Part shown: in pieces, positions 1 to 64,000 of the stretch
Layout of the letters: the number at the start of each line of letters is the position of its first letter
How positions within the stretch are numbered: position 1 is the stretch's first letter
Source of the DNA: Elusimicrobiota bacterium
GTDB taxonomy: Bacteria; Elusimicrobiota; Elusimicrobia; UBA1565; UBA9628
Direction: 5' to 3'
Length of the DNA: 64,000 bases
Assembly (NCBI GenBank): GCA_016209035.1
Contig: JACQWX010000037.1
Span: forward strand, 34,593-98,592
Notes under the pieces: model-generated
Told to the model about the DNA's origin: nothing
Databases searched by the model: none
Seen by the model: the letters and a program-made list of their open reading frames with translations, nothing else
Program-made: the position numbers and the translations under genes

Positions 1-98
1 GACTTATTGAGGTCCATGGCCTTGAGCTTCTTCAAGCCCGCGGCGTCCTTCACGAGGTTGAACATGGCCTCGGCGACTTCATCCACTGATTTTGCCAC
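1..98 (-). CDS. dsrD: Probable DsrD (small DsrAB-associated protein); only the N-terminal 32 codons are visible, the gene continues beyond the window start
   Basis: GTG at 98 lies 6 nt after AGGAGG (105-110, minus sense) and 96 nt downstream of the dsrB stop. Translation is VAKSVDEVAEAMFNLVKDAAGLKKLKAMDLNK. The call rests on position after dsrAB and small lysine-rich helical character, not on a strong motif. Confidence 0.4.
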   Translation of the reverse strand, partial: MAKSVDEVAEAMFNLVKDAAGLKKLKAMDLNK

Positions 99-140
99 TT
101 ACAGCCTCCTAGCGACAGATATTCGAGCTTCGCGGCAAGA

Positions 141-190
141 GGCGCCAGGCTTGGGCCGCGGTTCAAGACCGGGGTTCAAGCCTGGGCGCC
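141..190 (-). other. Intergenic stem-loop between dsrB and dsrD (13-bp stem, 1-nt bulge, 23-nt loop)
   Basis: GGCGCCAGGCTTG (141-153) pairs with CAAGCCTGGGCGCC (177-190). There is no following U-run, so it is not called a terminator. Confidence 0.5.
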
Positions 191-194
191 CGGC

Positions 195-1277
195 CTAGAA
201 CGTCAGATGCGTCGAGCGCTTGAAGGTTAGGCCCGCGTGCCTGAAGTCGTCGATGTGCTCCTTCTGGAACTGTATGCCGGCCATCTTGAAGAACTTCGGC
301 CAGCTGATGCGGTTGATCCACTCGCCCATCCGCTCGTATTTCCGGGCGTTCTTGGCCCACAGGTCGACGAGGTTCCTCACGGCCTCGGTCACCTCGGGCC
401 AGCGCGGCGGGTTGTTCGGCAGATAGGGGATCGCCAGCTTGGAGAACATCGGCTCCACGCGCGCGTTGGAGACCTTCCCTCCGACCCAGATCGAGACGCC
501 GTCGTTCAAGGGATTGTTCATCTTCATGGCCGGGCAGACCGTGAAGCAGTTCGCGCAGAACATGCACTTCTCCTCGATGACCTCGACGGACGGCAGGCCG
601 TTGACCGTCGCGGGCCGGATGGCCGCGGTCGGGCAGGAGGCGCTGGCGCTGGGGATCTCGCAGAGCTTCTTGAGGTTCGCGTGGTCGAGCTTCGGAGGCC
701 GGCGGTGGATGCCGAGGATGGCGATGTCCGAGCAGTGCACCGCGCCGCACATGTTGAGGCAGCAGGCCAGGGCGATCCGGAGCTTGCCGGGGAGCTCCCT
801 CTGCTCGAAGCGCCCGATCAGGTCGTCCATGACGGACTGGACGATGCCCGAGGCGTCGGTCGCGGCCGAGTGGCAGTGGATCCACCCCTGGGTGTGGACG
901 ATGGCGGAGATCGCGTTGCCGATGCCGCCCACGGGATGGCCGAGCTTCTTGAGGTCGGCGATCAGCGGCTCGATATTCTCGGACTTGTCGGTCAGGAACT
1001 CCACGTTGTGGCGGCTGGTGAACCGGAAGTAGCCGTCGCAGTACTTGTCGGCCAGGTCGCAGTACAGGCGGATCTTGTCGATGCTGAGCAGCCGGCCGGA
1101 GGCCGCGCGCACGGTGAAGAGCTTGTCCCCCGACTCGGCGTGGTGGACCATGACGCCGGGCTTGAGTATCTCGTGGTACTTCCACTTGCCGTAGTTCTTC
1201 TTGATCGCCGGCGGCAGGAACCTCTCGTATTGCGGAGGGCCGAAATCGGTCCGTCTTTCCGCGACTGCTTGAGTCAT
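195..1277 (-). CDS. dsrB: Dissimilatory sulfite reductase beta subunit
   Basis: 360 aa from ATG 1277 ([36 protein letters not shown]...). Carries DsrB-type cluster motifs [11 protein letters not shown] and [14 protein letters not shown], and ferredoxin insert [12 protein letters not shown]. Follows dsrA after a 47-nt gap. The 606-aa track ORF is an upstream extension overlapping dsrA in another frame. Confidence 0.93.
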
Positions 1278-1324
1278 GTTTCTACCTCTCTTGTCTTGCT
1301 GGCTATCGTTCGCCGGCGCTTTCG

Positions 1325-2530
1325 CTACTTCTTCTCTCCTTCGCCTTCTTCCTCGAAATATTCCTCGTAGAACACGTACGGGTTCTCGCGCGGATGGGCC
1401 ACCATCTCGGGCTGGGGCTCGAGCCCGATCGCTTCCAGGAAGTTGCCCATGCCGACGCGCTGGATGAACTCGCCGATCCGCTCCCTGTTCTTGCCCTCCT
1501 CGCACCAGAGGTCCCAGATCTTCGTGACGATCTCCTTGAGGTCGGCGTAGGGAGGCTCCATCTTGGTGAAGGGGATCAGCACCGACGAGAGGAGCGCGCC
1601 CTCGATGATGGGCGCCTTGGAGCCGATGAGCACGGTCGCGCCGCGGTCCTTTCCGGGGGCGAGCGCCTTGGGCATGGCGTTGATGCAGTGCATGCAGCGG
1701 CGGCAGTACTGGTTGTCGATGTCCAGCTTCTTGCCGTCCCACTTCATGCACTTGGCGGGGCAGTTGCCGATCACGTCGTTCTGGATGTCCAGCCCGCCCT
1801 TGGCGTATTCCTGGACCGCGGCCTGGTCGACCTGGATGGCGTCGCGCCAGGTGCCGATGATGGACATGTCCGCGCGGGCGATGGAGGCCACGCAGTCGTT
1901 GGGGCAGCCCGAGAACTTGAACTTGAACTTGTACGGGAACGCCGGACGGTGGATCTCGTCCTGGAAGGCCATGGTGAAGTCGTAGCAGGAGCGCATGGTG
2001 TCGTAGCAGGCCCACTCGCAGCGCGCCTTGCCGACGCAGCAGCTAGGCGTGCGGACCGCGGAGCCCGAGCCTCCCAGGTCGAAGTCGAGAGCCCCAAGCT
2101 CCGCGAAGACGGGCTCGAGATCGGCGGTCTTGGTGCCGAGCAGGATGATGTCGCCGGTCGAGCCGTGCATGTTGGTCAGGCCGGAGCCGTGCTTCTCCCA
2201 GAGGTCGCAGATCTTGCGCAGGGCGTCGGTCTTGTAGAACCAGCCGGCCGGGTGGTTGACCCGGATCGTGTGGAAATGGGAGACGCCCGGGAACTTCTCG
2301 GGGAGGTCCGAGTACCTCCCGATGACGCCGCCGCCGTAGCCCATGACCCCGACGATGCCGCCGTGCTTCCAATGGCCGATCTTCTCCTTATAAGACTGCT
2401 CCAGCTGGCCGAGGAGGTCCCTGGCCATGGGGCTCTTCTTCGCGGCCGCCTTCATCTCCTTGACGAAGCTCGGCCACTTGCCCTTCTCCAGCTCATCGAG
2501 TAACGGAGTCTGCGGCATCTGCTCAGCCAT
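1325..2530 (-). CDS. dsrA: Dissimilatory sulfite reductase alpha subunit
   Basis: 401 aa from ATG 2530 ([27 protein letters not shown]...). Has siroheme/4Fe-4S Cys motif [20 protein letters not shown], and ferredoxin-like [12 protein letters not shown]. Confidence 0.93.
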
Positions 2531-2609
2531 GGTACCCTCTATCTGTTCCGGTTTGTCGTCCCGACAAGAGCGCCGTCCGGCGCGCAAGAACATCGGCTTC
2601 GAATGGCCT

Positions 2610-2674
2610 ATTGAACCTAATATCGGCCTAATATGAATTGACCTGGGTCAACCCGCCCTATTGACCCGGGTCAG
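2610..2674 (-). promoter_or_regulatory. dsrAB upstream module: two 14-bp TTGACC-N2-GGTCAA-type palindromes plus ATTAGGTTCAAT box
   Basis: Forward-strand sites are ttgacctgggtcaa (2638-2651) and ttgacccgggtcag (2661-2674), 9 nt apart. The 12-mer attgaacctaat (2610-2621) lies 16 nt from the proximal site. The same architecture occurs at 30377-30441. Confidence 0.6.
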
Positions 2675-2683
2675 CGGGCGCGG

Positions 2684-4858
2684 CTACCCCGCCTCCTTGC
2701 GCCGCTCGATGCCTTCGATCTTGCGCATGGCCCCGGCGGAGACCGGCAGGCCCTTGAAGACCGGCTGGGCCAGGGGGCAGGGATCCTCGTCGGAGTCCGC
2801 GTGGTTTCTCGCGTGGATATTCTCCAGGGCTGAGGCCACGCTGCGGAAGATGTGCTCCTCCCCGATCCGGTCGTGGAGGCCGGTGCGCCGCATGACGTCG
2901 AGCACCGACTCGTTGAGGCCGCTGATCGAGATCCCGTAGCCCGCCTCGCGGATGCGGGCCACGATGCTCGAGAGCATGTCCTCGCCCGTGGCGTCGAGCT
3001 CGTTGATGCCGTTGCCCACGATGTGGACGTGCTTGAGATCCGGCATGCCGGCCACGCGCTCGAGGATGGCGTCCTCGAGGTAGTTGACGCTCGCGAAGAA
3101 CAGCGAGCTGTTGCACCGGATGACCGCGATGCGCCGGCACTGCGCCAGCCCCAGCCTCTCAGCGTTCCTGTAGGCCCCGTCCGTGTATTTCGAGAGGATG
3201 GCGATGTCGGGCTTGGTGGTGCGCAAGAGATAGAAGCCCAGGGACAGGATCACGCCCAGGGAGATGCCGCGGTCGAGGTGCGGCGCGAAGACCAGGGTGG
3301 CGGCGAAGGTGACCAGGGTGATGACCCCGTCGTGCTTCTGGGCGTGCCAGGCGTGCAGGAAGCCCCGGATGTTGAGCAGCCCGATGACCGCCATCATGAT
3401 GATCGAGGCCAGCACCGCCTGGGGGAGGTGGTAGAGGAGCGGCGTGAAGAAGAGCATGACGACGGCCACCAGCACCGCGCTGAAGACGTTGGAGAGGCCC
3501 GTCACCCCTCCGGCCGAGAGGTTGACCGCGGACCGCGAGAAGGAGCCCGACACCGGGTAGCCCTGGGTCACGGATCCGGCCATGTTGGCCAGCCCCTGGC
3601 CGATCAGTTCCTGGTCGGGGTCGAGCCGCTGGCCGGTCCTGGCGGCCATGGATTTGGCGATGGAGATCGCCTCCATGAAGCCCAGCATCGAGATGATGAC
3701 GACCATGGGGAACAGGCTCAGCATGATGTTGAGGTCGAACTTGGGGGCCTTGAGCCTTGGGAGGCCTTCCGGGATGCGGCCGACCACCGCTCCCCCCGCC
3801 ATCAGGGTCAGGGAGTCTTCCTTCAAAGCCGAATTGCCCACTTTGAGGCGCCAGGTCCTGCGGTCCCCGGAGGGCTCCTCGATCCGTTCGAACCTCATCT
3901 CGCGCAGGAGGGCCCGGCTCGCCGCGCTGCTTTCCTTGTGCTCCTTGATGCCGAGGTTGAGCAGGTCCAGTTCGTGGCGCAGCGTCATCAGCCTGGCCGA
4001 CGGGCCATGGGTCTTCTTGGCCTCCTGGATGCGGGCGCTGAGCCCCACGCGCTCCGCGCTGAGCCGGTCGACCTCATCGAGCGCTCCGTTGTAGTCCGCG
4101 ACGACCTGCCTAGTGCGGGCCGAATCGAGACGCTCGACGGTCGTCGCGAGGTTGTCTTCGAACCCCGCGGCCCAGGACAGGATGGTGGTCAAGACCACCA
4201 CCACCAGGACGTTCGGGACCCTGGGTCGAAAGCGCTTCAAGCCCGCCATGATGGCGAAGGAAAGGGCCGCGAGCCCGAAGGTGGGCCAGTGGGTGCAGGC
4301 CCAGGCCGCCTTCACGACGTTGACGATGGTCTGGTAGTAGTGCTCCGCGTTGTCCACCTGCACCCCGAAGATCTGGGGGAGCTGGGAGGAGGCGATGATG
4401 AAGGCCGCGGCGTTGGTGAAGCCGTTGACCACCGGATGGGAGAGGAAATTCACGATCATCCCGAGCTTGAGCGTCCCCAGGAGGAGCTGGAAGACGCCCA
4501 CCATGAAGGCGAGGAGCAACGCGTAGGCGATGTAGCCCTCGCTTCCCGCGGTGGCGTAGGGCTCCAGCGCCGTCGCCGTCATCAAGGAGACCATGGCCAC
4601 GGGCCCGGTGGCCAGCTGTTGGCTCGACCCGAAGAGGGAGGCGACCATCGGGGGCAGGAAGGCGGCGAAGAGGCCGTAGTACGGGGGCAGGCCGGCCAGC
4701 TGGGCGTAGGCCATGGACTGCGGGATGAGGACCAGCCCCACGGTGGCGCCGGCCACAAGGTCGGAGCGCAGGCGCGCGGGGGAATACCCCCGGACCCACC
4801 CCAGGAAGGGGAAAAAACGGACGAGCGCGCCGTTCGGCTGGGCCTGGGTCGTTGCCAT
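2684..4858 (-). CDS. SulP-family anion (putative sulfate) transporter with C-terminal STAS domain and an internal ~115-aa hydrophilic insert
   Basis: 724-aa ORF. SulP membrane core motifs: LIPQSMAYAQLAGLPP, NGFTNAAAFIIASSQL, GRIPEGLP. STAS-like C-terminus: IAVIRCNSSLFFASVNYLED...HIVGNGINELDATG. Confidence 0.9.
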   Translation of the reverse strand: MATTQAQPNGALVRFFPFLGWVRGYSPARLRSDLVAGATVGLVLIPQSMAYAQLAGLPPYYGLFAAFLPPMVASLFGSSQQLATGPVAMVSLMTATALEPYATAGSEGYIAYALLLAFMVGVFQLLLGTLKLGMIVNFLSHPVVNGFTNAAAFIIASSQLPQIFGVQVDNAEHYYQTIVNVVKAAWACTHWPTFGLAALSFAIMAGLKRFRPRVPNVLVVVVLTTILSWAAGFEDNLATTVERLDSARTRQVVADYNGALDEVDRLSAERVGLSARIQEAKKTHGPSARLMTLRHELDLLNLGIKEHKESSAASRALLREMRFERIEEPSGDRRTWRLKVGNSALKEDSLTLMAGGAVVGRIPEGLPRLKAPKFDLNIMLSLFPMVVIISMLGFMEAISIAKSMAARTGQRLDPDQELIGQGLANMAGSVTQGYPVSGSFSRSAVNLSAGGVTGLSNVFSAVLVAVVMLFFTPLLYHLPQAVLASIIMMAVIGLLNIRGFLHAWHAQKHDGVITLVTFAATLVFAPHLDRGISLGVILSLGFYLLRTTKPDIAILSKYTDGAYRNAERLGLAQCRRIAVIRCNSSLFFASVNYLEDAILERVAGMPDLKHVHIVGNGINELDATGEDMLSSIVARIREAGYGISISGLNESVLDVMRRTGLHDRIGEEHIFRSVASALENIHARNHADSDEDPCPLAQPVFKGLPVSAGAMRKIEGIERRKEAG

Positions 4859-4869
4859 GAAGGGCCGGC

Positions 4870-5400
4870 CTATTTCTCCCTCTTATCGGTCTTGTCGAGG
4901 TGGCAGAGCTGGGCCAGCTCGCCGATCAGCTCTACGGTGCGCACCACGCCGATCACCTCTTTGTCCTTCATGACCGGCACGAAGCTCAGGTTGTGTTCGA
5001 CCATCTTGAGCATGACCTTCACGAGGTCGTCGGCGTGGTCCACGGACTCCCGGATGGGAGTCATGATGTCGCTGACCGGGCGCTGGAGCTTCTCGATGAT
5101 CTTCTTGGAGAGCGTCTCGTGGGCTCCGGCGGGGGTCTTGGAGCCGAACAGGCCCGGCCGCAGGATGTGCGAGAGCGACTCGGGCTCTAGCCCGCGCAGG
5201 ATGTCCCGCCGCCGGACCATCCCCAGGAGCTCGTAGGCTTCGTTGAAGACCAGGACCACCCTAGGAAGGGACTTGCGGCCTCCCACGTCGAACTCGGCCT
5301 TCTCGAACTCCGCCATGGCCTGGCACAGGGTGAACCAGTAGGGGACATGGGGATACTCGTCCAGCGGGATCATCAAGTCCTTCGCCGTTCTCCGGTCCAT
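4870..5400 (-). CDS. CBS-domain pair protein
   Basis: ATG 5400 is preceded by AAGGAGGGAG (5405-5414). Two CBS-like repeats (DLMIPLDEYPHV...LGMVRRRDIL; VSDIMTPIRESV...VIGVVRTVELI). 11-nt gap to the SulP gene. The alternative start at 5430 overlaps the hsdR stop. Confidence 0.8.
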   Translation of the reverse strand: MDRRTAKDLMIPLDEYPHVPYWFTLCQAMAEFEKAEFDVGGRKSLPRVVLVFNEAYELLGMVRRRDILRGLEPESLSHILRPGLFGSKTPAGAHETLSKKIIEKLQRPVSDIMTPIRESVDHADDLVKVMLKMVEHNLSFVPVMKDKEVIGVVRTVELIGELAQLCHLDKTDKREK

Positions 5401-5426
5401 CAGACTCCCTCCTTTTCCGAATTCAC

Positions 5427-8400
5427 TCATGGCTGTCCCGGCGCCTTGGCTCTATAGTACCGCTCGAAAAGCCAGCCCAGGAAGAACTTCGCGAATTCAG
5501 GGTCGTCGGTGACCTGCTTATAGAACTTGAAGTTGGAGTCCATCATCTCCTGCAGGCGGTCGTTGACCACATGCTCGAAGGTGAGGCGGGCGTTTTCCGG
5601 CGGGTTGACTTGGACGCTGGCCGCGAGGGCGGCGTCGCCGGCCAGGCGTTCCTCCAGCTGCTCGATGAACACCCTGTCCTTCTCCGTGAAGTCGGTCCCG
5701 AACCGCTCATTGAGAAGCTTGATGATCTGCGAGAGGGTCTCAAGCTCCTCCGGCGGCATCCGGTAGCCGTCCTTCGGGCCCTGGGGCTCAAGTTCGGCGG
5801 TACCGCGCGGCAGGGGAATTCCGCCGCTTGTTTTCTGCTCGATCCGGTAGGAGTCCATGTCGATGTTCTTGCGGATCTCGACCGGCAGAACTATCTCCGG
5901 CAGCGGGAGCTTGCGGAGCAGCATCCTGCCGAAGTTGTAGAGCTTTTCCAGGTCCGTATCCACGAAGGTGATGACCTGGGACAGGAAGGCGTAAAGGCGC
6001 ACGAAGTCGTTGAGCTGGCCGCGGAAGTCCACCTTCTCGCCGTCTTCCGCGTCCCGGAAGCGGTCCACCACCGGGACCAAGGCGGAGTGCAATTTCTCCT
6101 GGGTGGCTTTCGGATCGAACCAGACCGACGCGAAGCGCTCCACGTCGTTCCTGTCGTAGAAATGAAAGTCCGCGAGCCGGTTTTGCAGGTCGTAGAGCAG
6201 ATTGGGATCGGTGCCCTCTTTGAGCAGGGTCTTGTCGTAGTAGTCGGCGAAGGCCTTCTGGATCTGGCCCGGCTCATTGGAAAAGTCCAAAACCATGGTT
6301 TCCTCTTTGCCGGGGTGGATTCGATTGAGCCGGGAGAGGGTCTGCACCGCGCCGACTCCTCCCAGCTTCTTGTCCACGTACATGGTATGGAGCAGGGGCT
6401 GGTCAAAGCCGGTCTGAAACTTGTTGGCGACGATCAGGATTCGGTACTCGTCCCGCTTGAAGGTCTCCGAGGTCTGGGACTCCGGAAAGCCGTTCATGCC
6501 TGGTTCGGTGTAGTCGGCCCCGCCGTCCTTGACCGTGCCTGAGAAGGCCACCATGGCCTTGAAAGGGTAGCCCTTCTCCTTGAGGTAACGGTCCACGGCC
6601 AGCTTGTAGCGGACCGCGTGGAGGCGGGACCGGGTGACGATCATGGCCTTGGCTTTTCCGCCGATCCGCGGCATGGACTTCTCGGCGAAGTGCTCCACCA
6701 TGATCCGGACTTTCTTGGAGATGGCGTGGTCGCTCAAATCCACGAAGGCCTTGAGCAGGTAGGTGGCCTTGGCGCGGTCGTAGCGAGGGTCGTCCTTGAT
6801 CGTCTTGAGAAGGCTCCAGTAGCTCTTGTAGGTGGTGTAGTTCTCCAGGACGTCCAGGATGAACCCCTCCTCGATGGCCTGGCGCATGGTGTAAAGGCTG
6901 AACGGCGAAAAGCGCCCGTCGGCTTGTTTCTGCCCGAAAAGTTCGAGGGTCTTGTGCTTGGGCGTGGCCGTGAAGGCGAAGGTGCTCACGTTGGGAAGGC
7001 GGCCGCGAGCCTTCATCTCGGAGGCGATCCGGTCCTCCATGTCCTCGCATCCGTCGGCGTCCTCCAGCTCCGCGTCCTCCAGCGTCCCGGCGGACAGAAC
7101 CAGCTTGAGGCTCTTGGGGCTCTCGCCCGACTGCGAGGAATGCGCCTCGTCTATGATGACGGCGAAGCGTTGCCCGGGCAGGGATTGTATGTCGCCGACG
7201 ATCTGGGGGAACTTCTGCAAGGTGGTGACGATGATGTTCTTGCCGTCCTGCAAGGCCTGCTTGAGCTGTCGGGAGGTCTGGTCGATGTTCTCGACCAACC
7301 CCAGGGTCTGCTCGAACTGGCGGACGGTGCGCTGAAGCTGGCGGTCCAGGACGCGGCGGTCCGTGATGACGATGATGGAGTCGAACACGCGCCGGTCCTT
7401 CACGTCATGCAGGGCCGATAGCTGATGGGCGAGCCATGCGATGGAGTTGGACTTCCCGCTGCCGGCGCTGTGCTGGATCAGGTATTGTTGACCCGTTCCG
7501 GTTCCCTGTGCGTCGGCCAGCAGCCGCCTCACGCAGTCAAGCTGGTGATAGCGGGGGAAGACCATGGACTTCTTTCCCGTCTTGCGGCCTTTGTCGTCCT
7601 CGTCCTCGACGACATGGACGAAGTTTTGGATGAGGTCCAGGACGCTGTCTTGCGACCAGATGCGCTCCCACAGATAGGCCGTGGAAAAGCCCCCCAGGGC
7701 CGGGGGATTGCCCGCTCCGGTTCCATTGCCGCGGTTGAAGGGCAGGAAACGGGTCTTGGGGCCTTGGAGGTGCGTGGTGAGGTAGACGAGGTCGGGGTCC
7801 ACGACAAAATGGACGAGACAGCGGCCGAAGGCGAACAAGGGCTCCCGCGGGTCGCGGTCGAACTTGTATTGGCGAATGGCGTTTTGTACGTTCTGCCCCG
7901 TCAGCGGGTTCTTGAGTTCAGCGGTGGAGATGGGCAGCCCGTTGAGGAAAATGGCGAGGTCCAGGCTGTTCTCATCTCTCTGGCTGTACTTGAGCTGGCG
8001 GACGACCGTGAAGATGTTGGCCTGGTAGAGTTTGCGTATCTCGTCGTTTAGCCCGCTGGCCGGTCGGAAGTAGGCCAGTTGGAACTTGCAGCCGTTGTTC
8101 TTGATGCCCTTGCGCAGGACCTCCAAGGTCCCGCGCGTCTGGACCTCAGAGGCCAGGCGCTTGAGCAGGTGGTCCTTGGCGTCCGCGCCGTGCTGTACTT
8201 TGAGTTTCTCCCACTCTGCGGGTTGGGTGGCGTAGATGAAGTCCATGACCGCGCCGGGGTCCAGGCACAGGCCGCGGTCGTAGTCCTCCAGCCGGCCTTT
8301 CCGGTAGCCGCCGGGAGCGCCGAGGTAGCCTGCCAGGACATCGCCGGCCGCGGAGGCTCCGTCCACGGCGGCGGCCTGGGTTTCGCCGAGTAGAATCTGT

Positions 8401-8441
8401 TCTATTGAGGCTTCGAGTTTCTTTTCGGAGATGTCCATCAT
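5427..8441 (-). CDS. hsdR: Type I restriction enzyme R subunit
   Basis: 1004 aa. N-terminal PD-(D/E)xK-like region (DLAIFLNGLPISTAELK). SF2 helicase motifs QHSAGSGKS, IIDEAHSSQ (DEAH) and FAFTATP. Confidence 0.9.
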   Translation of the reverse strand: MMDISEKKLEASIEQILLGETQAAAVDGASAAGDVLAGYLGAPGGYRKGRLEDYDRGLCLDPGAVMDFIYATQPAEWEKLKVQHGADAKDHLLKRLASEVQTRGTLEVLRKGIKNNGCKFQLAYFRPASGLNDEIRKLYQANIFTVVRQLKYSQRDENSLDLAIFLNGLPISTAELKNPLTGQNVQNAIRQYKFDRDPREPLFAFGRCLVHFVVDPDLVYLTTHLQGPKTRFLPFNRGNGTGAGNPPALGGFSTAYLWERIWSQDSVLDLIQNFVHVVEDEDDKGRKTGKKSMVFPRYHQLDCVRRLLADAQGTGTGQQYLIQHSAGSGKSNSIAWLAHQLSALHDVKDRRVFDSIIVITDRRVLDRQLQRTVRQFEQTLGLVENIDQTSRQLKQALQDGKNIIVTTLQKFPQIVGDIQSLPGQRFAVIIDEAHSSQSGESPKSLKLVLSAGTLEDAELEDADGCEDMEDRIASEMKARGRLPNVSTFAFTATPKHKTLELFGQKQADGRFSPFSLYTMRQAIEEGFILDVLENYTTYKSYWSLLKTIKDDPRYDRAKATYLLKAFVDLSDHAISKKVRIMVEHFAEKSMPRIGGKAKAMIVTRSRLHAVRYKLAVDRYLKEKGYPFKAMVAFSGTVKDGGADYTEPGMNGFPESQTSETFKRDEYRILIVANKFQTGFDQPLLHTMYVDKKLGGVGAVQTLSRLNRIHPGKEETMVLDFSNEPGQIQKAFADYYDKTLLKEGTDPNLLYDLQNRLADFHFYDRNDVERFASVWFDPKATQEKLHSALVPVVDRFRDAEDGEKVDFRGQLNDFVRLYAFLSQVITFVDTDLEKLYNFGRMLLRKLPLPEIVLPVEIRKNIDMDSYRIEQKTSGGIPLPRGTAELEPQGPKDGYRMPPEELETLSQIIKLLNERFGTDFTEKDRVFIEQLEERLAGDAALAASVQVNPPENARLTFEHVVNDRLQEMMDSNFKFYKQVTDDPEFAKFFLGWLFERYYRAKAPGQP

Positions 8442-8698
8442 GGCTTATCCTTGAAAATTTGTCGCTGGCCTTTATACTTTTCCTTGAAAGCTTTGATGGC
8501 TTGGTCAAATGCCCCGATGTTGGAAGGACCGCTGAGGATGTTGGATATTACGATGGCCTCAAACAGGTCGTTGAAGTCTTTCTGCTGCTGGTCCGCCTGG
8601 ATTTGGACCTGCTGGGATAGCTTATAGCTGCGCCAGCCCACCCACCACATGGCGACCGCGGCCACAGCCATTACCCAATCCGCCAATGTGCCCATCAT
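8438..8698 (-). CDS. Small single-pass membrane protein embedded in the type I R-M operon (unknown function)
   Basis: ATG 8698 overlaps the hsdS stop (ATGA) and the stop overlaps the hsdR start (8438-8441). 86 aa: MMGTLADWVMAVAAVAMWWVGW (TM) followed by a Q-rich linker and a lysine-rich tail. Lower G+C than its surroundings. Confidence 0.5.
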   Translation of the reverse strand: MMGTLADWVMAVAAVAMWWVGWRSYKLSQQVQIQADQQQKDFNDLFEAIVISNILSGPSNIGAFDQAIKAFKEKYKGQRQIFKDKP

Positions 8699-10065
8699 TG
8701 CCCCCTCACGTCGATTTTGCCAGTCACGGCGACCGAGATCAAGGCGGTACGATACTCCCACAAGCGCTCAACGACGGTTTCGACCTTGGAAACCATCTGG
8801 GCAATCTTCGTGGACTCGTGGTTGAGAAATTCAGCAATCGCAGACTGTTCGTCACGAGGGGGCATTGGGACTTCGAAGCTATACAGGTTGCCAACTGTAA
8901 GCTGGTTGACGGTTGAGGTGAGAAACGTCGCGGATTGATAATCAAACAGCGTGGAATTAAAGACATGGAACAAATAGTCGTTGCATTCGCTCCTGAAGAC
9001 GGTCATGAATGTGCCGAAGGATAGCCCTGCCGAACCCCCATCTATCTTTGCGCTTTTTCCAATTAGGGCGCGACTGCCACTTCTTGAACAGATAAGAACA
9101 TCGCCGACTTTGGTGATGAGCCGTTCCGGTATTTTGGTCTTAACGAATACGTTGTCCTCGAAAATAATCCGTTCGTTGAAAACATTCGAAGCCCGAAGAA
9201 CCAGGGTGCCTTCGCCTTCACCAACCACATCAGCAGGATCGTAGGTCAAGCCGATTATGGCATCTCCAACTCGCCTGAGACGCTTCACATCCCAATGTTC
9301 CGGGATCTTTCCCAACCACTCAATGCCGGAGTCCTTCATCGGCGCTTTGGGGTCGAGGCCCTTGGTGACGGCGTGGCTGATGAGGGCGGATCGCTTCTCC
9401 TCCAAGAGTTCGATGAGCCGCTCCTTCTTGGCGATGAGGGCGTCGAGCTTGGCGGTTTCGCGGTCGAGGAAGGAGACGATGGCCTTCTGCTCATCCTTCG
9501 GCGGTACCAGGAAGATGGCATTGTCGAGGGAATATTTTCCCAAGCCATAGCGTGTGATCCCTGTCGCCTCGACTCTGAATTGATGATTAATCGGAAGGGT
9601 AGCGAAGGACCTGGACAAATAGCGTCCGTCAATTATGTCAGCATTGGGCCGAATCTGTGCAAGGTGATATCCGCAAAGGACCCCTTTCAAATCCTCTGAG
9701 ACATGCGCGGGCACTGCGATATCGTCCCACTCCTCCGAGTCCTTGGTAACGAGGACGTCATCTTTTCGAAGGCTGAACTTTTGGACTTCCTCGCGTGTCG
9801 CCGTGGCGGCCATAAAATCAATGGCAGAGGTGATGCGGTCGTTATAGTAAACGTCGACATAGTTGCAGAGATCGACGGGGATCTCACCGTCAATTGGGTG
9901 TTTGTCGACGTTGCTGAATCTGCTGGAGGCGAGATGCTTCAGTCTTCGGAGTCTCCAATGATCCGGCATACGCCCCAGCCACTCAATCCCCGAATCCCTG
10001 TAGGCGGGGTAAGCCTTCCAGCGGGAACCCGCGCGAGCCGGCGCGGTAGGCGGGTTTGGGCTCAT
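8695..10065 (-). CDS. hsdS: Type I restriction-modification specificity subunit
   Basis: 456 aa with two tandem target-recognition halves. Each half ends in the conserved helical spacer (LIAKKERLIELLEEKRSALISHAVTKGL; VETVVERLWEYRTALISVAVTGKIDVR). 4-nt overlaps with both neighbours. Confidence 0.85.
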   Translation of the reverse strand: MSPNPPTAPARAGSRWKAYPAYRDSGIEWLGRMPDHWRLRRLKHLASSRFSNVDKHPIDGEIPVDLCNYVDVYYNDRITSAIDFMAATATREEVQKFSLRKDDVLVTKDSEEWDDIAVPAHVSEDLKGVLCGYHLAQIRPNADIIDGRYLSRSFATLPINHQFRVEATGITRYGLGKYSLDNAIFLVPPKDEQKAIVSFLDRETAKLDALIAKKERLIELLEEKRSALISHAVTKGLDPKAPMKDSGIEWLGKIPEHWDVKRLRRVGDAIIGLTYDPADVVGEGEGTLVLRASNVFNERIIFEDNVFVKTKIPERLITKVGDVLICSRSGSRALIGKSAKIDGGSAGLSFGTFMTVFRSECNDYLFHVFNSTLFDYQSATFLTSTVNQLTVGNLYSFEVPMPPRDEQSAIAEFLNHESTKIAQMVSKVETVVERLWEYRTALISVAVTGKIDVRGQ

Positions 10066-11165
10066 CTTGCCGGAGCCTCCAGGCTTTCCCGCGAGACCGC
10101 CAGCCGCTCCCTGGCCAGGCGGATGGCGTCATGCAGCTTCTTCTCCAGCACTTTTCGCGGCGGGAGCTCGGTCATGTACTCCGCCACCCGGATGCCGCTC
10201 TTGTCGAGCTGGAGCAGTTCCACCTCCTCGTGGTCCTTCCCGGCGCAGAGGATCAGCCCGATGGGCGCGGCCTCGCCGGAGTCATGCTCGTGCTTCTCCA
10301 GCCAGCGCAGGTAAAGCTCCATCTGTCCTTTGAACTCCGGCTTGAACTTGTCGAGCTTTAGCTCGATGGCAACTAGGCGCTTGAGCTTGCGGTGATAGAA
10401 GAGCAGGTCGAGGTAATAGTCGTTGCCGCCGATCTGTATCCGCTTCTGACGGGCGACGAACGCAAACCCTACGCCAAGCTCCAGGATGAAGGCCTCCATC
10501 TCCCGCAGGATGGCCGATTCAACATCCTTTTCCTGAAAGGCGCCCTTCAAACCTAGGAAATCCAGGAGATAGGGATCGCGAAAGACAAGGTCCGGCGTGA
10601 GCTTGTCCTCCTCCCGCAGATTCTTGAGCTCCATAGCAGCGAGCTTGGCGGGTTTCTTGGAAAGGGCGGTTCGTTCAAAGAGCATGCCGCCGATCTTCTG
10701 CCGGAGGGTCCGGACGCTCCAGCGCTCCAGGCGGCACATCTCGGCGTAGAAGTCCCGCTTGAGCTGGTCCTGGATGTAGACGATCTCCTTGAAGTGGCTC
10801 CAGCCCAATTGTCTCGACAGCGTGGAGACAATCTGAGCGTCGGGGAAGGCCTCAGCGAAGCGCATCATGTGGCGCAGCCCTTTCTCGGAGAAGCCTTCGC
10901 CGAACTCTTGGGACAATTGTCTCCCCGCCGCGGAGACAATCCTCTCGCCGTACTCGGCGCGTTTACCGCCTAGGATGTCCTGCCGGACGCGCCTGCCCAC
11001 GCTCCAATACAGGGTCGTCAACCCCGCGTTAATCGCCTGGGAAACCTGATTTCGCGCGGTATGGATCAGGGAGCGGATGTCCGTAACGAGCGTCTCGACA
11101 GTCCGCCTCGCGGGGGGACTCTCCTGCTGCGCTATAAGCTGCCTGCGGGCGGCGGATTCCTTCAT
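10062..11165 (-). CDS. YhcG/DUF1016-type PD-(D/E)xK nuclease-family protein inserted between hsdM and hsdS
   Basis: 367 aa. C-terminal core IQIGGNDYYLDLLFYHRKLKRLVAIELKLDKF is typical of this family, which is commonly found inside type I R-M loci. Confidence 0.75.
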   Translation of the reverse strand: MKESAARRQLIAQQESPPARRTVETLVTDIRSLIHTARNQVSQAINAGLTTLYWSVGRRVRQDILGGKRAEYGERIVSAAGRQLSQEFGEGFSEKGLRHMMRFAEAFPDAQIVSTLSRQLGWSHFKEIVYIQDQLKRDFYAEMCRLERWSVRTLRQKIGGMLFERTALSKKPAKLAAMELKNLREEDKLTPDLVFRDPYLLDFLGLKGAFQEKDVESAILREMEAFILELGVGFAFVARQKRIQIGGNDYYLDLLFYHRKLKRLVAIELKLDKFKPEFKGQMELYLRWLEKHEHDSGEAAPIGLILCAGKDHEEVELLQLDKSGIRVAEYMTELPPRKVLEKKLHDAIRLARERLAVSRESLEAPAR

Positions 11166-13198
11166 CTGGCCACCTCAGACAGCATGCCGAGGATGTCCTT
11201 CTCCAGGGCCTTGATGTCGGCCTCGATCTCCTCCAGGGGGCGCGGGGGCTGGTACTTGTAGAAGTAGCGGTTGAAGTTGATCTCGTAGCCGACCCTGCCG
11301 ACCCCGCCGTCCTTGTGATCCTTGATGGCCGCGTTGATCCAGGCGTCCGGGACATGGGGCGCGACCTCGCGCTTGAAGTAGGCGTTGATGTCTTCCCCAA
11401 GGGGCACGTTTTCGGTGTCCCGCAGCTCGGGGTCCGGCACGAGATTCCCCTCAATGTCGCGGCAGATCTCGGCTGTCTCGTCGCGCTCCGAAAGGGCTGA
11501 CATGATCGCCTTGCGAACAGGCGTGGACACCTTGACGCCCCTGGCTTTGGCCGCGCTGTTGAACGCAATCCAAAAGGGCCCCCGGTCCTTGAACAGGGTT
11601 TGGGGGAGAGACGCGAGCAAGGCAAGTATCTCCGTTTGTTCCTTGCGTCCCTCCGTCTCCTCGGCGGCTTTCGACGCGGGGTGCTTCTTCCTGCTCTCAG
11701 CCAAGGCAATGAACGCCTTCTCGCTCTTGAGGCGCGCGATTCGTTCCGCGCCGGCCTGGAGGTTCAGCCGGAGCGGCCGCTCGACCGTTATCTTGCGGTA
11801 GCCGAAGGATTCGCGGTCGAATATCTTGGAGTGATCCGAATCCTTGAAGGCGGAAGCAAGTTCGGCGATCTCCCGAATCCGTTCCTCCGATATCAAATGG
11901 CGCTTGTCTCCCAGGCTCTTGGGCATGGGAATCCAGAAAGATGACGCGTCAATGAGCTGGACCTTGCCCTCGCGCTTGGAGTCCTTGCGGTTGGTCAGGA
12001 CCCAAACGTAGGTGCTGATGCCGGTGTTGTAGAAAAGCTGATCAGGGAGAGCGACGATGGATTCAAGCCAATCGTTCTCAAGAATCCAGCGGCGGATATC
12101 GCTCTCGCCGCTGCCCGCGTCGCCGGTGAACAGGGGCGAGCCGTTCATCACGATGGCGATGCGGCTGCCGCCGGACTTCGCCTCCTGCATTCGGGCAAGC
12201 AGGTGCTGGAGGAACAGGAGCTGCCCGTCGCTGATCCGCGGCAGGCCCGCCCCGAAGCGGCCGGCATACCCTCTCGTGGCCTCAGCCTCGACCGCGTCCT
12301 GGTCCATCTTCCATTCCTTGCCGTAGGGCGGGTTGGTGAGGAGATAGTCGAATTTCCGGGAGGAGTGCTGATCCTTGGAGAGCGTGCTTCCGAATTTGAT
12401 GTTCTCGGCGTCCCGGCCGTCCAGGCTCTTGAGGTAGAGGTCGGATTTGCAGACTGCGAAGGTCTCGGGCTGGGATTCCTGGCCGAAGAGATGGACCTCG
12501 GCGTTCTTGTTGATCTCCAGGATCCGCTCTTTGGCGATCGTGAGCATGCCCCCAGAGCCGCAACAGGGATCGTACACGGTCTTGACGATGTGGTTCTTGC
12601 TGAGAACGTCCCTGTCCCGCGACACGATCAGGTCCACCATGAGGCGGATGACCTCGCGGGGGGTGAAGTGCTCCCCGGGATTCTCGTTCATGGCCTCGTT
12701 GAAGCGCCGGATGAGTTCCTCGAAGATGGTGCCCATCTCCAGGTTCGAGACCTTGTCCGGGTGGAGGTCGATGTTCTTGAACCGCTCGAGGACCAGGAAA
12801 AGCAGGCCGGCCTCTTCCAGCTTCGTGATCGTGTTGGCGAACTCGAACTTCTCCAGCACCTCACGCATGTTGTCGGAAAAGTTCTGAATGTAGGAGCGCA
12901 GGTTGGCGGCCAGGCTCGGCGCATCGTCGAGCAGGGTCTCAAAGTCGTACCGGGAGGTGTTGTAGAAGGCGAATCCCGATGCCTTGCAGAGCTGGGGGTA
13001 GCGGTTGGCGAGGTCCTTGGCCTTGAGCTTGGCGTTGACCGCCAAGACCTTCTGCTTCGTCGGAGCCAAGACGCAGTCCAGGCGGCGCAGGACGGTCAGG
13101 GGAAGGATCACGTCCTGGTACTTGCTGCGTTTGAAGCTGTCGCGCAGGAGCTCGGCGATGCTCCAGATAAAATTGGCATTATCGTTGAAGCTGGTCAT
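11162..13198 (-). CDS. hsdM: Type I restriction-modification N6-adenine DNA methyltransferase subunit
   Basis: 678 aa. HsdM N-terminal helical domain (NFIWSIAELLRDSFKRSKYQDVILPLTVLRRLD), motif I DPCCGSGGML, motif IV NPPYG. Confidence 0.92.
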   Translation of the reverse strand: MTSFNDNANFIWSIAELLRDSFKRSKYQDVILPLTVLRRLDCVLAPTKQKVLAVNAKLKAKDLANRYPQLCKASGFAFYNTSRYDFETLLDDAPSLAANLRSYIQNFSDNMREVLEKFEFANTITKLEEAGLLFLVLERFKNIDLHPDKVSNLEMGTIFEELIRRFNEAMNENPGEHFTPREVIRLMVDLIVSRDRDVLSKNHIVKTVYDPCCGSGGMLTIAKERILEINKNAEVHLFGQESQPETFAVCKSDLYLKSLDGRDAENIKFGSTLSKDQHSSRKFDYLLTNPPYGKEWKMDQDAVEAEATRGYAGRFGAGLPRISDGQLLFLQHLLARMQEAKSGGSRIAIVMNGSPLFTGDAGSGESDIRRWILENDWLESIVALPDQLFYNTGISTYVWVLTNRKDSKREGKVQLIDASSFWIPMPKSLGDKRHLISEERIREIAELASAFKDSDHSKIFDRESFGYRKITVERPLRLNLQAGAERIARLKSEKAFIALAESRKKHPASKAAEETEGRKEQTEILALLASLPQTLFKDRGPFWIAFNSAAKARGVKVSTPVRKAIMSALSERDETAEICRDIEGNLVPDPELRDTENVPLGEDINAYFKREVAPHVPDAWINAAIKDHKDGGVGRVGYEINFNRYFYKYQPPRPLEEIEADIKALEKDILGMLSEVAR

Positions 13199-13755
13199 TT
13201 CGCCGGCCTATTCATTGCCGCGGCCACGATCTCGGCGGAAAGCCCGCTGCGCCTGGCCAGGGCCTCCTCGTCGGGACCGGCCCGTCGCGCCAGGCGGCGC
13301 ACGTATTCCCTCTGGAGGTCGCCGAGCGCCTCCGCGAAGGGCTCCTTGCCGAAGATCGCGCCGAGCCCGGCCGACTCCCGCTTGAGCTCGACCCACCGCA
13401 TGGCCCGGTCCATGGCGAAGATGATCTGCTCCTTCTTGAAGGGCTTGGTGATGTAGTCGAACACGCCCAGAGACAGCGCCTCCATCGCCGTCTCCAGCGA
13501 GCCGAAGGCGGTGATAATGATCATCTCCTCCGGCCGGCCCTTCTCCTTGAGCATCCGCAGGATGTCGAGCCCGTCCATCCCCGGCATCTTGAGGTCCGCG
13601 ACGATCAGGTCGAAGACCTCGCCATCGAGCAGGCGGGGCGCCTCCAGGGGATTGTTCGTGGTGACGATGCGATAGCCGGTCTTTTCCCGGACGATCCGCT
13701 CCAAGAGCCTGAGCATGTCGGGTTCGTCGTCGATCGCCAGGATGCTCTGCGCCAT
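13195..13755 (-). CDS. Response regulator: receiver domain plus short C-terminal tail (possible Fis-like HTH)
   Basis: ILAIDDEPD...DLIVADLKMPGMDG...ITKPF. The tail contains ALARRSGLSAEIV. The stop overlaps the hsdM ATG (ATGA at 13195-13198). RBS AAGGAGGAGGA lies before the ATG at 13755. Confidence 0.85.
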   Translation of the reverse strand: MAQSILAIDDEPDMLRLLERIVREKTGYRIVTTNNPLEAPRLLDGEVFDLIVADLKMPGMDGLDILRMLKEKGRPEEMIIITAFGSLETAMEALSLGVFDYITKPFKKEQIIFAMDRAMRWVELKRESAGLGAIFGKEPFAEALGDLQREYVRRLARRAGPDEEALARRSGLSAEIVAAAMNRPAK

Positions 13756-13768
13756 GGGGTCCTCCTCC

Positions 13769-15994
13769 TTAGCTTGGTGCTCCCTCCGGGCCCTTCTCGA
13801 CCGCCCGGCGGATGGGCATGGAGACCGTGAACGTGGTCCCGCTGGCCTGGTCCGGATGGTCGTGCTTCGAGACGCTCGTGAAGGAGATGCTGCCGCCGTA
13901 CTTCTTCACGATCCCGTAGCACAGCGACAGCCCCAGGCCCGTGCCCGCCCCCACCTTCTTGGTCGTGAAGAACGGGTCGAAGATCCGGGGCCGGATGCTC
14001 TCGGGGATGCCCGAGCCGGTGTCCGAAACGCTGGCGCGCACCCAATCCCCGTCGGCCCATGCCTTCAGGACGATCCTCCCCGCCTCGTTGTTCATGGCGG
14101 CGATCGAGTTGGCGATCAGGTTGAAGATCACCTGCTGGAACTCGCGGCTGTCCCCGGACACCTTGGGCAGACGCTCCGGCGCCGAGACCCTAAGCTCCAT
14201 CTTCTTGACCATCAGCGTGTTGCTGACGATGCCGGCCACGGTCTCCAGGGCGAGCTTGACGTCGACCACGTCCTCCAGGCCCTCCGTCACGCGGGCGAAT
14301 CCCAGGAGCTTGCCGACGATCCTCTTGGCGTTGGTGGCCTGCGACTCGATGGTCCTGAGGTCCTCGTGCTCCCGGGAGCCGGGCTTGAACTTCTCCAGGA
14401 GCAGGTCCGTGAACCCCAGGATCACCCCCAGGGGGTTGTTGATCTCATGGGCCACCCCGGCGGCCAGCGTCCCGATCGAGGCCAGCTTCTCGGCGTGATA
14501 GATACGCTGGTCCATCTCGAAGCCCTCGGTGACGTCGCGGGTGATGCCCAAGACCAGGCGGATCGCGCCATGATCGTCCCGGATTGGGACCAGCTTGGTG
14601 CTCAGCCGGGTCTTGCGGCCGTCCAGGTCGACCGAGTGCTCGTAGGAATCGCTGGCCTGGCGCTCCAGCACCCGGGCCATCCTGCTCCTCATGAAGGAGA
14701 CGTCCTCCGGCCGCAGGAGCTCGGCGAAGCTCCGGCCCAGGTAGGATTCTTCCTTGGCGCCCTCGGACTTCCTGGCCAGGATATTCGAGAGCATGTCCGC
14801 GAAGGGCCCGTTGAGCAGGACCACGCGCATGTCGAGGTCCAGGACATAGATCATGTCGGTGGCCTGCCCCACGACCCGCTCGTAGATCCGTTCCATGGTG
14901 TGGAAGTCCGCCTCGGTCTTCTCGACCTTCTGCTGGAGCGCCTGGGAGCCGCGGTACTGGTGGATGACGATCAGGAGCCCGAAGACGAACATCCCAGTGA
15001 TGATGGCCGCCCCGACCGCGAAATGCCGGGTGTAGATCCGGTGGACCGCGGCCGCGACCTCGCTCTTGGGCGCGACGACCGCCACCGACCAGGCCCTCCT
15101 GCCCGGAAGGGCGGGGGTCTTGACCGGGGTGAAGGCGATGAGCTTGGCCATCTCGCCTTCGATCCCCAGGTGCCAGCCGCTGACGTACTCCCCGGCGCCC
15201 TCCTCGCCGCGCAGCATCCGGTCCTTCATGATGGAGTTGATCTTGGCGAAGCTGATGTAGGGCTTCTTCTCCTTGCGGGCCTGCAAGGCGCTCTTGCCGA
15301 TGAAGTGCTCCTCGGGATGGGAAAGGAAGGTCCCCTTCTCGTCGATGGCCCAGGCGTAGCCGGTCTTGCCGGACCCGATGTGGCGGGTCACCGCTCCCAC
15401 CAGGCCCGGGACGTCAATGCGCCCGTAGAGCAAGCGGCCCGCCCTCCCGCCGGAAGCGACCTCCATGCAGGCCGTGGCAGTGACCAGGGACCTGGCGCCC
15501 TCCTTATCCTCCACCTGGAGAGGGCCCAGGATCATCTGGTCCAGACCGATCTCGCCGCATTCCCGCAGGGTCCTCCCGGGCGGACCCGGGGCCCGGCCGT
15601 CCAGGCGCGCCCACTCGCCCACGCGGCCTTGCCTGTCCATGACGCCCGCCTCGAGGAGCCCCTTGGCGCTGTTGCGCGAAAGCAGCCCCCGCATGGCCCA
15701 CGCCAAGGAAGTCCTTCCGGGATCGGCCTCCATGAAGCGATTGAGGCTCACGAGATCGAGCTCGATGTCGCGCAGGGTCCCCTCGATCTGGTAGACCGCC
15801 TGTTTGGCGAGAGAGAGCTGCTGCTGGTTGAAGTCGGCGCTGATCTGATCCCTGGCGCTGCCCGCGCTCTGGTAGACCAGCAGGAGGGCCGCCCCGATGA
15901 CGAGGAAGAAGAAGACCGAACTCCCCGCCGCCAGGTAGCGGATGTCGAGGAGGGAACGGCACGCCGCCCGCAGCCGCTCCAAGGCCGAGCTCAC
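13769..15994 (-). CDS. Sensor histidine kinase (two TM helices flanking a Cache-like periplasmic region, PAS, HisKA, HATPase)
   Basis: H-box AAGVAHEINNPLGVI, N/G boxes IFNLIANSIAAM, DTGSGIP, GTGLGLS. The probable start is GTG 15994, overlapping the upstream stop (GTGA). The track ORF extends to ATG 16054, which would overlap the upstream gene by 64 nt. Confidence 0.85.
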   Translation of the reverse strand: MSSALERLRAACRSLLDIRYLAAGSSVFFFLVIGAALLLVYQSAGSARDQISADFNQQQLSLAKQAVYQIEGTLRDIELDLVSLNRFMEADPGRTSLAWAMRGLLSRNSAKGLLEAGVMDRQGRVGEWARLDGRAPGPPGRTLRECGEIGLDQMILGPLQVEDKEGARSLVTATACMEVASGGRAGRLLYGRIDVPGLVGAVTRHIGSGKTGYAWAIDEKGTFLSHPEEHFIGKSALQARKEKKPYISFAKINSIMKDRMLRGEEGAGEYVSGWHLGIEGEMAKLIAFTPVKTPALPGRRAWSVAVVAPKSEVAAAVHRIYTRHFAVGAAIITGMFVFGLLIVIHQYRGSQALQQKVEKTEADFHTMERIYERVVGQATDMIYVLDLDMRVVLLNGPFADMLSNILARKSEGAKEESYLGRSFAELLRPEDVSFMRSRMARVLERQASDSYEHSVDLDGRKTRLSTKLVPIRDDHGAIRLVLGITRDVTEGFEMDQRIYHAEKLASIGTLAAGVAHEINNPLGVILGFTDLLLEKFKPGSREHEDLRTIESQATNAKRIVGKLLGFARVTEGLEDVVDVKLALETVAGIVSNTLMVKKMELRVSAPERLPKVSGDSREFQQVIFNLIANSIAAMNNEAGRIVLKAWADGDWVRASVSDTGSGIPESIRPRIFDPFFTTKKVGAGTGLGLSLCYGIVKKYGGSISFTSVSKHDHPDQASGTTFTVSMPIRRAVEKGPEGAPS

Positions 15995-18606
15995 GATCCG
16001 GCCTCCCCTGCCCGGTCCAGCCCCAGCTTCGCCGAGAAATCCCGGACGTACCACTCGAGGATCCTGTCGTTGCCGAGCGCCATGTCGAGCTGCTTGGTCA
16101 TGATGGCGAGCCTACCTAGCGCATGCAGCCTGCTGGCGATGTCCTCGCGGCTCTGGTAGGAGATCCTGGTGTCCAGGAAATCCCCGCGGCTTAAGCTCTC
16201 GAAGCCCAGCCTCCCCAGGAGGGTCTCGATGAGCCTGATGCGCCGCATCCGTCCGCCCAACGACGCCCCGCCCTGCTTGTACTGCATGCGGATGTAGTTC
16301 TTGCTCATCTCGGCCGCGCACAAGGCCTCGACCGTGGTGAAATGATAGCCCATGCGCAGGCTCAGCAGCATGTACTCGCGCCCAAGAAGGGCGTAGCTCT
16401 TCTCCAGGAACTCGGGCCGCCCGCCCATCACCTGGTGGGCGCCGATCACCGACATGAGGCCCTTCGCGCTGGCGGCCGGGGGCTTGGGCCAGCCCTCCTT
16501 CCTGACCCCGGCCCAGAAGGCCTTCATCGGCTCGGACCCGAGCTCACCCTCCCCCACGGATTTCTTCCCGCGGCAGGCCGCGGAAAGGTCCGGATCGAGA
16601 TAAATGATGGTGACCGGAAGCGGGATCGCGCTCTCGAGCTTCAACCCCAGCTGATCCTTCTCCTTAATATCCTCGCCCGACGAGAACATCTCCTCCATCG
16701 CCCGCTGGTGGCACAAGCGCGTGATGTCGTGGAGCGTCCGGCAGTTCCTCGGCGTGAAATCAGGGTCCGCCGGATGGACCAGGTGGAGGGGAGAGACCTT
16801 GCCCAGGACCCTCTTCGTCAAGGCGATGATGTCGTCCTCCTCGGGCGATTCGAACTCGGCTTCCCGCGCCCGGATCAGCTCCTCCTGAAGGCCGGCGTAC
16901 ACGGCGCCGCCGGTGGCGTCCACCGTGACCGGCCTACCCTCCTCGAGCCCGTTCCAGTCGAGCACCACGGTGGGGACGCGGTACTCCCGCGCCAGGGTCG
17001 CCAGGTGGCTCGCCATGCTGCCCACGGCCGTCACGATGGACTTGAGCCTTCCCATGACGGCGCTGATCTGGGGGAAGGGATGCGACACCGCCAGCACGGC
17101 GCCGTCGGGGACCCGGGCCAGCTCCTCCGGCGAGGAGGCGAAGAACAAGGGCCCCGCGCCCGCGCCGGGGCACACCGTGGTCCCTCCCGTTCGCAGAGCC
17201 TGGAGCCGGGACAAGTCGGGAAGCGAAGGGGCGGCCTTGCGCTGGAAGACCCTCAACGGACGGTTCTGAAGCAGGAACAGCCGGCCATTCCGGTCCAGGG
17301 CCCACTCGATGTCCCTGGGGCCTTCGTAGTGCCCCTCGACAGCCAAGGCCATCCGGACCAGCTCCTGGACCTGGCCCTCGCCGATCGAGAACCGTTCGAT
17401 CTCGGGCGCGGGTACCTCTTCCCGGGCTATGCCGCCCTCCGGCCGCAGCACCAGCCTGAAGGGCTTCCTGGCCGCCTTGGAGCGCTTGATGGAGAGGTCC
17501 TCGCGGGAGACCCGGAAGGAGTCGGGCGTGAGCGTGCCGTCCACCAGGTACTGGCCCTGGCCCCAGACCGCGCTCACGAGGGCGCAGCCGTCGTCGGGCG
17601 AGACCGGGTCCCTGGTGTAGACCACGCCGCTGGCGAGGGCGTCCACCATGGAGATCAGTCCCACGCCCATCGCAAGGCGGGTCTCGGAAAGCGCGTGGCT
17701 CAGGAAGTAGTAGATGGCCTTGGGCGTGAACTTGCTGGCCAGGACCTCCCGGTAGCGATCCACCACCTCCCCGGGCCCGACATTCAGGAAGGTCGCGTAC
17801 TGCCCGGCGAAACTCAGGGAGGCATCCTCGCCCAGGGCGCTCGAGCGCACGGAGAACCTCCCGGATGGGGAGCGTCGGGCCAGAGCGTCGGCGCTCGTCC
17901 GCAAGGCGCCGGCCAGGTCCTCCGGGACCGGGCTCGACAGGATCATTTCCCGTATCTCCGCGCCCGCCCTCGCCAGGTCGTCGAAGTCCCTGGCGTCGAG
18001 GGTCTGAATCCGGCCGGCGACGCGCTCGCGCAGGGCGTTGGCCTCCAGGAAGTGCTTGTAGGCCCAGGCGCTCACGGCGAAGCCCTCCGGCACCGGCAGG
18101 CCCAGCCTGGACTTCATCTCGCCTAGCCCGGCGCATTTGGCGCCCACGCTCCAGTCCCGGTCCCTGCCGAGGGACTCCAGCGGGATGACGAACTCATCCT
18201 TCTCGACGGAACGGCTCCCGGGAAGGATGCCCTCGATCTCCCTGTCGATCGCGGCCAAGCGGCCCCTGAGCACGGCGTAGTCCGCGCCTCCCAGGGCCAC
18301 CATGTCCTCGATCATGCCGGCTACGCCGCGGCGCAGGCCGTCGAGGCCGGCGCGGACGTAGTTGATGTCGAAGAAGTACTCCCCTCCCGCTTTCTCCTCC
18401 ATGTCGCTCATGGTCTTGAGCACCTGGTTGTTCCGCTCCAGCAGGCCGGTGAAATGCGCGAACTTGCGATGGAGGTCCTTCAAGGCGGAGTCCGGGTCCC
18501 GCGGGCCTCCGGCCGCGGCCAGGACTTCCTCCAGGGAATCATGCCTAGCCCTCCCGGTCGACGGCCGGCCTTGCTTCCTCCACCAGGACATCAGCCATTC
18601 CATCAT
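15991..18606 (-). CDS. PEP-synthase-like protein: ATP-grasp (PPDK_N-type) + swivel phospho-His domain, no PEP/pyruvate TIM barrel, uncharacterised C-terminal domain (paralog 1)
   Basis: 871 aa. Motifs VGAKCAGLGEMKSRLGLPVPEGF, SVRSSALGEDASLSFAGQYATFLNV and IVTAVGSMASHLATLAREYRVPTVV. The C-terminal ~300 aa align by eye only with 38622-41195 (MGYHFTTVEAL vs LGYHFNMVDVY). Confidence 0.8.
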   Translation of the reverse strand: MMEWLMSWWRKQGRPSTGRARHDSLEEVLAAAGGPRDPDSALKDLHRKFAHFTGLLERNNQVLKTMSDMEEKAGGEYFFDINYVRAGLDGLRRGVAGMIEDMVALGGADYAVLRGRLAAIDREIEGILPGSRSVEKDEFVIPLESLGRDRDWSVGAKCAGLGEMKSRLGLPVPEGFAVSAWAYKHFLEANALRERVAGRIQTLDARDFDDLARAGAEIREMILSSPVPEDLAGALRTSADALARRSPSGRFSVRSSALGEDASLSFAGQYATFLNVGPGEVVDRYREVLASKFTPKAIYYFLSHALSETRLAMGVGLISMVDALASGVVYTRDPVSPDDGCALVSAVWGQGQYLVDGTLTPDSFRVSREDLSIKRSKAARKPFRLVLRPEGGIAREEVPAPEIERFSIGEGQVQELVRMALAVEGHYEGPRDIEWALDRNGRLFLLQNRPLRVFQRKAAPSLPDLSRLQALRTGGTTVCPGAGAGPLFFASSPEELARVPDGAVLAVSHPFPQISAVMGRLKSIVTAVGSMASHLATLAREYRVPTVVLDWNGLEEGRPVTVDATGGAVYAGLQEELIRAREAEFESPEEDDIIALTKRVLGKVSPLHLVHPADPDFTPRNCRTLHDITRLCHQRAMEEMFSSGEDIKEKDQLGLKLESAIPLPVTIIYLDPDLSAACRGKKSVGEGELGSEPMKAFWAGVRKEGWPKPPAASAKGLMSVIGAHQVMGGRPEFLEKSYALLGREYMLLSLRMGYHFTTVEALCAAEMSKNYIRMQYKQGGASLGGRMRRIRLIETLLGRLGFESLSRGDFLDTRISYQSREDIASRLHALGRLAIMTKQLDMALGNDRILEWYVRDFSAKLGLDRAGEAGS

Positions 18607-18733
18607 GTCGCGTTATCGTGATTATCCTTAATGACGCGCTCTTTGTCCAGGTATTCGAGCTCGGACCCGCAGGGGTGTTCACGGAGCGCCGGGCGGCGAG
18701 CGGACTACCGCCGGGGCCGCGGCCCGTCGCCGT

Positions 18734-19399
18734 TCATGGACCGAACCGTCTCAATAGACGCGCGGCCTCCGGCGCGTCGATCACGACGAAGCGTCCCTGG
18801 CGAGGCTCGAAATGGAGGACCTCGGCTGCGGCGATGTCGAACCACCAGGCGTGCAGACGCAGCCGTCCCGCGCGGACAAGCCGCTCGATGGCCGGGTAGG
18901 ACCGGATGTGCTCGATCTGCTGGAGCACGTTGAACTGGGAGAGCCGGTCGACCCGCGGGATGGCCGCGTCCAGGCGCGAGCCGGCTTCGAACCTCCTGAC
19001 GACGGGTCCGGCGTGGCTCAGCCATCCCTCCAGGTGGGCGGCCGACTTGACCGGAGGTCCTTCGAGGAGGGCTCTCATGGCCCCGCAGGAGGAGTGGCCG
19101 CACACGATGATGTCTTTCACGCGAAGGGCGAGCGCCGCGAATTCCAGGGCCGCGCCTTCCGCGTGGCAGGGCTTCCCGCCCCGCCCCGCGTAGCGCGGGA
19201 TGAGGTTGCCGACGTTGCGGACCACGAACAGGTCCCCTGGTTCCTCGGAGGCGAAGATGTTCGGCGCGACCCGGCTGTCCGAACAGGCGACGAGCAGGGC
19301 ATCGGGTTTCTGACCCAGCGCCAGGCGGGCGAACCGCCTCCGGTACAGAGGCCTGACCCGCTCGTGGTATCCCACCACTCCCCGGATGAGCTTGCGCAT
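18734..19399 (-). CDS. Beta-class carbonic anhydrase
   Basis: 221 aa with zinc-ligand motifs CSDSR and HSSCGA. Starts 12 nt after the qmoB stop. Confidence 0.88.
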   Translation of the reverse strand: MRKLIRGVVGYHERVRPLYRRRFARLALGQKPDALLVACSDSRVAPNIFASEEPGDLFVVRNVGNLIPRYAGRGGKPCHAEGAALEFAALALRVKDIIVCGHSSCGAMRALLEGPPVKSAAHLEGWLSHAGPVVRRFEAGSRLDAAIPRVDRLSQFNVLQQIEHIRSYPAIERLVRAGRLRLHAWWFDIAAAEVLHFEPRQGRFVVIDAPEAARLLRRFGP

Positions 19400-19411
19400 C
19401 CCCCAGCCGCC

Positions 19412-21658
19412 TCACATGTCCTTGTAGGGGTTGGGGCCGACGCGCCGGATCGTCTCGAGGAACTTGTCGAAGATTTCCGGGATCCGGCGGTAGTCCGTGA
19501 TCGCCAGCTCGTGGATCTCGACGCGCTCTTCCTCGAGCACCAGCTGCTTGAGCTTCTCCTTCACGTTGCCCATCCGGTAGTCGGCCAGCTCGCTGCCCCG
19601 GATGAAGTGGCATTGGTAGTCGTCGCCCTTCTTGCAGCCGATGAGGAGCACCCCGTCGATGCCGCCCGCCAGGGCGTCGCTCACCCAGACGGCGTTCATG
19701 GAGCCCAGGCACCGCAGCGGAATGATCCGGATCATGGCGTTGCGCTGGAGCCTCATGACCCCGGCCATGTCGAGCGACGCGAGCGCGTCGTTCTCGCAGA
19801 TGAAGGCCAGGATCCGGGGCTTGTCCTCGTCCTCCTCCGGGACCTCGATGGCCTTGATCATCTTGGAGACCATGTTGACGTTGAAGTTCTTGAAGGAGAC
19901 GATCCGCTCCGGGCAGGCGCCAAGGCACACCCCGCAGCGCCGGCAGCGCAGGGGGTTGGGGAGCGGCGTCCCCTTGTTGTCCTCGTCGAGGGAGCCGAAG
20001 GGGCACTCCTCGGTGCAGCGCTTGCACTGGGTGCAGCGCTGCATGAAAAACTCGGGGTAGCTGAGGTCCCCGGCGCGGGGGTGGACCGCCGCGCCCCGCG
20101 AGATCGCCTCGACGCACTGGATGGCCTTCAAGGCCGCCCCGCGGCCGTCGCCGGCACCCGAAGCCAGGTCCATGGGCGCGCGCACGGCCCCGGCCGCGTA
20201 GATGCCGGTCCGCCGCGTCTCATAAGGGAAGCAGATGAAGTGGGAATCCGGGAACCCGTACTTGAGCGTGGGGAGGTCCGTCCCCTGGCGGTAGGTCAGG
20301 TTGAGGATCTTGGCGCCGAGCTCGGCCGACTCCGCCTCCTTCTTGCCGTCCGCGGTCTTGCCTTCCTTCTCCGGATCGCAGGTCTTCCCGGCTGCGCCCT
20401 CGGCGGCGGCGGGTCCCGGCTCGACCTTGGTGCTCGGCACCATGCCGGTCGCCAGGACCACGAGGTCCGCCCGGACCGTGATGTCCTCTCCCAGCAGGGT
20501 CTTCTCCGCCCTGACGGAGATCAGGCCGTCCGCCTCCTTCTTGACCTCGGCGATCTCGCCCTTGGTCAGGAACACGCCCTCGTCCTCAGCCACCCGGGCG
20601 TAGAACCGCTCGTACTGCGCGGGCGAGCGCAGGTCCTTGTAGATGATGTAGACCTTGGCCTCCGGATGCTCCCGCCGAACGTGCAGGGCCTGCTTGAGCG
20701 AGACGCGGCAGCACACGGCCGAGCAGTAGGGAAGGTGCTCCGCGTCGCGGCTGCCTGCGCACTGGATGAAGGCGACGCTCGTGACGGGCTTGCCGTCGGA
20801 GGGCCGCATGATCCTGCCCTTGGCCGCGAGCTCCTCGAAGCGCACGTTGGTGATGACGTCAGGGGACGCCCCGTAGCCCCACCGGCCTAGCTTCGACGCG
20901 TCGTAGGGCTTCCAACCTGAGGCCAGGACGATCGAGCCGACCGTGACCTCGGTCGTGACGCCGCCCTTCTCGAGGGCGGCCATGAACTTGCCCGGCTGGC
21001 CCACGGTCTTGGCCACGGTCGCGCCCTTGTGGACCTTGATGTTGGGATGGGACTCCACCTCTTGGACGAGAGCCTCCACGCCGGAATCCTCTGGCTCGCG
21101 GTAGACGGGCCCCTTGGGGACCACCTTGGAGAACTTCGAGGCCCAGCCTCCGAGGCGCTCCTCCTTCTCCACGAGGACGACCTTGTAGCCCGCCTGGGCG
21201 GCGGACTTGGCCGCGGTCAGGCCGGCCATGCCCGCTCCCACCACCAGGACGGCCTTGCTCGTCTCCTCGACGAAGGGCTCGGCCGGGGCGCTGTTGACGA
21301 GCCTGGCGACGCTCATGCGGACGCAGTCCTCGGCGAGCATCTGCGTGTCCTCGTCGTTGGGCTTGCAGCACCAGGCCACGCCCTCGCGCACGTTGACCCG
21401 GTCGGTGAGGACGTCTTTGCCGAACTCGAAGAGCTCCGGGAACACCCTCGGGGAGCAGGCGACCACGGAAACGCGGTTGACCCCGGCGCCGGCGATGTCG
21501 GCCTTGATCGAGTCGACGCCGGCCTGGCTGCAGAGGATGTCGTGGGACTTGACGACGGGCACCTTGGCGGCCGTCGCGGCCTTGAGGAGCTTGTCGATGT
21601 CCAGGCAGCCGCCGATGCCGCAGCCCTTGCAGAAATAGGCCCCGATCTTCGTTTCCAT
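19412..21658 (-). CDS. qmoB: Quinone-interacting membrane-bound oxidoreductase subunit B (HdrA-like flavoprotein with ferredoxin and MvhD-like domains)
   Basis: 748 aa. FAD fold VLVVGAGMAGLTAAKSAAQAG, CTQCKRCTEECP and CRRCGVCLGACP clusters, C-terminal AFICENDA...GC region. The ATG overlaps the qmoA stop by 1 nt. Confidence 0.88.
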   Translation of the reverse strand: METKIGAYFCKGCGIGGCLDIDKLLKAATAAKVPVVKSHDILCSQAGVDSIKADIAGAGVNRVSVVACSPRVFPELFEFGKDVLTDRVNVREGVAWCCKPNDEDTQMLAEDCVRMSVARLVNSAPAEPFVEETSKAVLVVGAGMAGLTAAKSAAQAGYKVVLVEKEERLGGWASKFSKVVPKGPVYREPEDSGVEALVQEVESHPNIKVHKGATVAKTVGQPGKFMAALEKGGVTTEVTVGSIVLASGWKPYDASKLGRWGYGASPDVITNVRFEELAAKGRIMRPSDGKPVTSVAFIQCAGSRDAEHLPYCSAVCCRVSLKQALHVRREHPEAKVYIIYKDLRSPAQYERFYARVAEDEGVFLTKGEIAEVKKEADGLISVRAEKTLLGEDITVRADLVVLATGMVPSTKVEPGPAAAEGAAGKTCDPEKEGKTADGKKEAESAELGAKILNLTYRQGTDLPTLKYGFPDSHFICFPYETRRTGIYAAGAVRAPMDLASGAGDGRGAALKAIQCVEAISRGAAVHPRAGDLSYPEFFMQRCTQCKRCTEECPFGSLDEDNKGTPLPNPLRCRRCGVCLGACPERIVSFKNFNVNMVSKMIKAIEVPEEDEDKPRILAFICENDALASLDMAGVMRLQRNAMIRIIPLRCLGSMNAVWVSDALAGGIDGVLLIGCKKGDDYQCHFIRGSELADYRMGNVKEKLKQLVLEEERVEIHELAITDYRRIPEIFDKFLETIRRVGPNPYKDM

Positions 21659-22950
21659 CAGTTCCTCCCGGCCGCGGACGCTTCGGCCGCAGCGATCAGG
21701 GCTCTCATGGCCGCGCCCGTGGCGTCGACCACCGAGGACGCCACGTCGAGCGGCCTCGTCACGGTTCCGGCGCCGATGACGCCCTTGCCCGTGTCCGGCG
21801 CGATGAAGCCGAACTCGTCCAAGGGGGTGTCGAGGGGGGGCTTCTCATCGGCCGTGTTGGGCACCATGCCGACGGCGAGCACCGCCATGTCGACCTCGGT
21901 CTTCGTGAGCTCCCCGGTCAGGGTGTTCTCGGCCTCGAGCACGAGGTTCCTGCTTCCTTCGACCTCGGTGATCGTGCCTACCTTCCCCCGGTGGAAGAAG
22001 AGTTTCTTGTCCTCCTGGGCCTTGACGTAGAAATCCTCCATCCGGCCCGGCGCGCGCACGTCGATGTAGAAGATGTGTATCTCCGCGTCCGGATACTGCG
22101 CGCGCACGTAGGTCGCCTGCTTCATGGAGGCGAGGCAGCAGACCGCGGAGCAATAAGGAAGGTGCTTCTCATCGCGCGAGCCCGCGCACTGGACGAACCC
22201 GACCTTCTTGAGCCCAACCTGGTCGGACGGCCGCACGAGCTTGCCGCCGGTCGGGCCGCTCTGCGAAGCCAGCCGCTCCATCATGGAGTTGGTCACCACG
22301 TTCCGGTACCGGCCGAACCCGAGCCGGTCGAGCTTCGCGGCGTCGTAGGGCTTCCAGCCGGTCGCCCAGACCACCGCGCCGACCTTCAAGGTCAAGGTCC
22401 GGGGCTTCATGTCGAGCTCCACGGCGCCGTAGGCGCAGGCCGCGGCTGCCTTCTTCATCCTCGGGTCGCCGGCGTGCTTGGGGTCCACGACGTAGCGGAA
22501 CGGATAGGCCATGAGGTGCGGCAGATAGACGGCCTTGGTCTTGTCGAGCCCGAAGTTGAAGTCGTTGTCGCGCTCGACCTCGCAGGCCTTCTCGCAGTCG
22601 CCGCAGGCCGTGCACTTCTCGTTGACGAACCGGGGATGGAGCTTGATGCGGGCCTCGTGCCCCCCGCGCCCGCCCGAGAGCCCCTCGACCTCGGCGAGGG
22701 TCAGGACCGTGATGGACGGGTTGGCCTTGATCCTCCTGAGGTTGATCTCGATGCCGCACGAGGGCGGGCAGAGCTTCGGGAAATACTGGTTGGTCGCGGC
22801 GACCCGCCCGCCCAGGGAGGGCTTGGCCTCGGAAAGGACGACGGTCTTGCCGGCCTCGGCGGCCTCGAGCGCGGCGGTCATGCCGGCGATGCCTCCGCCG
22901 ACGACCAGGATGTCGGCGCTCATCGAGTCTGCGATCTTCTGTTCAGCCAT
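21658..22950 (-). CDS. qmoA: Quinone-interacting membrane-bound oxidoreductase subunit A (HdrA-like flavoprotein)
   Basis: ATG 22950 (MAEQKIADSMSADILVVGGGIAGMTAALEAAEAG...). Contains CTACGDCEKAC and QCAGSRD...YCSAVCC motifs. Confidence 0.88.
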   Translation of the reverse strand: MAEQKIADSMSADILVVGGGIAGMTAALEAAEAGKTVVLSEAKPSLGGRVAATNQYFPKLCPPSCGIEINLRRIKANPSITVLTLAEVEGLSGGRGGHEARIKLHPRFVNEKCTACGDCEKACEVERDNDFNFGLDKTKAVYLPHLMAYPFRYVVDPKHAGDPRMKKAAAACAYGAVELDMKPRTLTLKVGAVVWATGWKPYDAAKLDRLGFGRYRNVVTNSMMERLASQSGPTGGKLVRPSDQVGLKKVGFVQCAGSRDEKHLPYCSAVCCLASMKQATYVRAQYPDAEIHIFYIDVRAPGRMEDFYVKAQEDKKLFFHRGKVGTITEVEGSRNLVLEAENTLTGELTKTEVDMAVLAVGMVPNTADEKPPLDTPLDEFGFIAPDTGKGVIGAGTVTRPLDVASSVVDATGAAMRALIAAAEASAAGRN

Positions 22951-22986
22951 GGTGTTCGACCCCCGATAACGGCCTTTGGAGAGCAA

Positions 22987-24129
22987 TCAGGACGCCGTCT
23001 TGCGCCGGCGTCCGGCGGCGTGCGCGTGGACGACGGCAAGGGCCCTGTAGAACATGTGCGCGAACTTCGAATACGGAGCGTACCACAACACGAAGAAGAC
23101 GACCACGAGGTGGACGTAATAGGCCGCGTAGGCGGCGTCGAGGCCCGAAAGACGGGTCAGCTGGGTCGTCATGCCGGTGACGAACGCCAGGAAGAGCATG
23201 ATGAGGAACAGCCAGTCCTGGTAGCCGTTGGCCCCGACCGACTCCTTGTCCGCGAGCCGGCGCACGAGCAGGATGCCGGTCCCGAGGATGCCCAGGACCC
23301 CGGAGAGGTTCCCCAGCCACTTGATGGGGTGCCCGAGCGGGATGGGCGGCGGATGGTGGAAGAGCTTGAGCTCGACGGCGCCCAGGCCCGCGGTCGCGGC
23401 CGCCCCGAAGAAGCCGAGGAAGACCATCAGATGCGCCCAGGAGCGCGTCTTGTTCGCGTCGCAGGAGAAGAAGGGCGTGTGGAACACGATGTCCTTGACC
23501 GCGGCGACGACCCCCGCGACGAAGCCGATGCCCGCACCGGACGAGCGCGATTCCAGCTGGTTCCAGAACCGCCAGAGCCCCGCGAAGGCGCAGGCGAAGA
23601 CCAGGATGTTGCCCGCGATGAAGAGGGGCTCGACCACGTGGATGTTGAACACCTTGTCGAACACGACCGCGTCGGCCAGGCCCGGCTCCCTCAGGGAGAG
23701 CTGGAGCTGCAGCGTCTTCGAGGCGAAGATGACCGCGGCGATGACGAGCATGGGCGCGAGGAACAGCAGCGGCAGGGCCCGCGGCGCGGCCAAGGCATGC
23801 CCCATGAAGGAAGGGAAGGCGAAGCGCTCGTAGACGAAGCTGCGGACCGCGGCCAGGACGTCGCCGGGCTTGGCCTCGCGCGGGCAGTAGGTCGAGCAGT
23901 CGTTGCACTGGTAGCACAGCCAGATGTCCGGGTCCTTGGAGAGCGTGTCGGCCTGGCCCCAGCCGGCCAGGAGCATCTCCTTCCTGGGGAAGGGCTTCTC
24001 GGTCGTGGAGAGGCTGCAGACCGACGAGCAGGTCGCGCACTGGTAGCATTTCTTGACGTCTGCTCCGCCGGCCTTCTTCACCGACCGGATGAATTCGAGA
24101 TCAGGTTCCACGACTCGCGCTTCGGCCAT
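22987..24129 (-). CDS. qmoC: QmoC: HdrC-like 2x[4Fe-4S] domain fused to a multi-helix cytochrome-b-like membrane domain
   Basis: ATG 24129 is preceded by AAGGAG. Motifs CYQCATCSSVC and CYQCNDCSTYCP, then about 6 hydrophobic helices. The track start at 24156 is a TTG overlapping the upstream stop. Confidence 0.85.
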   Translation of the reverse strand: MAEARVVEPDLEFIRSVKKAGGADVKKCYQCATCSSVCSLSTTEKPFPRKEMLLAGWGQADTLSKDPDIWLCYQCNDCSTYCPREAKPGDVLAAVRSFVYERFAFPSFMGHALAAPRALPLLFLAPMLVIAAVIFASKTLQLQLSLREPGLADAVVFDKVFNIHVVEPLFIAGNILVFACAFAGLWRFWNQLESRSSGAGIGFVAGVVAAVKDIVFHTPFFSCDANKTRSWAHLMVFLGFFGAAATAGLGAVELKLFHHPPPIPLGHPIKWLGNLSGVLGILGTGILLVRRLADKESVGANGYQDWLFLIMLFLAFVTGMTTQLTRLSGLDAAYAAYYVHLVVVFFVLWYAPYSKFAHMFYRALAVVHAHAAGRRRKTAS

Positions 24130-24152
24130 GCACGCGCTCCTTTTCCTTTCGG

Positions 24153-25997
24153 TCAACGCATTCTCCGTCTCGCCCTCTCCAGGGCCTCTTTCGCCGGGGT
24201 CAAGTCGATCCCCATGTCTTGCCCCTCCTGCTTCCGGCTGTTGCGGTCAGCCTCATCCTTGCGTCGCGCACTGTCCCTCGGCTCCCTGGAGCCGCCCTCG
24301 GCACGCCTCCGCATCTCGGCCATGAGCGCCAACAGCTCGTTGATGCCCCCCGCGTCCGTCAGATGCCCGTAATACCGCAGCAAGTAGTCAGCATAGCACC
24401 AGCCCACGTCGCCGCTGGCATATCTCATGGCGAGAGCGTCGCGGAACGTTGGATCGCCGATGCGCCGGCTCAAGATGCCCAGGGCTTCGGCCGAAGGCTC
24501 CGCGATCTTCCGATCGAGACAGGTCCGGACCAGGAACAACGCGGCATGGGCCTGATCGAGGCGCTTCAAGCGGAAGTGGCACTTGACGTCCGGGGGCTTC
24601 GCATCCGCCTTCCTGAACACATGCCATCCCCCGCGGTCCACGCCATCCCAAACGAACCCATAGGTCGCGGCCAGCTTGTCCAGCGCCGCCTCGGCTTCCC
24701 TCTCTGCCTGCTCGCGCTTGCGTTCATCGTAGCGCGCCTTGCCCGCGTTGACCCAGCCAGCCTCAAGCCGCTCGCCGCCCTTGAGCTTCCGGAGCAGCTC
24801 CATGGTCAACTCGTACCAGCATGCGCCTTGGTGCGATGCGAGATCCCTCTCCATCCTGGCCATCTCGGCGTCGTAGACCGCGGGCTCGTAGAGAGCAAGC
24901 TCATCGAACACGCCCTGGGAATGGGTCATGCCATGACAGACCTGGTCCGCATAGACACCCAGCGATATCATCTGGTTGCGTCTTTGGTTCTGCGCATCCA
25001 GCTTTCTTGCGCCCTCGGCGATCTGCTTCAACGTGCGCCGCACATTCCCTTCCTTGGATACCAAATCAAAGTCAGGCCCAAAAGCACGCTGATCCGACAA
25101 CTTGTAAGGATCGAGGCCCGCCTTCAATTTCTCGTCCCATTGCTTGGCCAGCGACTCCTCTCCCGAAATCTTCTTTTTGAATTCCACAACATCTTCATCG
25201 GTGAAATCAAAAGTCGACTTGAGCGAATCGAGATGCCCCTTCCTATGCCGAACCTCCACTGCATGCTTGTTTCTCAAATCGACATCCTTCTTGAGATGCT
25301 CCTGGAAATGCTCCTTCTCGTGAGAAAGCGTGTAGGCGAGCATGCCGGGATACTTGAAGGCATCCGGGCCGATATGAACCTTCCCGTCAGGACCCGTTTC
25401 CCCGGCGCGGCCTTTGCCTTCGCCAAGGGACTCGTTATATTTCGGATCCCAAGCCGCCGTTTCGCCGATATAGCACTCCACATACCCGGGGTCAGGCGTC
25501 CCATCGGCCAACTTGTGGCATGGCGGGCCGGAAAGGACGGGCCCCGATTTCTTGGGGGGAGAAATATGGTAGACCTCCATCGCGACCTTGATCGCCTCGC
25601 TGTGAAGCCTGGTCGATTCCTCCTGGTATTGCTCGTAATCCTTTATCACACGAGCGTAGTCCGTGTAGGTCCAGGGCGAATCAAATATCTTCTTGGCATA
25701 GTCGTTTACGAGCCCATCCGAGGCTTCGTAGAGGGCCCGTTGCCACTCGGACCAGTTCTCGTATCCCTCCGGGCGCCTCATGCCGAGCCACTTGCCATCC
25801 TCGTCACGCAAGCCGAGTTTTCTCTCGAAATCTTTCTTCTGCGCGACGAGATCCTGATTCTCTTTTTTGTTCTTGTGCCTCTTGATGGCATCCAATGTCT
25901 GCTGGACGCGGTCGATCTCGCCCTTGGGAGGCCTGTAAGGCGCCGCCTCGATACGGGCCGGGCACCATGCCAGCCACAGGATCAGACCCGCTGTCAC
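24153..25997 (-). CDS. Hypothetical secreted/charged protein with an HExxH-like motif (lower G+C)
   Basis: 614-aa ORF with a GTG start overlapping the upstream stop (GTGA). Signal-peptide-like N-terminus MTAGLILWLAWCPARIEAA, and HEKEHFQEH. I recognised no family. Confidence 0.55.
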   Translation of the reverse strand: MTAGLILWLAWCPARIEAAPYRPPKGEIDRVQQTLDAIKRHKNKKENQDLVAQKKDFERKLGLRDEDGKWLGMRRPEGYENWSEWQRALYEASDGLVNDYAKKIFDSPWTYTDYARVIKDYEQYQEESTRLHSEAIKVAMEVYHISPPKKSGPVLSGPPCHKLADGTPDPGYVECYIGETAAWDPKYNESLGEGKGRAGETGPDGKVHIGPDAFKYPGMLAYTLSHEKEHFQEHLKKDVDLRNKHAVEVRHRKGHLDSLKSTFDFTDEDVVEFKKKISGEESLAKQWDEKLKAGLDPYKLSDQRAFGPDFDLVSKEGNVRRTLKQIAEGARKLDAQNQRRNQMISLGVYADQVCHGMTHSQGVFDELALYEPAVYDAEMARMERDLASHQGACWYELTMELLRKLKGGERLEAGWVNAGKARYDERKREQAEREAEAALDKLAATYGFVWDGVDRGGWHVFRKADAKPPDVKCHFRLKRLDQAHAALFLVRTCLDRKIAEPSAEALGILSRRIGDPTFRDALAMRYASGDVGWCYADYLLRYYGHLTDAGGINELLALMAEMRRRAEGGSREPRDSARRKDEADRNSRKQEGQDMGIDLTPAKEALERARRRMR

Positions 25998-27112
25998 GGA
26001 ACTACCTCGATCTCCACGGTGTTCGATTCAACTCGAACGCATGGCGAGTCGGAGAATCGATCATCCTCGAACCCATCTCTGTCGCATCGTTCGGCTTCGG
26101 CTCGCCATTTGCGGCGCTTCTCCAAGTCCTCCGCCTTCATGGCGCCCCATTCCTTTCGAACCTCCTGTTTCATCTTGTCGAAAGGCTCATGCCCTAGAGT
26201 CTGACGCAACTGCTCTATTTCCTCATCGGCAGACAAGGGCCCAAGGCCGCGAAGACTGTCATAGACGGCCTTCATGCGGTGGATGCCTGGCTTCCTGATG
26301 AAGAACCCATCAAGGATCCGGAAGCCGGCAACGGTCTGGGGCGGCTTCATGGGATCGAACTGATAGCGCTTGACTCCCCCGAACTCCTTCTGGTATTGCT
26401 CCTGCAACTTCCAGAGTTCCTTGGCGGAGGCGATCTCGGCGCTGGTCGAGTCCGGCCTGATCCTGGCATCCCTCAGGCCCCAGCCCTCCTCATCCTTGAG
26501 CGGGGCAACGACGGAAGGAGTGGCGGTATAAGTCTCGCCGGGCTTGACGGTCATCCCTGTCGGGCCCCGCTGCCCCCCCATCGAGTTGCAGAGTTCGCCT
26601 CCGCAATCGTTGGCCCAGAGGTTGAATTCACCGTGCTGGCCCCATTCCAGCCAGCAATTCGGCTTAAGGAGCTTGCCGTCAGGGCCCGTGATCTCGAAGT
26701 ACGTCCTCTTCTTATCTTGGAAGTTGTCGCAGATGAACGCCTGGTTGATCCAGAACCCGTCCATGATGAAGACTTCCCTGTAGCCGAGGTTCTTGATACG
26801 AAGCAGGTACCAGGGCTTCTCGCCCACATGCCACTGCCTGCGCGCCAGATCCAGGGTCAACTGGAGGAACGGCCTGGGCTGGGGCTTGAGGCAAGTCTTC
26901 TGCGCCAGCGGGATCAGGAACAAGGCGCCCACGACCGCCAACAGCGCTGAAGAACCGATGAGGAATCTTCTCTTGCCGACCAGAACCAACACGAGGATCG
27001 CCGTCGCTGCCAGGCCGATCTTGGGCCACACCCCGGATAGCAGGAAACTCACGAGCGCCAACAGCAGCACGGGCATCTCCGTCAACACGCGCAGCCCCAG
27101 CGATTCATTCAA
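25994..27112 (-). CDS. Hypothetical membrane protein (three N-terminal TM helices + soluble domain, lower G+C)
   Basis: 372-aa ORF. The start is uncertain (TTG 27112 or ATG 27076). TM segments PVLLLALVSFLLSGVW, AATAILVLVLV and SALLAVVGALFLIPL. I recognised no family. Confidence 0.55.
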   Translation of the reverse strand: MNESLGLRVLTEMPVLLLALVSFLLSGVWPKIGLAATAILVLVLVGKRRFLIGSSALLAVVGALFLIPLAQKTCLKPQPRPFLQLTLDLARRQWHVGEKPWYLLRIKNLGYREVFIMDGFWINQAFICDNFQDKKRTYFEITGPDGKLLKPNCWLEWGQHGEFNLWANDCGGELCNSMGGQRGPTGMTVKPGETYTATPSVVAPLKDEEGWGLRDARIRPDSTSAEIASAKELWKLQEQYQKEFGGVKRYQFDPMKPPQTVAGFRILDGFFIRKPGIHRMKAVYDSLRGLGPLSADEEIEQLRQTLGHEPFDKMKQEVRKEWGAMKAEDLEKRRKWRAEAERCDRDGFEDDRFSDSPCVRVESNTVEIEVVP

Positions 27113-27166
27113 GCTTCGGCCATGCAGGCGTCCTCTCTATATATATTAAGGAAGAATCAGCGTCGT

Positions 27167-27559
27167 TCATGCGAGCTCGATGTCGATCTCGGGCGGGGTC
27201 TCGAACGCCTTGTGGACGGGGCACTTGTGCGCGACCCGGAGGATGGATTCGCGCTTCTCCTGAGGGAAGCCCTCCGGAAGGGTGATGTCCAGGGTGATGG
27301 TCTGGATCCTCTTGGGGTCCGAGGCCAGCGTCGGCACGGCGTTGACGACGATGCCCTCGGCCGGGAGCTGGTGCATCTTGCAGTAGATGTGGATGGTCGT
27401 GCCGATGCACGCCGCGAGCGCGCCGACCAGGAGCTCGATCGGGTTCATGCCGGCGTCGTCGCCGCCGTCCTCCTTGTGCATGTCCGTCCCGAGGACGTGA
27501 CCCCTGAGACGGATCGAGAACTTCATGCCCTTGGCCTGCTTGATCTCCATCAGATCCAT
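27167..27559 (-). CDS. OsmC/Ohr-family protein
   Basis: 130 aa with an NPIELLVGALAACIG...HKCPV pattern typical of the OsmC family. Confidence 0.82.
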   Translation of the reverse strand: MDLMEIKQAKGMKFSIRLRGHVLGTDMHKEDGGDDAGMNPIELLVGALAACIGTTIHIYCKMHQLPAEGIVVNAVPTLASDPKRIQTITLDITLPEGFPQEKRESILRVAHKCPVHKAFETPPEIDIELA

Positions 27560-27693
27560 GTCGGTCTCCTCGCCATGCCGGATCGGCGCGATAAGATTAG
27601 ATATTCTCGGGCGATGAAGTCAAACCCGGGCGCCTGATTCCCGTCGGGCGCAGGGCGCAGGAGAGAGAATTGCCTGGGGGAGGTTCTTTTGTT

Positions 27694-29235
27694 ATGATGT
27701 CGTGCCTTGATGCCATCGGAAGGCGGAAAGACCCTGTGCGGATAATCTGCGTCTCGCGCGGCAGCCACAGCCGCGGCAAGGAGTTCGCCGAGTGCCTGGC
27801 GAAGAAGCTGGGCTTCGGCTGCTTGGGACGCGAGGACTTGGTGGAGGAGGCGGTCAAGGCCGGCGTGGCGGTCAGCAAGCTGGAGATGGCCGTCGTGAAG
27901 CAGGCCGTCTTCTCCGAGCGTCTCGCCCGGGAGAAGGAGCAGTACCAGGCGTTGCTGACATCGAGCCTCTGCGCGCGCGCTCTCCGGGAGGACCTCGTCT
28001 ACCACGGCTGGACCGGCCATCTGCTCCTGCGCGGGGTGAGCCACGTGCTCCGCATCCGGGTCGTGGCCGACATGGACTATCGCGTGCGGGCGGTGATCCA
28101 GCGCACGGGCTTGAGCCGGCCGAAGGCGGTCGATTTCATCGAGAAGGTGGAGGAGGACCGCAGGAGATGGGTCCGGGCCTTCTACGGCGTGGCCTGGGAG
28201 GCTTCCTCGCAATACGACGTGATCCTGAACCTCGAGCAGATGGGCGTGGAGAACGCCGCCTCCGCGATGTGCGCGGTCGCGGCCCTTCCGGAGTTCCAGG
28301 CCAGCCCGGCTTCCCGCAAGGCCTTGGAGGACCTCTATCTCGGAGCCCGCGCCCGCGTGGCCCTGTCCCGGCACGAGGCCACCCGCGACGCGCATCTGAA
28401 GGCGGCCGCGACGGGGGGGGTGGTCTCCGTCACCTACCTTCCCCAGCACTCCTCCATGGCGCAACGTATCCCGGAAGCGCTCAAGGGGCTCGAGGGGGTG
28501 CGCGAAGTCGTCTGCACCATGGCCGAGACCAGCATCCTCTGGATCGGGGAGCGCTTCACCCCCGCCTGCCGGGCCTTCGGCTCCGTCACGCAGATCGCCG
28601 AGAAATGGAACGCGGCGATCGAGATCATGAGGCTGATCCCCGCCTCCGAGCCCGGCCCCGCGCCGGCGGACGGGCCTCAGCGTCCGCCGGCACAGGGCGA
28701 AGGGAAGACGGCCGCGCCCGCGCCGGCGGACGGCGAGGAAGCGCCCGACGGGAACGGCGGCGTGAAGGAGACCCTGGGGGAGCTCATCGAGAGGGGCCGG
28801 GCGGGAGGCGCGCGCACCGTTCGGGGAGGGCCTGAGGCCGTGCTGGCATCGGTCGATCCGAAGGTCCCCTACAGCCTGATCGTGATCGGGGACGTGTTCC
28901 TCTCCAAGGGCCACGCGGCCCGAATCCGCCTGACCCGTGAGCTGGCGGGCTTCCTTTTCGACAAGCTGAAGCGCCCCGTGATCATGGCCGAGGAGCTGGC
29001 GGCGCAGTACTTGTTCGGCCCCCGCCAGCTGGTCCAGCTCGTCTCGTGCCTCCTGGGGACCGCGGTCATCTACGCCGCGGTCTTCACCCATCAGGCCCAG
29101 GCGCTGGCCTTCCTTCAGGCCGGGGGGAAGACCAGATTCCTCGCGGTGGCCGCGACCCTGCTGTTGGTGCCGGCCGTGGCCTATCTCTACGGGACCGCGG
29201 CCCGTCTCGTTTTGAAGCTGATCAGGATGGAGTGA
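27694..29235 (+). CDS. Cytidylate-kinase-like-family domain + BON-like domain + Ala/Pro/Gly-rich linker + C-terminal TM anchor (paralog 1 of 4)
   Basis: ATG 27694 follows GGAGG. N-terminus VRIICVSRGSHSRGKEFAECLAKKLGF and motif YHGWTGHLLLRGVSHVLRIRVVADMDYRV align with three paralogs. C-terminal hydrophobic segments LVSCLLGTAVIYAAVF and FLAVAATLLLVPAVAYLY. Confidence 0.7.
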   Translation: MMSCLDAIGRRKDPVRIICVSRGSHSRGKEFAECLAKKLGFGCLGREDLVEEAVKAGVAVSKLEMAVVKQAVFSERLAREKEQYQALLTSSLCARALREDLVYHGWTGHLLLRGVSHVLRIRVVADMDYRVRAVIQRTGLSRPKAVDFIEKVEEDRRRWVRAFYGVAWEASSQYDVILNLEQMGVENAASAMCAVAALPEFQASPASRKALEDLYLGARARVALSRHEATRDAHLKAAATGGVVSVTYLPQHSSMAQRIPEALKGLEGVREVVCTMAETSILWIGERFTPACRAFGSVTQIAEKWNAAIEIMRLIPASEPGPAPADGPQRPPAQGEGKTAAPAPADGEEAPDGNGGVKETLGELIERGRAGGARTVRGGPEAVLASVDPKVPYSLIVIGDVFLSKGHAARIRLTRELAGFLFDKLKRPVIMAEELAAQYLFGPRQLVQLVSCLLGTAVIYAAVFTHQAQALAFLQAGGKTRFLAVAATLLLVPAVAYLYGTAARLVLKLIRME

Positions 29236-29241
29236 GCCGCC

Positions 29242-30357
29242 ATGCCCGGATTCGGAGAATCCTTCATCGTCCTCAGCTGGGCCGCCGCCTTCCAGGTGGT
29301 CCTGCTGGGCTTCGTCGGCGGAGTCTTGAGCGGCTTCATCGGGAGCGGCGGGGCTTTCTTCATGACCCCGGGCATGATGAACCTGGGGGTGCCCGGGGTC
29401 GTCGCGGTCGGCAGCAACATCACCCATAAGTTCGGCAAGGCCATGATGGGGTCCAAGAAGCACGCGGAGATGGGCAACGTCGACAAGAAGCTGGGGGTCT
29501 TCCTTATCCTGACCTCGGCCGCGGGGATCAGGCTCGCGGTGCACGTCAACAGCATGCTCTTCGCGGGCGGGGCCGGCAAGGGGGCCGCGAAGAGCGCGGC
29601 CGCCGACCTCTACATCAGCGGCGTCTTCGTCTCGGTCCTTTCCCTGGTCGCGGTCTCGATCCTGCGGGATGCCTGGAGGAGCAGGCAGGAGGAGGGCGAA
29701 GGCCCTTCCCTGCGGATCGCCGAATGGCTCTCCGGCCTGCGCCTCTTTCCGATGATCTCCTTCCCGGTGGCGGACGTCAAGGTCTCGTTGTGGATCCTGC
29801 TGATCGTCGGGCTGGCCACGGGCTACATGGCGGGCACCATCGGCGTGGGCGGGTTCATCGGGGTGCCCGCCATGATCTACGTCTTCGGGGTCCCCACCAC
29901 CGTCGCCGCCGGCACCGAGCTCTTCCTCGCCATGTTCATGGGCGCCTTCGGCGCCCTGAACTATGTCTACGAGGGCATGGTGGACATCCGCCTGACCTTG
30001 CTGCTCTACCTAGGCTCCCTGGTGGGGGTCTACCTGGGCGCGTACGGGACGAAGGTGGTCAAGGAGGTGATGATCCGCGTCGTGACGGGCCTCATCATCC
30101 TGCTGTGCGTCCTGAGCCGGGGCATCGCCATCCCCATCTACCTGAGGCAGTTGGGATGGGTGAACCTCCCGGCCTCCTGGGACGGCGCCTTCAACGCGGC
30201 CAGCAAGGCGCTCCTGTTCGCCAGCGGCATCACCGGCGTGGTGGTCATCCTGTTCCACGTGTTCCGGGCCTACTGGCAGCGGGGCAAGATCCACGCCAGC
30301 CTCACCGCCGCGGCCTGCGCCGAAGGCGCAGGCCGCGGCGGCAGTCTCTCCCCATGA
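29242..30357 (+). CDS. TauE/SafE (TSUP) family anion permease
   Basis: 371 aa, polytopic, with a duplicated G-rich motif (GFVGGVLSGFIGSGGAFFMTP; GYMAGTIGVGGFIGVPAMIY). Starts 6 nt after the preceding gene. Confidence 0.85.
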   Translation: MPGFGESFIVLSWAAAFQVVLLGFVGGVLSGFIGSGGAFFMTPGMMNLGVPGVVAVGSNITHKFGKAMMGSKKHAEMGNVDKKLGVFLILTSAAGIRLAVHVNSMLFAGGAGKGAAKSAAADLYISGVFVSVLSLVAVSILRDAWRSRQEEGEGPSLRIAEWLSGLRLFPMISFPVADVKVSLWILLIVGLATGYMAGTIGVGGFIGVPAMIYVFGVPTTVAAGTELFLAMFMGAFGALNYVYEGMVDIRLTLLLYLGSLVGVYLGAYGTKVVKEVMIRVVTGLIILLCVLSRGIAIPIYLRQLGWVNLPASWDGAFNAASKALLFASGITGVVVILFHVFRAYWQRGKIHASLTAAACAEGAGRGGSLSP

Positions 30358-30376
30358 CAAGGGTCAGCCTTACCCC

Positions 30377-30441
30377 ATGACCTGCGTCAATCTAAGGGGT
30401 TGACCCGGGTCAATGGACGGAGGGCCGCAATTAGGTTCAAT
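30377..30441 (+). promoter_or_regulatory. sat upstream module: two 14-bp palindromes plus ATTAGGTTCAAT box (second copy of the dsrAB module)
   Basis: atgacctgcgtcaa (30377-30390), 9 nt, ttgacccgggtcaa (30400-30413, perfect palindrome), 16 nt, attaggttcaat (30430-30441). Confidence 0.6.
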
Positions 30442-30536
30442 GAGGCGATGTCAGTCCGAGTTCTCACCGAGAATCCCCGCGGAACGGCGGTCTCGTCAAA
30501 CCAGCAGCAACGTCCATCTATAGGAGAGTGAAAGAA

Positions 30537-31754
30537 ATGGGTACATCGAAGCTGATTTCCCCGCACGGCAGCGAGACGCTGAAGATTCTGCTCCTGGAAG
30601 GCCAGGCGCGGGCGGAGGCGCTGAAGAAGGCAGAGAAGCTCCCCAAGTTGGTCATGACCTCGCGCGAGACCGGCGACCTCATCATGCTGGGCATCGGAGG
30701 GTTCACTCCCTTGACCGGGTTCATGGGCCATGACGACTGGAAGGGCGTCTGCGAGAGCATGAAGACGACGAAGGGCCTGTTCTGGCCCATCCCGATCACC
30801 CTGTCCCACGACAAGAAGATCGACGCCGGGACCGAGGTCGCGCTCGTCTCCGACGAGACCAACGAGGTCATGGGCATCCTGAAGGTGACGGAGTCCTACA
30901 AGATCGACAAGGCCTTCGAGTGCAAGCACGAGTTCACGACGACCGACGCGGAGCATCCGGGCGTCCAGATGGTGATGGCCCAGAAGGAGTGGAACGTCGC
31001 GGGCGCCGTCACGGTCCTCTCGGAGAGCTATTTCCCGGAGAAGTTCGCGGGCCTCTACCAGCGCCCTGCGGAGAGCCGCAAGGTCTTCGAAGAGAGGGGC
31101 TGGAAGACGGTCGCTGCCCTGCAGCTGCGCAACCCCATGCACCGCTCCCACGAGTACCTGGCGAAGATCGCCATCGAGGTCTGCGACGGCCTCTACATCC
31201 ACCAGCTCGTCGGCAACCTCAAGCCCGGCGACATCCCGGCCGACGTCCGGGTCAAGTGCATCAACGCCCTGGTCGAGGGCTACTTCGACAAGAACCGGGT
31301 CTTGATGGGCGGCTATCCGCTCGACATGCGCTACGCGGGCCCCCGCGAGGGCCTTCTGCACGGCATCTTCCGGCAGAACTTCGGCTGCACGCACATGATC
31401 ATCGGCCGCGACCACGCCGGCGTGGGCAACTACTACGGGCCGTTCGACGCGCAGGACGCCTATCACAAGCTCTGGGACGGGGCGCTCCAGTGCAAGATGC
31501 TGCCCATCGACTGGACCTTCTGGTGCTACAAGTGCGGCGGCATGGCCTCCATGAAGACCTGCCCGCACAAGAAGGAGGACAGGCTGATGCTGAGCGGCAC
31601 CGCGCTTCGCAAGGGCCTCTCCGAGGGCGGCCAGATCCCCAACGAGTTCAGCCGGCCCGAGGTGCTGGCCATCCTGAAGGATTATTACGCGAATCTGACG
31701 GAGAAAGTGGAGGTCAAACTGCACGGTCACGCGACCGGCGCCGCGCAGAAGTGA
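30537..31754 (+). CDS. sat: Sulfate adenylyltransferase (ATP sulfurylase)
   Basis: [16 protein letters not shown]..., with [11 protein letters not shown] and [10 protein letters not shown] motifs. The ATG is in the track frame, about 10 nt after AGGAG. The track start GTG 30528 abuts the RBS and is less likely. Confidence 0.93.
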
Positions 31755-31800
31755 ACGACGGAAAGGGCGTGCGACAGAAACCAACAAGGAGGAGTGTAGG

Positions 31801-32256
31801 ATGCCAAGTTATGTGATCACCGAGAAGTGCGACGGGTGCAAGGCGCTGGATAAGACCGCTTGTCAGCATATTTGCCCCAACGACCTGATGGTCCTCGACA
31901 AGGAGACCAAGAAGGCCTACAACCGGGATCCGCAGATGTGCTGGGAGTGCATGTGCTGCGTGAAGATCTGCCCGGTCCAGGCGATGGAAGTCCGCGGCTA
32001 CGCAGACTTCGTGCCCATGGGGGCGATGGTCACGCCGCTGCGCAGCACCGACTCCATCATGTGGACGATTAAGTTCCGGAGCGGGACCCTGAAGAGGTTC
32101 AAGTTCCCGATCAGGACCACCCCCGAGGGATCGGCCGTGCCCGACGGCGGCTTCAAGTCGTCGGACGACCTGAAGAGCCCGCTGCTCTTCACGGAGCCCG
32201 ATTCCAGCGGCATGAAGGAACTGCCGCCGGTGAAGTCCCTGAGCAAGGTGGCCTGA
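31801..32256 (+). CDS. aprB: Adenylylsulfate (APS) reductase beta subunit
   Basis: MPSYVITEKCDGCKALDKTACQHICPNDLM...CWECMCCVKICP. 151 aa with a typical AprB C-terminal tail. Confidence 0.93.
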   Translation: MPSYVITEKCDGCKALDKTACQHICPNDLMVLDKETKKAYNRDPQMCWECMCCVKICPVQAMEVRGYADFVPMGAMVTPLRSTDSIMWTIKFRSGTLKRFKFPIRTTPEGSAVPDGGFKSSDDLKSPLLFTEPDSSGMKELPPVKSLSKVA

Positions 32257-32298
32257 AGAAGCGTCCAGACAAATCTAACTTGAGGAGCAGATAAACAA

Positions 32299-34167
32299 AT
32301 GGCGAAATTCGAGACGGTGGAAGTTCAGACTGACGTTCTCATCCTCGGCGGGGGCATGGCAGCCTGCGGCGCCGCGGTCGAGGCCGCGTATTGGGCCAAG
32401 AAAAACGGCCTCAAAGTCACCCTGGTGGACAAGGCCTGCATGGAGCGCTCCGGCGCCGTGGCCATGGGCCTCTCGGCCATCAACCAGTACGTCGGCGTGA
32501 AGGACGGCCAGAACACGGTCAAGGACTACGTCGAGTACGTGCGCAACGACCTCATGGGGATCACCCGCGAGGACCTCGTGGCGAACATCGCCCGGCACGT
32601 GGACTCGACTGTGCATCTCTTCGAGAAGTGGGGCCTCCCCATCTGGACCGACGAGAAAGGCGCCTACGTGCATGAGGGCCGCTGGCAGCTCATGATCAAC
32701 GGCGAGTCCTACAAGATCGTCGTGGCCGAGGCGGCGAAGAACGCCCTGGGCGCCGAGAACGTCTACGAGCGCGTGTTCATCACCGAGCCGATCGTGGAGA
32801 ACGGCCGCTGCGTGGGCGCGGTGGGCTTCAGCACCCGCGAGGAGAAGTTCTACGTGTTCAAGGCGAAGGCCGTCCTGGCCGCCATGGGCGGCGCGGTCCA
32901 CGTCTTCAAGCCGCGCTCCGGCGGAGAGGGCCTGGGCCGGTCCTGGTACCCTCCGTTCAACTCGGGCGCCAGCGCCTACTTCACCATCAAGGCCGGCGCC
33001 GAGATGACCTGCCAGGAAGTGCGGTTCATCCCTGTCCGGTTCAAGGACGCCTACGGTCCAGTCGGCGCCTGGTTCCTCCTGTTCAAGTCCCGGGCCACCA
33101 ACGGCCTCGGCGAAGACTACATGCAGACCAACAAGACCGAACTGGAGAAATGGAAGCCCTACGGCGCGGTCAAGCCCGTTCCCGCCAACCTGCGCAACTG
33201 GCTCATGATGCTCGACGTCATGGCCGGCAAGGGGCCCATCTTCATGCGCACGGAAGAGGCCATCGAGAAGCTCTCCGCCGCGGTGTCAGACCCGAAGGAG
33301 CGCAAGAAGAAGCTCAAGGATCTCGAGAGCGAGGCATGGGAGGACTTCCTCGACATGACCATCTCGCAGGCCATCCTGTGGGCGGCCACGGACACCATGC
33401 CAGAGGAGAGACCCTCCGAGATCGCTGCGTGCGAGCCCTACTTCATCGGCTCCCACTCCGGCGCCTCCGGCGCGTGGGTCAGCGGCCCCGAGGACATCGC
33501 CCCGAAGCAGTACTGCTGGGGTCCCGCGAACATGACGACGGTGAAGGGCCTCTTCGCGGCCGGGGACGCTTCCGGCGCGTCGAGCCACAAGTTCTCCTCG
33601 GGCTCGCATACCGAGGGGAGGATCGCGGCCAAGTCGGCCGTGCGCTTCGCGGTCGAAAACCCCTCCATGCCCGCGATCGACAACGCCAAGATCGAGAAGC
33701 TCCGGGAGCGCATCCTGCGCCCCATGGAGCTCTTCGAGACTCACAAGGGCGCGACGACCGACCCGGACGTCAACCCGAACTACATCAGGCCGAAGCAGTA
33801 CCTCTTCCGCCTGCAGAAGCTCATGGACGAGTACGCCGGCGGCGTCTCCACCAACTTCACCACCAGCGAGAAGCTCCTGAACAAGGGGCTCGAGCTCCTG
33901 AAGGCGCTGAAGGAGGACTCGGAGAAGCTCGCGGCGGAGACCCTGCACGAGCTCATGAGGGTCTGGGAGAACATCCATCGGACCTGGCAGGCCGAGAGCC
34001 ACATGCGGACCATCCTGTTCCGTGACGAGACCCGCTGGCCGGGCTACTACTTCCGGTCGGACAGGCCGCAGATGAAGGAAGACTGGAAGGTGTTCGCGAA
34101 CTGCACCTACAACCCCGAGAAGAACGAGTGGGAGATGAAGAAGAGGGAGATCCTTTCCATCTACTAA
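32299..34167 (+). CDS. aprA: Adenylylsulfate (APS) reductase alpha subunit
   Basis: 622 aa. FAD fold DVLILGGGMAACGAAVEA; the sequence is AprA-like throughout (RSWYPPFNSGASAYF, FAAGDASGASSHKFSSGSHTEGR). Confidence 0.95.
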   Translation: MAKFETVEVQTDVLILGGGMAACGAAVEAAYWAKKNGLKVTLVDKACMERSGAVAMGLSAINQYVGVKDGQNTVKDYVEYVRNDLMGITREDLVANIARHVDSTVHLFEKWGLPIWTDEKGAYVHEGRWQLMINGESYKIVVAEAAKNALGAENVYERVFITEPIVENGRCVGAVGFSTREEKFYVFKAKAVLAAMGGAVHVFKPRSGGEGLGRSWYPPFNSGASAYFTIKAGAEMTCQEVRFIPVRFKDAYGPVGAWFLLFKSRATNGLGEDYMQTNKTELEKWKPYGAVKPVPANLRNWLMMLDVMAGKGPIFMRTEEAIEKLSAAVSDPKERKKKLKDLESEAWEDFLDMTISQAILWAATDTMPEERPSEIAACEPYFIGSHSGASGAWVSGPEDIAPKQYCWGPANMTTVKGLFAAGDASGASSHKFSSGSHTEGRIAAKSAVRFAVENPSMPAIDNAKIEKLRERILRPMELFETHKGATTDPDVNPNYIRPKQYLFRLQKLMDEYAGGVSTNFTTSEKLLNKGLELLKALKEDSEKLAAETLHELMRVWENIHRTWQAESHMRTILFRDETRWPGYYFRSDRPQMKEDWKVFANCTYNPEKNEWEMKKREILSIY

Positions 34168-34205
34168 TCCGGGGTCGTCAGGCGCTACCCGTCGGAAACC
34201 TAAGT

Positions 34206-34233
34206 CCCCCAGGAGCCCGAAGGCTCCTGGGGG
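34206..34233 (+). terminator. Stem-loop after aprA (12-bp perfect stem, CGAA loop); weak or no T-tract
   Basis: CCCCCAGGAGCC-cgaa-GGCTCCTGGGGG, followed by gcgggtttcc. Confidence 0.45.
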
Positions 34234-34263
34234 GCGGGTTTCCGGGGGACCCAAAGAGGCCAC

Positions 34264-34530
34264 ATGGACCAGAAGGATCCGAAGTGCCCGCACTGCGCAA
34301 AGGTTCTCCTCAAATGGCGCACTCCTGAGGGCGCGGCTTGGGGGCCCATCCAGTTCGTGTGCTTCAACGACGACTGCCCCTATTTCGTCAAGGGCTGGGA
34401 GTGGATGAGGACGAAGTTCAACCAGAAGGTGTCGTACAGGCACCGCCTGGACCCGGAGACGGGCTCCCGGGGGCCTTTGCCGGTCTGGTCCGCCCTGGCC
34501 CTTCGCAGCGGCATCATCGAGGGCGGCTGA
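34264..34530 (+). CDS. Small zinc-ribbon-like protein (CxxC...CxxxxC)
   Basis: 88 aa, MDQKDPKCPHCAKVLLKWRTPEG...FVCFNDDCPYFVKGWEWM. RBS AAAGAGG lies 5 nt upstream. High GC3. Confidence 0.6.
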   Translation: MDQKDPKCPHCAKVLLKWRTPEGAAWGPIQFVCFNDDCPYFVKGWEWMRTKFNQKVSYRHRLDPETGSRGPLPVWSALALRSGIIEGG

Positions 34531-34566
34531 GGCGGACGCGGCTGCTCGCCGCCCAGGAGGCTCACC

Positions 34567-35378
34567 GTGGAAGAGATCCATCGTCTCAAAGAAGAGATCC
34601 TCAAGGATTATCCGAGGCTCTCCGAGGACAGCGAGTTCTCATTCTCGTGCCACCCGGGCGTCGCGTGCTTTAACCGCTGCTGCGCCGACGTGAACATCTT
34701 CCTGACCCCCTACGACGTCCTGAGGCTCAAAGGCGCCCTCAAGATGAGCTCGAGGGAGTTCTTGAAGAAGCACACCATCGTGCCGTTCGACAAGAACCTC
34801 AAGTACCCGGTGTTCCTGCTGAAGATGGAGGAGAACGAAGGCAAGACCTGCCCCTTCGTCGGCGAGAAAGGCTGCGGCGTTTACCGCGACAGGCCGTGGT
34901 CCTGCCGGATGTACCCCGTGGGGCTGGCCTCCCCCAAGGAGGGGGGGGCCGAAGCTCAGAAGGAGTTCTATTTCCTGCTCAAGGAATCCTGCTGCCAGGG
35001 CTTCGGCGAAGACAGGAAATTGACGGTGGGGGAGTGGCTCGAGGCGCAGGGGGTGCTCGAGTACGACGAGATGGGCCGCGAGTGGAAGGCCCTGACCCTC
35101 CACAAGTACTTCCTGTCGAGATGTTCTTCATGGCCTGCTACGACGGCGACAAGTTCCGGGAGTTCCTTTTCGAGAGCAGCTTCTTCAAGAAGTTCGAGGT
35201 CGACGAGGCCTGCCGCGAGAAGCTCCGGACCGACGACGTCGAGCTCCTGAGGTTCGGCTGCCGGTGGCTGCGCTTCGCCCTCTTCGGCGAGAAGACCATG
35301 ACGGTCAAGGGCCCGGTCTTGGAGGCCAAGAAGAAGTCCCTCAGGGCCAAGGACGGCGCCCCGCCGTCGCGCAACTAG
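34567..35378 (+). pseudogene. YkgJ/UPF0153-type (CxxCxxCC zinc/iron-chelating domain) protein with an apparent 1-nt frameshift near 35118
   Basis: Frame A (34567) reads a plausible protein up to ...WKALTLHKYFLS, then degenerates into a Ser/Thr/Ala/Arg-rich tail. Frame B (ORF 34896-35378) becomes protein-like exactly there (EMFFMACYDGDKFREFLFESSFFKKFEVDEACREKL...). CFNRCCADV and CPFVGEKGCGVYRDRPWSCRMYP motifs are present. Confidence 0.55.
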
Positions 35379-35450
35379 ACGGGTGCGGCTGTCGAGGGGC
35401 TTGCGTCGGCCCCCGGCATCCTGCTAAAGTGGTCCGAGGGTGGCCATTCC

Positions 35451-36950
<1,500 letters not shown>

Positions 36951-36956
36951 AGACCC

Positions 36957-37901
36957 ATGGGGTTTCACATCTACCTTCCGGTCGCGGGCTGCAGCGTCAA
37001 CATCGCGCTCCTCCTGGGGTTGGGGGGAGTGGTGGGACTACTCTCCGGCCTCTTCGGGGTGGGGGGAGGCTTCGTCCTGACGCCGCTTCTGATCATGATC
37101 GGGATCCCTCCGACCGTGGCCGCCGCATCGGATTCGAACCAGATCGTGGCCGCGTCCGCCTCGGGCATGCTGGGCCATTACCGCCTGGGCAACGTCGACT
37201 TGAAGATGGGCGCCCTCCTGCTCCTGGGGGGCGTCGCCGGCAGCACCCTGGGGGTCGGCCTGATGAAGCTCCTGAGGACGCTGGGCAACGCCGACTTCGT
37301 CATCCTGGTCTGCTATGTCGCCATGCTGGGGCTCATCGGCGGCTACATGTTCCTGGAGAGCCTCTCGAACCTCCGGGGCGCCCCCTCGGCGCGGACGCCC
37401 GCCCGCGCCGAGGCTCCGGCCGCCCGGCCGTCCGTCTTCGCCCGGGCCGTCGGCTCGCTTCCCTTCAAGACAGAGTTCCCGAGGTCGGGCGTCGGGTTCT
37501 CGGCGCTCCTGCCGTTCCTCCTGGGCGCCGTGGTCGGCGTCCTTGCGGCCGTCATGGGGGTCGGCGGGGGCTTCCTGCTCATTCCCGTCATGGTCTATCT
37601 CCTGCGCATGCCCATGCACGTGGTGCTTGGGACCAGCCTCTTCCAGATTTTCTTCACCTGCATCAACGTCACCGTGATGCAGTCCTATCTCAATCGGACG
37701 GTCGACATGCTGCTCGCGCTCATCCTCCTCGTGGGCTCCTCCGTCGGGGCCCAGGCGGGCGTCCGGATCTCGAGAAGGCTCAAGGCCGACCAGATCAAGA
37801 TACTGCTCTCGCTCATCGTGCTCGCCGTCATGCTGTGCATGCTGGGCAGGCTGGTGCTGCACCCGGCCAGCCTCCTGGGCTACGGATCGGGCCATGGGTA
37901 G
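36957..37901 (+). CDS. TauE/SafE (TSUP) family anion permease (second copy)
   Basis: 314 aa with a duplicated motif (GVVGLLSGLFGVGGGFVLTP; GVLAAVMGVGGGFLLIPVMVY). Confidence 0.85.
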   Translation: MGFHIYLPVAGCSVNIALLLGLGGVVGLLSGLFGVGGGFVLTPLLIMIGIPPTVAAASDSNQIVAASASGMLGHYRLGNVDLKMGALLLLGGVAGSTLGVGLMKLLRTLGNADFVILVCYVAMLGLIGGYMFLESLSNLRGAPSARTPARAEAPAARPSVFARAVGSLPFKTEFPRSGVGFSALLPFLLGAVVGVLAAVMGVGGGFLLIPVMVYLLRMPMHVVLGTSLFQIFFTCINVTVMQSYLNRTVDMLLALILLVGSSVGAQAGVRISRRLKADQIKILLSLIVLAVMLCMLGRLVLHPASLLGYGSGHG

Positions 37902-38619
37902 GCTCTTCCTGGCGGCGTTCCTGGCCCTTCCCGCCTGGGCGGGCGTCCAGGCCGGGGCGGGACTGTCCTTCGACCCGCCGGAGGTCGGGCAGGGGTTGTT
38001 CTACGGAGGCTCCGACGTCTCCGTGACGGCTCGGGTGCCCGCCGCCGGGGGCGCGGTCCTGAGGGTCCTGGGTCCGAAGACGGACGCGCGGCTCATGCGC
38101 AAGGGCCGCGTCTGGGGAGCGTGGATGAACGTTGAGCCCCTGGTCTTCAAGGACCTGCCCGCGCTCTGCCTCACGCTGGCCTCCCGGGACAAGAAGGCCG
38201 ACGACGAGGCCGGGTGCCGGGCCATGGTCCGCCGGGCCCTGCCCTCCGACAGCCGGAGCCCCCCGGACCTCCTGTTCTCCCAGCTCTTGAGGCTCAAGGA
38301 AAGCGAGGGGCTCTACGCCGCGACGGATGGGCTCTGGGTCTCCGCGCCCGATGAGAGCGGCATGATGTCCGTCTCGGCGCTCGTCCATCTGCCGGCCAAG
38401 GCGCCGCCCGCCGCGTACATGATGGAGCTCTTCGGCCGCCAGGACGGCCGTCTGGTCTTGCTGGCCGGGCGTCCCCTGGAGGTCAGGAGGGTCGGGGTCC
38501 CGGCCTGGATCGACCGGCTCTCGGAAGAACACCGTCTCCTTCACGGCCTGCTCGCCGTCCTGGTTGCCTGCGCGACGGGGCTGGCGGTCGGGCTGACCCT
38601 GGGCAGGAAGGCGCGCTGA
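37894..38619 (+). CDS. Exported protein with signal peptide and C-terminal TM anchor; resembles the TIGR02186/Alph_Pro_TM-type partner often encoded next to TauE genes
   Basis: MGRLFLAAFLALPAWAG signal and C-terminal LLAVLVACATGLAVGLTLG. Overlaps the permease stop by 8 nt. The family assignment is from memory of gene context only. Confidence 0.5.
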   Translation: MGRLFLAAFLALPAWAGVQAGAGLSFDPPEVGQGLFYGGSDVSVTARVPAAGGAVLRVLGPKTDARLMRKGRVWGAWMNVEPLVFKDLPALCLTLASRDKKADDEAGCRAMVRRALPSDSRSPPDLLFSQLLRLKESEGLYAATDGLWVSAPDESGMMSVSALVHLPAKAPPAAYMMELFGRQDGRLVLLAGRPLEVRRVGVPAWIDRLSEEHRLLHGLLAVLVACATGLAVGLTLGRKAR

Positions 38620-38621
38620 CC

Positions 38622-41195
38622 ATGGGCTGGGGAGACTACTTCTTCCGGCCGAAGAAGCGGCGGGACATCCGGCATCTCAAGGACGTCTTGAACCGGTTCC
38701 GCGAGCTGATCGGCCTCAACAACACGGCCCTGGAGCTCATCGCGGACATGGGGGAGAAGCTCAGCGGCGACTACGTCTTCGACAGCCAGTACCTGCGCCA
38801 GGTGACCGCCGATCTGGAGAAGGCCGTCCAAGGGGTCGTCCACAACCTCAACGCGATGTCCGAAGGGAGGTATCCGAAGCTCCTGGACGCGTTCGAGACC
38901 GCCAGGGCCGGCGTCAGGGCCGAGCTCGACGGCCGCCGCGCCGTCCCCGGAGCCGGCTTCGTGATCCGGCTCGATGAGGCCTCGCAGGACCTCTCCGACG
39001 CGACGGGCGAGAAGATGGCGACGCTGGGGGAGCTCGGACGCCTGGGTCTGAAGGTCCCGGATGGGTTCGTCGTCACGACGCACGCCTGCCGGACGTTCCT
39101 CGAAAGCAACGGGATCGACGCCGAACGGGCCATTGAGGAGCTCTCCTCGCTAGCCGGGGAGCCGCTGGAGAAGGCCTCGGACGCGATCCGGGAGAGGATC
39201 AGGAAAGGCATCCCGCCCCCCCTGCTGAGGAAGTCCGTCCAGGAGGCGCTCTCCCGCCTGGGGAAGGGACGGACCCTGGCGGTGCGCAGCAGCGCGCTCG
39301 GCGAGGACGGGACCCTGAGCTTCGCCGGGTTGTACGGTACCGTCCTCAATGTCGCCCCCCCCCGCTTCTTCGAGGCCTACCAGGAGGTGCTCTCAGGACT
39401 CTTTGGCCCGCAGGTGGTCTCCTACCGCGCCAAGCAGCCTCGGGTTGCCGGGGCCGCCCCCAAGGAGACAGGCATGGCCGTGGGCTGCATGACCATGGTC
39501 CCCGCCAGGGCCGGCGGGGTGTGCTACAGCCTGAACCCCTCGAGTCCGGAGAGGGAGTGCATAGTGATCTCCGCCTCATGGGGGCTGGGGAAGCTGGTGG
39601 TGGAGGGCGAGGGCGGAGTCGACCAGTTCGAGCTCGCCAGGACCGCCCCCCACCAGGTCGTGTCCCGGAGGATCGCGCGCAAGGAGCGCCAATGCGTCTT
39701 GTCGCGCGCAGGAGGGGTCGCGCTGGAGCCCGTCCCGGCCGAACGGCAGGCGGTCCCCTGCATGAGCGACGAGGCCCTCTCCAGACTGGCGCGCATCGTC
39801 GTGAAGACGGAAGCCTACTTCCGGCGTTTTCAGGACGTCGAATGGGCTTTAGACGAGGCGGGAGAAATCCATGTCCTGCAGGCCCGCCCCCTGCGCATCC
39901 TCCTCGGCAAGGATCGCTGCCGCGCCGACGTCGCCTCCGCGGTGGGCAGGTATCCCGTCCTCCTCCAGGGCCGGGGAGTCGTGGCATGCCGCGGGATCGC
40001 CGCCGGCGCCGTCTTCCACGTGGCGCGGGAGGAGGACATGAGACGCTTCCCCGCGGGCGCCGTGCTGGTCGCCAAGCACACCTCGCCGCGTCTCTCCAGG
40101 CTCGTCTGCGAGGCGAGCGCCATCGTCACGGGCGTGGGGGCGGTCACCGGGCATCTGGCCACCGTCGCAAGGGAGTTCCGGACCCCCGCCATCGTGGACA
40201 CGGGAACGGCCACGCGGGTCCTCAAGCCCGGCATGCGGGTCACGGTGGACGCCGAAGAGAACATCGTCTACGAGGGCGTCGTCCCCGAGCTCATCAGGGC
40301 CCAGCTCTGCGTCGCCGACCCCTATGAGGACGCCGTCGAGTTCAGGCTTCTGCGCCGCCTGCTCAGGAGGATCGCCCCGCTCCACCTCACCACGCCCGAC
40401 TCCGGCGATTTCCGCCCGGAGAGCTGCACGACCTACCACGATGTCATCCGATTCGCCCACGAGATGGCGGCCACGGAGATAGCGACGAGCCTTGACGCCG
40501 GCCGCGCGGGCGGGGAGCTCCCGGCCGTCAAGCTCGACCTGCCCATCCCGCTCGATCTGACCGTGGTCGACATCGGGGAGGGCCTCAACGCCGCCGCGGC
40601 GGGCAAGGCGAAGGCGCGCCTTGAAGAAGTGGCCTGCGCGCCGCTGCGGATCATGCTGGAGAGTCTTCTGGAGCCGGGGGTGTGGCATTCGGAGCCGGTG
40701 GACATCGACTTCGGGGGCTTCATGTCGAGCCTGACCCGGACCGCTGCGATGGACGCCGCCTCGATGGGCTCGGCCGGCCGCAACATCGCCATCGTCTCGG
40801 CGAACTACATGAACTTGAACCTCCATCTTGGCTATCATTTCAACATGGTGGACGTCTATCTCAGCGGCGTCAGGAACGAGAACTACATCTATTTCCGCTT
40901 TCTCGGGGGCGTCACCGACATCACGCGGCGCTCCCGGCGCGCGCGGCTCCTGGCCGACATCCTGGAGAGGAACGACTTCACCGTCGAGATGAAGGGAGAC
41001 CTGGTGGTCTCCCGGACCAAGAAGATGTCCACCGAGGAGATGGAGCATCGCCTGCGCGTGCTGGGCTACCTGGTGGGCTTCACCCGGCAGCTGGACGTCC
41101 TGCTACAGACGGAGGAAAAGGTGGACGAGTACGTCGAGCTGTTTGAAGATAGGTTCCTGGCCCGCAAGCGGGACCGGGAGGAGGGATCGGCATGA
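38622..41195 (+). CDS. PEP-synthase-like protein: ATP-grasp + swivel phospho-His domain, no TIM barrel, uncharacterised C-terminal domain (paralog 2)
   Basis: 857 aa. Motifs TGEKMATLGELGRLGLKVPDGF, AVRSSALGEDGTLSFAGLYGTVLNV and VTGVGAVTGHLATVAREFRTPAIV. The C-terminal domain is shared with 15991-18606. Confidence 0.8.
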   Translation: MGWGDYFFRPKKRRDIRHLKDVLNRFRELIGLNNTALELIADMGEKLSGDYVFDSQYLRQVTADLEKAVQGVVHNLNAMSEGRYPKLLDAFETARAGVRAELDGRRAVPGAGFVIRLDEASQDLSDATGEKMATLGELGRLGLKVPDGFVVTTHACRTFLESNGIDAERAIEELSSLAGEPLEKASDAIRERIRKGIPPPLLRKSVQEALSRLGKGRTLAVRSSALGEDGTLSFAGLYGTVLNVAPPRFFEAYQEVLSGLFGPQVVSYRAKQPRVAGAAPKETGMAVGCMTMVPARAGGVCYSLNPSSPERECIVISASWGLGKLVVEGEGGVDQFELARTAPHQVVSRRIARKERQCVLSRAGGVALEPVPAERQAVPCMSDEALSRLARIVVKTEAYFRRFQDVEWALDEAGEIHVLQARPLRILLGKDRCRADVASAVGRYPVLLQGRGVVACRGIAAGAVFHVAREEDMRRFPAGAVLVAKHTSPRLSRLVCEASAIVTGVGAVTGHLATVAREFRTPAIVDTGTATRVLKPGMRVTVDAEENIVYEGVVPELIRAQLCVADPYEDAVEFRLLRRLLRRIAPLHLTTPDSGDFRPESCTTYHDVIRFAHEMAATEIATSLDAGRAGGELPAVKLDLPIPLDLTVVDIGEGLNAAAAGKAKARLEEVACAPLRIMLESLLEPGVWHSEPVDIDFGGFMSSLTRTAAMDAASMGSAGRNIAIVSANYMNLNLHLGYHFNMVDVYLSGVRNENYIYFRFLGGVTDITRRSRRARLLADILERNDFTVEMKGDLVVSRTKKMSTEEMEHRLRVLGYLVGFTRQLDVLLQTEEKVDEYVELFEDRFLARKRDREEGSA

Positions 41196-41569
41196 ACGAA
41201 CAACGGGTCTTGATCCTCGACGACGAGCCGACGGTGGGCGAGCGCCTGAAGCCCGCCCTGGAGAAGCTGGGGTTCGTCGTGGAGGTCTTCACGAAGAGCC
41301 GGGAGGCCTTGAAGCGCCTCGATGAGCGGGATTTCCACGTCGTCGTCACCGACCTCAAGATGGAGGGGCCAGACGGCCTCGAGGTCCTGGGGCTCGTCAA
41401 GCGCCGCAGCCCGGGCAGCCAGGTCATCATGATCACCGGCTACGGCTCGTTCGAGCAGGCCCGGGAGGCAGAGGCGCTCGGGGCCTACGATTTCGTGAGC
41501 AAGCCCTTCAAGCTGGAGGAGCTCTGCAAACGCGTCGTCAAAGCGGCCAAGAAGGCCGTCCTGGAATAG
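41192..41569 (+). CDS. Single-domain (CheY-like) response regulator
   Basis: VLILDDEP...VVVTDLKMEGPDG...VSKPF. The ATG overlaps the upstream stop (ATGA). Confidence 0.88.
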   Translation: MNEQRVLILDDEPTVGERLKPALEKLGFVVEVFTKSREALKRLDERDFHVVVTDLKMEGPDGLEVLGLVKRRSPGSQVIMITGYGSFEQAREAEALGAYDFVSKPFKLEELCKRVVKAAKKAVLE

Positions 41570-41578
41570 GAGAGAGAG

Positions 41579-41986
41579 ATGGAGATGAGACCGGAGGTGC
41601 TCGTCCTTGACGACGAGGCGATCGTCTGCGACCGGCTGAAGGCCGCCCTGGAGAAGGCCGGATTCGCGGTGGAGACCTACACCGAGAGCGCGCGGGTGGT
41701 CAAGCGGCTCGAGGAGAAGAAGTTCCACGTCGTCGTCACCGACCTCAAGATGAAGGAGTGGGACGGCATCGAGGTCCTCAAGCTGATCAAGACGCGCTCC
41801 CCGGAGACCAAGGTCATCATGATCACCGGGTTCGCCACGGCGGAGAAGGCCAAGGAGGCGCTCGCCCTCGGCGCCCATGACTTCATCGCCAAGCCCTTCA
41901 AGCTGAGCCGGCTGCGCGACATCGTCATCAGCGCCTCCCGGGAGCCGGACGGGGGCGCGCCGCAACGCCCTGAGCTGCCCGGGTAG
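41579..41986 (+). CDS. Single-domain (CheY-like) response regulator
   Basis: VLVLDDEA...VVVTDLKMKEWDG...IAKPF. Confidence 0.88.
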   Translation: MEMRPEVLVLDDEAIVCDRLKAALEKAGFAVETYTESARVVKRLEEKKFHVVVTDLKMKEWDGIEVLKLIKTRSPETKVIMITGFATAEKAKEALALGAHDFIAKPFKLSRLRDIVISASREPDGGAPQRPELPG

Positions 41987-42005
41987 GGGCCTGGAGGAGA
42001 TCGCC

Positions 42006-42845
42006 ATGCCCATCATCACCATTTCCCGCGGCACCATGAGCGGAGGCCAGATGCTCGCCGAGCGCCTCTCGTCGAGGCTCGGCTACCCGACCGTCGGCCG
42101 GGAGGCCATCAAGGACGCGGCCGCGCAGTACGGCATCTCGGAGTGCGTCCTGGAGCGCGAGCTCCTGGAGAAGCCCGGCCTGCTCGACCGGCTCAGGAGG
42201 GAGCGGGGCCTTTACCTGCTCGCCATCCAGTCCGCCCTGGTCACGCGCGCCCTGAAGGGGAGCTTCATCTACCACGGCAACGCGGGCCATCTGCTCCTCA
42301 AGGGGCTTCCCCAGGTCCTGAAGGTCCGCCTGATCGCCCCCCTGGAGTTCCGGGTGGACATGCTTCGCAAGCGGGACAAGGACATGACGGAGGAGCGCGC
42401 GCGGCAGCACATCGCGGAGGTCGACCGCCGGCGGGCCGAGTGGACCATGTTCCTGTACCGGGTGGATTGGAGGGATCCCTCCCTCTACGACCTGGTCCTG
42501 AATCTCGAGTCCATCACGGTCCAGGGCGCCTGCGAGCTCGTCGTCCGCGCCCTCTCCCTGCCCGAATTCCAGGACACCCCGGCCAAGAGATCGGCGTTCG
42601 AGGACTTGGCGCTGGCCTGCCGGGTGCGCACCGAGCTGGCGCTCCACGAGCGCACCAAGGGGATGGAGTTCGAGGTCGAGGCCGCCCGCGGCGTCGTGAA
42701 GCTCTCCGGGCAGTACTACAGCAGCGGCCTGTTCTCCCGGGGCGCCAGCCGGCACAAGGACGAGATCATTTCGGTGGTCAGAGGCGTCGCGGGGGTCGAG
42801 AAGATCGAGGTGGACCTGCGGGAGGCGTCCGTGCCCGTCGATTGA
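42006..42845 (+). CDS. Cytidylate-kinase-like-family domain + BON domain protein (paralog 2 of 4)
   Basis: MPIITISRGTMSGGQMLAERLSSRLGY, YHGNAGHLLLKGLPQVLKVRLIAPLEFRV. C-terminal BON-like EVEAARGVVKLSG...VRGVAGVEKIEVDL. Confidence 0.75.
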   Translation: MPIITISRGTMSGGQMLAERLSSRLGYPTVGREAIKDAAAQYGISECVLERELLEKPGLLDRLRRERGLYLLAIQSALVTRALKGSFIYHGNAGHLLLKGLPQVLKVRLIAPLEFRVDMLRKRDKDMTEERARQHIAEVDRRRAEWTMFLYRVDWRDPSLYDLVLNLESITVQGACELVVRALSLPEFQDTPAKRSAFEDLALACRVRTELALHERTKGMEFEVEAARGVVKLSGQYYSSGLFSRGASRHKDEIISVVRGVAGVEKIEVDLREASVPVD

Positions 42846-43101
42846 CCGGGGAACATCGTGACTCCTGACTCTTCGGCCGCCGGACGCGGGCGCGCCTTGA
42901 TCCTCGCGGCCGGAACCGGCCGCAGGTCATCTTGGGACACGCCATCCGCCCGTGCAGCCGGCAGATGCCTTGGTCCCCCCGGGCGTCTCCCTGGCCCGAG
43001 CCGAGGGCCAGGATGCCCGGCAGGGCCAGCTCGAATGCGGCCGCGTCGTCCTGGAACCGGTCGCATCGGGCGCACGACCGTTCGGCGGAGAGGGCGGCCA
43101 T
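42778..43101 (-). CDS. Possible small Cys-rich protein (unannotated; 3' end uncertain)
   Basis: ATG 43101 lies 5 nt after the upstream stop. MAALSAERSCARCDRFQDDAAAFELALPGILALGSGQGDARGDQGICRLHGRMACPKMTCGRF has strongly G/C-biased third codon positions. The last ~22 codons overlap the convergent gene ending at 42845 and look non-coding. Confidence 0.35.
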   Translation of the reverse strand: MAALSAERSCARCDRFQDDAAAFELALPGILALGSGQGDARGDQGICRLHGRMACPKMTCGRFRPRGSRRARVRRPKSQESRCSPVNRRARTPPAGPPRSSRPPRRL

Positions 43102-43106
43102 CGCGG

Positions 43107-43424
43107 TCAACGCAGGGCCCGCCAATACTGCGCGAAAATCCGGGTCGTGAGGACCCAGCCCAGCGGCACGTTCACGAGTACGCCCAGGGTGAAGGCCCAG
43201 AAGGGCCTGAGCCCGAATGTCGAGAGCTCCTTGAAGCGGGTCGAGAGCCCGATGCAGAGGAAGCACAGCACAAAGGCCCACGATCGGAGGCTCTTGATCG
43301 GAGCGATCGCCAGGGCGGAAAGCCGGCTCTCGAACCAGTCGGAATCGCGGAAGAGCTGCTTCAAGGCCCATCGCTGCTCCCCGTCGGCGACCGAGGAGAG
43401 CGCCCCCAGCTCCCTCAGGGACAT
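43107..43424 (-). CDS. C-terminal two-helix portion of a YeiH/UPF0324-type transporter, separated from the rest by one in-frame TAG
   Basis: WAFVLCFLCIGLSTRFKELSTFGLRPFWAFTLGVLVNVPLGWVL matches the conserved C-terminus of the family. It is in the same frame as 43452-44708. Confidence 0.6.
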   Translation of the reverse strand: MSLRELGALSSVADGEQRWALKQLFRDSDWFESRLSALAIAPIKSLRSWAFVLCFLCIGLSTRFKELSTFGLRPFWAFTLGVLVNVPLGWVLTTRIFAQYWRALR

Positions 43425-43451
43425 CTTCCCCAGGAAAGAGATCTCGCCGGC

Positions 43452-44708
43452 CTACCGGTCGTAGGCGAACCTGCCGGCAGACTCCTCAGGCGGCCGATAC
43501 CGCGAGAAGTCAGCCTTGTAGCTCCGCTTCTCCGCCTCGGACTTGAAGGTCCCCGAGACCGGAGCGCGACCACTGTGGCCGGCCGGCGGGTGGGCGGCGA
43601 CCAGGCTCATCAGGACCGAGGCCGCGAAGAAGCCGAGGACGAACTTCGGGAAACGCTCCCATACGACCGAGAGGCCGGCCCGGCCCCGGGGCCCGACATC
43701 TGCGGCGTCTTTCTCCCAGCAGAGGACCGAGACGATCGAGAGCGCGAACGCCCAGATCCCGATCCAGATGTCCCGGCCGATGACCTTCATCAGGGTGAAG
43801 GCATGGATGGGGGCGTCGCCGTGGCGGGAGGCGAGCTCCGCCACCACGGCGAAGCCTGCGGCGTCGGCGTACTCGGAGGTCCCCACCCAGGCTCCCGCCT
43901 CTCCGGGCGAGATATGGTACCACGCGGTGGGGGCGGCCCCGCCAGCGGGGATCATCCGCTTGGTGGCGAGGGAGAGGGCGAAGATCATCAGGATGGCCCA
44001 GACCGAGACCACGGCGATCGCGATGGCGACGTGGTCCTGGCGCGCCTTGACGGCGCCTCCCACGGCGATGGAGCCCGAGACCCCGCAGACCGCGCCGCCG
44101 GTCCCCAAGACAGCGCCGAAGCGGGGGTCCAGGCCGAAGAGCCGCGTGGCCGCCAGGTAGATGGTCAGCCAGGTCACGACCGAGACGATGGTCGCCTGGA
44201 CGAAGGCGAGGGGCCCGGCCTCCACGATCAGCGTCAGCGGCAGGGTGGCTCCCAACAGCACGATGCCCGTCTTGACGTAGTACTCCGTGCGCAGGGAGGT
44301 CTTGAACCACTCCGGCGCGGCCTTGACGTTGCCGATGGCGAGGCCGGCGAGCAGGGCCAGCAGGGGGGCGCCCAGATCGAGCCTCTGCATGGCCGACCAG
44401 CCCGCCAGGCAGAAGACGGCCAGCGAGCCGAGGAAGAGCAGGGTGTAGCCGGCCAGGAACTCCTTGAGGTTCCTCCCCATGGCTTTCATGCTGACGCAGA
44501 AGACCAGGCCGAACCCGGCGTAGACCAGCGCAAAACCAGGCCAGTGCTTCCGCCAATCCGCGGCCAAGGCGGAGAGATCGGACCAGGTTCCCGGCGTGAT
44601 GGCCCAGGGCTTCAAGGAGCTCCCCATCCAAAAGAAGCCCAAGGAAAGGGCGATGACGGCCATGCCCAGCCAGATGGCCCAGTAGTCCTCGGTCCTAAAG
44701 ATCGTCAC
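43452..44708 (-). CDS. YeiH/UPF0324-family putative (sulfate) exporter-type membrane protein, N-terminal and central portion
   Basis: YVKTGIVLLGATLPL...LFGLDPRFGAVLGTGGAVCGVSGSIAVGGAVKA...AWVGTSEYADAAGFAVV aligns by eye with E. coli YeiH. The probable start is GTG 44708. The upstream part of the track ORF overlaps the next gene. Confidence 0.7.
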   Translation of the reverse strand: MTIFRTEDYWAIWLGMAVIALSLGFFWMGSSLKPWAITPGTWSDLSALAADWRKHWPGFALVYAGFGLVFCVSMKAMGRNLKEFLAGYTLLFLGSLAVFCLAGWSAMQRLDLGAPLLALLAGLAIGNVKAAPEWFKTSLRTEYYVKTGIVLLGATLPLTLIVEAGPLAFVQATIVSVVTWLTIYLAATRLFGLDPRFGAVLGTGGAVCGVSGSIAVGGAVKARQDHVAIAIAVVSVWAILMIFALSLATKRMIPAGGAAPTAWYHISPGEAGAWVGTSEYADAAGFAVVAELASRHGDAPIHAFTLMKVIGRDIWIGIWAFALSIVSVLCWEKDAADVGPRGRAGLSVVWERFPKFVLGFFAASVLMSLVAAHPPAGHSGRAPVSGTFKSEAEKRSYKADFSRYRPPEESAGRFAYDR

Positions 44709-44767
44709 TGATGCGCTTGCAGTACAGGATCGCCACGTTGGGCATAACGGCCTCCCGGGCAATGGCC

Positions 44768-45235
44768 CTACTCCGTGACCAGCGGCATGTTCATGACGAT
44801 GGCCTGGAGCTTCTGCATGGTCTCGGCGTAGCGCTTGAAGTAAATCTCGGAGATCTTGGACTGGATGAGATACCCCATCCTGGGGTCTTCGTCCATCAGG
44901 CCCTTCAGGACGGACGACTTGATCTTGAGGAGCTTGGAATCCCGCATGCACTGCGCCGTGAGCGTGTAGGCGTCCATCGCGAAGGAGACGCACCCGCCGA
45001 ACATCGCCCCGCCGGAGAGATCGTCGATGGTCAGGCCCACGCCCTCCTTGCCGGGGAGCCTCAGGGCCACCTGCCCCTCGAGCACGATGTAGAAGTAATT
45101 GGCCTTCGCTCCGCGGGGATAGACCGTGTCGCCTGCCTTGAACTTCACGACCTCGGCCACCTTGCTCAAGCGGTCCACCTGCTCGGGCCTCAAAAACCCC
45201 AGGATCTCCTGTTTATCCAGCTTCTCGACAGCCAT
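44768..45235 (-). CDS. Stand-alone cyclic-nucleotide-binding (cNMP/Crp-effector-like) domain protein, no HTH
   Basis: 155 aa. FKAGDTVYPRGAKANYFYIVLEGQVALRL...GAMFGG beta-barrel pattern. Too short for a DNA-binding domain. Confidence 0.78.
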   Translation of the reverse strand: MAVEKLDKQEILGFLRPEQVDRLSKVAEVVKFKAGDTVYPRGAKANYFYIVLEGQVALRLPGKEGVGLTIDDLSGGAMFGGCVSFAMDAYTLTAQCMRDSKLLKIKSSVLKGLMDEDPRMGYLIQSKISEIYFKRYAETMQKLQAIVMNMPLVTE

Positions 45236-45358
45236 GATGACCCTCCTTTCGGGAATGTCGCTCCCGGGCCGTCTCCCGACGAGAGACGGCCCGGGATGAT
45301 AGTCCCATCATTTCTTTTCCAGAGGCGTCTGTCAAGGGGTCCGCCGGGACGCGCCTGA

Positions 45359-45388
45359 TTGACACCCGTGGCCGCACATATATAGAAT
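45359..45388 (+). promoter_or_regulatory. Candidate sigma70-type promoter of the atp operon
   Basis: TTGACA (45359-45364), 18-nt spacer, TAGAAT (45383-45388), in an AT-rich intergenic stretch 43 nt before atpB. No experimental support. Confidence 0.45.
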
Positions 45389-45430
45389 GATTTCCCCAAA
45401 TTAATACGGGCTAGACATGAGGACACGACT

Positions 45431-46189
45431 TTGACAGAGGGAGGGCACGGGGGGGCGCTGGATTTCTCCGAGATCCTCGGCCATCACCTGGTCGACCACA
45501 AGGTCGCCGCGATCGGGCTGACCAAGCACATGCTGATGATCGCGATCGCGGCCTTCCTGACCGCCGCGGTGATCATCACCGCGGCCCGCACCCGGGGAAG
45601 GCTGCGCACCGCGGTCGAAGCCTTCATCGCCTTCATCCGCAAGGACATCGCCGACCCGGCCCTGGGCGACGACGCGGGGTTCTACCTTCCCTATCTGCTG
45701 ACGCTCTTCGTCTTCATCCTGATCATGAACCTGCTGGGCCTCATCCCGAGCGGGGCGACGCCGACGGGGAACATCTCGGTCACGCTGAGCTTAAGCCTCC
45801 TCACCTTCGTCTTGATCCACGGCGCCGGGGTCATGAGGCACGGGCTGGGGCATCATCTCAAGAACTTCGTGCCGCACGGGGTGCCGTGGTGGGCCTGGCC
45901 CCTGGTCTGGGCCATCGAGGCCATGGGATACCTCACGAAGGCCATCGCGCTCTGCATCCGTCTTTTCGCGAACATGACGGCCGGCCACATGGTCATCCTG
46001 CTGTTCCTGGGGCTCATCCTCCTGGCCGGACAGACGAGCCTGTGGTCAGGCCTGGTGGTGGCGCCGATCGCGGTGGGCCTGGCGGTCGGTCTCTACGCGC
46101 TGGAGCTGATCGTGGCCCTGATTCAGGCGTACGTTTTCACGATGTTGACCGCCATCTTCGTGGGCGGCGCATTGCATCCGGAGCATTGA
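45431..46189 (+). CDS. atpB: F0F1 ATP synthase subunit a
   Basis: 252 aa with a TTG start. Conserved LCIRLFANMTAGH and IQAYVFTMLT. Confidence 0.9.
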   Translation: MTEGGHGGALDFSEILGHHLVDHKVAAIGLTKHMLMIAIAAFLTAAVIITAARTRGRLRTAVEAFIAFIRKDIADPALGDDAGFYLPYLLTLFVFILIMNLLGLIPSGATPTGNISVTLSLSLLTFVLIHGAGVMRHGLGHHLKNFVPHGVPWWAWPLVWAIEAMGYLTKAIALCIRLFANMTAGHMVILLFLGLILLAGQTSLWSGLVVAPIAVGLAVGLYALELIVALIQAYVFTMLTAIFVGGALHPEH

Positions 46190-46202
46190 CACAGGAGGCA
46201 CA

Positions 46203-46463
46203 ATGGGCGAGCATCTGTACTTGGGATTAGGATATCTGGGGGCCGGCGTGGGCGCCGGCTTGGTCGTGATGGGCGCGGCGTCGGGCATCGGCAGGGTGGT
46301 CGCGTCCGCGGTGGAAGGCATCGCGCGCCAGCCCGAGGCCGACGAGAAGATCAGGAACAACATGCAGCTCTTCATCTTCCTCATCGAGGGGCTCGGGATC
46401 ATCGGGTTGGGCGTGGCCTACGTCGTCGCCCTCAACCTGGGGCTGAAGGTTCTGCCGCATTGA
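46203..46463 (+). CDS. atpE: F0F1 ATP synthase subunit c
   Basis: 86 aa hairpin protein with GIARQPE loop and carboxylate in FIFLIEGLGIIG. Confidence 0.9.
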   Translation: MGEHLYLGLGYLGAGVGAGLVVMGAASGIGRVVASAVEGIARQPEADEKIRNNMQLFIFLIEGLGIIGLGVAYVVALNLGLKVLPH

Positions 46464-46496
46464 GGCCCATGAAACGGCGCATGCCCCCCGACGCAA

Positions 46497-46522
46497 GCAT
46501 CCCCCCCCGCGGGGGGGGATGC
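46497..46522 (+). other. Perfect 26-nt palindrome GCAT-C8-GC-G8-ATGC between atpE and atpF
   Basis: Read directly from the sequence. It can form a stem of roughly 11-13 bp in the atp mRNA. Confidence 0.7.
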
Positions 46523-46528
46523 TGACAC

Positions 46529-47047
46529 ATGGACAAGCTATTCGCCGTCGAACCCGGGCTCATGGCCTGGACCGTGGTCACCTTCCTGCTGCTGGTGGCC
46601 ATTCTGGCGAAGTACGCCTGGAGGCCGCTCATCGAGGCCTTGGACGCCCGGGACGCCCGGGTCAAGGCCGACGCCGATTCGGCGCAGGAGGCCCGCAACG
46701 CCGCGGAGAAGATCAAGGCGGAGATGGAGAAACAGCTCTCCGGCATCGACGCCAAAGGCAAGGAGATGGTCGCCGAGGCGGTGAGGGAAGGAGAGGCCGT
46801 GGCGGCGAGGATCAGGGCCGAGGCCCAGGCCCAGGCCCAGGCGGCCAAGGAGAGGGCCCTAGCCGATCTCGAGGGGGAGAAGCGCCGGCTGATCCGCGAG
46901 CTGCGCTCCGAGGTGGCGAGCCTTTCCGTGATGGCGGCGGAGCGACTCCTGCGCCGTTCCGTCGATCCCGGGGTGGAGAAGACGGTGATGGAGTCGTTCC
47001 TCAAGGACATGGAGAAGAAACAGTATCCCCGCGGGGGGGCCTGTTGA
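46529..47047 (+). CDS. atpF: F0F1 ATP synthase subunit b
   Basis: 172 aa with an N-terminal TM (WTVVTFLLLVAILAKYAW) and a long charged helix. Confidence 0.85.
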   Translation: MDKLFAVEPGLMAWTVVTFLLLVAILAKYAWRPLIEALDARDARVKADADSAQEARNAAEKIKAEMEKQLSGIDAKGKEMVAEAVREGEAVAARIRAEAQAQAQAAKERALADLEGEKRRLIRELRSEVASLSVMAAERLLRRSVDPGVEKTVMESFLKDMEKKQYPRGGAC

Positions 47048-47598
47048 AAGCCTCCGACCGCATCCTGGCGTCGCGCTACGCGAACGCGTTGTTCGAGGCG
47101 GCGATGTCGGCCGGCCTGGAGGAGCGCGTCGCCGAGGACCTGGCCGCGGCCCAGGAGGTGGCGGCCCACCCGGAGGCCGCCGTGGCCCTGAAGACCCCGC
47201 GGATCGGAGCCGCCGACAAGAAGGCCATCATCGACGGGGTGCTGGGGAATGTCTGCTCGGAGCTTGCGCTGCGTTTCCTCCAGTTGCTCTTGGACAGGAA
47301 GCGTTTCGACTTGCTGTCGGCGGCCGCCGACTCCTACCGGAGGCTGCTCGGCCGGCTGCGCCGCGTCTCCCAGGCCGAGGCGCGCTGCGCGCGGCCTCTG
47401 GAGCCGGGGCTGCGCGCCGGGATCAAGGCGATGCTCGAGGCGTTCCAGGGCGGCAAGGTCGATTTGGACGAGGATGTTGACCCCGAACTGCTCGGGGGGG
47501 TCGTGGTGAGGATGGGAGACTGGGTGATGGACGCAAGCCTGCGCGGCGAGCTCGGCAGGCTCGAGCGGGCGCTGGCCGGCGATTCTAGGAGGCCGTAG
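47044..47598 (+). CDS. atpH: F0F1 ATP synthase subunit delta (OSCP)
   Basis: TTG 47044 overlaps the atpF stop (TTGA). LKASDRILASRYANALFEAA...LLGGVVVRMGDWVMDASLRGEL. The upstream 175 codons of the track ORF are an alternate frame of atpF. Confidence 0.8.
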   Translation: MKASDRILASRYANALFEAAMSAGLEERVAEDLAAAQEVAAHPEAAVALKTPRIGAADKKAIIDGVLGNVCSELALRFLQLLLDRKRFDLLSAAADSYRRLLGRLRRVSQAEARCARPLEPGLRAGIKAMLEAFQGGKVDLDEDVDPELLGGVVVRMGDWVMDASLRGELGRLERALAGDSRRP

Positions 47599-47616
47599 GA
47601 GCCGACGAGGGGATTC

Positions 47617-49158
47617 ATGGCAATTCGTCCAGAAGAGATCACGGGAGTCATCCGCAAGCAGCTGGAGGGTTTCCGCGGGGGGATGGAGCTGCGCGAGGAG
47701 GGGACCGTCCTGCAGGTCGGAGACGGCATCGCTCGGGTCTTCGGCCTGGAGAGAGCCATGGCGGGCGAGCTCCTGGAGTTCCCGCACGGCGTGCGGGGGA
47801 TGGTGCTCAACCTCGAGAAGGAGAACGTGGGATGCGTCCTGCTCGGGCCCGCCGAGCTGATCCATGAAGGCGACCCCGTCAAGCGCACGGGCCGGGTCAT
47901 GGAGGTCCCGGTCGGAGACGCCATGGTCGGCCGGGTCGTCAACCCGCTGGGCCAGCCGCTCGACGGCAAGGGGCCCATCGAGACCTCCTCGACGAGGCTC
48001 ATCGAGGTCGTGGCCCCCGGGGTGGTGGAGCGCGAGCCCGTGAACGTGCCCCTGCAGACCGGCATCAAGGCCGTCGACGCGATGATCCCGATCGGACGCG
48101 GGCAGCGCGAGCTCATCATCGGCGACCGGCAGACCGGCAAGACCGCCATCGTCCTCGACACCATCCTCAACCAGAAGGCCCAGCCCAACCGTCCGATCTG
48201 CATCTACGTCGCCATCGGCCAGAAGCAGTCCACCGTGGCCGCGGTGGCCAAGACCCTGGAAGACGCCGGCGCCATGGAGTACTCCATCATCGTGTCCGCC
48301 ACGGCCGCCGACCCGGCTCCTCTGCTCTACATCGCCCCCTACGCCGGCTGCGCCATCGGAGAGGAGTTCCTGTGGAAGGGGAAAGACGTCGTGGTCTTCT
48401 ACGACGACCTCTCCAAGCACGCCCAGGCCTACCGCCAGCTCTCGCTGCTCCTGCGCCGGCCCCCGGGCCGGGAAGCCTATCCCGGAGACGTCTTCTACCT
48501 GCACTCCAGGCTCCTGGAGCGCGCCTGCAAGCTGAGCTCGAAGAACGGCGGCGGGTCGCTCACGGCCCTGCCCATCATCGAGACCCAGGCCGGCGACGTG
48601 TCGGCCTACATCCCCACCAACGTCATCTCGATCACGGACGGGCAGATTTACCTCGAGTCGGGCCTGTTCTACTCGGGGGTCCGGCCGGCCGTCAACGTCG
48701 GGCTGTCCGTCTCGAGGGTCGGCGGCGCGGCCCAGACCAAGGCCATGAAGCAGGTCGCGGGGAAGCTGCGCATCGATTTGGCCCAGTTCAACGAGCTGGC
48801 GGCCTTCGCCCAGTTCGGCTCGGAGATGGACAAGGCCTCGCAGGCACAGCTGGCGCGGGGAGAGCGCCTGGTGGAGCTCCTCAAGCAGGACCAGTTCCGG
48901 CCGCTGGCGCTGGAGGACCAGGTGGTCGCGATCTTCGCGGGCGTCAACGGCTACCTCGACGATCTGCCGGTGGACGCGGTGAAGAAGTTCGCGGCCGGGT
49001 TCGCCGAGCACCTGCGTCGCGGCCATCCGGACATCCTCGCCGAGATCGCCGGGAAGAAGGTCGTCTCGGACGAGCTGCGGGGAAGGCTGGCTGCGGCGGC
49101 CGAGGAATTCAAGAAGCAGTCCGCGGCGGCCGGGGCCGGGTCGCAGATGAAGGCCTAG
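47617..49158 (+). CDS. atpA: F0F1 ATP synthase subunit alpha
   Basis: 513 aa with Walker A GDRQTGKT. Confidence 0.95.
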
Positions 49159-49160
49159 AC

Positions 49161-51525
<2,365 letters not shown>

Positions 51526-51550
51526 TGGATAGGCGCCTATCACCCTCGCT

Positions 51551-51985
51551 ATGAAGAAGCTTCGCTTCGAGATGATCACGCCGGAGCGCCCGGTGCTCGA
51601 ATGCGACGCCGAGTTCGTGGCGCTGCCGGCCTACGAGGGGGAGATGGGCGTGCTCCCGGGCCACGCGCCTTTCCTGGTGCAGCTCACGCCCGGGGCGGTG
51701 CGCGTCACCATCAACGGCGACGTCGTCTTCTTCGCCGTGTCCGGGGGGTTCGCCGAGATCGAAGGCGGCAAGGTCTCCATCTTCGTCGAGACGGCGGAGA
51801 TGGCCGACGCGATCGACGAGGAGCGCGCCGGCCAGGCGCTCGAGAAGGCCAAGGCGCAGGCGCACCGCCGCGGCGGGGCGGACTCACTCACGCTGGCCGA
51901 GGCCGAGTCCGCCATGCGGCGCGCCCAGGTCCGGCTCAAGGTGGCGGGGCTGCGCCGCCCGCGCACCCGCCCCAAGGGCGGCTGA
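51551..51985 (+). CDS. atpC: F0F1 ATP synthase subunit epsilon
   Basis: 144 aa, LRFEMITPERPV...LPGHAPFL. Confidence 0.9.
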   Translation: MKKLRFEMITPERPVLECDAEFVALPAYEGEMGVLPGHAPFLVQLTPGAVRVTINGDVVFFAVSGGFAEIEGGKVSIFVETAEMADAIDEERAGQALEKAKAQAHRRGGADSLTLAEAESAMRRAQVRLKVAGLRRPRTRPKGG

Positions 51986-53040
51986 TGCCCCTGACCTCCT
52001 GGGCCGACCTGGCCATGGCGGGCTTAAGCCACCGCGAGGCCAAGGTGGCCCTGCGCGAGCGGCTCAGCATCAAGGCGGGTGAGCTGCCGGCCGCGCTCGA
52101 CGAACTGGGCCGGGACGGGACGCTCGCCGGGGTGGTCGCGGTGTCCACCTGCAACCGCCTCGATCTCTACGCCAGCGCCCGTGACGGCGAGGCGGCCGTC
52201 CGGTCCCTGAGCGCGTTCTTCGCCCGCCGCTGCCCCGGCGTCGAGAAGGTCCTGGCGGCCCGGCGCGGCGCCGACGCGCTGCGGCACCTGTTCCGGGTGG
52301 CGGCCGGCCTGGACTCCATCGTGGTGGGGGAACATCAGGTGCTCGGCCAGGTCAAGGCCGCCTACCAGCAGTCCGTGGAGACCGGGCACGCTGACAAGCT
52401 GCTCAACAAGGTCTTCCAGGCCGCGTTCGCCGCCGGCAAGCAGGTCCGCGCCTGCACCGGTATCAGCCAAGGCATCTCGAGCTGCGGGGGAGCGGCCGTG
52501 GCCATGGCGGAGAAGATCCTGTCATGCGGCGAGGGCCCCAGGCGCGTCCTTCTGGTGGGGGCGGGCAAGATGGCTGAGACCGCGGCCCAGCACATGCTCG
52601 ACCGACCGAGAGCCTCCCTGACCATCGCCAACCGCGACGTCGAGCGGGCGCGGGAGCTGGCCGGCCGGTTCGCAGCCCGGGCCGTGAGCCTGGAGGAAGG
52701 CATGGCCGCGATCGGCGACATGGACGTCATCATCGCGTCCACGGCCTGTCCGCACTATGTCGTCACGAAGGACAGGCTCGCGGAGCTGGCCCTTCGCCGC
52801 GGCGGAAGACCTCTGGTCGTCATCGACTTGGGCGTGCCGCGCAACGTGGACCCCGCTTCGGCCGGGCTGCCGGGCGTCCACCTCTACGACGTGGACGACC
52901 TGGAGGCCGTCATCGCCGGTTCCCTGGCCAGGCGCCGGGGCGAAATCGAGGCGGCGGAGGCCATCCTATCCGTGCTGAGCGGCGAGCTTTGCGCCTCGCT
53001 GTCCTGCGAGCCTGCTCCAGCCGGCTTGGAGCTGCTTTAG
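51985..53040 (+). CDS. hemA: Glutamyl-tRNA reductase, short form (C-terminal dimerisation region largely absent)
   Basis: The ATG shares 1 nt with the atpC stop (TGATG). Catalytic VSTCNRLDLY, GLDSIVVGEHQVLGQVK, NADPH fold VLLVGAGKMAE. 351 aa against roughly 420-440 in well-studied HemA proteins. Confidence 0.8.
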   Translation: MPLTSWADLAMAGLSHREAKVALRERLSIKAGELPAALDELGRDGTLAGVVAVSTCNRLDLYASARDGEAAVRSLSAFFARRCPGVEKVLAARRGADALRHLFRVAAGLDSIVVGEHQVLGQVKAAYQQSVETGHADKLLNKVFQAAFAAGKQVRACTGISQGISSCGGAAVAMAEKILSCGEGPRRVLLVGAGKMAETAAQHMLDRPRASLTIANRDVERARELAGRFAARAVSLEEGMAAIGDMDVIIASTACPHYVVTKDRLAELALRRGGRPLVVIDLGVPRNVDPASAGLPGVHLYDVDDLEAVIAGSLARRRGEIEAAEAILSVLSGELCASLSCEPAPAGLELL

Positions 53041-53405
53041 CCCTTCTTCGCCGCTTCTTTGATCTTCTGAAGCAGGACTTCCAGGTCCACGGGCTTCTCC
53101 AGCAGGTCGGCGCGCTCCCGCGATTCGCCGGCGAGCTCTTCGGGCGGGGCTCCGTGGCCGGTGATCAGGATGACGGGCAGGCCGGGGCGCTCCCGCTTGA
53201 TGACATCGAAGACCTCGTCGCCGCTCATGCCCGGCAGCTTGAGGTCCAGGACCACGACGTCGAACGCCTCCTTCCGGACCATCTCGATCGCCTTCGCGCC
53301 GTTCAAGGCGCATTTGGCCTCGATGTCCCGGAAGGCCAGCCGGTCCGCCAGCGCGGAGACCAAGTCTTCCTCGTCGTCCACCAAGAGCACTTTAAGCGAG
53401 CTCAC
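53037..53405 (-). CDS. Single-domain (CheY-like) response regulator
   Basis: VLLVDDEED...VVVLDLKLPGMSG...LEKPV. The convergent 4-nt overlap is with the hemA stop. Confidence 0.88.
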   Translation of the reverse strand: MSSLKVLLVDDEEDLVSALADRLAFRDIEAKCALNGAKAIEMVRKEAFDVVVLDLKLPGMSGDEVFDVIKRERPGLPVILITGHGAPPEELAGESRERADLLEKPVDLEVLLQKIKEAAKKG

Positions 53406-53427
53406 CTGTCTCTCCTTTCCTTTTCAG

Positions 53428-55119
53428 CTAGGCCGGCGATCTGATTGGCAGGGTCACCGTGAAGGTGGTCCCGACCCCCGGCTTGCTCTCGACGCCGATG
53501 GTCCCGCCGAGCTTGGCCACGATGTCGCGGGTGATCGAGAGCCCCAACCCCGTTCCGAATTCTCCCTTCGTCGAGAAGAAGGGCTCGAAGATGTGCCTGA
53601 TGTTCGCCTCCGAGATGCCTTGCCCGTTGTCCGCGACGGAGACGGCCACCTGGTCGGCGCCGGTCTGGCGGAGCCCGATCTCGATGCGCCCCCCGTCGGA
53701 GACGGCCGCCAGGGCGTTGCTCAGGATGTTGAGGAACACCTGCTGCAGCTGGCCGCGGTCGCTCTCGATCGCCGGGACCGAGCCCGGGAAGGAGTAGCTG
53801 ATCCGGACGTTGCGGTGGAGGGCCTCGGTCTTCTGGAAACCGGCGACCTCCTCGAGCAGCTTGTCGAGATACATGGGCTCCCTTCGAATGCCCATGCGCT
53901 TGGCGAACCCCAGCAGGCGGTGGGTGACCTCGCCGCAGCGCGCTACGGATTTCTGGATGGACTGCACGAGGCTCAGCGTCTTTTCCTTGTGCGGATGGTC
54001 CTCCGAGAAGACCGCCATGTCCTTGAGGAGCCCGGCGTTCTCGTTGATGATGGCCAGGGGATTGTTGATCTCGTGGGCGACGCTGGCCGCCATGCGGCCG
54101 ATGGTCGCGAGCTTGTTCGTGTACTCCAGGTCATGGAGCGCCCTGGCGCGGCGCGCGTCGGCCTGCCGCAGGCTGCTGACGATCCGGTTGGAGCTGTAGA
54201 GCATGACCGCGAAGATCATTGCGATGCTGACCCCGAGGAACCAGAACATGCTGGCCCGAAGGCCCAGCCAGGCCCCGAAGGGGTCGAGCCGCCGCTTGAC
54301 GACCACGAGGATGAAGGGCGTCCTCTCGATGGCCGCGAAGCCCGCGGTCGTCCAGGCGCCGTCCTCGCGGTACTCCTCCAGGACCTCGGCCTCGCGCGCC
54401 TGCGAGGGGACCACGATGCCCGATTTCTTCAGGGCTGGCCCGTAGAGAGCCGAGTCCGTCTGGAGGACGCCGTCCCGGCTGACGATGAACGCGTCCGTCC
54501 GCCGGTCCACGTCCGGGGCGTAGAGGCGGCTGTTGATGACCGCCATGTCGATCGTCGCCCGGAGGATGAAGAAGTCGTCGGGCCCCTTCTTCTGCCGGAC
54601 CCCGATGATGAAGTGGGGGAAGTCGCGGTAGCCCATGAAGACTTCGCTGAGGAACGTCCCGCGCAGCACCACCTCGTGGAACCAGTCCTGCCCCTTGTAG
54701 TTCCTCCCCTTGAGATCGTAGGGGCCGGAATAGGAGACCTGGTCTCCCTTGGAGCTGATCACCCCCAGGTCCACGAACCCGCCGAAGGCATCCTGCAGAT
54801 GCCGGAGCTTCGCGGCCAGGGCGCCGTCGCTCGAGAGCCTCTCGTATGGGTTCTCGCTCAGCACGAGGGATAGGGCGCCGCGGCGCTCCTCGAAGGCGCT
54901 TTCGAGCCTGCGCCGCGCGGTGGAGAGGATGCGGCTGACGGAGAGCCGGCTCTCGACCCGGAGGGCCTCCCTGGTGTGCCAGTAGTCCACGGCCGTCATG
55001 ATGGCCAGGGGAACGACGGCTGCCAGGCAGGTGACGAGGGCTGTGGACCGCATGATGGCCTGGTAGCGGGATTCCTCCCCGCCCGGGGCGATGCTCTCCG
55101 GCTTCTCGGGGGGCGTCAT
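53428..55119 (-). CDS. Sensor histidine kinase with Cache-like extracytoplasmic domain
   Basis: 563 aa with two TM helices. H-box ASVAHEINNPLAII, plus NILSNALAAV, DNGQGIS and GTGLGLS. Confidence 0.85.
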   Translation of the reverse strand: MTPPEKPESIAPGGEESRYQAIMRSTALVTCLAAVVPLAIMTAVDYWHTREALRVESRLSVSRILSTARRRLESAFEERRGALSLVLSENPYERLSSDGALAAKLRHLQDAFGGFVDLGVISSKGDQVSYSGPYDLKGRNYKGQDWFHEVVLRGTFLSEVFMGYRDFPHFIIGVRQKKGPDDFFILRATIDMAVINSRLYAPDVDRRTDAFIVSRDGVLQTDSALYGPALKKSGIVVPSQAREAEVLEEYREDGAWTTAGFAAIERTPFILVVVKRRLDPFGAWLGLRASMFWFLGVSIAMIFAVMLYSSNRIVSSLRQADARRARALHDLEYTNKLATIGRMAASVAHEINNPLAIINENAGLLKDMAVFSEDHPHKEKTLSLVQSIQKSVARCGEVTHRLLGFAKRMGIRREPMYLDKLLEEVAGFQKTEALHRNVRISYSFPGSVPAIESDRGQLQQVFLNILSNALAAVSDGGRIEIGLRQTGADQVAVSVADNGQGISEANIRHIFEPFFSTKGEFGTGLGLSITRDIVAKLGGTIGVESKPGVGTTFTVTLPIRSPA

Positions 55120-55123
55120 CGCC

Positions 55124-56371
55124 CTACGCCCGGCCCCTGTCGCTCGTGTCCTCGCCTCCCTTCGCCCGGGCCTCGCCCACCTTGCGGTAGGCGTCCCGCA
55201 TGGCCTGGGCCAGCACCTCGATGTTGACGGGCTTGTGCAGATAGGCGAACGCCCCGAGATCGGCCGCCATCTTCTCCTCGGCCTCCGAGCCGTGGCCCGT
55301 CAGGATGATGACCTCGATGTTCGGGTGGGTCTTCTTCAAGCGCCTGAGCACCTCGATGCCCCCGATGCCGGGCATCATGAGGTCGAGCACCATCACGTCG
55401 GGCTGATCGCTCTCCACGTACTCGAGCGCCTTCTCCCCGTCGTGGACGACGGCTGATTCCAGGTTGCGGGTCTTGAGGCGCTCGGAGAGCGTGGTCACGA
55501 ACTCCTTCTCGTCGTCCACGAGCAGGATCTTGGGCGGCAATTCCAGATTGGCCATGGTGTTGATCGAGGACACGCGGCACTTCGCTCCCAGCTGGACCTT
55601 CGCCCCGCTCACGCCGGGGACCCGCAGGGCAAGAGCCTTGAGCTCCTCCTGGTAGGACTGCATCCGCAGGACCTGGGCCTTGAGCGAGATGACGATCTCC
55701 CCGTGCCTGGCCGAGACCTCCACGTCGTGGTTGGCCCGCGCCAGGACGAGGTTGACCTGCGCGGCGAGTTGGAAGTCCCGCGCCGCCACCCGTGAGACCT
55801 CGGTCGTCGCGACCGCGGGGCCCCTGGCGGCGTCGCACACGAGCCCGGCCGCCTCCTCGACCGACCGGTCCTGCATCGGCACGACCAGGTCGTAGAGGCT
55901 CTCGTCGTAAGGGGGCTGGTCGAAAAGGAGCCGCGTCCACTGCAGGCGCTGGTCGTCGTCGCGGCGGATCAGGTCGGAGGCGGCATCCTCGGAGAGGCCC
56001 TCCGCGGCCGCGGCCTGCCGGACACGGTACGGGAAGTTGGCCGCGACGCACACGCGCAGGGCGTGGGAGATGGTGTTCGGGACCAGGAGCGCGGCGTACC
56101 CGAAGAGGAGCTTCCGGTCCTCCATGACGAGGTCGGCGAGCGCGGCCTTGAGGGCCGCGATGCTCTTCTCCCTCTCGCGGGTGAAGCTGTTCCAGAAGGG
56201 GGCGGGCCCAGTCATGGCGCGCGAGAGCTTGTCCTTCGGGAGCTCGAAGCGCCGCGAGGCCTCATCGAGAAGCTTGGAGTCGATGCGCTCGCAGCCCAGC
56301 TCCGAGGCGACCTTCTCGGCGACCGCTTCGCCGTGGCAATGTATCCCGCTGAAGACCGCGACAATGGCCAT
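55124..56371 (-). CDS. Cytidylate-kinase-like-family domain + BON-like domain + C-terminal receiver domain (paralog 3 of 4)
   Basis: ATG 56371, MAIVAVFSGIHCHGEAVAEKVASELGC, LFGYAALLVPNTISHALRVCVAANFPYRV. BON-like DVEVSARHGEIVISL...VPGVSGAKVQL. Receiver ILLVDDEKE...VMVLDLMMPGIGG...LHKPV. The upstream part of the 555-aa track ORF is not protein-like. Confidence 0.72.
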   Translation of the reverse strand: MAIVAVFSGIHCHGEAVAEKVASELGCERIDSKLLDEASRRFELPKDKLSRAMTGPAPFWNSFTREREKSIAALKAALADLVMEDRKLLFGYAALLVPNTISHALRVCVAANFPYRVRQAAAAEGLSEDAASDLIRRDDDQRLQWTRLLFDQPPYDESLYDLVVPMQDRSVEEAAGLVCDAARGPAVATTEVSRVAARDFQLAAQVNLVLARANHDVEVSARHGEIVISLKAQVLRMQSYQEELKALALRVPGVSGAKVQLGAKCRVSSINTMANLELPPKILLVDDEKEFVTTLSERLKTRNLESAVVHDGEKALEYVESDQPDVMVLDLMMPGIGGIEVLRRLKKTHPNIEVIILTGHGSEAEEKMAADLGAFAYLHKPVNIEVLAQAMRDAYRKVGEARAKGGEDTSDRGRA

Positions 56372-56431
56372 GGTCCATCCATCATACCGAACAACGGGAT
56401 TCAACGCAAGCGTCCGCCGTAGGCGCGTTTG

Positions 56432-56440
56432 TGTTATAAT
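56432..56440 (+). promoter_or_regulatory. Extended -10 element TGTTATAAT in the divergent intergenic region
   Basis: Perfect TATAAT (56435-56440) preceded by TGT, 23 nt before the ATG at 56463. The -35 region is poor. Confidence 0.4.
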
Positions 56441-56462
56441 CCATTCCGGCGGGCGGGAATCC

Positions 56463-57119
56463 ATGGCGAACGGGGAGCGTGAGCGCAGTCTACAGGACGC
56501 GGACTTGGCCTTTTTCGGGAAGGTCGCGGCCTCGATCTCGCACGAGCTCAACAACACCGCCTCCATCATCGAGCAGGCGGCCGGGCTCCTCGAGGACCTC
56601 TCAGCGGACGGCGGCCCGCCGCTCGAGAGATCCCGCGCCCGCGAGATCGCCGAGAGGATCGGCAAGCAGGCCAGGAGGGAGGGAGGGATCATCAAGAGGC
56701 TCAACTCCTTCGCCCACAGCGTCGACGAGCCGGAGCGCGAGATCGAGCTCGGCGAGGCGGCCCAGGCCGTGGCGGCCCTGGCCCTGCGCATGGCGCAGGG
56801 CAGGAAGGTCGCGCTCGAGGCCCGGCCCGGCGCCGGGCGGATCGTGATCAGGCGCAGTCCCTTCGGCGTGCTCCAGGCGCTCTACCTTTCCGTCGAGGAG
56901 GCCGTCGCGGCCTCGCCGCAGGGGAGCACGGTGACCCTCTCGGCCGAGGGGGCCGGCGCGGCCGCCGTGGTGGTCGAGGGCGGCTGCGGCGGGCAAGGGC
57001 CCGCCCCCGGCGACGCCTCCTTCCCCTCGATCGAGGCCTTGATGGGCCGGCTGGGGGGAAGGCTTTCGGTGTCGACCCGGGACGGCCGGCTCTCCATGCG
57101 GCTTACGTTCGGGTCCTAA
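56463..57119 (+). CDS. Soluble histidine-kinase-like protein: HisKA domain with a degenerate ATP-binding domain
   Basis: 218 aa. The H-box AASISHELNNTASII is present. The N-box Asn and G1/G2 glycine boxes are not recognisable in the C-terminal half (LQALYLSVEEAV, VVEGGCGGQG, GRLGGRL). Confidence 0.65.
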   Translation: MANGERERSLQDADLAFFGKVAASISHELNNTASIIEQAAGLLEDLSADGGPPLERSRAREIAERIGKQARREGGIIKRLNSFAHSVDEPEREIELGEAAQAVAALALRMAQGRKVALEARPGAGRIVIRRSPFGVLQALYLSVEEAVAASPQGSTVTLSAEGAGAAAVVVEGGCGGQGPAPGDASFPSIEALMGRLGGRLSVSTRDGRLSMRLTFGS

Positions 57120-57128
57120 GGAGCGGAC

Positions 57129-57560
57129 ATGGATCCGGTCAAAGTGCTGCTGGTGGACGACGAGGAGGAATTCACCAAGACCCTCTCGGAAAGGATGGAG
57201 GCCCGGGGCCTGAAAGTGCGCACGGCATCGAGCGGCCCCGCGGCCCTGGAGCTCCTCAAGGGCATGTCGTTCGACGCGATCGTCCTCGACATGATGATGC
57301 CGGGGATGGACGGGATCGAGACCCTCAGGCGCATCCGGGAGCTCGACGCGAGCCTGCAGATCATCCTGCTGACCGGCCGGGGCGACATCCAGAAGAGCGT
57401 GGAGGCGATGAAGCTCGGGGCCATGGACTTCCTCGAGAAGCCCGTGGACTTGGGGAAGCTCATGGAGGTCATCCGGGCCGCCCAGGAGAGGAAGAGGGGC
57501 CTCGACCGGGAGAGGACCCAGAAGTCCATCGACGACATCCTCGACTCCAAGGGCTGGTGA
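57129..57560 (+). CDS. Single-domain (CheY-like) response regulator
   Basis: VLLVDDEEE...AIVLDMMMPGMDG...LEKPV. The stop overlaps the start of the transporter gene by 4 nt. Confidence 0.88.
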   Translation: MDPVKVLLVDDEEEFTKTLSERMEARGLKVRTASSGPAALELLKGMSFDAIVLDMMMPGMDGIETLRRIRELDASLQIILLTGRGDIQKSVEAMKLGAMDFLEKPVDLGKLMEVIRAAQERKRGLDRERTQKSIDDILDSKGW

Positions 57561-59029
57561 TGCGGCTCGCCGAAGCCGGCCGGGGCATCGACTGGAAGCG
57601 GTTCGGGTTCATCCTGCTCGGCGTGGCGCTGTTTTGCCTCGCGTACTTCTCCCCTCCCTGGGCTCCCGCCGCCGATCCCCAAGGCACGCTCTTCGAGCTG
57701 ACGCGCGAGGGCAAGGCCGCGATCGCTCTTTTCCTGCTGGCCGGAGTCTGGTGGGTCTTTGAGGTCGTTCCCATCGGCGTGACGGGCATCGCGATCGGGG
57801 TCCTTCAGGCCTTGTTCCTGATCCGCCCGCCGCGCGAGGCCTTCGCTGACTTCATGGACCCGTCCGTCTGGTTCATCTTCGCCTCCCTGGTGATCGGGAT
57901 GGTGTTCACCAAGACCGGGCTGACCCAGCGCATGGCCTACAGGATGCTGGCCGTGGTCGGCGAGCGGACCAGCATGATCTACCTAGGCTGCTTCACGATG
58001 ACGGCCGGGCTGACCCTGATCATGGCCCACACGGCCGTGGCGGCCACGGTCTTCCCCCTGCTGGTGGCCATCTACTCCCTCTACGACGAGGACAACAGGC
58101 CCACCAGGTTCGGCAAGGGGCTCTTCATCGGGATGGCATTCGTGGCCGGGGCGGGGAGCGTCATGACCCTGCTGGGCTCCGCGCGCGGCGCGGTCGCGGT
58201 CGGGTTCTTCAAGAGCATGGCGGGCCGCGAGATCGCCTTCTTCGAGTTCTCCTACTACCTGGTCCCCGTGGGCCTCGTCATGGTCCTGCTGCTCTGGGGC
58301 TTCTGCATGGTCTTCTTCAAGCCCGAGCGCGCGACCATCCCCGGCCTGCGGGAGCGCGCCGTCGGCCTCTACGCGAAGCTCGGCCCCGTGACCGCCGTCC
58401 AGAAGCTCGCGCTGGCCATCGTGTTCGCCGCGATCCTGACGCTGCTCCTGCGCTCCTTCGTCCCCGCCTTGAACGCCCTCGACAAGAGCGCCGTCATGCT
58501 CGTCACCACGCTGCTGTTCTTCCTGTTCCCCGTCCTCACGGTGGAGGATCTCGAGAAGGTGCCCTGGAACATCGCGCTCCTCTTCGGCGGCGCCATGAGC
58601 ATCGGCTCTTGCCTCTGGCAGACGGGCGCCGCCAAATGGATCGCGCTCAAGTGGCTCCTCCTGTTCCAGGACGCCCATTGGCTCCTGTTCGTCATGGGGA
58701 TCGCCGCCCTGGTGCTCGTCATGACCAACTTCATCATGAACGTGGCCGCCATCGCCATCACGCTCCCCGTGGCCCTGGTCATGGCGCCCTACCTGGGCGT
58801 GGCGCCCGATGTCGTGTTCTACGCCTCCCTGGTCGCGGCCGGGATGCCGTTCATGCTCCTGGTGGGGGCCGCGCCCAACGCCATCGCCTACGAGAGCAAG
58901 CAGTTCACGCCGGGAGAGTTCTTCTTGGCGGGCGTCCCGGCGAGCGTCCTGCTCCTGGTCGTGTTGGGCCTGTTCGTCTCGTTCCTGTGGCCGATGCTCG
59001 GGATGCCGACCTTGACCGCGGTCCGCTAA
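57557..59029 (+). CDS. DASS/SLC13-type divalent anion:sodium symporter family transporter (candidate sulfate transporter)
   Basis: 490 aa, polytopic. WWVFEVVPIGVTGIAIGVL and the repeat-2 motif LLVGAAPNAIAYES are typical of the DASS family. Confidence 0.82.
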   Translation: MMRLAEAGRGIDWKRFGFILLGVALFCLAYFSPPWAPAADPQGTLFELTREGKAAIALFLLAGVWWVFEVVPIGVTGIAIGVLQALFLIRPPREAFADFMDPSVWFIFASLVIGMVFTKTGLTQRMAYRMLAVVGERTSMIYLGCFTMTAGLTLIMAHTAVAATVFPLLVAIYSLYDEDNRPTRFGKGLFIGMAFVAGAGSVMTLLGSARGAVAVGFFKSMAGREIAFFEFSYYLVPVGLVMVLLLWGFCMVFFKPERATIPGLRERAVGLYAKLGPVTAVQKLALAIVFAAILTLLLRSFVPALNALDKSAVMLVTTLLFFLFPVLTVEDLEKVPWNIALLFGGAMSIGSCLWQTGAAKWIALKWLLLFQDAHWLLFVMGIAALVLVMTNFIMNVAAIAITLPVALVMAPYLGVAPDVVFYASLVAAGMPFMLLVGAAPNAIAYESKQFTPGEFFLAGVPASVLLLVVLGLFVSFLWPMLGMPTLTAVR

Positions 59030-60372
59030 CGGCCCTGCTCCAGCACGAACTCCGCGACGGAGTCGAAGACCTCCGTCATCAGGACCACCCCGACCGCCCG
59101 CTCCTTGTCCACCACCGGGACCAGGTCGATCTTGTACCGGATCATGTTCGACACCACGACGCTGACGCTGTCGTCGGGCCGGACCGCGCCGACGATGGGG
59201 GAGGCGATGGTCTTGACCGGCTCCTTGGAGTGAGCGACCGAGGACCGGCTGAAGAGGGACACCCAATTGAAGTCCAGGTGCGAGGCCAGGTTCTGGTACT
59301 GGTCCGCGACCCTCTCGGGCATGCTGAAATGGGGCAGGAGCCCCCGCAGCAGGTCCCTCCGGCCGATGATCCCGGCCAGCCGGCCATCCTCGTCCACCAC
59401 GAGGACGTACCTGGGAGTCATGAGATGCCCGTCCTTGAGCTTGACGGACGACGAGCTCAGGGCCCCGAAGGCCTCCCGGATGGTCGTGCCCTCGCGCACG
59501 CTGGGGTAGTTCCGCAGCGGCAGCATGATGTCCGAGGCCGTCTTCTCCGCCGGCGCGGCGGCCGAAGCCTTGCCGGCGTCCTTGACGCTCTCGCCAGCGA
59601 TCTCCTTGACGCCCGGAATGCTGCGGACGAACTCGACCACCGCGTGCCTGTTCTTCTCGAAGAACGGCCCCCCGGAGACGGCGATGACGCCGTCCTGCGC
59701 GACGATCTCGACCGCCCCGTCGGGGAAGCCCGACTGCAGGGCGAGCGCGGCCCGCACCCTGGTCCTAAGCGCGAAGTCCCTGATCGTCCGATCGCGCTCC
59801 GGAGTCCTGCGGTACTCTTCGCGCTTGCCCAGAGCGACGACCAGGTCGGCCGCCGCCTCGATGGCCATGTGCTCCAGGTTGATCACCATGTCGTAGAGCG
59901 CGGGGTCCGCCCATTCGACGCCGTAGAGCTGGCGGACCCATCTTTCCCTCTTGTAGTCCATCTGCTCGAGGTAGCTCAGGGCCTCCTCCCGCGTGTACCC
60001 GAATTCGACGACCGCGGACTTGACGCGGTATTCCAGGGGAGCGATCAGCCGCAGTTTGATGATGCAGGGCAGCTCCTTGAGGAGGAGCTGCCCCGCATGG
60101 CCGTGGTAGACGCAGTCGCCCTCCTCGATCATGCCGGCCAAAGCCGCCTGCACGGCCAGGAGATAGCGCTCCTTGTGCTTGGTGAAGCGGTCCCAGAGCC
60201 CGGGCGGGCTCTCCACCCCCTCGGCGAGCTCCGCCTCCGACACGCCGAACTTCTTCGCGGCGGCGACGATGACCTCCCGGCTGAAGACCTTGGCGCCGAG
60301 CTTCGCGCCCAGATGCTCCGCCAGGAGCTCCCCGCCGCTCAGGCATCCTCTGGAAATCGTGATGATGGGCAT
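59026..60372 (-). CDS. Cytidylate-kinase-like-family domain + BON-like domain + CBS pair (paralog 4 of 4)
   Basis: ATG 60372, MPIITISRGCLSGGELLAEHLGAKLGA, YHGHAGQLLLKELPCIIKLRLIAPLEYRV. BON-like VEIVAQDGVIAVSG...IPGVKEI. CBS repeats (ASDIMLPLRNYPSV...LAGIIGRRDLL; VKTIASPIVGAV...AVGVVLMTEVF). Confidence 0.75.
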   Translation of the reverse strand: MPIITISRGCLSGGELLAEHLGAKLGAKVFSREVIVAAAKKFGVSEAELAEGVESPPGLWDRFTKHKERYLLAVQAALAGMIEEGDCVYHGHAGQLLLKELPCIIKLRLIAPLEYRVKSAVVEFGYTREEALSYLEQMDYKRERWVRQLYGVEWADPALYDMVINLEHMAIEAAADLVVALGKREEYRRTPERDRTIRDFALRTRVRAALALQSGFPDGAVEIVAQDGVIAVSGGPFFEKNRHAVVEFVRSIPGVKEIAGESVKDAGKASAAAPAEKTASDIMLPLRNYPSVREGTTIREAFGALSSSSVKLKDGHLMTPRYVLVVDEDGRLAGIIGRRDLLRGLLPHFSMPERVADQYQNLASHLDFNWVSLFSRSSVAHSKEPVKTIASPIVGAVRPDDSVSVVVSNMIRYKIDLVPVVDKERAVGVVLMTEVFDSVAEFVLEQGR

Positions 60373-60465
60373 GATCCCTCCCTGGACCGATGGACTCCGC
60401 GGGGATATTGTAGCGCACTCCGGGCCGCCCAAGCACGCGCCGCCCGGCGGCCGGCGGCCGTCGGG

Positions 60466-60495
60466 TTGACTGAGGATATCCCTTCTTGTTAGACT
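60466..60495 (+). promoter_or_regulatory. Candidate sigma70-type promoter of prs
   Basis: TTGACT (60466-60471), 18-nt spacer, TAGACT (60490-60495). RBS GAAGGAG lies before the ATG at 60525. Confidence 0.4.
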
Positions 60496-60524
60496 GATTG
60501 GCGGCTTGGAAGAAGGAGTCCGAC

Positions 60525-61541
60525 ATGAATGCCGAGATCGTGTGGCCGGAATCGATGACCAGCGTGAAGGGCGGCGTCCAGCCCAGGGGGCCCGCGGTCA
60601 ACCAGATGTACGGCCGGCTCAAGCTCTTCTCCGGCAACGCCAACTTGTCCCTGGCCGAGGCCATCGCGCGCTACCTCGGGACCGGGCTCTCCCCCGCCCA
60701 CGTCGCGTCGTTCGCGGACGGCGAGATCAGCGTGCATATCGAGGAGAGCGTGCGCGGCTGCGACTGCTACGTGATCCAGCCGACCTGCCGGCCGGTCAAC
60801 GAGCACTTGGTGGAGCTCCTCCTCATGCTCGACGCCCTGCGCCGGGCCTCCGCGGGCCGCATCACCGCGGTCATCCCCTATTTCGGCTACGCCCGTGCGG
60901 ACCGGAAGACCGCCCCCCGCATGCCGATCTCGTCGAAGCTGATGGCCAACCTGATCACCACCGCGGGGGCCAACCGCGTCATCACCATGGACCTGCACGC
61001 CGCGCAGATCCAGGGGTTCTTCGACATCCCGGTGGACCATCTCTTCGCCGCTCCCGTCCTCCTGGAGTACGTCAGGCGCAAGAGGCTCGCCGCCCCGGTC
61101 ATCGTGTCGCCGGACGTGGGGGGCGTGGAGCGGGCCCGCGCCTTCGCCAAGAGGCCCTCGGCGGACCTGGCCATCCTCGACAAGCGCCGGCCCCGGCCCA
61201 ACGAGGCCTCGGTCTACCACCTCATCGGAGACGTGAAGAGCCGCGTCGCCGTGCTCCTCGACGACATGGTGGACACCGGCGGGACGCTGATGAAGGTGGC
61301 GACCAAGCTCCGGGAGTGCGGGGCGGTGAAGGTCTACGCCGCCTGCGTCCACGGGGTCCTCTCGGGCAGCGCCAGCGACCTGGTCAAGGAGTCGGACCTG
61401 GAGGAGCTGATCCTGACGGACTCCATCCCGGTCACCCGCCTGGAAGGGGGCAAGATCAAGGTCTTGTCCATCGCGCCGCTCATGGGAGAGGCGATCTCCC
61501 GCAACCATCAGGGCAAATCCATCTCCGCCCTTTTCGTTTGA
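60525..61541 (+). CDS. prs: Ribose-phosphate pyrophosphokinase (PRPP synthetase)
   Basis: LKLFSGNANLSLAEAIA..., YFGYARADRK, DLHAAQIQGFFDIPVDHL, VSPDVGGVERA, DDMVDTGGT. Confidence 0.92.
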   Translation: MNAEIVWPESMTSVKGGVQPRGPAVNQMYGRLKLFSGNANLSLAEAIARYLGTGLSPAHVASFADGEISVHIEESVRGCDCYVIQPTCRPVNEHLVELLLMLDALRRASAGRITAVIPYFGYARADRKTAPRMPISSKLMANLITTAGANRVITMDLHAAQIQGFFDIPVDHLFAAPVLLEYVRRKRLAAPVIVSPDVGGVERARAFAKRPSADLAILDKRRPRPNEASVYHLIGDVKSRVAVLLDDMVDTGGTLMKVATKLRECGAVKVYAACVHGVLSGSASDLVKESDLEELILTDSIPVTRLEGGKIKVLSIAPLMGEAISRNHQGKSISALFV

Positions 61542-61551
61542 GGAGGCAGAC

Positions 61552-61975
<424 letters not shown>

Positions 61976-61995
61976 TTATGGGTCCATAAGGCCCG

Positions 61996-62916
61996 CTAAT
62001 GAGCCTCACGGATGCGGTTCGAGGCGCGCGCGCCGCAGGCGCGGATGTGGTCGAGGAAGTCCTGCACGGTCCGGCCCGGCTTCTTCCCCCTGCGCGTCAC
62101 GATGCAAAGCTTGCGCTGGAGCCGCGGCCGGGAGAAGCGCAGGGCGCGCAGGAGCCCCTCCCGGACATCGGCGTGGACCGAGTTCTCGGGCACGATGGCG
62201 ACGCCGGTCCCCGCAGACACCGCGCTCTTGACCGTCTCGATGTTGTCGAGCTCCAGCTTGATGTTGACCCTCAAGCCCCGGGCGCGCAGGGCCTTGTCGA
62301 TGGCCCGGCGCGTGGGCGAACCCGGGTCCAGGGCGATGATGTCCATCCCTTGGAGTTCGGCCAGTTCGACCGCTTCCCGGGAGGCCAGGGCGTGGTCCGG
62401 CTTGCAGATGAGCACCAAGTCCTCGGTCAGGAGCGGCGAGATCGAGATGCCCTTGCGTTTCGGCGGGAACGCCATGATGCTGAAGTCCACCCGGTCGCGC
62501 AGGACATCCTCGCAGATGCGCGACGATTTCTGATAGTCCACATCGATGTGCACCCCGGGGTTCCGGCCGAGGAACTCGCGGACGAAGCGCTGCAGGAGGT
62601 GGGGCCCCACGCTGTAGATGGCGCTCACCCTCACATGGCGGGACTCCCCGGCCGAGGCGAGCTGGCGTATCTGCTGAAGGGCGTCCTCGTAGGCGAGGAC
62701 GATCCTTCGCGAGAGGCGGTAGAAGATGAGCCCGGCCGGGGTCAGGCGCAGGGGGGTGCGGTTGCCCCTTCCCACCAGGGGGCAGCCCAGCGAGCGCTCC
62801 AGGTTCTTGATCTGCTGGCTGACCGCGGACTGGGTGAGGTAGTTGAGCTCGGCGGACTTCGAGAAGCTGCCGGTCTCCGCGAGGTCCCTGAAGACCTTGC
62901 AGGTCTCGATCAGCAT
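61996..62916 (-). CDS. LysR-family transcriptional regulator
   Basis: 306 aa. N-terminal HTH FSKSAELNYLTQSAVSQQIKNLE and a periplasmic-binding-protein-like effector domain. Confidence 0.88.
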   Translation of the reverse strand: MLIETCKVFRDLAETGSFSKSAELNYLTQSAVSQQIKNLERSLGCPLVGRGNRTPLRLTPAGLIFYRLSRRIVLAYEDALQQIRQLASAGESRHVRVSAIYSVGPHLLQRFVREFLGRNPGVHIDVDYQKSSRICEDVLRDRVDFSIMAFPPKRKGISISPLLTEDLVLICKPDHALASREAVELAELQGMDIIALDPGSPTRRAIDKALRARGLRVNIKLELDNIETVKSAVSAGTGVAIVPENSVHADVREGLLRALRFSRPRLQRKLCIVTRRGKKPGRTVQDFLDHIRACGARASNRIREAH

Positions 62917-62949
62917 GGCGGTCGGGCTTTCCTCGGCACGGGGAAATTA

Positions 62950-62962
62950 TGGCATAATGCCA
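62950..62962. promoter_or_regulatory. Candidate LysR box, T-N11-A with perfect dyad TGGCAT-A-ATGCCA
   Basis: Lies in the AT-rich divergent intergenic region and overlaps a second dyad ATTATG-G-CATAAT (62946-62958). Confidence 0.5.
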
Positions 62963-63047
62963 TTAGAGTGGCTAATAGGTCCATGAGCATTATTCATTTG
63001 GCCGATGACCCGCCGCATGGTACGATGCTGCCAATGATCTGCAGGAT

Positions 63048-64000
63048 ATGAAGACAATAAGCGACCCCACCCTCCTGTCGGAGGTGCGCCGGTACGGACG
63101 ATTCGACGTGGACGCCTGCTACAACTGCGGCAGCTGCGCAGCCGTCTGCGATCTCGCCGAGGACTCGGCGCTCTTCCCGCGCAAGTGCATGCGCTATGTC
63201 CAGATGGGCCTGCGCGAGCCTCTCCTGCGCAGCCTCGACCCCTGGCTGTGCTATTACTGCGGCGACTGCGCCCAGACCTGCCCCAGGCAGACCGAGCCGG
63301 GCGAGTCCATGATGACCCTGCGGCGCTGGCTCACGGCGCAGTACGACTGGACCGGGATCTCCTCCAGGCTCTACACATCCGTCGCCTGGCAGCTCGGGGC
63401 GCTCGCGGCCGCCGCCGCCCTGGTGGCTGGGCTCCTGCAGGCCTTGGTGTTCCATTGGGACGCTCCCTTGACCCACGTCGCGCTCAACACCTTCGCCCCG
63501 GCGCGCGCGGTGCATACCTTCGACCTGACTGTGGCGACCCTCTTGACCGCGCTCTTGGGAACCTATGTCCTGCGCATGTTCTGGCTGACGGTCTACCGCG
63601 GGGGAACGGCCCAGGTCCCCTTGGCCTCGTTCATCGAGGAGGCGCAGATACTGGTCCTGCACGGCGCCACCCAGAAGCAGTTCCTCGAGTGCGCCGAACC
63701 AGGCAGGTGGTTCGAGAGCCGCTGGATCAAGCACTTCCTGCTGGTCAGCGGCTACGCCATCATGTTCGCCCTGGTGGTGGTGTTTCTGGAATGGTTCCAG
63801 ACCGACACGGTCCATCCCTTCTGGCATCCCCAGCGGCTGCTGGGCTACTACGCCGCGGCGGTCCTGGTAGTGTTCCTGAGCGAGGCGCTCTGGGGCCGGA
63901 TCATGAAGAAGGAACAGATGCACAAGTTCACGGACCTGAGCGACTGGGCCTTCCCGGTCCTGCTCTGGCTGACCGCGGTCACTGGCATCATCGTCCATGT
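63048..64000 (+). CDS. QmoC/HdrC-like 2x[4Fe-4S] domain fused to a membrane cytochrome-b-like domain (second paralog; 3' end beyond window)
   Basis: MKTISDPTLLSEVRRYGRFDVDACYNCGSCAAVCDL...CYYCGDCAQTCP, followed by hydrophobic helices. It is open to the window end and is missing from the track because it has no stop. The 334-aa minus-strand ORF over it is a shadow. Confidence 0.75.
   Translation, partial: MKTISDPTLLSEVRRYGRFDVDACYNCGSCAAVCDLAEDSALFPRKCMRYVQMGLREPLLRSLDPWLCYYCGDCAQTCPRQTEPGESMMTLRRWLTAQYDWTGISSRLYTSVAWQLGALAAAAALVAGLLQALVFHWDAPLTHVALNTFAPARAVHTFDLTVATLLTALLGTYVLRMFWLTVYRGGTAQVPLASFIEEAQILVLHGATQKQFLECAEPGRWFESRWIKHFLLVSGYAIMFALVVVFLEWFQTDTVHPFWHPQRLLGYYAAAVLVVFLSEALWGRIMKKEQMHKFTDLSDWAFPVLLWLTAVTGIIVH

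Follow-up and report, generated by a model that had tools for sequence, protein, structure and literature searches.

At class II promoters of the Escherichia coli regulator FNR, a box of the form TTGAT-N4-ATCAA is centred near position -41.5, and a dimer bound in this arrangement contacts RNA polymerase directly. Outside Desulfovibrio, little is known of how transcription of the sulfate-reduction genes dsrAB, sat and aprBA is controlled, and the regulators predicted in that genus, Rex and HcpR, are repressors. In Desulfovibrio, Rex has been predicted as one regulator for sat, qmo, apsAB and dsrABD (PMC4045070). HcpR, a member of the CRP/FNR family, is the predicted repressor of sat and apsAB in the same genus (Rodionov et al. 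2004, 2005; PMC545781, PMC1274295). The published consensus for HcpR1 is ATTTGACCNNGGTCAAAT (PMC545781, PMC1274295), and HcpR1, HcpR2 and DNR have no FNR cysteine motif (PMC1274295). Here, we describe a computational analysis of two promoter modules that lie upstream of dsrAB and sat-aprBA in a 64-kb stretch of Elusimicrobiota DNA, called the window below, and we compare their architecture with these systems.

The window carries genes for dissimilatory sulfate reduction. The AtpD protein of the window is up to 87% identical to proteins from Elusimicrobia metagenome-assembled genomes (MAGs), with nearly all named best matches in that phylum, and the closest DsrA matches reach at most 84% identity, the best named one being from Elusimicrobia. 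Copy 1 of the module precedes the dsrAB operon (195-2530, minus strand), with a SulP permease gene directly upstream of dsrA, and copy 2 precedes sat-aprBA (30537-34167, plus strand). The genes concerned are the following.

1325-2530, minus strand: dsrA (NCBIfam TIGR02064, 596 bits, cut-off 393)
about 195-1300, minus strand, in the frame of the open reading frame 195-2015: dsrB (NCBIfam TIGR02066, 483 bits, cut-off 342)
24153-19412, minus strand: qmoC, qmoA and qmoB (family search)
29242-30357: TauE-family gene (family search), followed by sat-aprB-aprA
30537-31754, plus strand: sat (NCBIfam sulfate adenylyltransferase, 486 bits, above cut-off)
31801-32256, plus strand: aprB (NCBIfam, 194 bits, above cut-off)
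32299-34167, plus strand: aprA (NCBIfam, 908 bits, above cut-off)

The intergenic gaps between sat and aprB (46 nt) and between aprB and aprA (42 nt) are short and neither holds a box, so the sat module probably drives aprBA as well. The elements of the two modules are listed below, with the weight-matrix score of each box and its centre relative to the predicted transcription start.

2674-2661, minus strand: distal FNR-type box, dsrA side, CTGACCCGGGTCAA; 21.9 bits, intergenic, centre at about -64.5
2651-2638, minus strand: proximal FNR-type box, dsrA side, TTGACCCAGGTCAA; 24.6 bits, centre at about -41.5, 22 nt to the -10 hexamer
2621-2610, minus strand: 12-mer, dsrA side, ATTAGGTTCAAT, taken as the -10 region, with TAGG before the hexamer TTCAAT (2615-2610)
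near 2603, minus strand: predicted transcription start of dsrA; 5'UTR of about 73 nt
30354-30367, plus strand: weak third box, sat side, ATGACAAGGGTCAG; 8.7 bits, centre at about -87.5, overlapping the stop codon of the TauE-family gene
30377-30390, plus strand: distal box, sat side, ATGACCTGCGTCAA; 19.4 bits, centre at about -64.5
30400-30413, plus strand: proximal box, sat side, TTGACCCGGGTCAA; 25.2 bits, the maximum of the window, centre at about -41.5
30430-30441, plus strand: 12-mer, sat side, ATTAGGTTCAAT; -10 hexamer TTCAAT at 30436-30441
near 30448, plus strand: predicted transcription start of sat; 5'UTR of about 89 nt
2563-2582, minus strand, and 30478-30497, plus strand: possible common 5'UTR block, CGCCGGACGGCGCTCTTGTC and CGCGGAACGGCGGTCTCGTC; 16 of 20 matches, marginal

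Both modules consist of a distal box, 9 nt, a proximal box, 16 nt and an identical 12-mer, and a re-reading of the sequence finds every box, spacer and 12-mer of both copies at the coordinates given for it in the initial annotation. The boxes take the form TTGACC-N2-GGTCAA and stand in tandem, 23 bp apart from centre to centre; the 12-mer is separated from the start codon by 79 nt at dsrA (ATG 2530) and by 95 nt at sat (ATG 30537). The spacer between proximal box and 12-mer is fixed in length and not conserved in sequence between the modules, and GGCCG directly before the 12-mer is common to both. The third sat box, which is not in the initial annotation, keeps the exact 23-bp phase relative to the distal box downstream of it and ranks 16 of about 64,000 positions in the weight-matrix scan. 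Within the two 5'UTRs, the similarity of the possible common block is marginal (local alignment, p ~0.02 versus shuffles), and an Rfam search of both leaders matched no family. In the intergenic DNA of the 64-kb window the box module is found only upstream of dsrAB and of sat-aprBA, and the weight-matrix scan of the window detects no boxes preceding the qmo genes or the ATP synthase genes.

The tandem-box observation is correct to the base and lies far beyond chance. By exact matches, TGACC comes first (4, versus a mean of 0.12) in a set of 320 palindromes X5-NN-rc(X5) matched for composition, and three of its four matches fall inside the two modules. When the 64-kb window is scanned with a weight matrix made from these boxes, they stand apart from everything else: the four boxes, all intergenic, score 19-25 bits, and the next-best match, at 14 bits, lies inside a gene. 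One-mismatch matches behave differently. An approximately 10-fold excess of one-mismatch TGACC-N2-GGTCA over dinucleotide shuffles was dismissed, since similar counts are obtained with other palindromes of equal composition, which points to a codon-bias effect. A similar density of the motif in random DNA, which the initial annotation named as evidence against its proposal, is not seen for exact matches, which are far above those of same-composition palindromes; one-mismatch matches show no real excess.

Comparison of the two copies points in the same direction. The 65-bp copies are identical at 47 of 65 positions, and when the 30 contact positions are defined as box positions 2-5 and 10-14 plus the 12-mer, none of them carries a mismatch, versus 18 of the 35 positions elsewhere (Fisher p = 1.8e-6). 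Because the mismatches spare all contact positions, the resemblance points to selection on a protein-DNA interface and not to recent copying.

A consensus scan of either spacer finds no sigma-70 consensus promoter, no conserved -35 element and no terminator, and the register of the core promoter comes from related promoters in other genomes. All 15 promoters of this kind have a -10 hexamer after the proximal box, at 22 nt (eight cases) or 23 nt (seven cases). The hexamers of the relatives are TACAAT, TACTAT, TATTAT, TATACT or CATAAT, mostly with TAGG before them. The ATG or GTG of a small open reading frame stands 6 nt past the hexamer at loci L284, L285, L286, L287, L289, L292, L298 and L299, and seven loci adjacent to the regulator gene described below have a leaderless open reading frame that starts at this distance. 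It is these leaderless reading frames, beginning 6 nt downstream, that fix the hexamer register. The window sequence ATTAGG-TTCAAT aligns base for base with TAGG-TACAAT of the relatives, at a box-hexamer distance of 22 nt. With the start placed 7 nt past the hexamer, whose register is set by alignment with 13 related promoters, transcription is predicted to begin at 2603 on the minus strand and at 30448 on the plus strand, and the box centres fall at -41.5 and -64.5 and, on the sat side, also at -87.5. Thus, the aligned relatives and the leaderless reading frames agree with the earlier proposal that TTCAAT is the -10 hexamer and that the proximal palindrome lies at about -41.5 from the predicted start, in class II geometry.

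The hexamer itself is atypical. A nearly invariant A is expected at position -11, and the T found there in TTCAAT counts against its reading as a -10 element. The absent -35 element and the T at -11 together fit dependence on an activator, activation being the presumed mode of control. Other readings of the core promoter were rejected. A -35 role of the TTGACC half-site would call for a -10 hexamer 16-18 nt downstream, and none is there. The register of the leaderless relatives favours TTCAAT over TAGGTT as the -10 hexamer, and a sigma-54 reading of the sat spacer (GG-N10-GC) has no counterpart on the dsrA side.

A candidate family of regulators is found beside the same boxes in other Elusimicrobia. 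At locus L265/L284, where gene placement comes from GC3-aware gene calls, a 237-aa CRP/FNR-family gene (cNMP_binding 9e-17, HTH_Crp_2 6e-15, Crp domain) is followed, 27 nt past its end, by TTGACCCAGGTCAA-9 nt-TTGACCCGGGTCAT, almost identical to the boxes of the window. A TTGAY-N4-RTCAA box occurs within 150 nt past the regulator stop codon at 11 of 17 MAG loci (binomial p = 2.8e-17, with a background of 0.09 boxes per kb), so that the CRP/FNR-type layout suggested for the window is borne out by tandem boxes adjoining a CRP/FNR-family gene. All 11 box-bearing regulator loci have a second recognisable box at +23 bp; the spacing of the second upstream site, first noticed in the window, is therefore kept in relatives. 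The same promoter type lies 685 nt from the regulator gene at L298, and an extra box, 13 bp upstream of box 1 and overlapping it, is present at many of the loci next to a regulator gene. TTGAT and TTGAC half-sites are interchangeable in the boxes of relatives. Orthologs of the regulator with 59-88% identity are restricted to Elusimicrobia MAGs, and at least 225 protein clusters match it at E ≤ 1e-30, every named one from Elusimicrobia. A six-frame search of the 64-kb window with the clade profile retrieves only a 155-aa cNMP-binding protein without a helix-turn-helix (HTH) domain (44771-45235, minus strand), in line with the initial statement that the window encodes no CRP/FNR protein with an HTH.

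The proteins of this clade resemble FNR in several features that bear on sensing and DNA recognition. Four cysteines (C11, C14, C20 and C63) are invariant in 16 orthologs, three of them forming a C11-x2-C14-x5-C20 motif, and the recognition helix L-T-I-E-T-T-V-R-L-L is likewise invariant in all 16. In an alignment to the E. coli fnr product, C11, C14 and C20 correspond to FNR C20, C23 and C29, and E199 and R203 align with FNR E209 and R213. The FNR S212 column holds Val in the clade (ETTVR versus E209-x2-S212-R213), and judged by its residues the predicted ETTVR recognition helix would fit TTGAC/TTGAT boxes. The FNR C122 column holds Ser, the invariant C63 lying elsewhere. The NCBIfam Fnr model (PRK11161) aligns with residues 10-235 at 65 bits versus a cut-off of 228, and a PDB search with the N-terminal 80 residues of the regulator did not retrieve FNR. 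By its sequence features, the clade is FNR-like and is neither HcpR nor an FNR ortholog, the latter because its PRK11161 score is under the cut-off. Binding of an iron-sulfur cluster by the clade is only putative, since the fourth Cys is off the C122 position and the Fnr score is below the cut-off.

Conservation of the module upstream of dsrA and sat in other genomes is limited. At the Elusimicrobia dsrA locus L007, ATGACCGGGGTCAA-9 nt-TTGATCTAGATCAA is followed after 17 nt by ATTGGGTAGAAT, at a similar distance from dsrA; the proximal box there is part of a 32-bp palindrome that resembles a terminator, and the case is weaker for it. A second Elusimicrobia dsrA locus (L001) has, again at a similar distance upstream of dsrA, two boxes that are 22 bp apart. 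No boxes lie upstream of dsrA at L004 (MAG JBDREN01, which encodes the regulator at L291), and some 160 dsrA and sat loci, chiefly of Zixibacteria and Ignavibacteria, are without the module. Conservation at orthologous dsrA and sat promoters, which the initial annotation had made a test of its proposal, therefore holds in part: tandem boxes are present at L007 and L001, but L004 has no boxes and the roughly 160 others lack the module. The absence from these orthologous loci argues that the module was not inherited with the dsr or sat genes and, together with the box-less L004 dsrA in a genome that encodes the regulator, that the recruitment of dsrAB into the regulon was lineage-specific. The exact 42-nt module has no match in the genome contig collection. 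A search of metagenome contigs for the proximal box plus 12-mer gave four matches, all of them low-GC chance matches without the left half-site, and these were discarded.

We consider it probable that dsrAB and sat-aprBA are transcribed from activator-dependent promoters formed by the two modules, to which a dimeric regulator of the CRP/FNR family binds. The proximal dimer at -41.5 would sit over the position of the missing -35 element and contact RNA polymerase, and the sites at -64.5, on the sat side also at -87.5, would serve cooperative occupancy or the tuning of the response. The regulator would be encoded outside the window, most likely as an ortholog of the Elusimicrobia-specific FNR-like clade. 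By analogy with FNR, such a protein might carry an iron-sulfur cluster that is labile to oxygen or NO and that must be intact for DNA binding, in which case anoxia would turn on the genes for ATP sulfurylase, APS reductase and sulfite reductase together. We infer the presence of the regulator in this genome, as well as activation and the signal sensed, from these comparisons.

The same FNR-like or CRP-family protein could instead repress, either because dimers at -41.5, -64.5 and -87.5 block polymerase or because the upstream sites tune expression down. Extra upstream FNR sites can indeed down-regulate in E. coli, as at ndh and yfiD, and the overlapping extra box 13 bp upstream of box 1 at many regulator loci is compatible with such a role, since two dimers cannot occupy overlapping boxes at once. 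HcpR, moreover, is a predicted repressor of sat and apsAB in Desulfovibrio (PMC545781). We nevertheless regard repression as unlikely: the boxes are clear of both the -10 hexamer and the predicted start, promoters with no usable -35 element and a weak -10 should be poor unaided, and a distance of 22-23 nt from box to -10 in 15 of 15 promoters is what direct polymerase contact, rather than simple occlusion, would lead one to expect. Still less probable is control by a regulator of the HcpR type, a CRP/FNR protein that lacks an iron-sulfur motif and responds to nitrite or NO; it would tie sulfate reduction to nitrosative stress, as has been proposed for Desulfovibrio. The core of the boxes is identical to the HcpR1 consensus (ATTTGACCNNGGTCAAAT / wyTTGACnnnnGTCAArw), and sat and apsAB belong to the HcpR regulon in Desulfovibrio (PMC545781, PMC1274295). 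However, the sole regulator found beside such boxes in Elusimicrobia has a C-x2-C-x5-C motif that is absent from HcpR, no hcp gene occurs among the approximately 60 window ORFs scanned, and in Desulfovibrio dsrAB is explicitly outside the regulon and the sites overlap the -10 hexamer.

A regulator from outside the CRP family, for example a TetR-family repressor bound as a pair of dimers, has a similarly low probability. An identical TGAC-N4-GTCAA-N9-TTGAC-N4-GTCAA pattern occurs at no fewer than 118 genome loci and adjoins TetR genes in Ruegeria (L172), Bradyrhizobium (L169) and an Acidobacteriota MAG (L163); in one unclassified MAG the tandem pattern flanks a CRP-family gene. Since the same motif and spacing are found at TetR genes elsewhere, the shape of the site alone does not identify the regulator family, and it is the surroundings that argue against TetR here. 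Elsewhere these boxes lie near start codons beside a divergent TetR gene, whereas those of the window precede two unlinked operons at a distance of 107-144 nt; no TetR gene neighbours the modules or the boxes of the Elusimicrobia loci, and in that phylum the boxes are linked to the FNR-like gene. Finally, it is very improbable that the two copies stem from a duplicated promoter cassette, or from chance, and have no part in joint regulation. Their identical spacings, the 5'UTR similarity (p ~0.02) and the common GGCCG are compatible with common descent, but the confinement of all mismatches to non-contact positions (0 of 30 versus 18 of 35, p = 1.8e-6) speaks against this reading, and the same architecture stands before other genes in independent Elusimicrobia genomes.

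The reading that we prefer, activation of both operons by one FNR-like dimer, suggests that a single oxygen- or redox-sensing protein turns on the enzymes of sulfate respiration jointly. A more specific scenario is offered tentatively, as a possibility that we hold to be somewhat less likely than not to be correct in all its parts. It states that Elusimicrobia possess an FNR-like sensor of their own, with a non-canonical fourth Cys ligand, that binds as two or three dimers in phase, spaced by 23 bp (-41.5/-64.5/-87.5), and that in one member that respires sulfate this sensor took over the dsrAB and sat-aprBA promoters, so that sulfate reduction would be switched on as a unit upon oxygen loss. 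To our knowledge, no sulfate reducer has been described in which loss of oxygen switches on dissimilatory sulfate reduction as a unit.

One FNR-like activator thus appears to govern the pathway from sulfate activation through sulfite reduction in an uncultured phylum. Sulfate respiration would then be conditional on a redox or oxygen signal, which fits groundwater life at oxic-anoxic boundaries. The analysis pairs a candidate regulator with a DNA site and sets out a promoter grammar, both testable in vitro or in E. coli without cultivation of the organism. Additionally, the motif could be used to predict the activity of sulfate-reducing Elusimicrobia in metatranscriptomes.

Set against the described systems, the modules have several features in common with FNR class II promoters. 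As in these, a 14-bp TTGA-N6-TCAA palindrome is centred at -41.5 from the predicted start with no -35 element, and the candidate regulator has an N-terminal C-x2-C-x5-C motif together with the Glu and Arg of the recognition helix. Unlike FNR sites, the half-site in the window is TTGACC and a second site stands at a constant 23 bp (-64.5), sometimes with a third; unlike FNR itself, the candidate has its fourth Cys at position 63, Val in place of Ser212, 23-26% identity to FNR and an Fnr score under the cut-off, and its targets in the window are dissimilatory sulfate-reduction genes. The core of the window boxes is identical to TTGACCnnGGTCAA of HcpR1, although the AT-rich flanks of the published site are absent. 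In contrast to the window, the site of the Desulfovibrio HcpR is a CRP-like TGTGA box overlapping the -10 in a position for repression, dsrAB is outside its regulon, and its core targets hcp and frdX are not seen among the ORFs scanned in the 64-kb window. Rex belongs to another family and is an NADH-sensing repressor. Its operator, TTGTGAA-N6-TTCACAA, has no match in the window at up to three mismatches, as expected from the early remark that the motif differs from Rex-type operators, and the qmo genes, part of the Rex regulon, are not preceded by boxes here. TetR operators of Rhodobacteraceae, Bradyrhizobium and Acidobacteriota share the TTGAC-N4-GTCAA tandem with its 9-nt gap, but the window boxes lie upstream of the -10 region and have no adjacent divergent TetR gene. 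A single regulator common to the sat, apr and dsr genes was already predicted in Desulfovibrio, namely Rex and, for part of them, HcpR; the initial annotation mentions neither this precedent nor the match to the HcpR1 consensus. What is new is the regulator clade with its altered cysteine set, the tandem or triple sites at a fixed 23 bp, the activating geometry and the dsrAB target in Elusimicrobia.

At the Elusimicrobia loci surrounding the gene for the FNR-like regulator, an additional box (TTGA-N6-TCA) is positioned 13 bp upstream of box 1 at L284, L289, L291, L295, L296 and L301, and the two boxes overlap by one base. They could not be occupied together, and this hints at competing binding registers adjoining the regulator gene. 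The extra overlapping box is absent from the two promoter modules of the window. The conserved gene neighbor of the regulator is a small ORF, leaderless in most cases and 55-109 aa long, which occurs at L285, L287, L289, L292, L298 and L299 and at the following positions:

L265, 5677-5865, small ORF beside the regulator gene
L286, 3818-4015, small ORF beside the regulator gene
L295, 3877-4107, small ORF beside the regulator gene
L301, 3181-3510, small ORF beside the regulator gene

Its product begins with a signal-like N-terminus (MIELIL...) and carries between one and four copies of the repeat (K/R)-P-C-V-(F/W)-P-N-x-C-G; a secreted peptide with modified cysteines or a bound metal is a possible reading. 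The L265 copy matched no Pfam family, and the window encodes no counterpart of this ORF.

Upstream of dsrA in the Elusimicrobiota MAG locus L007 (2868-2935), the FNR-type box TTGATCTAGATCAA forms the center of a perfect 32-bp palindrome followed by ATTTTG; the whole sequence could be terminator and binding site at once. In the window, the dsrA and sat 5'UTRs have in common a 20-nt block, alike at 16 of 20 positions (p about 0.02, marginal), which is offset from the 12-mer of the putative -10 region by 27 nt (dsrA) and 36 nt (sat) and matched no Rfam family:

2563-2582, minus strand, shared block, dsrA side
30478-30497, plus strand, shared block, sat side

The cytidylate-kinase-like domain PF13189 is present in four proteins encoded amid the sulfate-reduction and signalling genes of the window, one of them directly upstream of TauE-sat. 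In some of these proteins it is fused to CBS, BON or receiver domains. Two large proteins combine PPDK_N and PEP-utilizer domains, and each is adjoined by genes for a histidine kinase and a receiver-only response regulator; these large proteins may serve in phosphotransfer signalling, as modules of such systems, and not as metabolic enzymes.

27670-29235, plus strand, PF13189 protein
42006-42845, plus strand, PF13189 protein
55124-56791, minus strand, PF13189 protein
59026-60432, minus strand, PF13189 protein
15991-18606, minus strand, PPDK_N/PEP-utilizer protein
38622-41195, plus strand, PPDK_N/PEP-utilizer protein

The qmo genes are ordered C-A-B (region 19412-27112, minus strand) and are preceded by two large, co-oriented ORFs without a Pfam or NCBIfam match. 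A 155-aa protein that consists of a cNMP-binding domain alone and lacks an HTH precedes a YeiH-family membrane protein, which is named as a putative sulfate exporter. A type I restriction-modification system, into which a YhcG-type nuclease gene is inserted, separates the SulP-dsrAB block from the signalling genes that lie upstream of it.

24153-25997, minus strand, large ORF before qmo
25994-27112, minus strand, large ORF before qmo
43455-45235, minus strand, cNMP-binding protein and YeiH-family protein
5427-13198, minus strand, hsdM, hsdS and hsdR

Beyond the Elusimicrobia, three further phyla or classes have the same tandem TTGAC-N4-GTCAA boxes with 23-bp spacing next to divergent TetR genes, at L172 (Ruegeria), L169 (Bradyrhizobium) and L163 (Acidobacteriota). 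Prevotella, Bacillota, Odoribacteraceae and Cytophagales have arrays of three to five boxes with a 23-bp period, the loci being L201 and L248 (Prevotella), L166 (Bacillota), L174 and L236.

Follow-up and report, generated by a model that had tools for sequence, protein, structure and literature searches.

PF13189, the 'Cytidylate kinase-like family', is known structurally only from 3hdt and 3fdi, two single-domain Firmicutes proteins of about 200 aa which are unannotated structural-genomics entries. These entries are the best sequence and fold matches of proteins encoded in the window, a 64,000-nucleotide stretch of an Elusimicrobiota contig, and both sides have a loop of the R-x-x-G-S-G-G type in common. 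The window proteins, however, add a BON domain followed by a TM hairpin, a REC domain or a CBS pair, and they lie in a conserved neighbourhood of transporter and phosphorelay genes. The classical CMP, adenylate, shikimate and dephospho-CoA kinases share the overall fold of the model of one of them, P2 (Foldseek E 1e-5 to 1e-3), but the window proteins score 21-37 bits against TIGR02173, for which the cut-off is 102, do not conserve the Walker-A GK[ST], and carry YHGxAGH in place of the CMP-binding motifs.

Described regulators of secondary transporters, such as STAS on SulP, CBS pairs and TrkA_C/RCK, are likewise small ligand-binding modules encoded or fused with the transporter, and CBS, STAS and TrkA_C occur in the same neighbourhoods as PF13189/BON genes. 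PF13189/BON differs from them in being a degenerate kinase plus a BON fold, made as a separate protein and wired to a phosphorelay; its transporter partner is putative. Multi-step phosphorelays (Spo0B/ChpT-type, CheY-like outputs) resemble this locus in combining sensor kinases, stand-alone receivers with intact acidic pockets and a soluble HisKA-like protein whose ATPase half is degenerate, with no DNA-binding output, whereas the novelty lies in the PF13189/BON output domain and in a transporter as the presumed target. TauE/SafE is already known together with the 'transmembrane protein co-occurring with sulfite exporter TauE/SafE' (PF09608/TIGR02186), a pairing mirrored in that annotation name (PMC13490349). 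The same pair is present here, but in an operon that adds a kinase, a PEPS-like protein, two receivers and PF13189/BON, and we found no description of this extended operon in the literature searched. The conserved neighbourhoods point to an undescribed control system for the transport of anions, probably sulfate/sulfite. We propose, with a probability of about 0.5, that a non-transcriptional signalling system acts on neighbouring secondary anion transporters, with PF13189/BON as its output or regulatory subunit.

The preliminary description had listed four paralogous kinase-like/BON genes, and the eight peptides quoted for them were all encoded exactly where it had placed them. The genes are P1 (27736-29235, +), P2 (42006-42845, +), P3 (55124-56371, -) and P4 (59026-60372, -). 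All four have a common core of about 270 aa, consisting of PF13189 (Cytidylate_kin2; 80-127 bits against a Pfam gathering cut-off of 28) and a BON-like domain, with pairwise core identities of 26-41%. Each aligned to the profile of P2 homologues across about 260-270 residues, including the BON-like segment (hhalign probability 100% for P1 and 99.8% for P3), and the P2 profile matched the BON domains of OsmY and DolP. Direct BON matches were weak in P2 and P4, and in P1 and P3 the segment was detected at the profile level only, without a Pfam match. P2, with 279 aa, is the minimal form. In P1 the core (residues 1-267) is followed by a low-complexity linker, a small domain and two C-terminal TM helices (432-450 and 468-486), while P3 carries a C-terminal REC, a fusion with more than 1000 homologues, and P4 a CBS pair. 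These fusions to a REC, a CBS pair and a TM anchor mark the core as a regulated effector. We concluded that P1-P4 belong to a conserved, uncharacterised two-domain family made of a PF13189 NMP-kinase-fold domain and a BON domain. An OsmC gene adjoins P1.

An AF2 model of P2 (pLDDT 85.9) had 3hdt/3fdi as its nearest Foldseek matches, followed by CMP, shikimate, dephospho-CoA and adenylate kinases, and its C-terminal part matched BonA. The kinase-like domain has the fold of an NMP kinase, in which the anion-binding loop is remodelled. The SRGxxxxG loop was present in 185 of 191 family sequences. It had been claimed that the loop lacks the Walker-A lysine, which is correct in part: the claim does not apply to P1, whose loop GSHSRGKE keeps a Walker-A-like GxxxxGK, nor to the 89 of 191 family members with K; the position is otherwise variable (E in 50, Q in 26). 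Only 22 of 175 sequences have S or T at the Walker-A Ser/Thr position. The domain may still be catalytic, because about half of the family (about 47%) keeps the lysine and many polar residues of the core are invariant or strongly conserved (R8, S12, G14, Y89, R108, R116, D140 and R143). These residues and the retained lysine would suit a metabolic pathway, in which kinase-like/BON and PEPS-like enzymes act on a small-molecule cargo of the adjacent transporter, such as an inorganic or organic sulfur compound, by phosphorylating it or activating it in some other way, and the two-component proteins merely control these enzymes. We regard this pathway as unlikely, since residues are freely exchanged at the Walker-A Lys and Ser/Thr positions, and since P3, with a degenerate loop (FSGIHCHGE) that has lost the SRG motif, still shows 49-73% full-length conservation across its best 120 homologues. 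The REC and CBS fusions and the BON or TM tether are also traits of a regulator, and the neighbourhoods show no other consistent pathway enzymes.

P2 closes a seven-gene operon (35451-42845, all +). It begins with a sensor histidine kinase (35451-36950) with two TM segments, a periplasmic loop of about 135 aa, HAMP, HisKA and HATPase, followed by a short-type TauE/SafE (TSUP) of 314 aa (36957-37901, 152 bits). The TauE gene overlaps by 8 bases with the gene of its companion Alph_Pro_TM (PF09608, 37894-38619), which has an N-terminal signal/TM, a periplasmic body and a C-terminal TM. PEPS-like 2 (38622-41195), a single-domain REC with canonical DD/D/T/K (41192-41569) and a second single-domain REC that is 59% identical to the first (41579-41986) stand before P2. 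The identical order was found in 12 of 80 species-level genomes, and was also seen in L001-L004. Of 80 species loci, 29 contained the pair of TauE and Alph_Pro_TM. P1 is followed after six bases by a long-type TauE/SafE of 371 aa (29242-30357, +; PF01925, 118.8 bits), and the order of a P1-type gene and a long TauE (about 360-380 aa) recurred in L001, L004 and L159 and in seven species-level loci (L010, L016, L021, L025, L039, L072 and L076).

The two PEPS-like paralogs that had been reported were both found: PEPS-like 1 (15991-18606, -) and PEPS-like 2 in the operon, which are 34% identical across 850 aa. PEPS-like 2 consists of an N-terminal helical region of about 110 aa, a PPDK_N ATP-grasp, a phospho-His swivel domain (VTGHLATVARE) and an uncharacterised C-terminal domain of about 300 aa; PEPS-like 1 has the same architecture, with the motif ASH. 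The ATP-grasp and the swivelling phospho-His domain are common to PEP synthase, pyruvate phosphate dikinase and rifampicin phosphotransferase, and the catalytic His is kept (96 of 97 sequences). However, every score against these families was below its cut-off, the domain order differs from that of rifampicin phosphotransferase, and the C-terminal domain stands where the PEP/pyruvate TIM barrel would be. This domain gave no match in Pfam, PDB sequences or PDB folds. Its invariant Cys, His, Asp and Arg residues are of the kind expected in an active site and, like the conserved catalytic His, would fit the metabolic pathway. PEPS-like 1 is followed by a sensor histidine kinase with dCache and PAS (13769-16054, -) and a REC protein (13195-13755, -), and this triad recurred in L001, L011, L028, L038 and others; in L028 a CBS gene comes directly after it. 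A beta-carbonic anhydrase gene adjoins PEPS-like 1, upstream of SulP.

P3 opens an operon with a sensor histidine kinase with a periplasmic dCache (53428-55119, -), the position of which after P3 is conserved, and a single-domain REC (53037-53405, -). On the other side lie a soluble HK-like protein of 218 aa (56463-57119, +), with the H-box SHELNN and a degenerate ATPase half, and another single-domain REC (57129-57560, +). The HK-like protein is a candidate histidine phosphotransferase, and homologues of 223-229 aa are present in L165, L167, L173 and L174. A DASS (Na_sulph_symp/CitMHS) anion transporter gene (57557-59029, +) is co-oriented with these two genes, with a 4-base overlap. In all contexts examined, namely the window and L165, L166, L167, L173 and L174, the five-gene P3 module adjoined DASS/CitMHS or SulP. 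The suggested pairing of DASS with P4 was not supported: the two genes are convergent, with 3' ends overlapping by 4 bases, their adjacency was not conserved in three P4-type contexts, and P4-type genes had no consistent transporter neighbour.

The neighbourhoods in other organisms strongly backed the earlier idea that paralogous, non-transcriptional signalling parts are tied to anion transporters. One dedicated small sensor per transporter, however, was the wrong unit, because elsewhere the modules form one contiguous supra-cluster (L001, L004 and L165). With neighbours labelled by phmmer using the window's own proteins, and in loci that are phylogenetically related, 60 of 79 species loci, drawn from at least six phyla, had TauE no more than 5 kb away from a PF13189/BON gene; in 37 of 79 the two were directly adjacent, and 10 of 79 had no TauE, PEPS-like or Alph_Pro_TM neighbour. 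At up to 2 kb from the PF13189/BON gene there were 15.9 TauE genes per 100 kb, against 2-4 per 100 kb at a distance of 6-10 kb; the background density used for comparison (a few TauE genes per genome) is an estimate. Coincidental clustering by local duplication and shared ancestry, with no functional coupling, would fit the unconserved pairing of P4 with DASS and the make-up of the genome set, in which many members are MAGs that are related to each other and come from similar environments. It is very unlikely, given that the association holds across phyla although gene orders are rearranged, that TauE density declines so steeply, that adjacent TauE/PF13189-BON pairs lie 42 to 3 on the same strand, that gene junctions are tight or overlapping, and that signalling domains are fused to the core.

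The proposed signalling system would work as follows. An external signal would be sensed by the periplasmic kinases, which contain the HAMP or dCache domains described above. Judging from domain content and conserved gene order, these kinases would phosphorylate single-domain receivers, and in the P3 module the HK-like phosphotransferase would probably pass the phosphoryl group to the receiver fused to the core. The SRGxxxxG loop may then bind a phosphate- or sulfate-bearing ligand (AMP, ADP, ATP or APS as candidates) instead of performing classical phosphoryl transfer, because it varies at the Walker-A Lys and Ser/Thr positions. The protein would be tethered to the inner side of the membrane by its BON domain, or in P1 by the TM hairpin, and there modulate the co-encoded transporter; we propose TSUP/TauE as the target of P1-type and P2-type proteins, and DASS/CitMHS or SulP as that of the REC-fused P3 type. 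PEPS-like proteins would form phospho-histidine from ATP and act, via their new C-terminal domain, on an acceptor in the same circuit.

The sat, aprB and aprA genes for sulfate activation and APS reduction (30528-34167, +) lie between the P1 and P2 modules, and dsrAB and qmo were also found among the paralogs, so that the reported interleaving with sulfate-reduction genes was borne out. In 15 of 79 species loci (19%), at least one of sat/aprBA/qmoABC/dsrAB was no farther than 10 kb from the PF13189/BON gene, and sat/apr/qmo/dsr genes were present in 17 of 80 metagenome loci. In Dissulfuribacter thermophilus, the consecutive genes DITHS69_1988-1990, annotated as 'PEP synthase', 'TM protein co-occurring with TauE' and TauE, were all up under thiosulfate disproportionation (PMC13490349), a co-induction that the metabolic pathway would also explain. 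The system stands repeatedly beside sat/aprBA/qmoABC/dsrAB, and this gene context makes sulfate, sulfite or thiosulfate the most likely flux under its control.

A general anion-homeostasis or envelope/osmotic stress system would instead owe its closeness to sulfate-reduction genes to the lifestyle of the host lineages, with TSUP, DASS and SulP moving, for instance, bicarbonate or dicarboxylates. The latter are frequent substrates of DASS/CitMHS proteins, and three unrelated transporter families are involved. The OsmC gene beside P1 and the carbonic anhydrase gene would fit this explanation, as would the 64 of 79 species loci without sat/apr/qmo/dsr within 10 kb. BON domains are best known from the osmotic/envelope proteins OsmY and DolP (PMC7806268). 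TSUP substrates are not known, and SulP proteins as long as 700-900 aa group with BicA, a bicarbonate carrier (PMC5840216). The SulP-STAS transporter of the window (2684-4858, -), with 724 aa and a CBS-pair protein encoded immediately upstream (4870-5430, -), could be a bicarbonate carrier, given the beta-carbonic anhydrase gene next to it. We nevertheless consider a system of such generality improbable, because sat/apr/qmo/dsr are single loci per genome and are still no farther than 10 kb away in 19% of species loci, a PF13189/BON gene directly adjoins aprB in 11 loci, orders such as Sat, TauE, TauE, PF13189/BON, TauE, PF13189/BON exist among the loci, and the Dissulfuribacter module is induced under thiosulfate disproportionation.

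Six receiver domains, all canonical and none with a DNA-binding output domain, were found in the window (13195, 41192, 41579, 53037, the P3 C-terminus and 57129). The count agrees with the preliminary description, but one of the six lies outside the range 27694-60372 to which it had been assigned. The five anion-transporter genes it had named were recovered as well: SulP-STAS at 2684, TauE at 29242 and 36957, DASS at 57557, and a YeiH-like PF03601 gene at about 43107-44650, which was listed together with the upstream gene of a cNMP-binding protein; this pair (43107-45235, -) is a putative part of the system. A TAG in frame at 43452-43454 interrupts the YeiH-like gene.

The four kinase-like/BON paralogs of the window, P1 to P4, were found to carry PF13189 (Cytidylate_kin2), a family without assigned function, while the individual domains encountered here are otherwise members of known families. 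All eight peptides quoted in the preliminary description are encoded where it had placed them, and the kinase-like domain that it had proposed was recovered in every paralog, with scores of 103.7 (P1), 126.8 (P2), 79.8 (P3) and 119.0 bits (P4) against a Pfam gathering cut-off of 28, and with matches spanning profile positions 1-175 of 176. In Foldseek, the AF2 model of P2 (pLDDT 85.9, pTM 0.82) was closest to 3hdt and 3fdi, both unannotated PF13189 structures (TM relative to the target 0.78-0.87, E ~1e-9), followed by the folds of CMP, shikimate, dephospho-CoA and adenylate kinases. The C-terminal part of the same model resembles BonA (Foldseek match 6v4v). BON (PF04972) scored weakly in P4 (22.7 bits) and P2 (19.0 bits) against its Pfam gathering cut-off of 27, and the Pfam search gave no match to it in P1 and P3. 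A profile of the P2 family matched the solved BON proteins OsmY (8rjx, E 6.5e-9) and DolP (7a2d), and a profile of P2 homologues aligned with P1 residues 1-267 and P3 residues 1-262, across the BON segment, at 99.8-100% probability. These alignments indicated that P1 to P4 share a two-domain core of about 270 aa, in which pairwise identity is 26-41%. To this core, P1 adds a linker, a small domain and, at its C-terminus, a pair of TM helices, P3 a receiver domain and P4 a CBS pair; P2 adds nothing.

P1 to P4 were not classed as classical (d)CMP/NMP kinases, as TIGR02173 scored 21-37 bits against a cut-off of 102.1 and none of the four has the Walker-A pattern GxxxxGK[ST]. The doubt on such chemistry voiced in the preliminary description was therefore justified. 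Its statement that the Walker-A lysine is missing holds for the loops of P2 (GTMSGGQM), P3 (GIHCHGEA) and P4 (GCLSGGEL), but was too general, because P1 has GSHSRGKE, in which the lysine is kept and Ser/Thr is absent. Among 191 family sequences, 89 have K at this position, 50 have E and 26 have Q, and the next position is S/T in 22 of 175. The SRGxxxxG motif, equivalent to the P-loop, is nearly invariant (185 of 191), and Y89, G91, G94, R108, R116, D140, R143 and W146 are further invariant residues of the core. This pattern of conservation fits a putative anion/nucleotide pocket that would be maintained without classical Mg-ATP chemistry.

Genes of the window were annotated with Pfam and NCBIfam, and real genes were told from shadow ORFs by codon-position G+C because of the high G+C content (about 66%). 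P1 (27736-29235, plus strand) is followed by a gene for TauE, a TSUP/TauE-SafE transporter (29242-30357, plus), and by sat, aprB and aprA (30528-34167, plus). The seven-gene operon (35451-42845, plus) encodes a histidine kinase (HK-HAMP), TauE, Alph_Pro_TM, the PEP-synthase-like protein PEPS-like 2, two receivers (REC) and P2. Farther along, P3, HK(dCache) and REC (56371-53037, minus) are divergent from genes for an HK-like protein, REC and DASS (56463-59029, plus), and P4 (60372-59026, minus) is convergent with DASS. On the minus strand of the first part of the window are dsrB and dsrA (195-2593), a SulP-STAS gene of 724 aa (2684-4858), a CBS-pair gene (4870-5430), REC (13195-13755), a dCache-PAS kinase (13769-16054), PEPS-like 1 (15991-18606), qmoB (19412-21658), qmoA (21658-22986) and a qmoC-like gene (22987-24156). 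Gene junctions within the modules measure 2-22 bases or are overlaps, which is compatible with co-transcription. The preliminary description was correct in counting two PEPS-like genes, five anion transporters and six receivers in the window, with five of the receivers inside the narrower range that it had delimited. Both TauE proteins match PF01925 (152.3 and 118.8 bits, cut-off 32.6) and have several hydrophobic segments. The Alph_Pro_TM gene matches PF09608 (102.2 bits, cut-off 24.5), and scores 48 bits against 255 for the equivalog TIGR02186.

In each of three unrelated contigs, a P2 homologue (46-64% identity) is the last gene of an operon with the same seven genes. In two of the three, a P1-type gene and a long TauE directly adjoin this operon, and also in two of the three a second PEPS-like gene lies directly upstream, beside a dCache-PAS kinase (locus L001) or a receiver (loci L002/L003). 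The three modules, which the window has dispersed between its dsr, qmo, sat and apr genes, thus form one cluster elsewhere. A scan with one genome per species gave more than 578 loci, and the best 80, mostly from MAGs, were analysed with neighbouring ORFs labelled by phmmer searches in which proteins of the window itself served as queries. They came from Thermodesulfobacteriota, Acidobacteriota, Gemmatimonadota, Myxococcota, Planctomycetota, Binatia and Dehalococcoidia. TauE was present within 5 kb of the PF13189/BON gene in 60 of 79 species loci and directly adjacent to it in 37. Within 10 kb of it, a PEPS-like gene was found in 52 of the 79, kinases in 45, receivers in 39, Alph_Pro_TM in 29, and sat, apr, qmo or dsrA in 15. 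The PF13189/BON gene was immediately followed by TauE on the same strand in 34 of 80 loci. The exact seven-gene order occurred in 12 of 80, as did the order PF13189/BON, TauE, PEPS-like, and four of 80 showed the order Sat, TauE, TauE, PF13189/BON, TauE, PF13189/BON. TauE density was 15.9 per 100 kb at distances up to 2 kb from the PF13189/BON gene and 2-4 per 100 kb at 6-10 kb; the background frequency of TauE genes used for comparison is an estimated value. Adjacent pairs were on the same strand in 42 cases versus opposite strands in 3. In metagenome contigs, the PF13189/BON gene was often flush with aprBA, Znf, CxxC and qmoABC, and in 11 loci of the species and metagenome sets it directly adjoined aprB. 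The association persists across differing gene orders and phyla and is therefore due to function, not to inheritance alone, and we consider coincidental clustering very unlikely as an explanation of these counts.

More than 1000 homologues share the P3 architecture (PF13189, BON-like and REC, about 415 aa). For the top 120 of them, full-length identity is 49-73%, and their labels include Zixibacteria, Planctomycetota, Bacteroidota and Elusimicrobiota. The P3 module was identical in all contexts examined (P3, HK(dCache), REC, an HK-like protein of about 225 aa, REC), and an anion transporter adjoined it in every one: DASS in the window and in L166, a CBS gene and DASS in L173, SulP-STAS in L167 and L174/L175, and CitMHS/TrkA_C in L165. 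This range of transporters speaks for a rival explanation, general anion or envelope homeostasis that is not specific to sulfur, as do the 64 of 79 species loci without sulfate-reduction genes within 10 kb; the 15 loci that have such genes and the adjacency to aprB in 11 loci speak against it. In L165 (MAG GCA_043819795.1, 3716-17775), the P3 module was joined to a block of HK(dCache), REC, REC, TauE (430 aa), a 230-aa protein and PEPS-like.

The P4 architecture is rare, with about 8 representative clusters versus 208 for the core family (E ≤ 1e-30), and a metagenome scan seeded with P4 returned chiefly P2-like genes. No PF13189-CBS fusion was present among the approximately 165 fetched loci. 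The pairing of P4 with the DASS gene at 57557, put forward in the preliminary description, was unsupported as a conserved unit, because no DASS gene lay beside the P4-type gene in three contexts (one with a PEPS-like neighbour, one with unrelated neighbours and one on a contig that was too short). In L169 (4947-5834), a P4-type homologue was found beside a gene of the Ap4A phosphorylase/ATP adenylyltransferase family (PF19327, PF09830). This family has been linked to ADP-sulfurylase activity, and the neighbour gene is a possible lead toward adenylate/APS sensing.

Three kinases of the set have HisKA and HATPase domains, and the six receivers have the DD, D, T, K pocket. No DNA-binding output (HTH, winged-helix or sigma-54) was found in the six receiver proteins, and on that basis they were not classed as transcriptional response regulators. 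The 218-aa HK-like protein has an H-box (SHELNN) and a degenerate ATPase half; it had no Pfam match, and its similarity to kinase cores was weak (22-23 bits). By sequence, it is a candidate histidine phosphotransferase, possibly of the Spo0B/ChpT type.

In the PEPS-like proteins, PPDK_N and PEP-utilizers, corresponding to the ATP-grasp and mobile domains, were above cut-off, and 96 of 97 sequences have the catalytic His. They were rejected as PEP synthases: TIGR01418 scored 275 and 293 bits against 739.75, matching positions ~2-470 of 784, the alignment was confined to the ATP-grasp and phospho-His domains, and PEP-utilizers_C, the PEP/pyruvate TIM barrel, gave no match. Rifamycin phosphotransferase (RPH) was rejected as well (NF041857, 192-199 bits against 999). 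The domain order of RPH is ATP-grasp, substrate domain and His domain, whereas in the PEPS-like proteins the His domain precedes the extra domain. Of 95 long PEPS-like ORFs in the loci that were retrieved, 93 have this C-terminal domain of about 300 aa, and searches with Pfam, NCBIfam, PDB profiles and Foldseek gave no match to it. Its model had a pLDDT of 80.6, with a confident core, and gave no structural neighbour (best E-value 0.028). Many of its polar residues are invariant, the invariant set in domain numbering being C48, H52, D53, R56, H59, W134, Y184, H185, N200, R216 and R219, and we regard it as a candidate new domain family. These features of the PEPS-like proteins speak for another rival, namely that the cluster would encode an enzymatic pathway with the transported compound as its substrate; the degenerate catalytic loop of the kinase-like core speaks against it. 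We also considered the kinase-like protein as an analogue of PSRP/PDRP (DUF299) acting on the T-x-H of the PEPS-like proteins. This appeared far-fetched: no PSRP/PDRP similarity was found by Pfam in P1 to P4 or in the top 50 Foldseek matches of the P2 model, and the target Thr is present in 66 of 97 PEPS-like sequences and is Ala in PEPS-like 1.

We hold it roughly 85% probable that these genes represent a genuine conserved system with a functional link to anion transporters. Counted as observed here are the domain content, the gene linkage to TSUP, DASS/CitMHS and SulP, the fusions to REC, CBS and TM segments, the degenerate catalytic loop, and the proximity to sulfate-reduction genes. That the PF13189/BON core serves as a regulatory subunit of the transporter, by a specific mechanism, we regard as evenly balanced. 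The core would be held at the inner face of the membrane by BON or the TM hairpin, bind a ligand bearing phosphate or sulfate, and modulate the co-encoded transporter as the effector end of a non-transcriptional phosphorelay. PEPS-like enzymes would place an ATP-derived phosphoryl group on a partner within the circuit. The most detailed version, a widespread and undescribed post-translational control of sulfur-oxyanion transport in dissimilatory sulfur metabolism, is speculative and rather unlikely in its entirety: TSUP/TauE proteins would be the main carriers of sulfate (or sulfite/thiosulfate) in many sulfate reducers, the degenerate kinase/BON subunit, placed at the membrane, would sense an adenylate, for instance AMP or APS, and adjust transport to what Sat and APS reductase can process, and periplasmic sensor kinases and PEPS-like phospho-histidine enzymes of a new class would feed a phosphorelay ending on this subunit, not on DNA. 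In the proteome of Dissulfuribacter thermophilus, consecutive proteins annotated as 'PEP synthase', 'TM protein co-occurring with TauE' and TauE were up under thiosulfate disproportionation (PMC13490349). This gives independent support for a response of the module to sulfur metabolism.

No description of the cluster was found in the literature on PF13189, PF09608/TIGR02186, and TauE with aprBA/qmoABC or two-component systems. Hausmann et al. (2018) noted four unnamed syntenic genes in acidobacterial sulfur clusters, conserved and without assigned function, which may overlap with the genes described here. Sulfate reducers have abundant TSUP genes, which in some of them are the sole transporter candidates, without assigned function, and SulP knockouts of Desulfovibrio vulgaris leave sulfate transport in place (Marietou et al. 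2018, PMC5840216); the terms 'kinase', 'response regulator' and 'CBS' are all absent from the text of that paper. We classify the output domain (PF13189/BON) and the accessory enzyme as the new elements, and the phosphorelay and transporter regulatory subunit as known kinds. The system bears on which proteins import sulfate in dissimilatory sulfate reducers and how import is matched to energy state. It singles out the specific TSUP, DASS and SulP genes wired to sat, apr, qmo and dsr. It also provides a first functional context for PF13189 and a new PEP-synthase-like subfamily, and suggests that a phosphorelay can terminate on a transporter-associated subunit instead of a promoter. Its distribution over Thermodesulfobacteriota, Acidobacteriota, Gemmatimonadota, Myxococcota, Planctomycetota, Zixibacteria and others gives it relevance for the sulfur cycle of sediments, peat and groundwater.

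Several further features of the window were observed. A type I restriction-modification island (5427-13198, minus) with HsdR, probable HsdS, HsdM and a YhcG/DUF1016 nuclease lies between REC (13195) and the CBS-SulP pair, with 4-base overlaps at either end and a lower G+C (0.58). As PEPS-like, HK, REC and CBS are contiguous in L028, the island looks like an insertion into an older operon. A beta-carbonic anhydrase gene (18734-19399, minus) separates qmoB from PEPS-like 1 and is located upstream of the module whose last gene is the long SulP-STAS. SulP proteins of the long kind fall together with BicA, a bicarbonate carrier (PMC5840216), so sulfate may not be the substrate of the 724-aa SulP.

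On the minus strand, the qmoC-like gene comes before qmoA and qmoB, whereas other loci have the order A-B-C. Two genes without family match (372 and 614 aa, 24153-27112, minus), in which third-position G+C is lower, precede the qmoC-like gene with 4-base overlaps, and OsmC is encoded at 27167-27559 (minus). A second qmoC-like paralog starts at 63009 (63009-63998, plus). The order aprB, aprA, Znf, CxxC, qmoABC is kept in many organisms (L029, L091, L100, L101, L136, L142, L147, L149). In the window, a small zinc-finger-like gene (88 aa) and a CxxCxxCC gene (PF03692), together at 34264-35310 (plus), lie 3' of aprA, but qmo is elsewhere on the opposite strand. The CxxCxxCC gene (34567-35310) has a frameshift near 35080-35110, and its L091 homologue aligns with it in two frames (query residues 19-190, then 193-266). 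After the seven-gene operon, a YeiH-like PF03601 gene (43107-44650, minus) and a cNMP-binding gene (minus) follow, and the ATP synthase operon and hemA lie between the latter and the P3 module. The YeiH-like gene has an in-frame TAG at 43452-43454 (…FAYDR*AGEISF…); its halves share one frame, the part downstream of the TAG still resembles TM helices, and a pseudogene, a split gene and an assembly error are all candidate explanations. No tRNAs or cis-regulatory RNAs of Rfam families were found within the 64-kb window.

AprA of the window had no relative at 90% identity, while AtpD, the ATP synthase beta subunit, clustered at 90% identity or above with a protein from an Elusimicrobia-labelled MAG. 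P2 and P3 have their nearest relatives in MAG GCA_043819795.1, likewise labelled Elusimicrobiota. The organism is uncultured, and a sulfate-reduction gene set in a lineage labelled Elusimicrobia may be noteworthy in itself.

Follow-up and report, generated by a model that had tools for sequence, protein, structure and literature searches.

A putative FNR-type promoter module shared by the sat-aprBA and dsrAB operons of a groundwater Elusimicrobia genome

The DNA analyzed here (the window, a stretch of 64 kb with 65.5% G+C from a groundwater Elusimicrobia MAG) carries two sets of sulfate-reduction genes, the identities of all genes being assigned by Pfam. On the minus strand, dsrA (1325-2530) is followed by dsrB (195 to about 1290); on the plus strand, sat (30537-31754) is followed by aprB (31801-32256) and aprA (32299-34167). 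A SulP/STAS permease gene and a CBS protein gene lie upstream of dsrA, and the gene of a TauE-like exporter lies upstream of sat. A complete type I restriction-modification system (5427-13198, minus strand; hsdR, hsdS, a YhcG/DUF1016 nuclease gene and hsdM) sits between the SulP-CBS genes and a two-component system. Qmo-like genes are found at 19412-24156 on the minus strand, arranged C-A-B like those of the related MAG loci L323 and L338, and two ORFs devoid of a Pfam match (24153-25997 and 25994-27112) precede this cluster. The neighbourhood is unusually rich in signalling genes: orphan receiver domains are interspersed with sulfur genes and with sulfate or sulfite transporters, a Cytidylate_kin2 domain is present in four proteins (27670-29235, 42006-42845, 55124-56791 and 59026-60432), some of which are fused to receiver, CBS or BON domains, and two large PPDK_N/PEP-utilizer proteins are encoded at 15991-18606 and 38622-41195. 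Regulatory proteins encoded in the window include a LysR regulator (61996-62916) and a protein with a cNMP-binding domain only, besides the orphan receiver domains; neither a Crp/Fnr regulator with an HTH domain nor a TetR gene was found in the 64 kb.

The segment upstream of sat, at 30377-30441 of the plus strand, had been described in the initial annotation as an ordered array of two inverted repeats and a 12-mer, and this layout was confirmed to the base: ATGACCTGCGTCAA, 9 nt, TTGACCCGGGTCAA, 16 nt and ATTAGGTTCAAT. The distal FNR-type box ATGACCTGCGTCAA (30377..30390) deviates by one mismatch from TTGAC-N4-GTCAA and is separated by the 9-nt spacer TCTAAGGGG from the proximal box TTGACCCGGGTCAA (30400..30413), which is a perfect 14-bp palindrome. 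The 16-nt spacer that follows contains the motif GGCCG (30423..30427). The 12-mer ATTAGGTTCAAT (30430..30441), which we read as an extended -10 region, ends with the putative -10 hexamer TTCAAT (30436-30441), 22 nt past the proximal box. Between the 12-mer and the ATG of sat at 30537, which is preceded by AGGAG, there are 95 nt. One more 23-bp step upstream of the module, and hence in the same register, a third FNR-type box, ATGACAAGGGTCAG (30354..30367, plus strand), carries two mismatches and overlaps with the TauE-like gene at its stop codon; it has no counterpart in the dsrA copy and is by itself weak evidence.

The twin of this module lies on the minus strand at 2610-2674 and consists of a distal box CTGACCCGGGTCAA (2661..2674), 9 nt, a proximal box TTGACCCAGGTCAA (2638..2651), 16 nt and the 12-mer ATTAGGTTCAAT (2610..2621, with its putative -10 hexamer TTCAAT at 2610-2615), followed by 79 nt to the dsrA ATG at 2530. 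As had been claimed, the order of the elements, the 9- and 16-nt lengths of the spacers and the 12-mer are the same in both copies and the spacer sequences have diverged, the 16-nt spacers having GGCCG in common. The modules are identical at 47 of 65 positions and the identity is concentrated in the boxes, in GGCCG and in the 12-mer. Their local alignment reached a score of 45, compared to a mean of 14.8 and a maximum of 33 for shuffled sequences (0 of 1000 shuffles reached 45). The 60 nt upstream of each module showed no similarity beyond chance (610 of 1000 shuffles scored as well), and the module thus has a sharp 5' edge. Both copies are intergenic, each is oriented toward its operon, and both fill the short gap that extends from the stop of the upstream gene to the operon they face. 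Combined, the intergenic position, the orientation and the sharp edge support on computational grounds the initial view of an operator/promoter module common to dsrAB and sat-aprBA. Similarity resumes in the presumptive 5' UTRs, where the sat and dsrA leaders share CGCnGnACGGCGnTCTnGTC, with 16 of 20 positions identical (10 of 1000 shuffles scored as well); the motif reads CGCGGAACGGCGGTCTCGTC in the sat leader (30478..30497, plus strand) and CGCCGGACGGCGCTCTTGTC in the dsrA leader (2563..2582, minus strand), and the related GGCGGCACGGCGTTTT is present in the dsrA leader of MAG JBDRPD01 (locus L338, about 9965-9985). Its distance from the -10 hexamer varies from 34 to 43 nt among these three leaders, and a small hairpin is found at the motif in both window copies, not in L338.

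The placement of the boxes in the window is not random. When TTGACNNNNGTCAA (TTGAC-N4-GTCAA) was searched allowing at most one mismatch, five matches were detected in the 64 kb for 0.86 expected; 100 shuffled versions all gave fewer. Four of these matches are the four boxes of the modules, confined to two intergenic gaps. The fifth, TTGACCGGGGTGAA at 15120, falls within a histidine-kinase gene and was regarded as a chance occurrence. The 12-mer ATTAGGTTCAAT is present in exactly two copies, with no other site in the window within two mismatches. No FNR-like box was found before the Qmo-like cluster of the window.

Promoters with the same organization were identified in related Elusimicrobia genomes. 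Aligned on their boxes, six promoters (the two of the window and those of loci L334, L305, L229 and L338) follow the scheme box, 9 nt, box, 22 or 23 nt, T[AT]nA[AT]T, the -10-like hexamers being TACAAT in L334, TACATT in L305, TATACT in L229, TAGAAT in L338 and TTCAAT in the window. In MAG JACRDU01 (L305, 67% G+C), TTGACCCAGGTCAA-9-TTGACCCGGGTCAT is located in a 98-nt gap directly after a Crp/Fnr gene whose product carries cNMP_binding and HTH_Crp_2 domains; TACATT is found 23 nt past the boxes, and the ATG 6 nt further on opens the gene of a small secreted peptide with cysteine repeats. In another assembly, the orthologous locus (L334) has TTGATCTAAATCAA-9-TTGACCGGGGTCAT-22-TACAAT in the same place; the distal box of this promoter is the canonical FNR consensus, and TAGGTACAAT of this promoter aligns with TAGGTTCAAT of the window. 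In MAG UBA9639 (L229), the same peptide gene is preceded by TTGACCGCGGTCAA-9-TTGACCGTTGTCAT-23-TATACT. As the ATG follows the -10 hexamer by only 6-9 nt in L305 and L229, the position of the promoter is fixed at these two loci. The regions concerned are 3760-3925 in L334, 5605-5865 in L305 and 7780-7960 in L229. The peptide encoded after this promoter in two MAGs is small and secreted and carries PCV(W/F/Y)PNxCG repeats. In L334, no ORF follows the promoter; a stretch of about 80 nt, possibly a small RNA, is found instead. A GC-rich hairpin, GACAGCCCC...GGGGCTGTC, closes this stretch and did not pass the terminator scan.

A candidate target shared with the window was found in MAG JBDRPD01 (L337/L338), whose DsrA is 79% identical to that of the window and whose dsrA promoter reads ATGACCGGGGTCAA-9-TTGATCTAGATCAA-23-TAGAAT. 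There, ATATTGGGTAGAAT matches ATATTAGGTTCAAT of the window at 11 of 14 positions and the spacers differ; the GGT just upstream of the -10 hexamer recurs in L334, L305 and L338. The recurrence of one geometry with other spacers at Elusimicrobia promoters, including this dsrA promoter, agrees with the proposal, made at first from the two window copies, that selection has acted on protein-binding geometry, the agreement being computational. In the same MAG, two weak boxes 9 nt apart precede the qmoCAB-like operon (L338, 5006-5100), 22 nt before a consensus TTGACA-17-TATATT promoter, and would sit near -64.5 and -87.5.

What appears from its sequence to be a promoter module common to dsr and sat is found again in a second genome, where it has a sequence version of its own. 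In MAG JACQWW01, whose DsrA, 82% identical, is the best match to that of the window among those bearing an organism name, the upstream regions of dsrA (L322) and sat (L339) have in common about 115 nt, about 93% identical, organized as TTGACGGACRTCAT-8-ATGACGGCCATCAA-8/9-TTGACATGGTCAA-GGAA-ATTAGCCAGAAT with FNR-like boxes. When the region upstream of dsrA in L322 was shuffled 20000 times, a box pair at this spacing appeared in 7 of the shuffles. The distance from the boxes to the -10 hexamer is greater by about 10 bp and a consensus TTGACA -35 is present, so the sign of the regulation may differ or be more complex there. The dsrA promoter of a further Elusimicrobiota locus (L323) is free of boxes and has an ordinary TTGATA-17-TAAAAT instead, and the tandem boxes of L211 and L252 lack a -10 hexamer at 22-23 nt, which means that not every tandem pair follows this grammar. 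At 80 sat loci of Zixibacteria and Ignavibacteria, boxes were not enriched (0.42/kb upstream of sat versus 0.37/kb elsewhere), indicating that the module is specific to its lineage and was not carried along with the genes.

The proximal boxes of both window copies contain an exact TTGA-N6-TCAA and the distal boxes are one base off. [quoted passage not shown] The organization resembles that of class II FNR promoters of E. coli such as narG, dmsA, nirB and fnrS, where a 14-bp inverted repeat is built around a TTGA-N6-TCAA core. In that organism, class II sites overlap the -35 region at about -41.5 or -42.5, no good -35 hexamer is present, the targets serve anaerobic respiration, and 19 of 23 directly FNR-activated promoters have a site at -41.5 +/- 4 (PMC3688515). 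In the window, with the hexamer put at the usual -12 to -7 position, the center of the proximal box would fall at about -41.5 and that of the distal box at about -64.5, with the weak third box of sat at -87.5. No sigma-70 -35/-10 pair was found in either promoter region of the window, as expected for an activator-dependent promoter. Several features differ from the E. coli promoters (consensus TTGAT-N4-ATCAA): the half-site is TTGAC and not TTGAT, the second site is always 23 bp upstream, and the system, known from sequence alone, belongs to an uncultured Elusimicrobia host in which the targets are dissimilatory sulfate-reduction genes.

We consider it probable that the stretch is a class II activator-dependent promoter shared by sat-aprBA and dsrAB, with tandem sites for an FNR-like regulator. 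Each of the two, perhaps three, 14-bp inverted repeats would be the site of one dimer of the Crp/Fnr family, with dimers spaced 23 bp center to center. The dimer bound at the proximal box would replace the missing -35 contact and recruit RNA polymerase, and the perfect identity of the 12-mer in the two copies may reflect contacts of the polymerase with an extended -10 region. The regulator is predicted to carry an iron-sulfur cluster as its sensor of oxygen or redox state and to bind as dimers in the anoxic state. As the same module precedes dsrAB, the two sulfate-to-sulfide operons, sat-aprB-aprA (30537..34167, plus strand) and dsrAB (195..2530, minus strand), would be switched together; anoxia would turn both on and allow sulfate respiration, from sulfate to sulfide. 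The two operons thus probably belong to one regulon responsive to oxygen or redox state. The transcription start, the binding protein, the activation and the signal sensed are what we infer from the arrangement of the elements. A weak point of this promoter is the hexamer TTCAAT, which lacks the A at position 2 of a -10 hexamer; were TAGGTT the -10 instead, the center of the proximal box would move to about -37.5.

The likely regulator of the window module is an FNR-like protein with four cysteines that is found throughout the Elusimicrobia and whose gene would lie outside the window. Related MAGs encode this protein, and its gene adjoins such boxes at the two orthologous loci L305 and L334. 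The family of the L305 regulator is conserved across Elusimicrobia, with 225 proteins at E below 1e-20 and identities of 58-96% among the 120 of them that were listed. In 41 aligned members, C11, C14, C20 and C63 do not vary, and the recognition helix LTIETTVRL varies little or not at all. The C-x2-C-x5-C pattern has what we take to be the spacing of the three FNR cluster cysteines, and the helix presumably resembles the GLTVETISRLL of FNR. Only the three N-terminal cysteines of the Elusimicrobia protein follow the FNR spacing; C63 is not at the position of FNR Cys122, so that a cluster like that of FNR, in which four cysteines hold an oxygen-labile [4Fe-4S] cluster, is only putative. Beside this candidate, the cNMP-binding-only protein of the window (155 aa, a Crp-like sensor with no HTH domain; 44768-45235, minus strand) could act in the same circuit as a partner or modulator. 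Its ortholog in MAG JACQWW01, 71% identical, is encoded divergently beside sat (L339, 651-1118, minus strand).

The most serious alternative differs from the activator model only in sign and signal. A regulator of the same Crp/Fnr family, HcpR-like, would repress its targets, or its signal would be a different one, for instance nitric oxide or nitrite, a reading that we regard as unlikely; sulfate reduction would then be shut off under another electron acceptor or under stress. The box is the FNR-like consensus of HcpR, as in the FNR-like variant of the HcpR regulon (Rodionov et al. 2004, 2005), and Desulfovibrio HcpR is predicted to control sat and apsAB from sites read as repressing (PMC545781). 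These Desulfovibrio sites are CRP-like, TTGTGA-N6-TCACAA, and differ from the TTGAC-N4-GTCAA boxes found here; moreover, the HcpR regulon of Desulfovibrio does not include dsrAB, which the present module precedes. The hallmark of HcpR, sites before hcp/frdX and hcpR beside hcp, does not appear in the 64-kb window, where no gene for hcp or a hybrid-cluster protein was found among the annotated ORFs, and a TPR-protein gene, not hcp, neighbours the candidate regulator at four of the five loci looked at. The cysteine pattern of this candidate is FNR-like, unlike Porphyromonas HcpR, a heme-based sensor of nitric oxide devoid of the cysteine motif (PMC12750200). Repression would be favored if TAGGTT were the true -10, as the proximal box near -37.5 would then be off the activating face, and it gains from JACQWW01, where the box-like TTGACATGGTCAA overlaps the consensus -35. 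Against it, the missing -35 hexamer leaves little basal promoter to repress in either copy of the window, and the 22-23 nt that separate boxes and good -10 hexamers in four related promoters fit activation. On its sequence, the module would work like a class II FNR promoter with a box that is the FNR-like motif of HcpR, and it is a candidate member of either regulon.

A second alternative assigns the boxes to tandem operators of a repressor of the TetR family or of another family distinct from Crp, which we regard as improbable. It stems from Ruegeria, where tandem TGACCnnGGTCA boxes 9-10 nt apart (L326, 2400-2500) lie between a TetR_N gene and the gene of a flavodoxin-like NAD(P)H oxidoreductase. 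Among the matches listed in the genome collection, the pattern TGAC-N4-GTCAA-N9-TTGAC-N4-GTCAA was found mostly in Rhodobacteraceae, Bradyrhizobium and Prevotella, with the Elusimicrobia loci L305, L211, L229 and L252 also listed. In Rhodobacteraceae, tandem TTGACCnnGGTCAA with a 9-nt AT-rich spacer recurs in many of the loci L201-L318, neighbouring genes having been checked at L326 only; this tandem probably serves as a TetR operator whose sequence coincides with that of an FNR-like box. The occurrence of one DNA pattern beside a TetR gene means that the protein family cannot be told from the motif alone. The Elusimicrobia boxes, however, keep only the outer TTGA...TCAA and vary in the inner CC..GG (TTGATCTAAATCAA, TTGATCTAGATCAA and TTGACGGACGTCAT), an FNR-like behavior unlike that of the Rhodobacteraceae sites with their strict inner TGACC..GGTCA. 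No tetR-family gene is found in the window or near any Elusimicrobia instance, and it is a Crp/Fnr gene that the boxes adjoin at two orthologous loci.

The distribution of the module bears on a last explanation. The shared elements do not behave as the dispersed repeat that the initial annotation named as a possible objection: two module copies were found in the 64 kb and none in the metagenome scan. Stricter scans of the genome collection and of the metagenomes yielded no further copy of the module (the source genome is in neither collection), and the tandem-box pattern is rare, with six stretches in the genome collection. A looser pattern, GTCAA-N14-18-ATTAGGTTCAAT, gave chance matches in AT-rich genomes and was rejected; none of the matches listed was the module. 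A reading of the leaders as RNA structures was likewise rejected, their folding being no better than that of shuffles. That the copies are functionless leftovers of a duplication or mobile repeat, or RNA hairpins or terminators of the upstream genes, as their start about 10-20 nt from the upstream stop codon (SulP, TauE) and the duplicated modules of JACQWW01 might suggest, is very unlikely given the concentration of conservation in boxes and 12-mer between diverged spacers, the rarity of the pattern, the geometry kept in other genomes with unrelated spacers, and the leaders and promoter regions themselves, in which folding z-scores were 0.14 and 0.47, no Rfam family matched and no terminator-like site was found.

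Control of the whole pathway by one regulator, as expected from the FNR-like activator, has a parallel in Rex of Desulfovibrio. The Rex operator is TTGTGAA-N4-TTCACAA; by direct reading of both copies, the boxes, with their TTGAC/GTCAA half-sites, do not fit it. In Desulfovibrio, Rex sites precede sat, qmoABCD, apsAB and dsrABD (PMC4045070). The protein and the motif are different here, Rex being a repressor of another family than the Crp/Fnr candidate.

The origin of the module was considered together with that of the genes it precedes. The initial annotation argued against a recent duplication, and in this respect it stands: the window copies are probably an older, diverged pair and not independent inventions. 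Duplication as such is still their probable origin; the near identity of the two JACQWW01 copies over their common stretch indicates that the regulon probably grew by duplication of a promoter module. DsrA and Sat of the window have no close relatives, their best matches (about 80-85%) being from Zixibacteria, Ignavibacteria, Elusimicrobia and metagenome contigs, whereas AtpD, the ATP synthase beta subunit (50101-51525), is in a 90% cluster with the Elusimicrobia protein MBI5211541.1 (contig JACRDT010000046.1), a match on which the assignment of the window to an Elusimicrobia MAG was based. The G+C content at third codon positions is host-like (0.92-0.94). These sequence comparisons suggest that the sulfate-reduction genes were acquired horizontally a long time ago.

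Combining these lines, we advance a more complete scenario as a tentative proposal, held with somewhat less than even confidence: a cysteine-rich, lineage-specific FNR-like regulator of Elusimicrobia would directly co-activate sat-aprBA and dsrAB, and in some genomes qmo, and the acquired genes would have been captured through a ready-made cassette of box, 9 nt, box, 22 nt and TWnAAT, first installed and later duplicated. The kind of switch is already known and belongs to the textbooks; the lineage and the content of the regulon, dsrAB plus sat-aprBA under FNR-type boxes, are new. [quoted passage not shown] If the activator reading is right, one FNR-like protein sensing oxygen or redox state would gate dissimilatory sulfate reduction in groundwater Elusimicrobia, and a grammar of two TTGAC-N4-GTCAA boxes separated by 9 nt and placed 22-23 nt before a -10 hexamer could serve to predict the rest of the regulon. 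The module offers a concrete and testable case of the integration of acquired respiratory genes into the regulatory network of a host. The more complete scenario, if true, would make it a clean case, found in nature, of regulatory capture through duplication of a promoter module.
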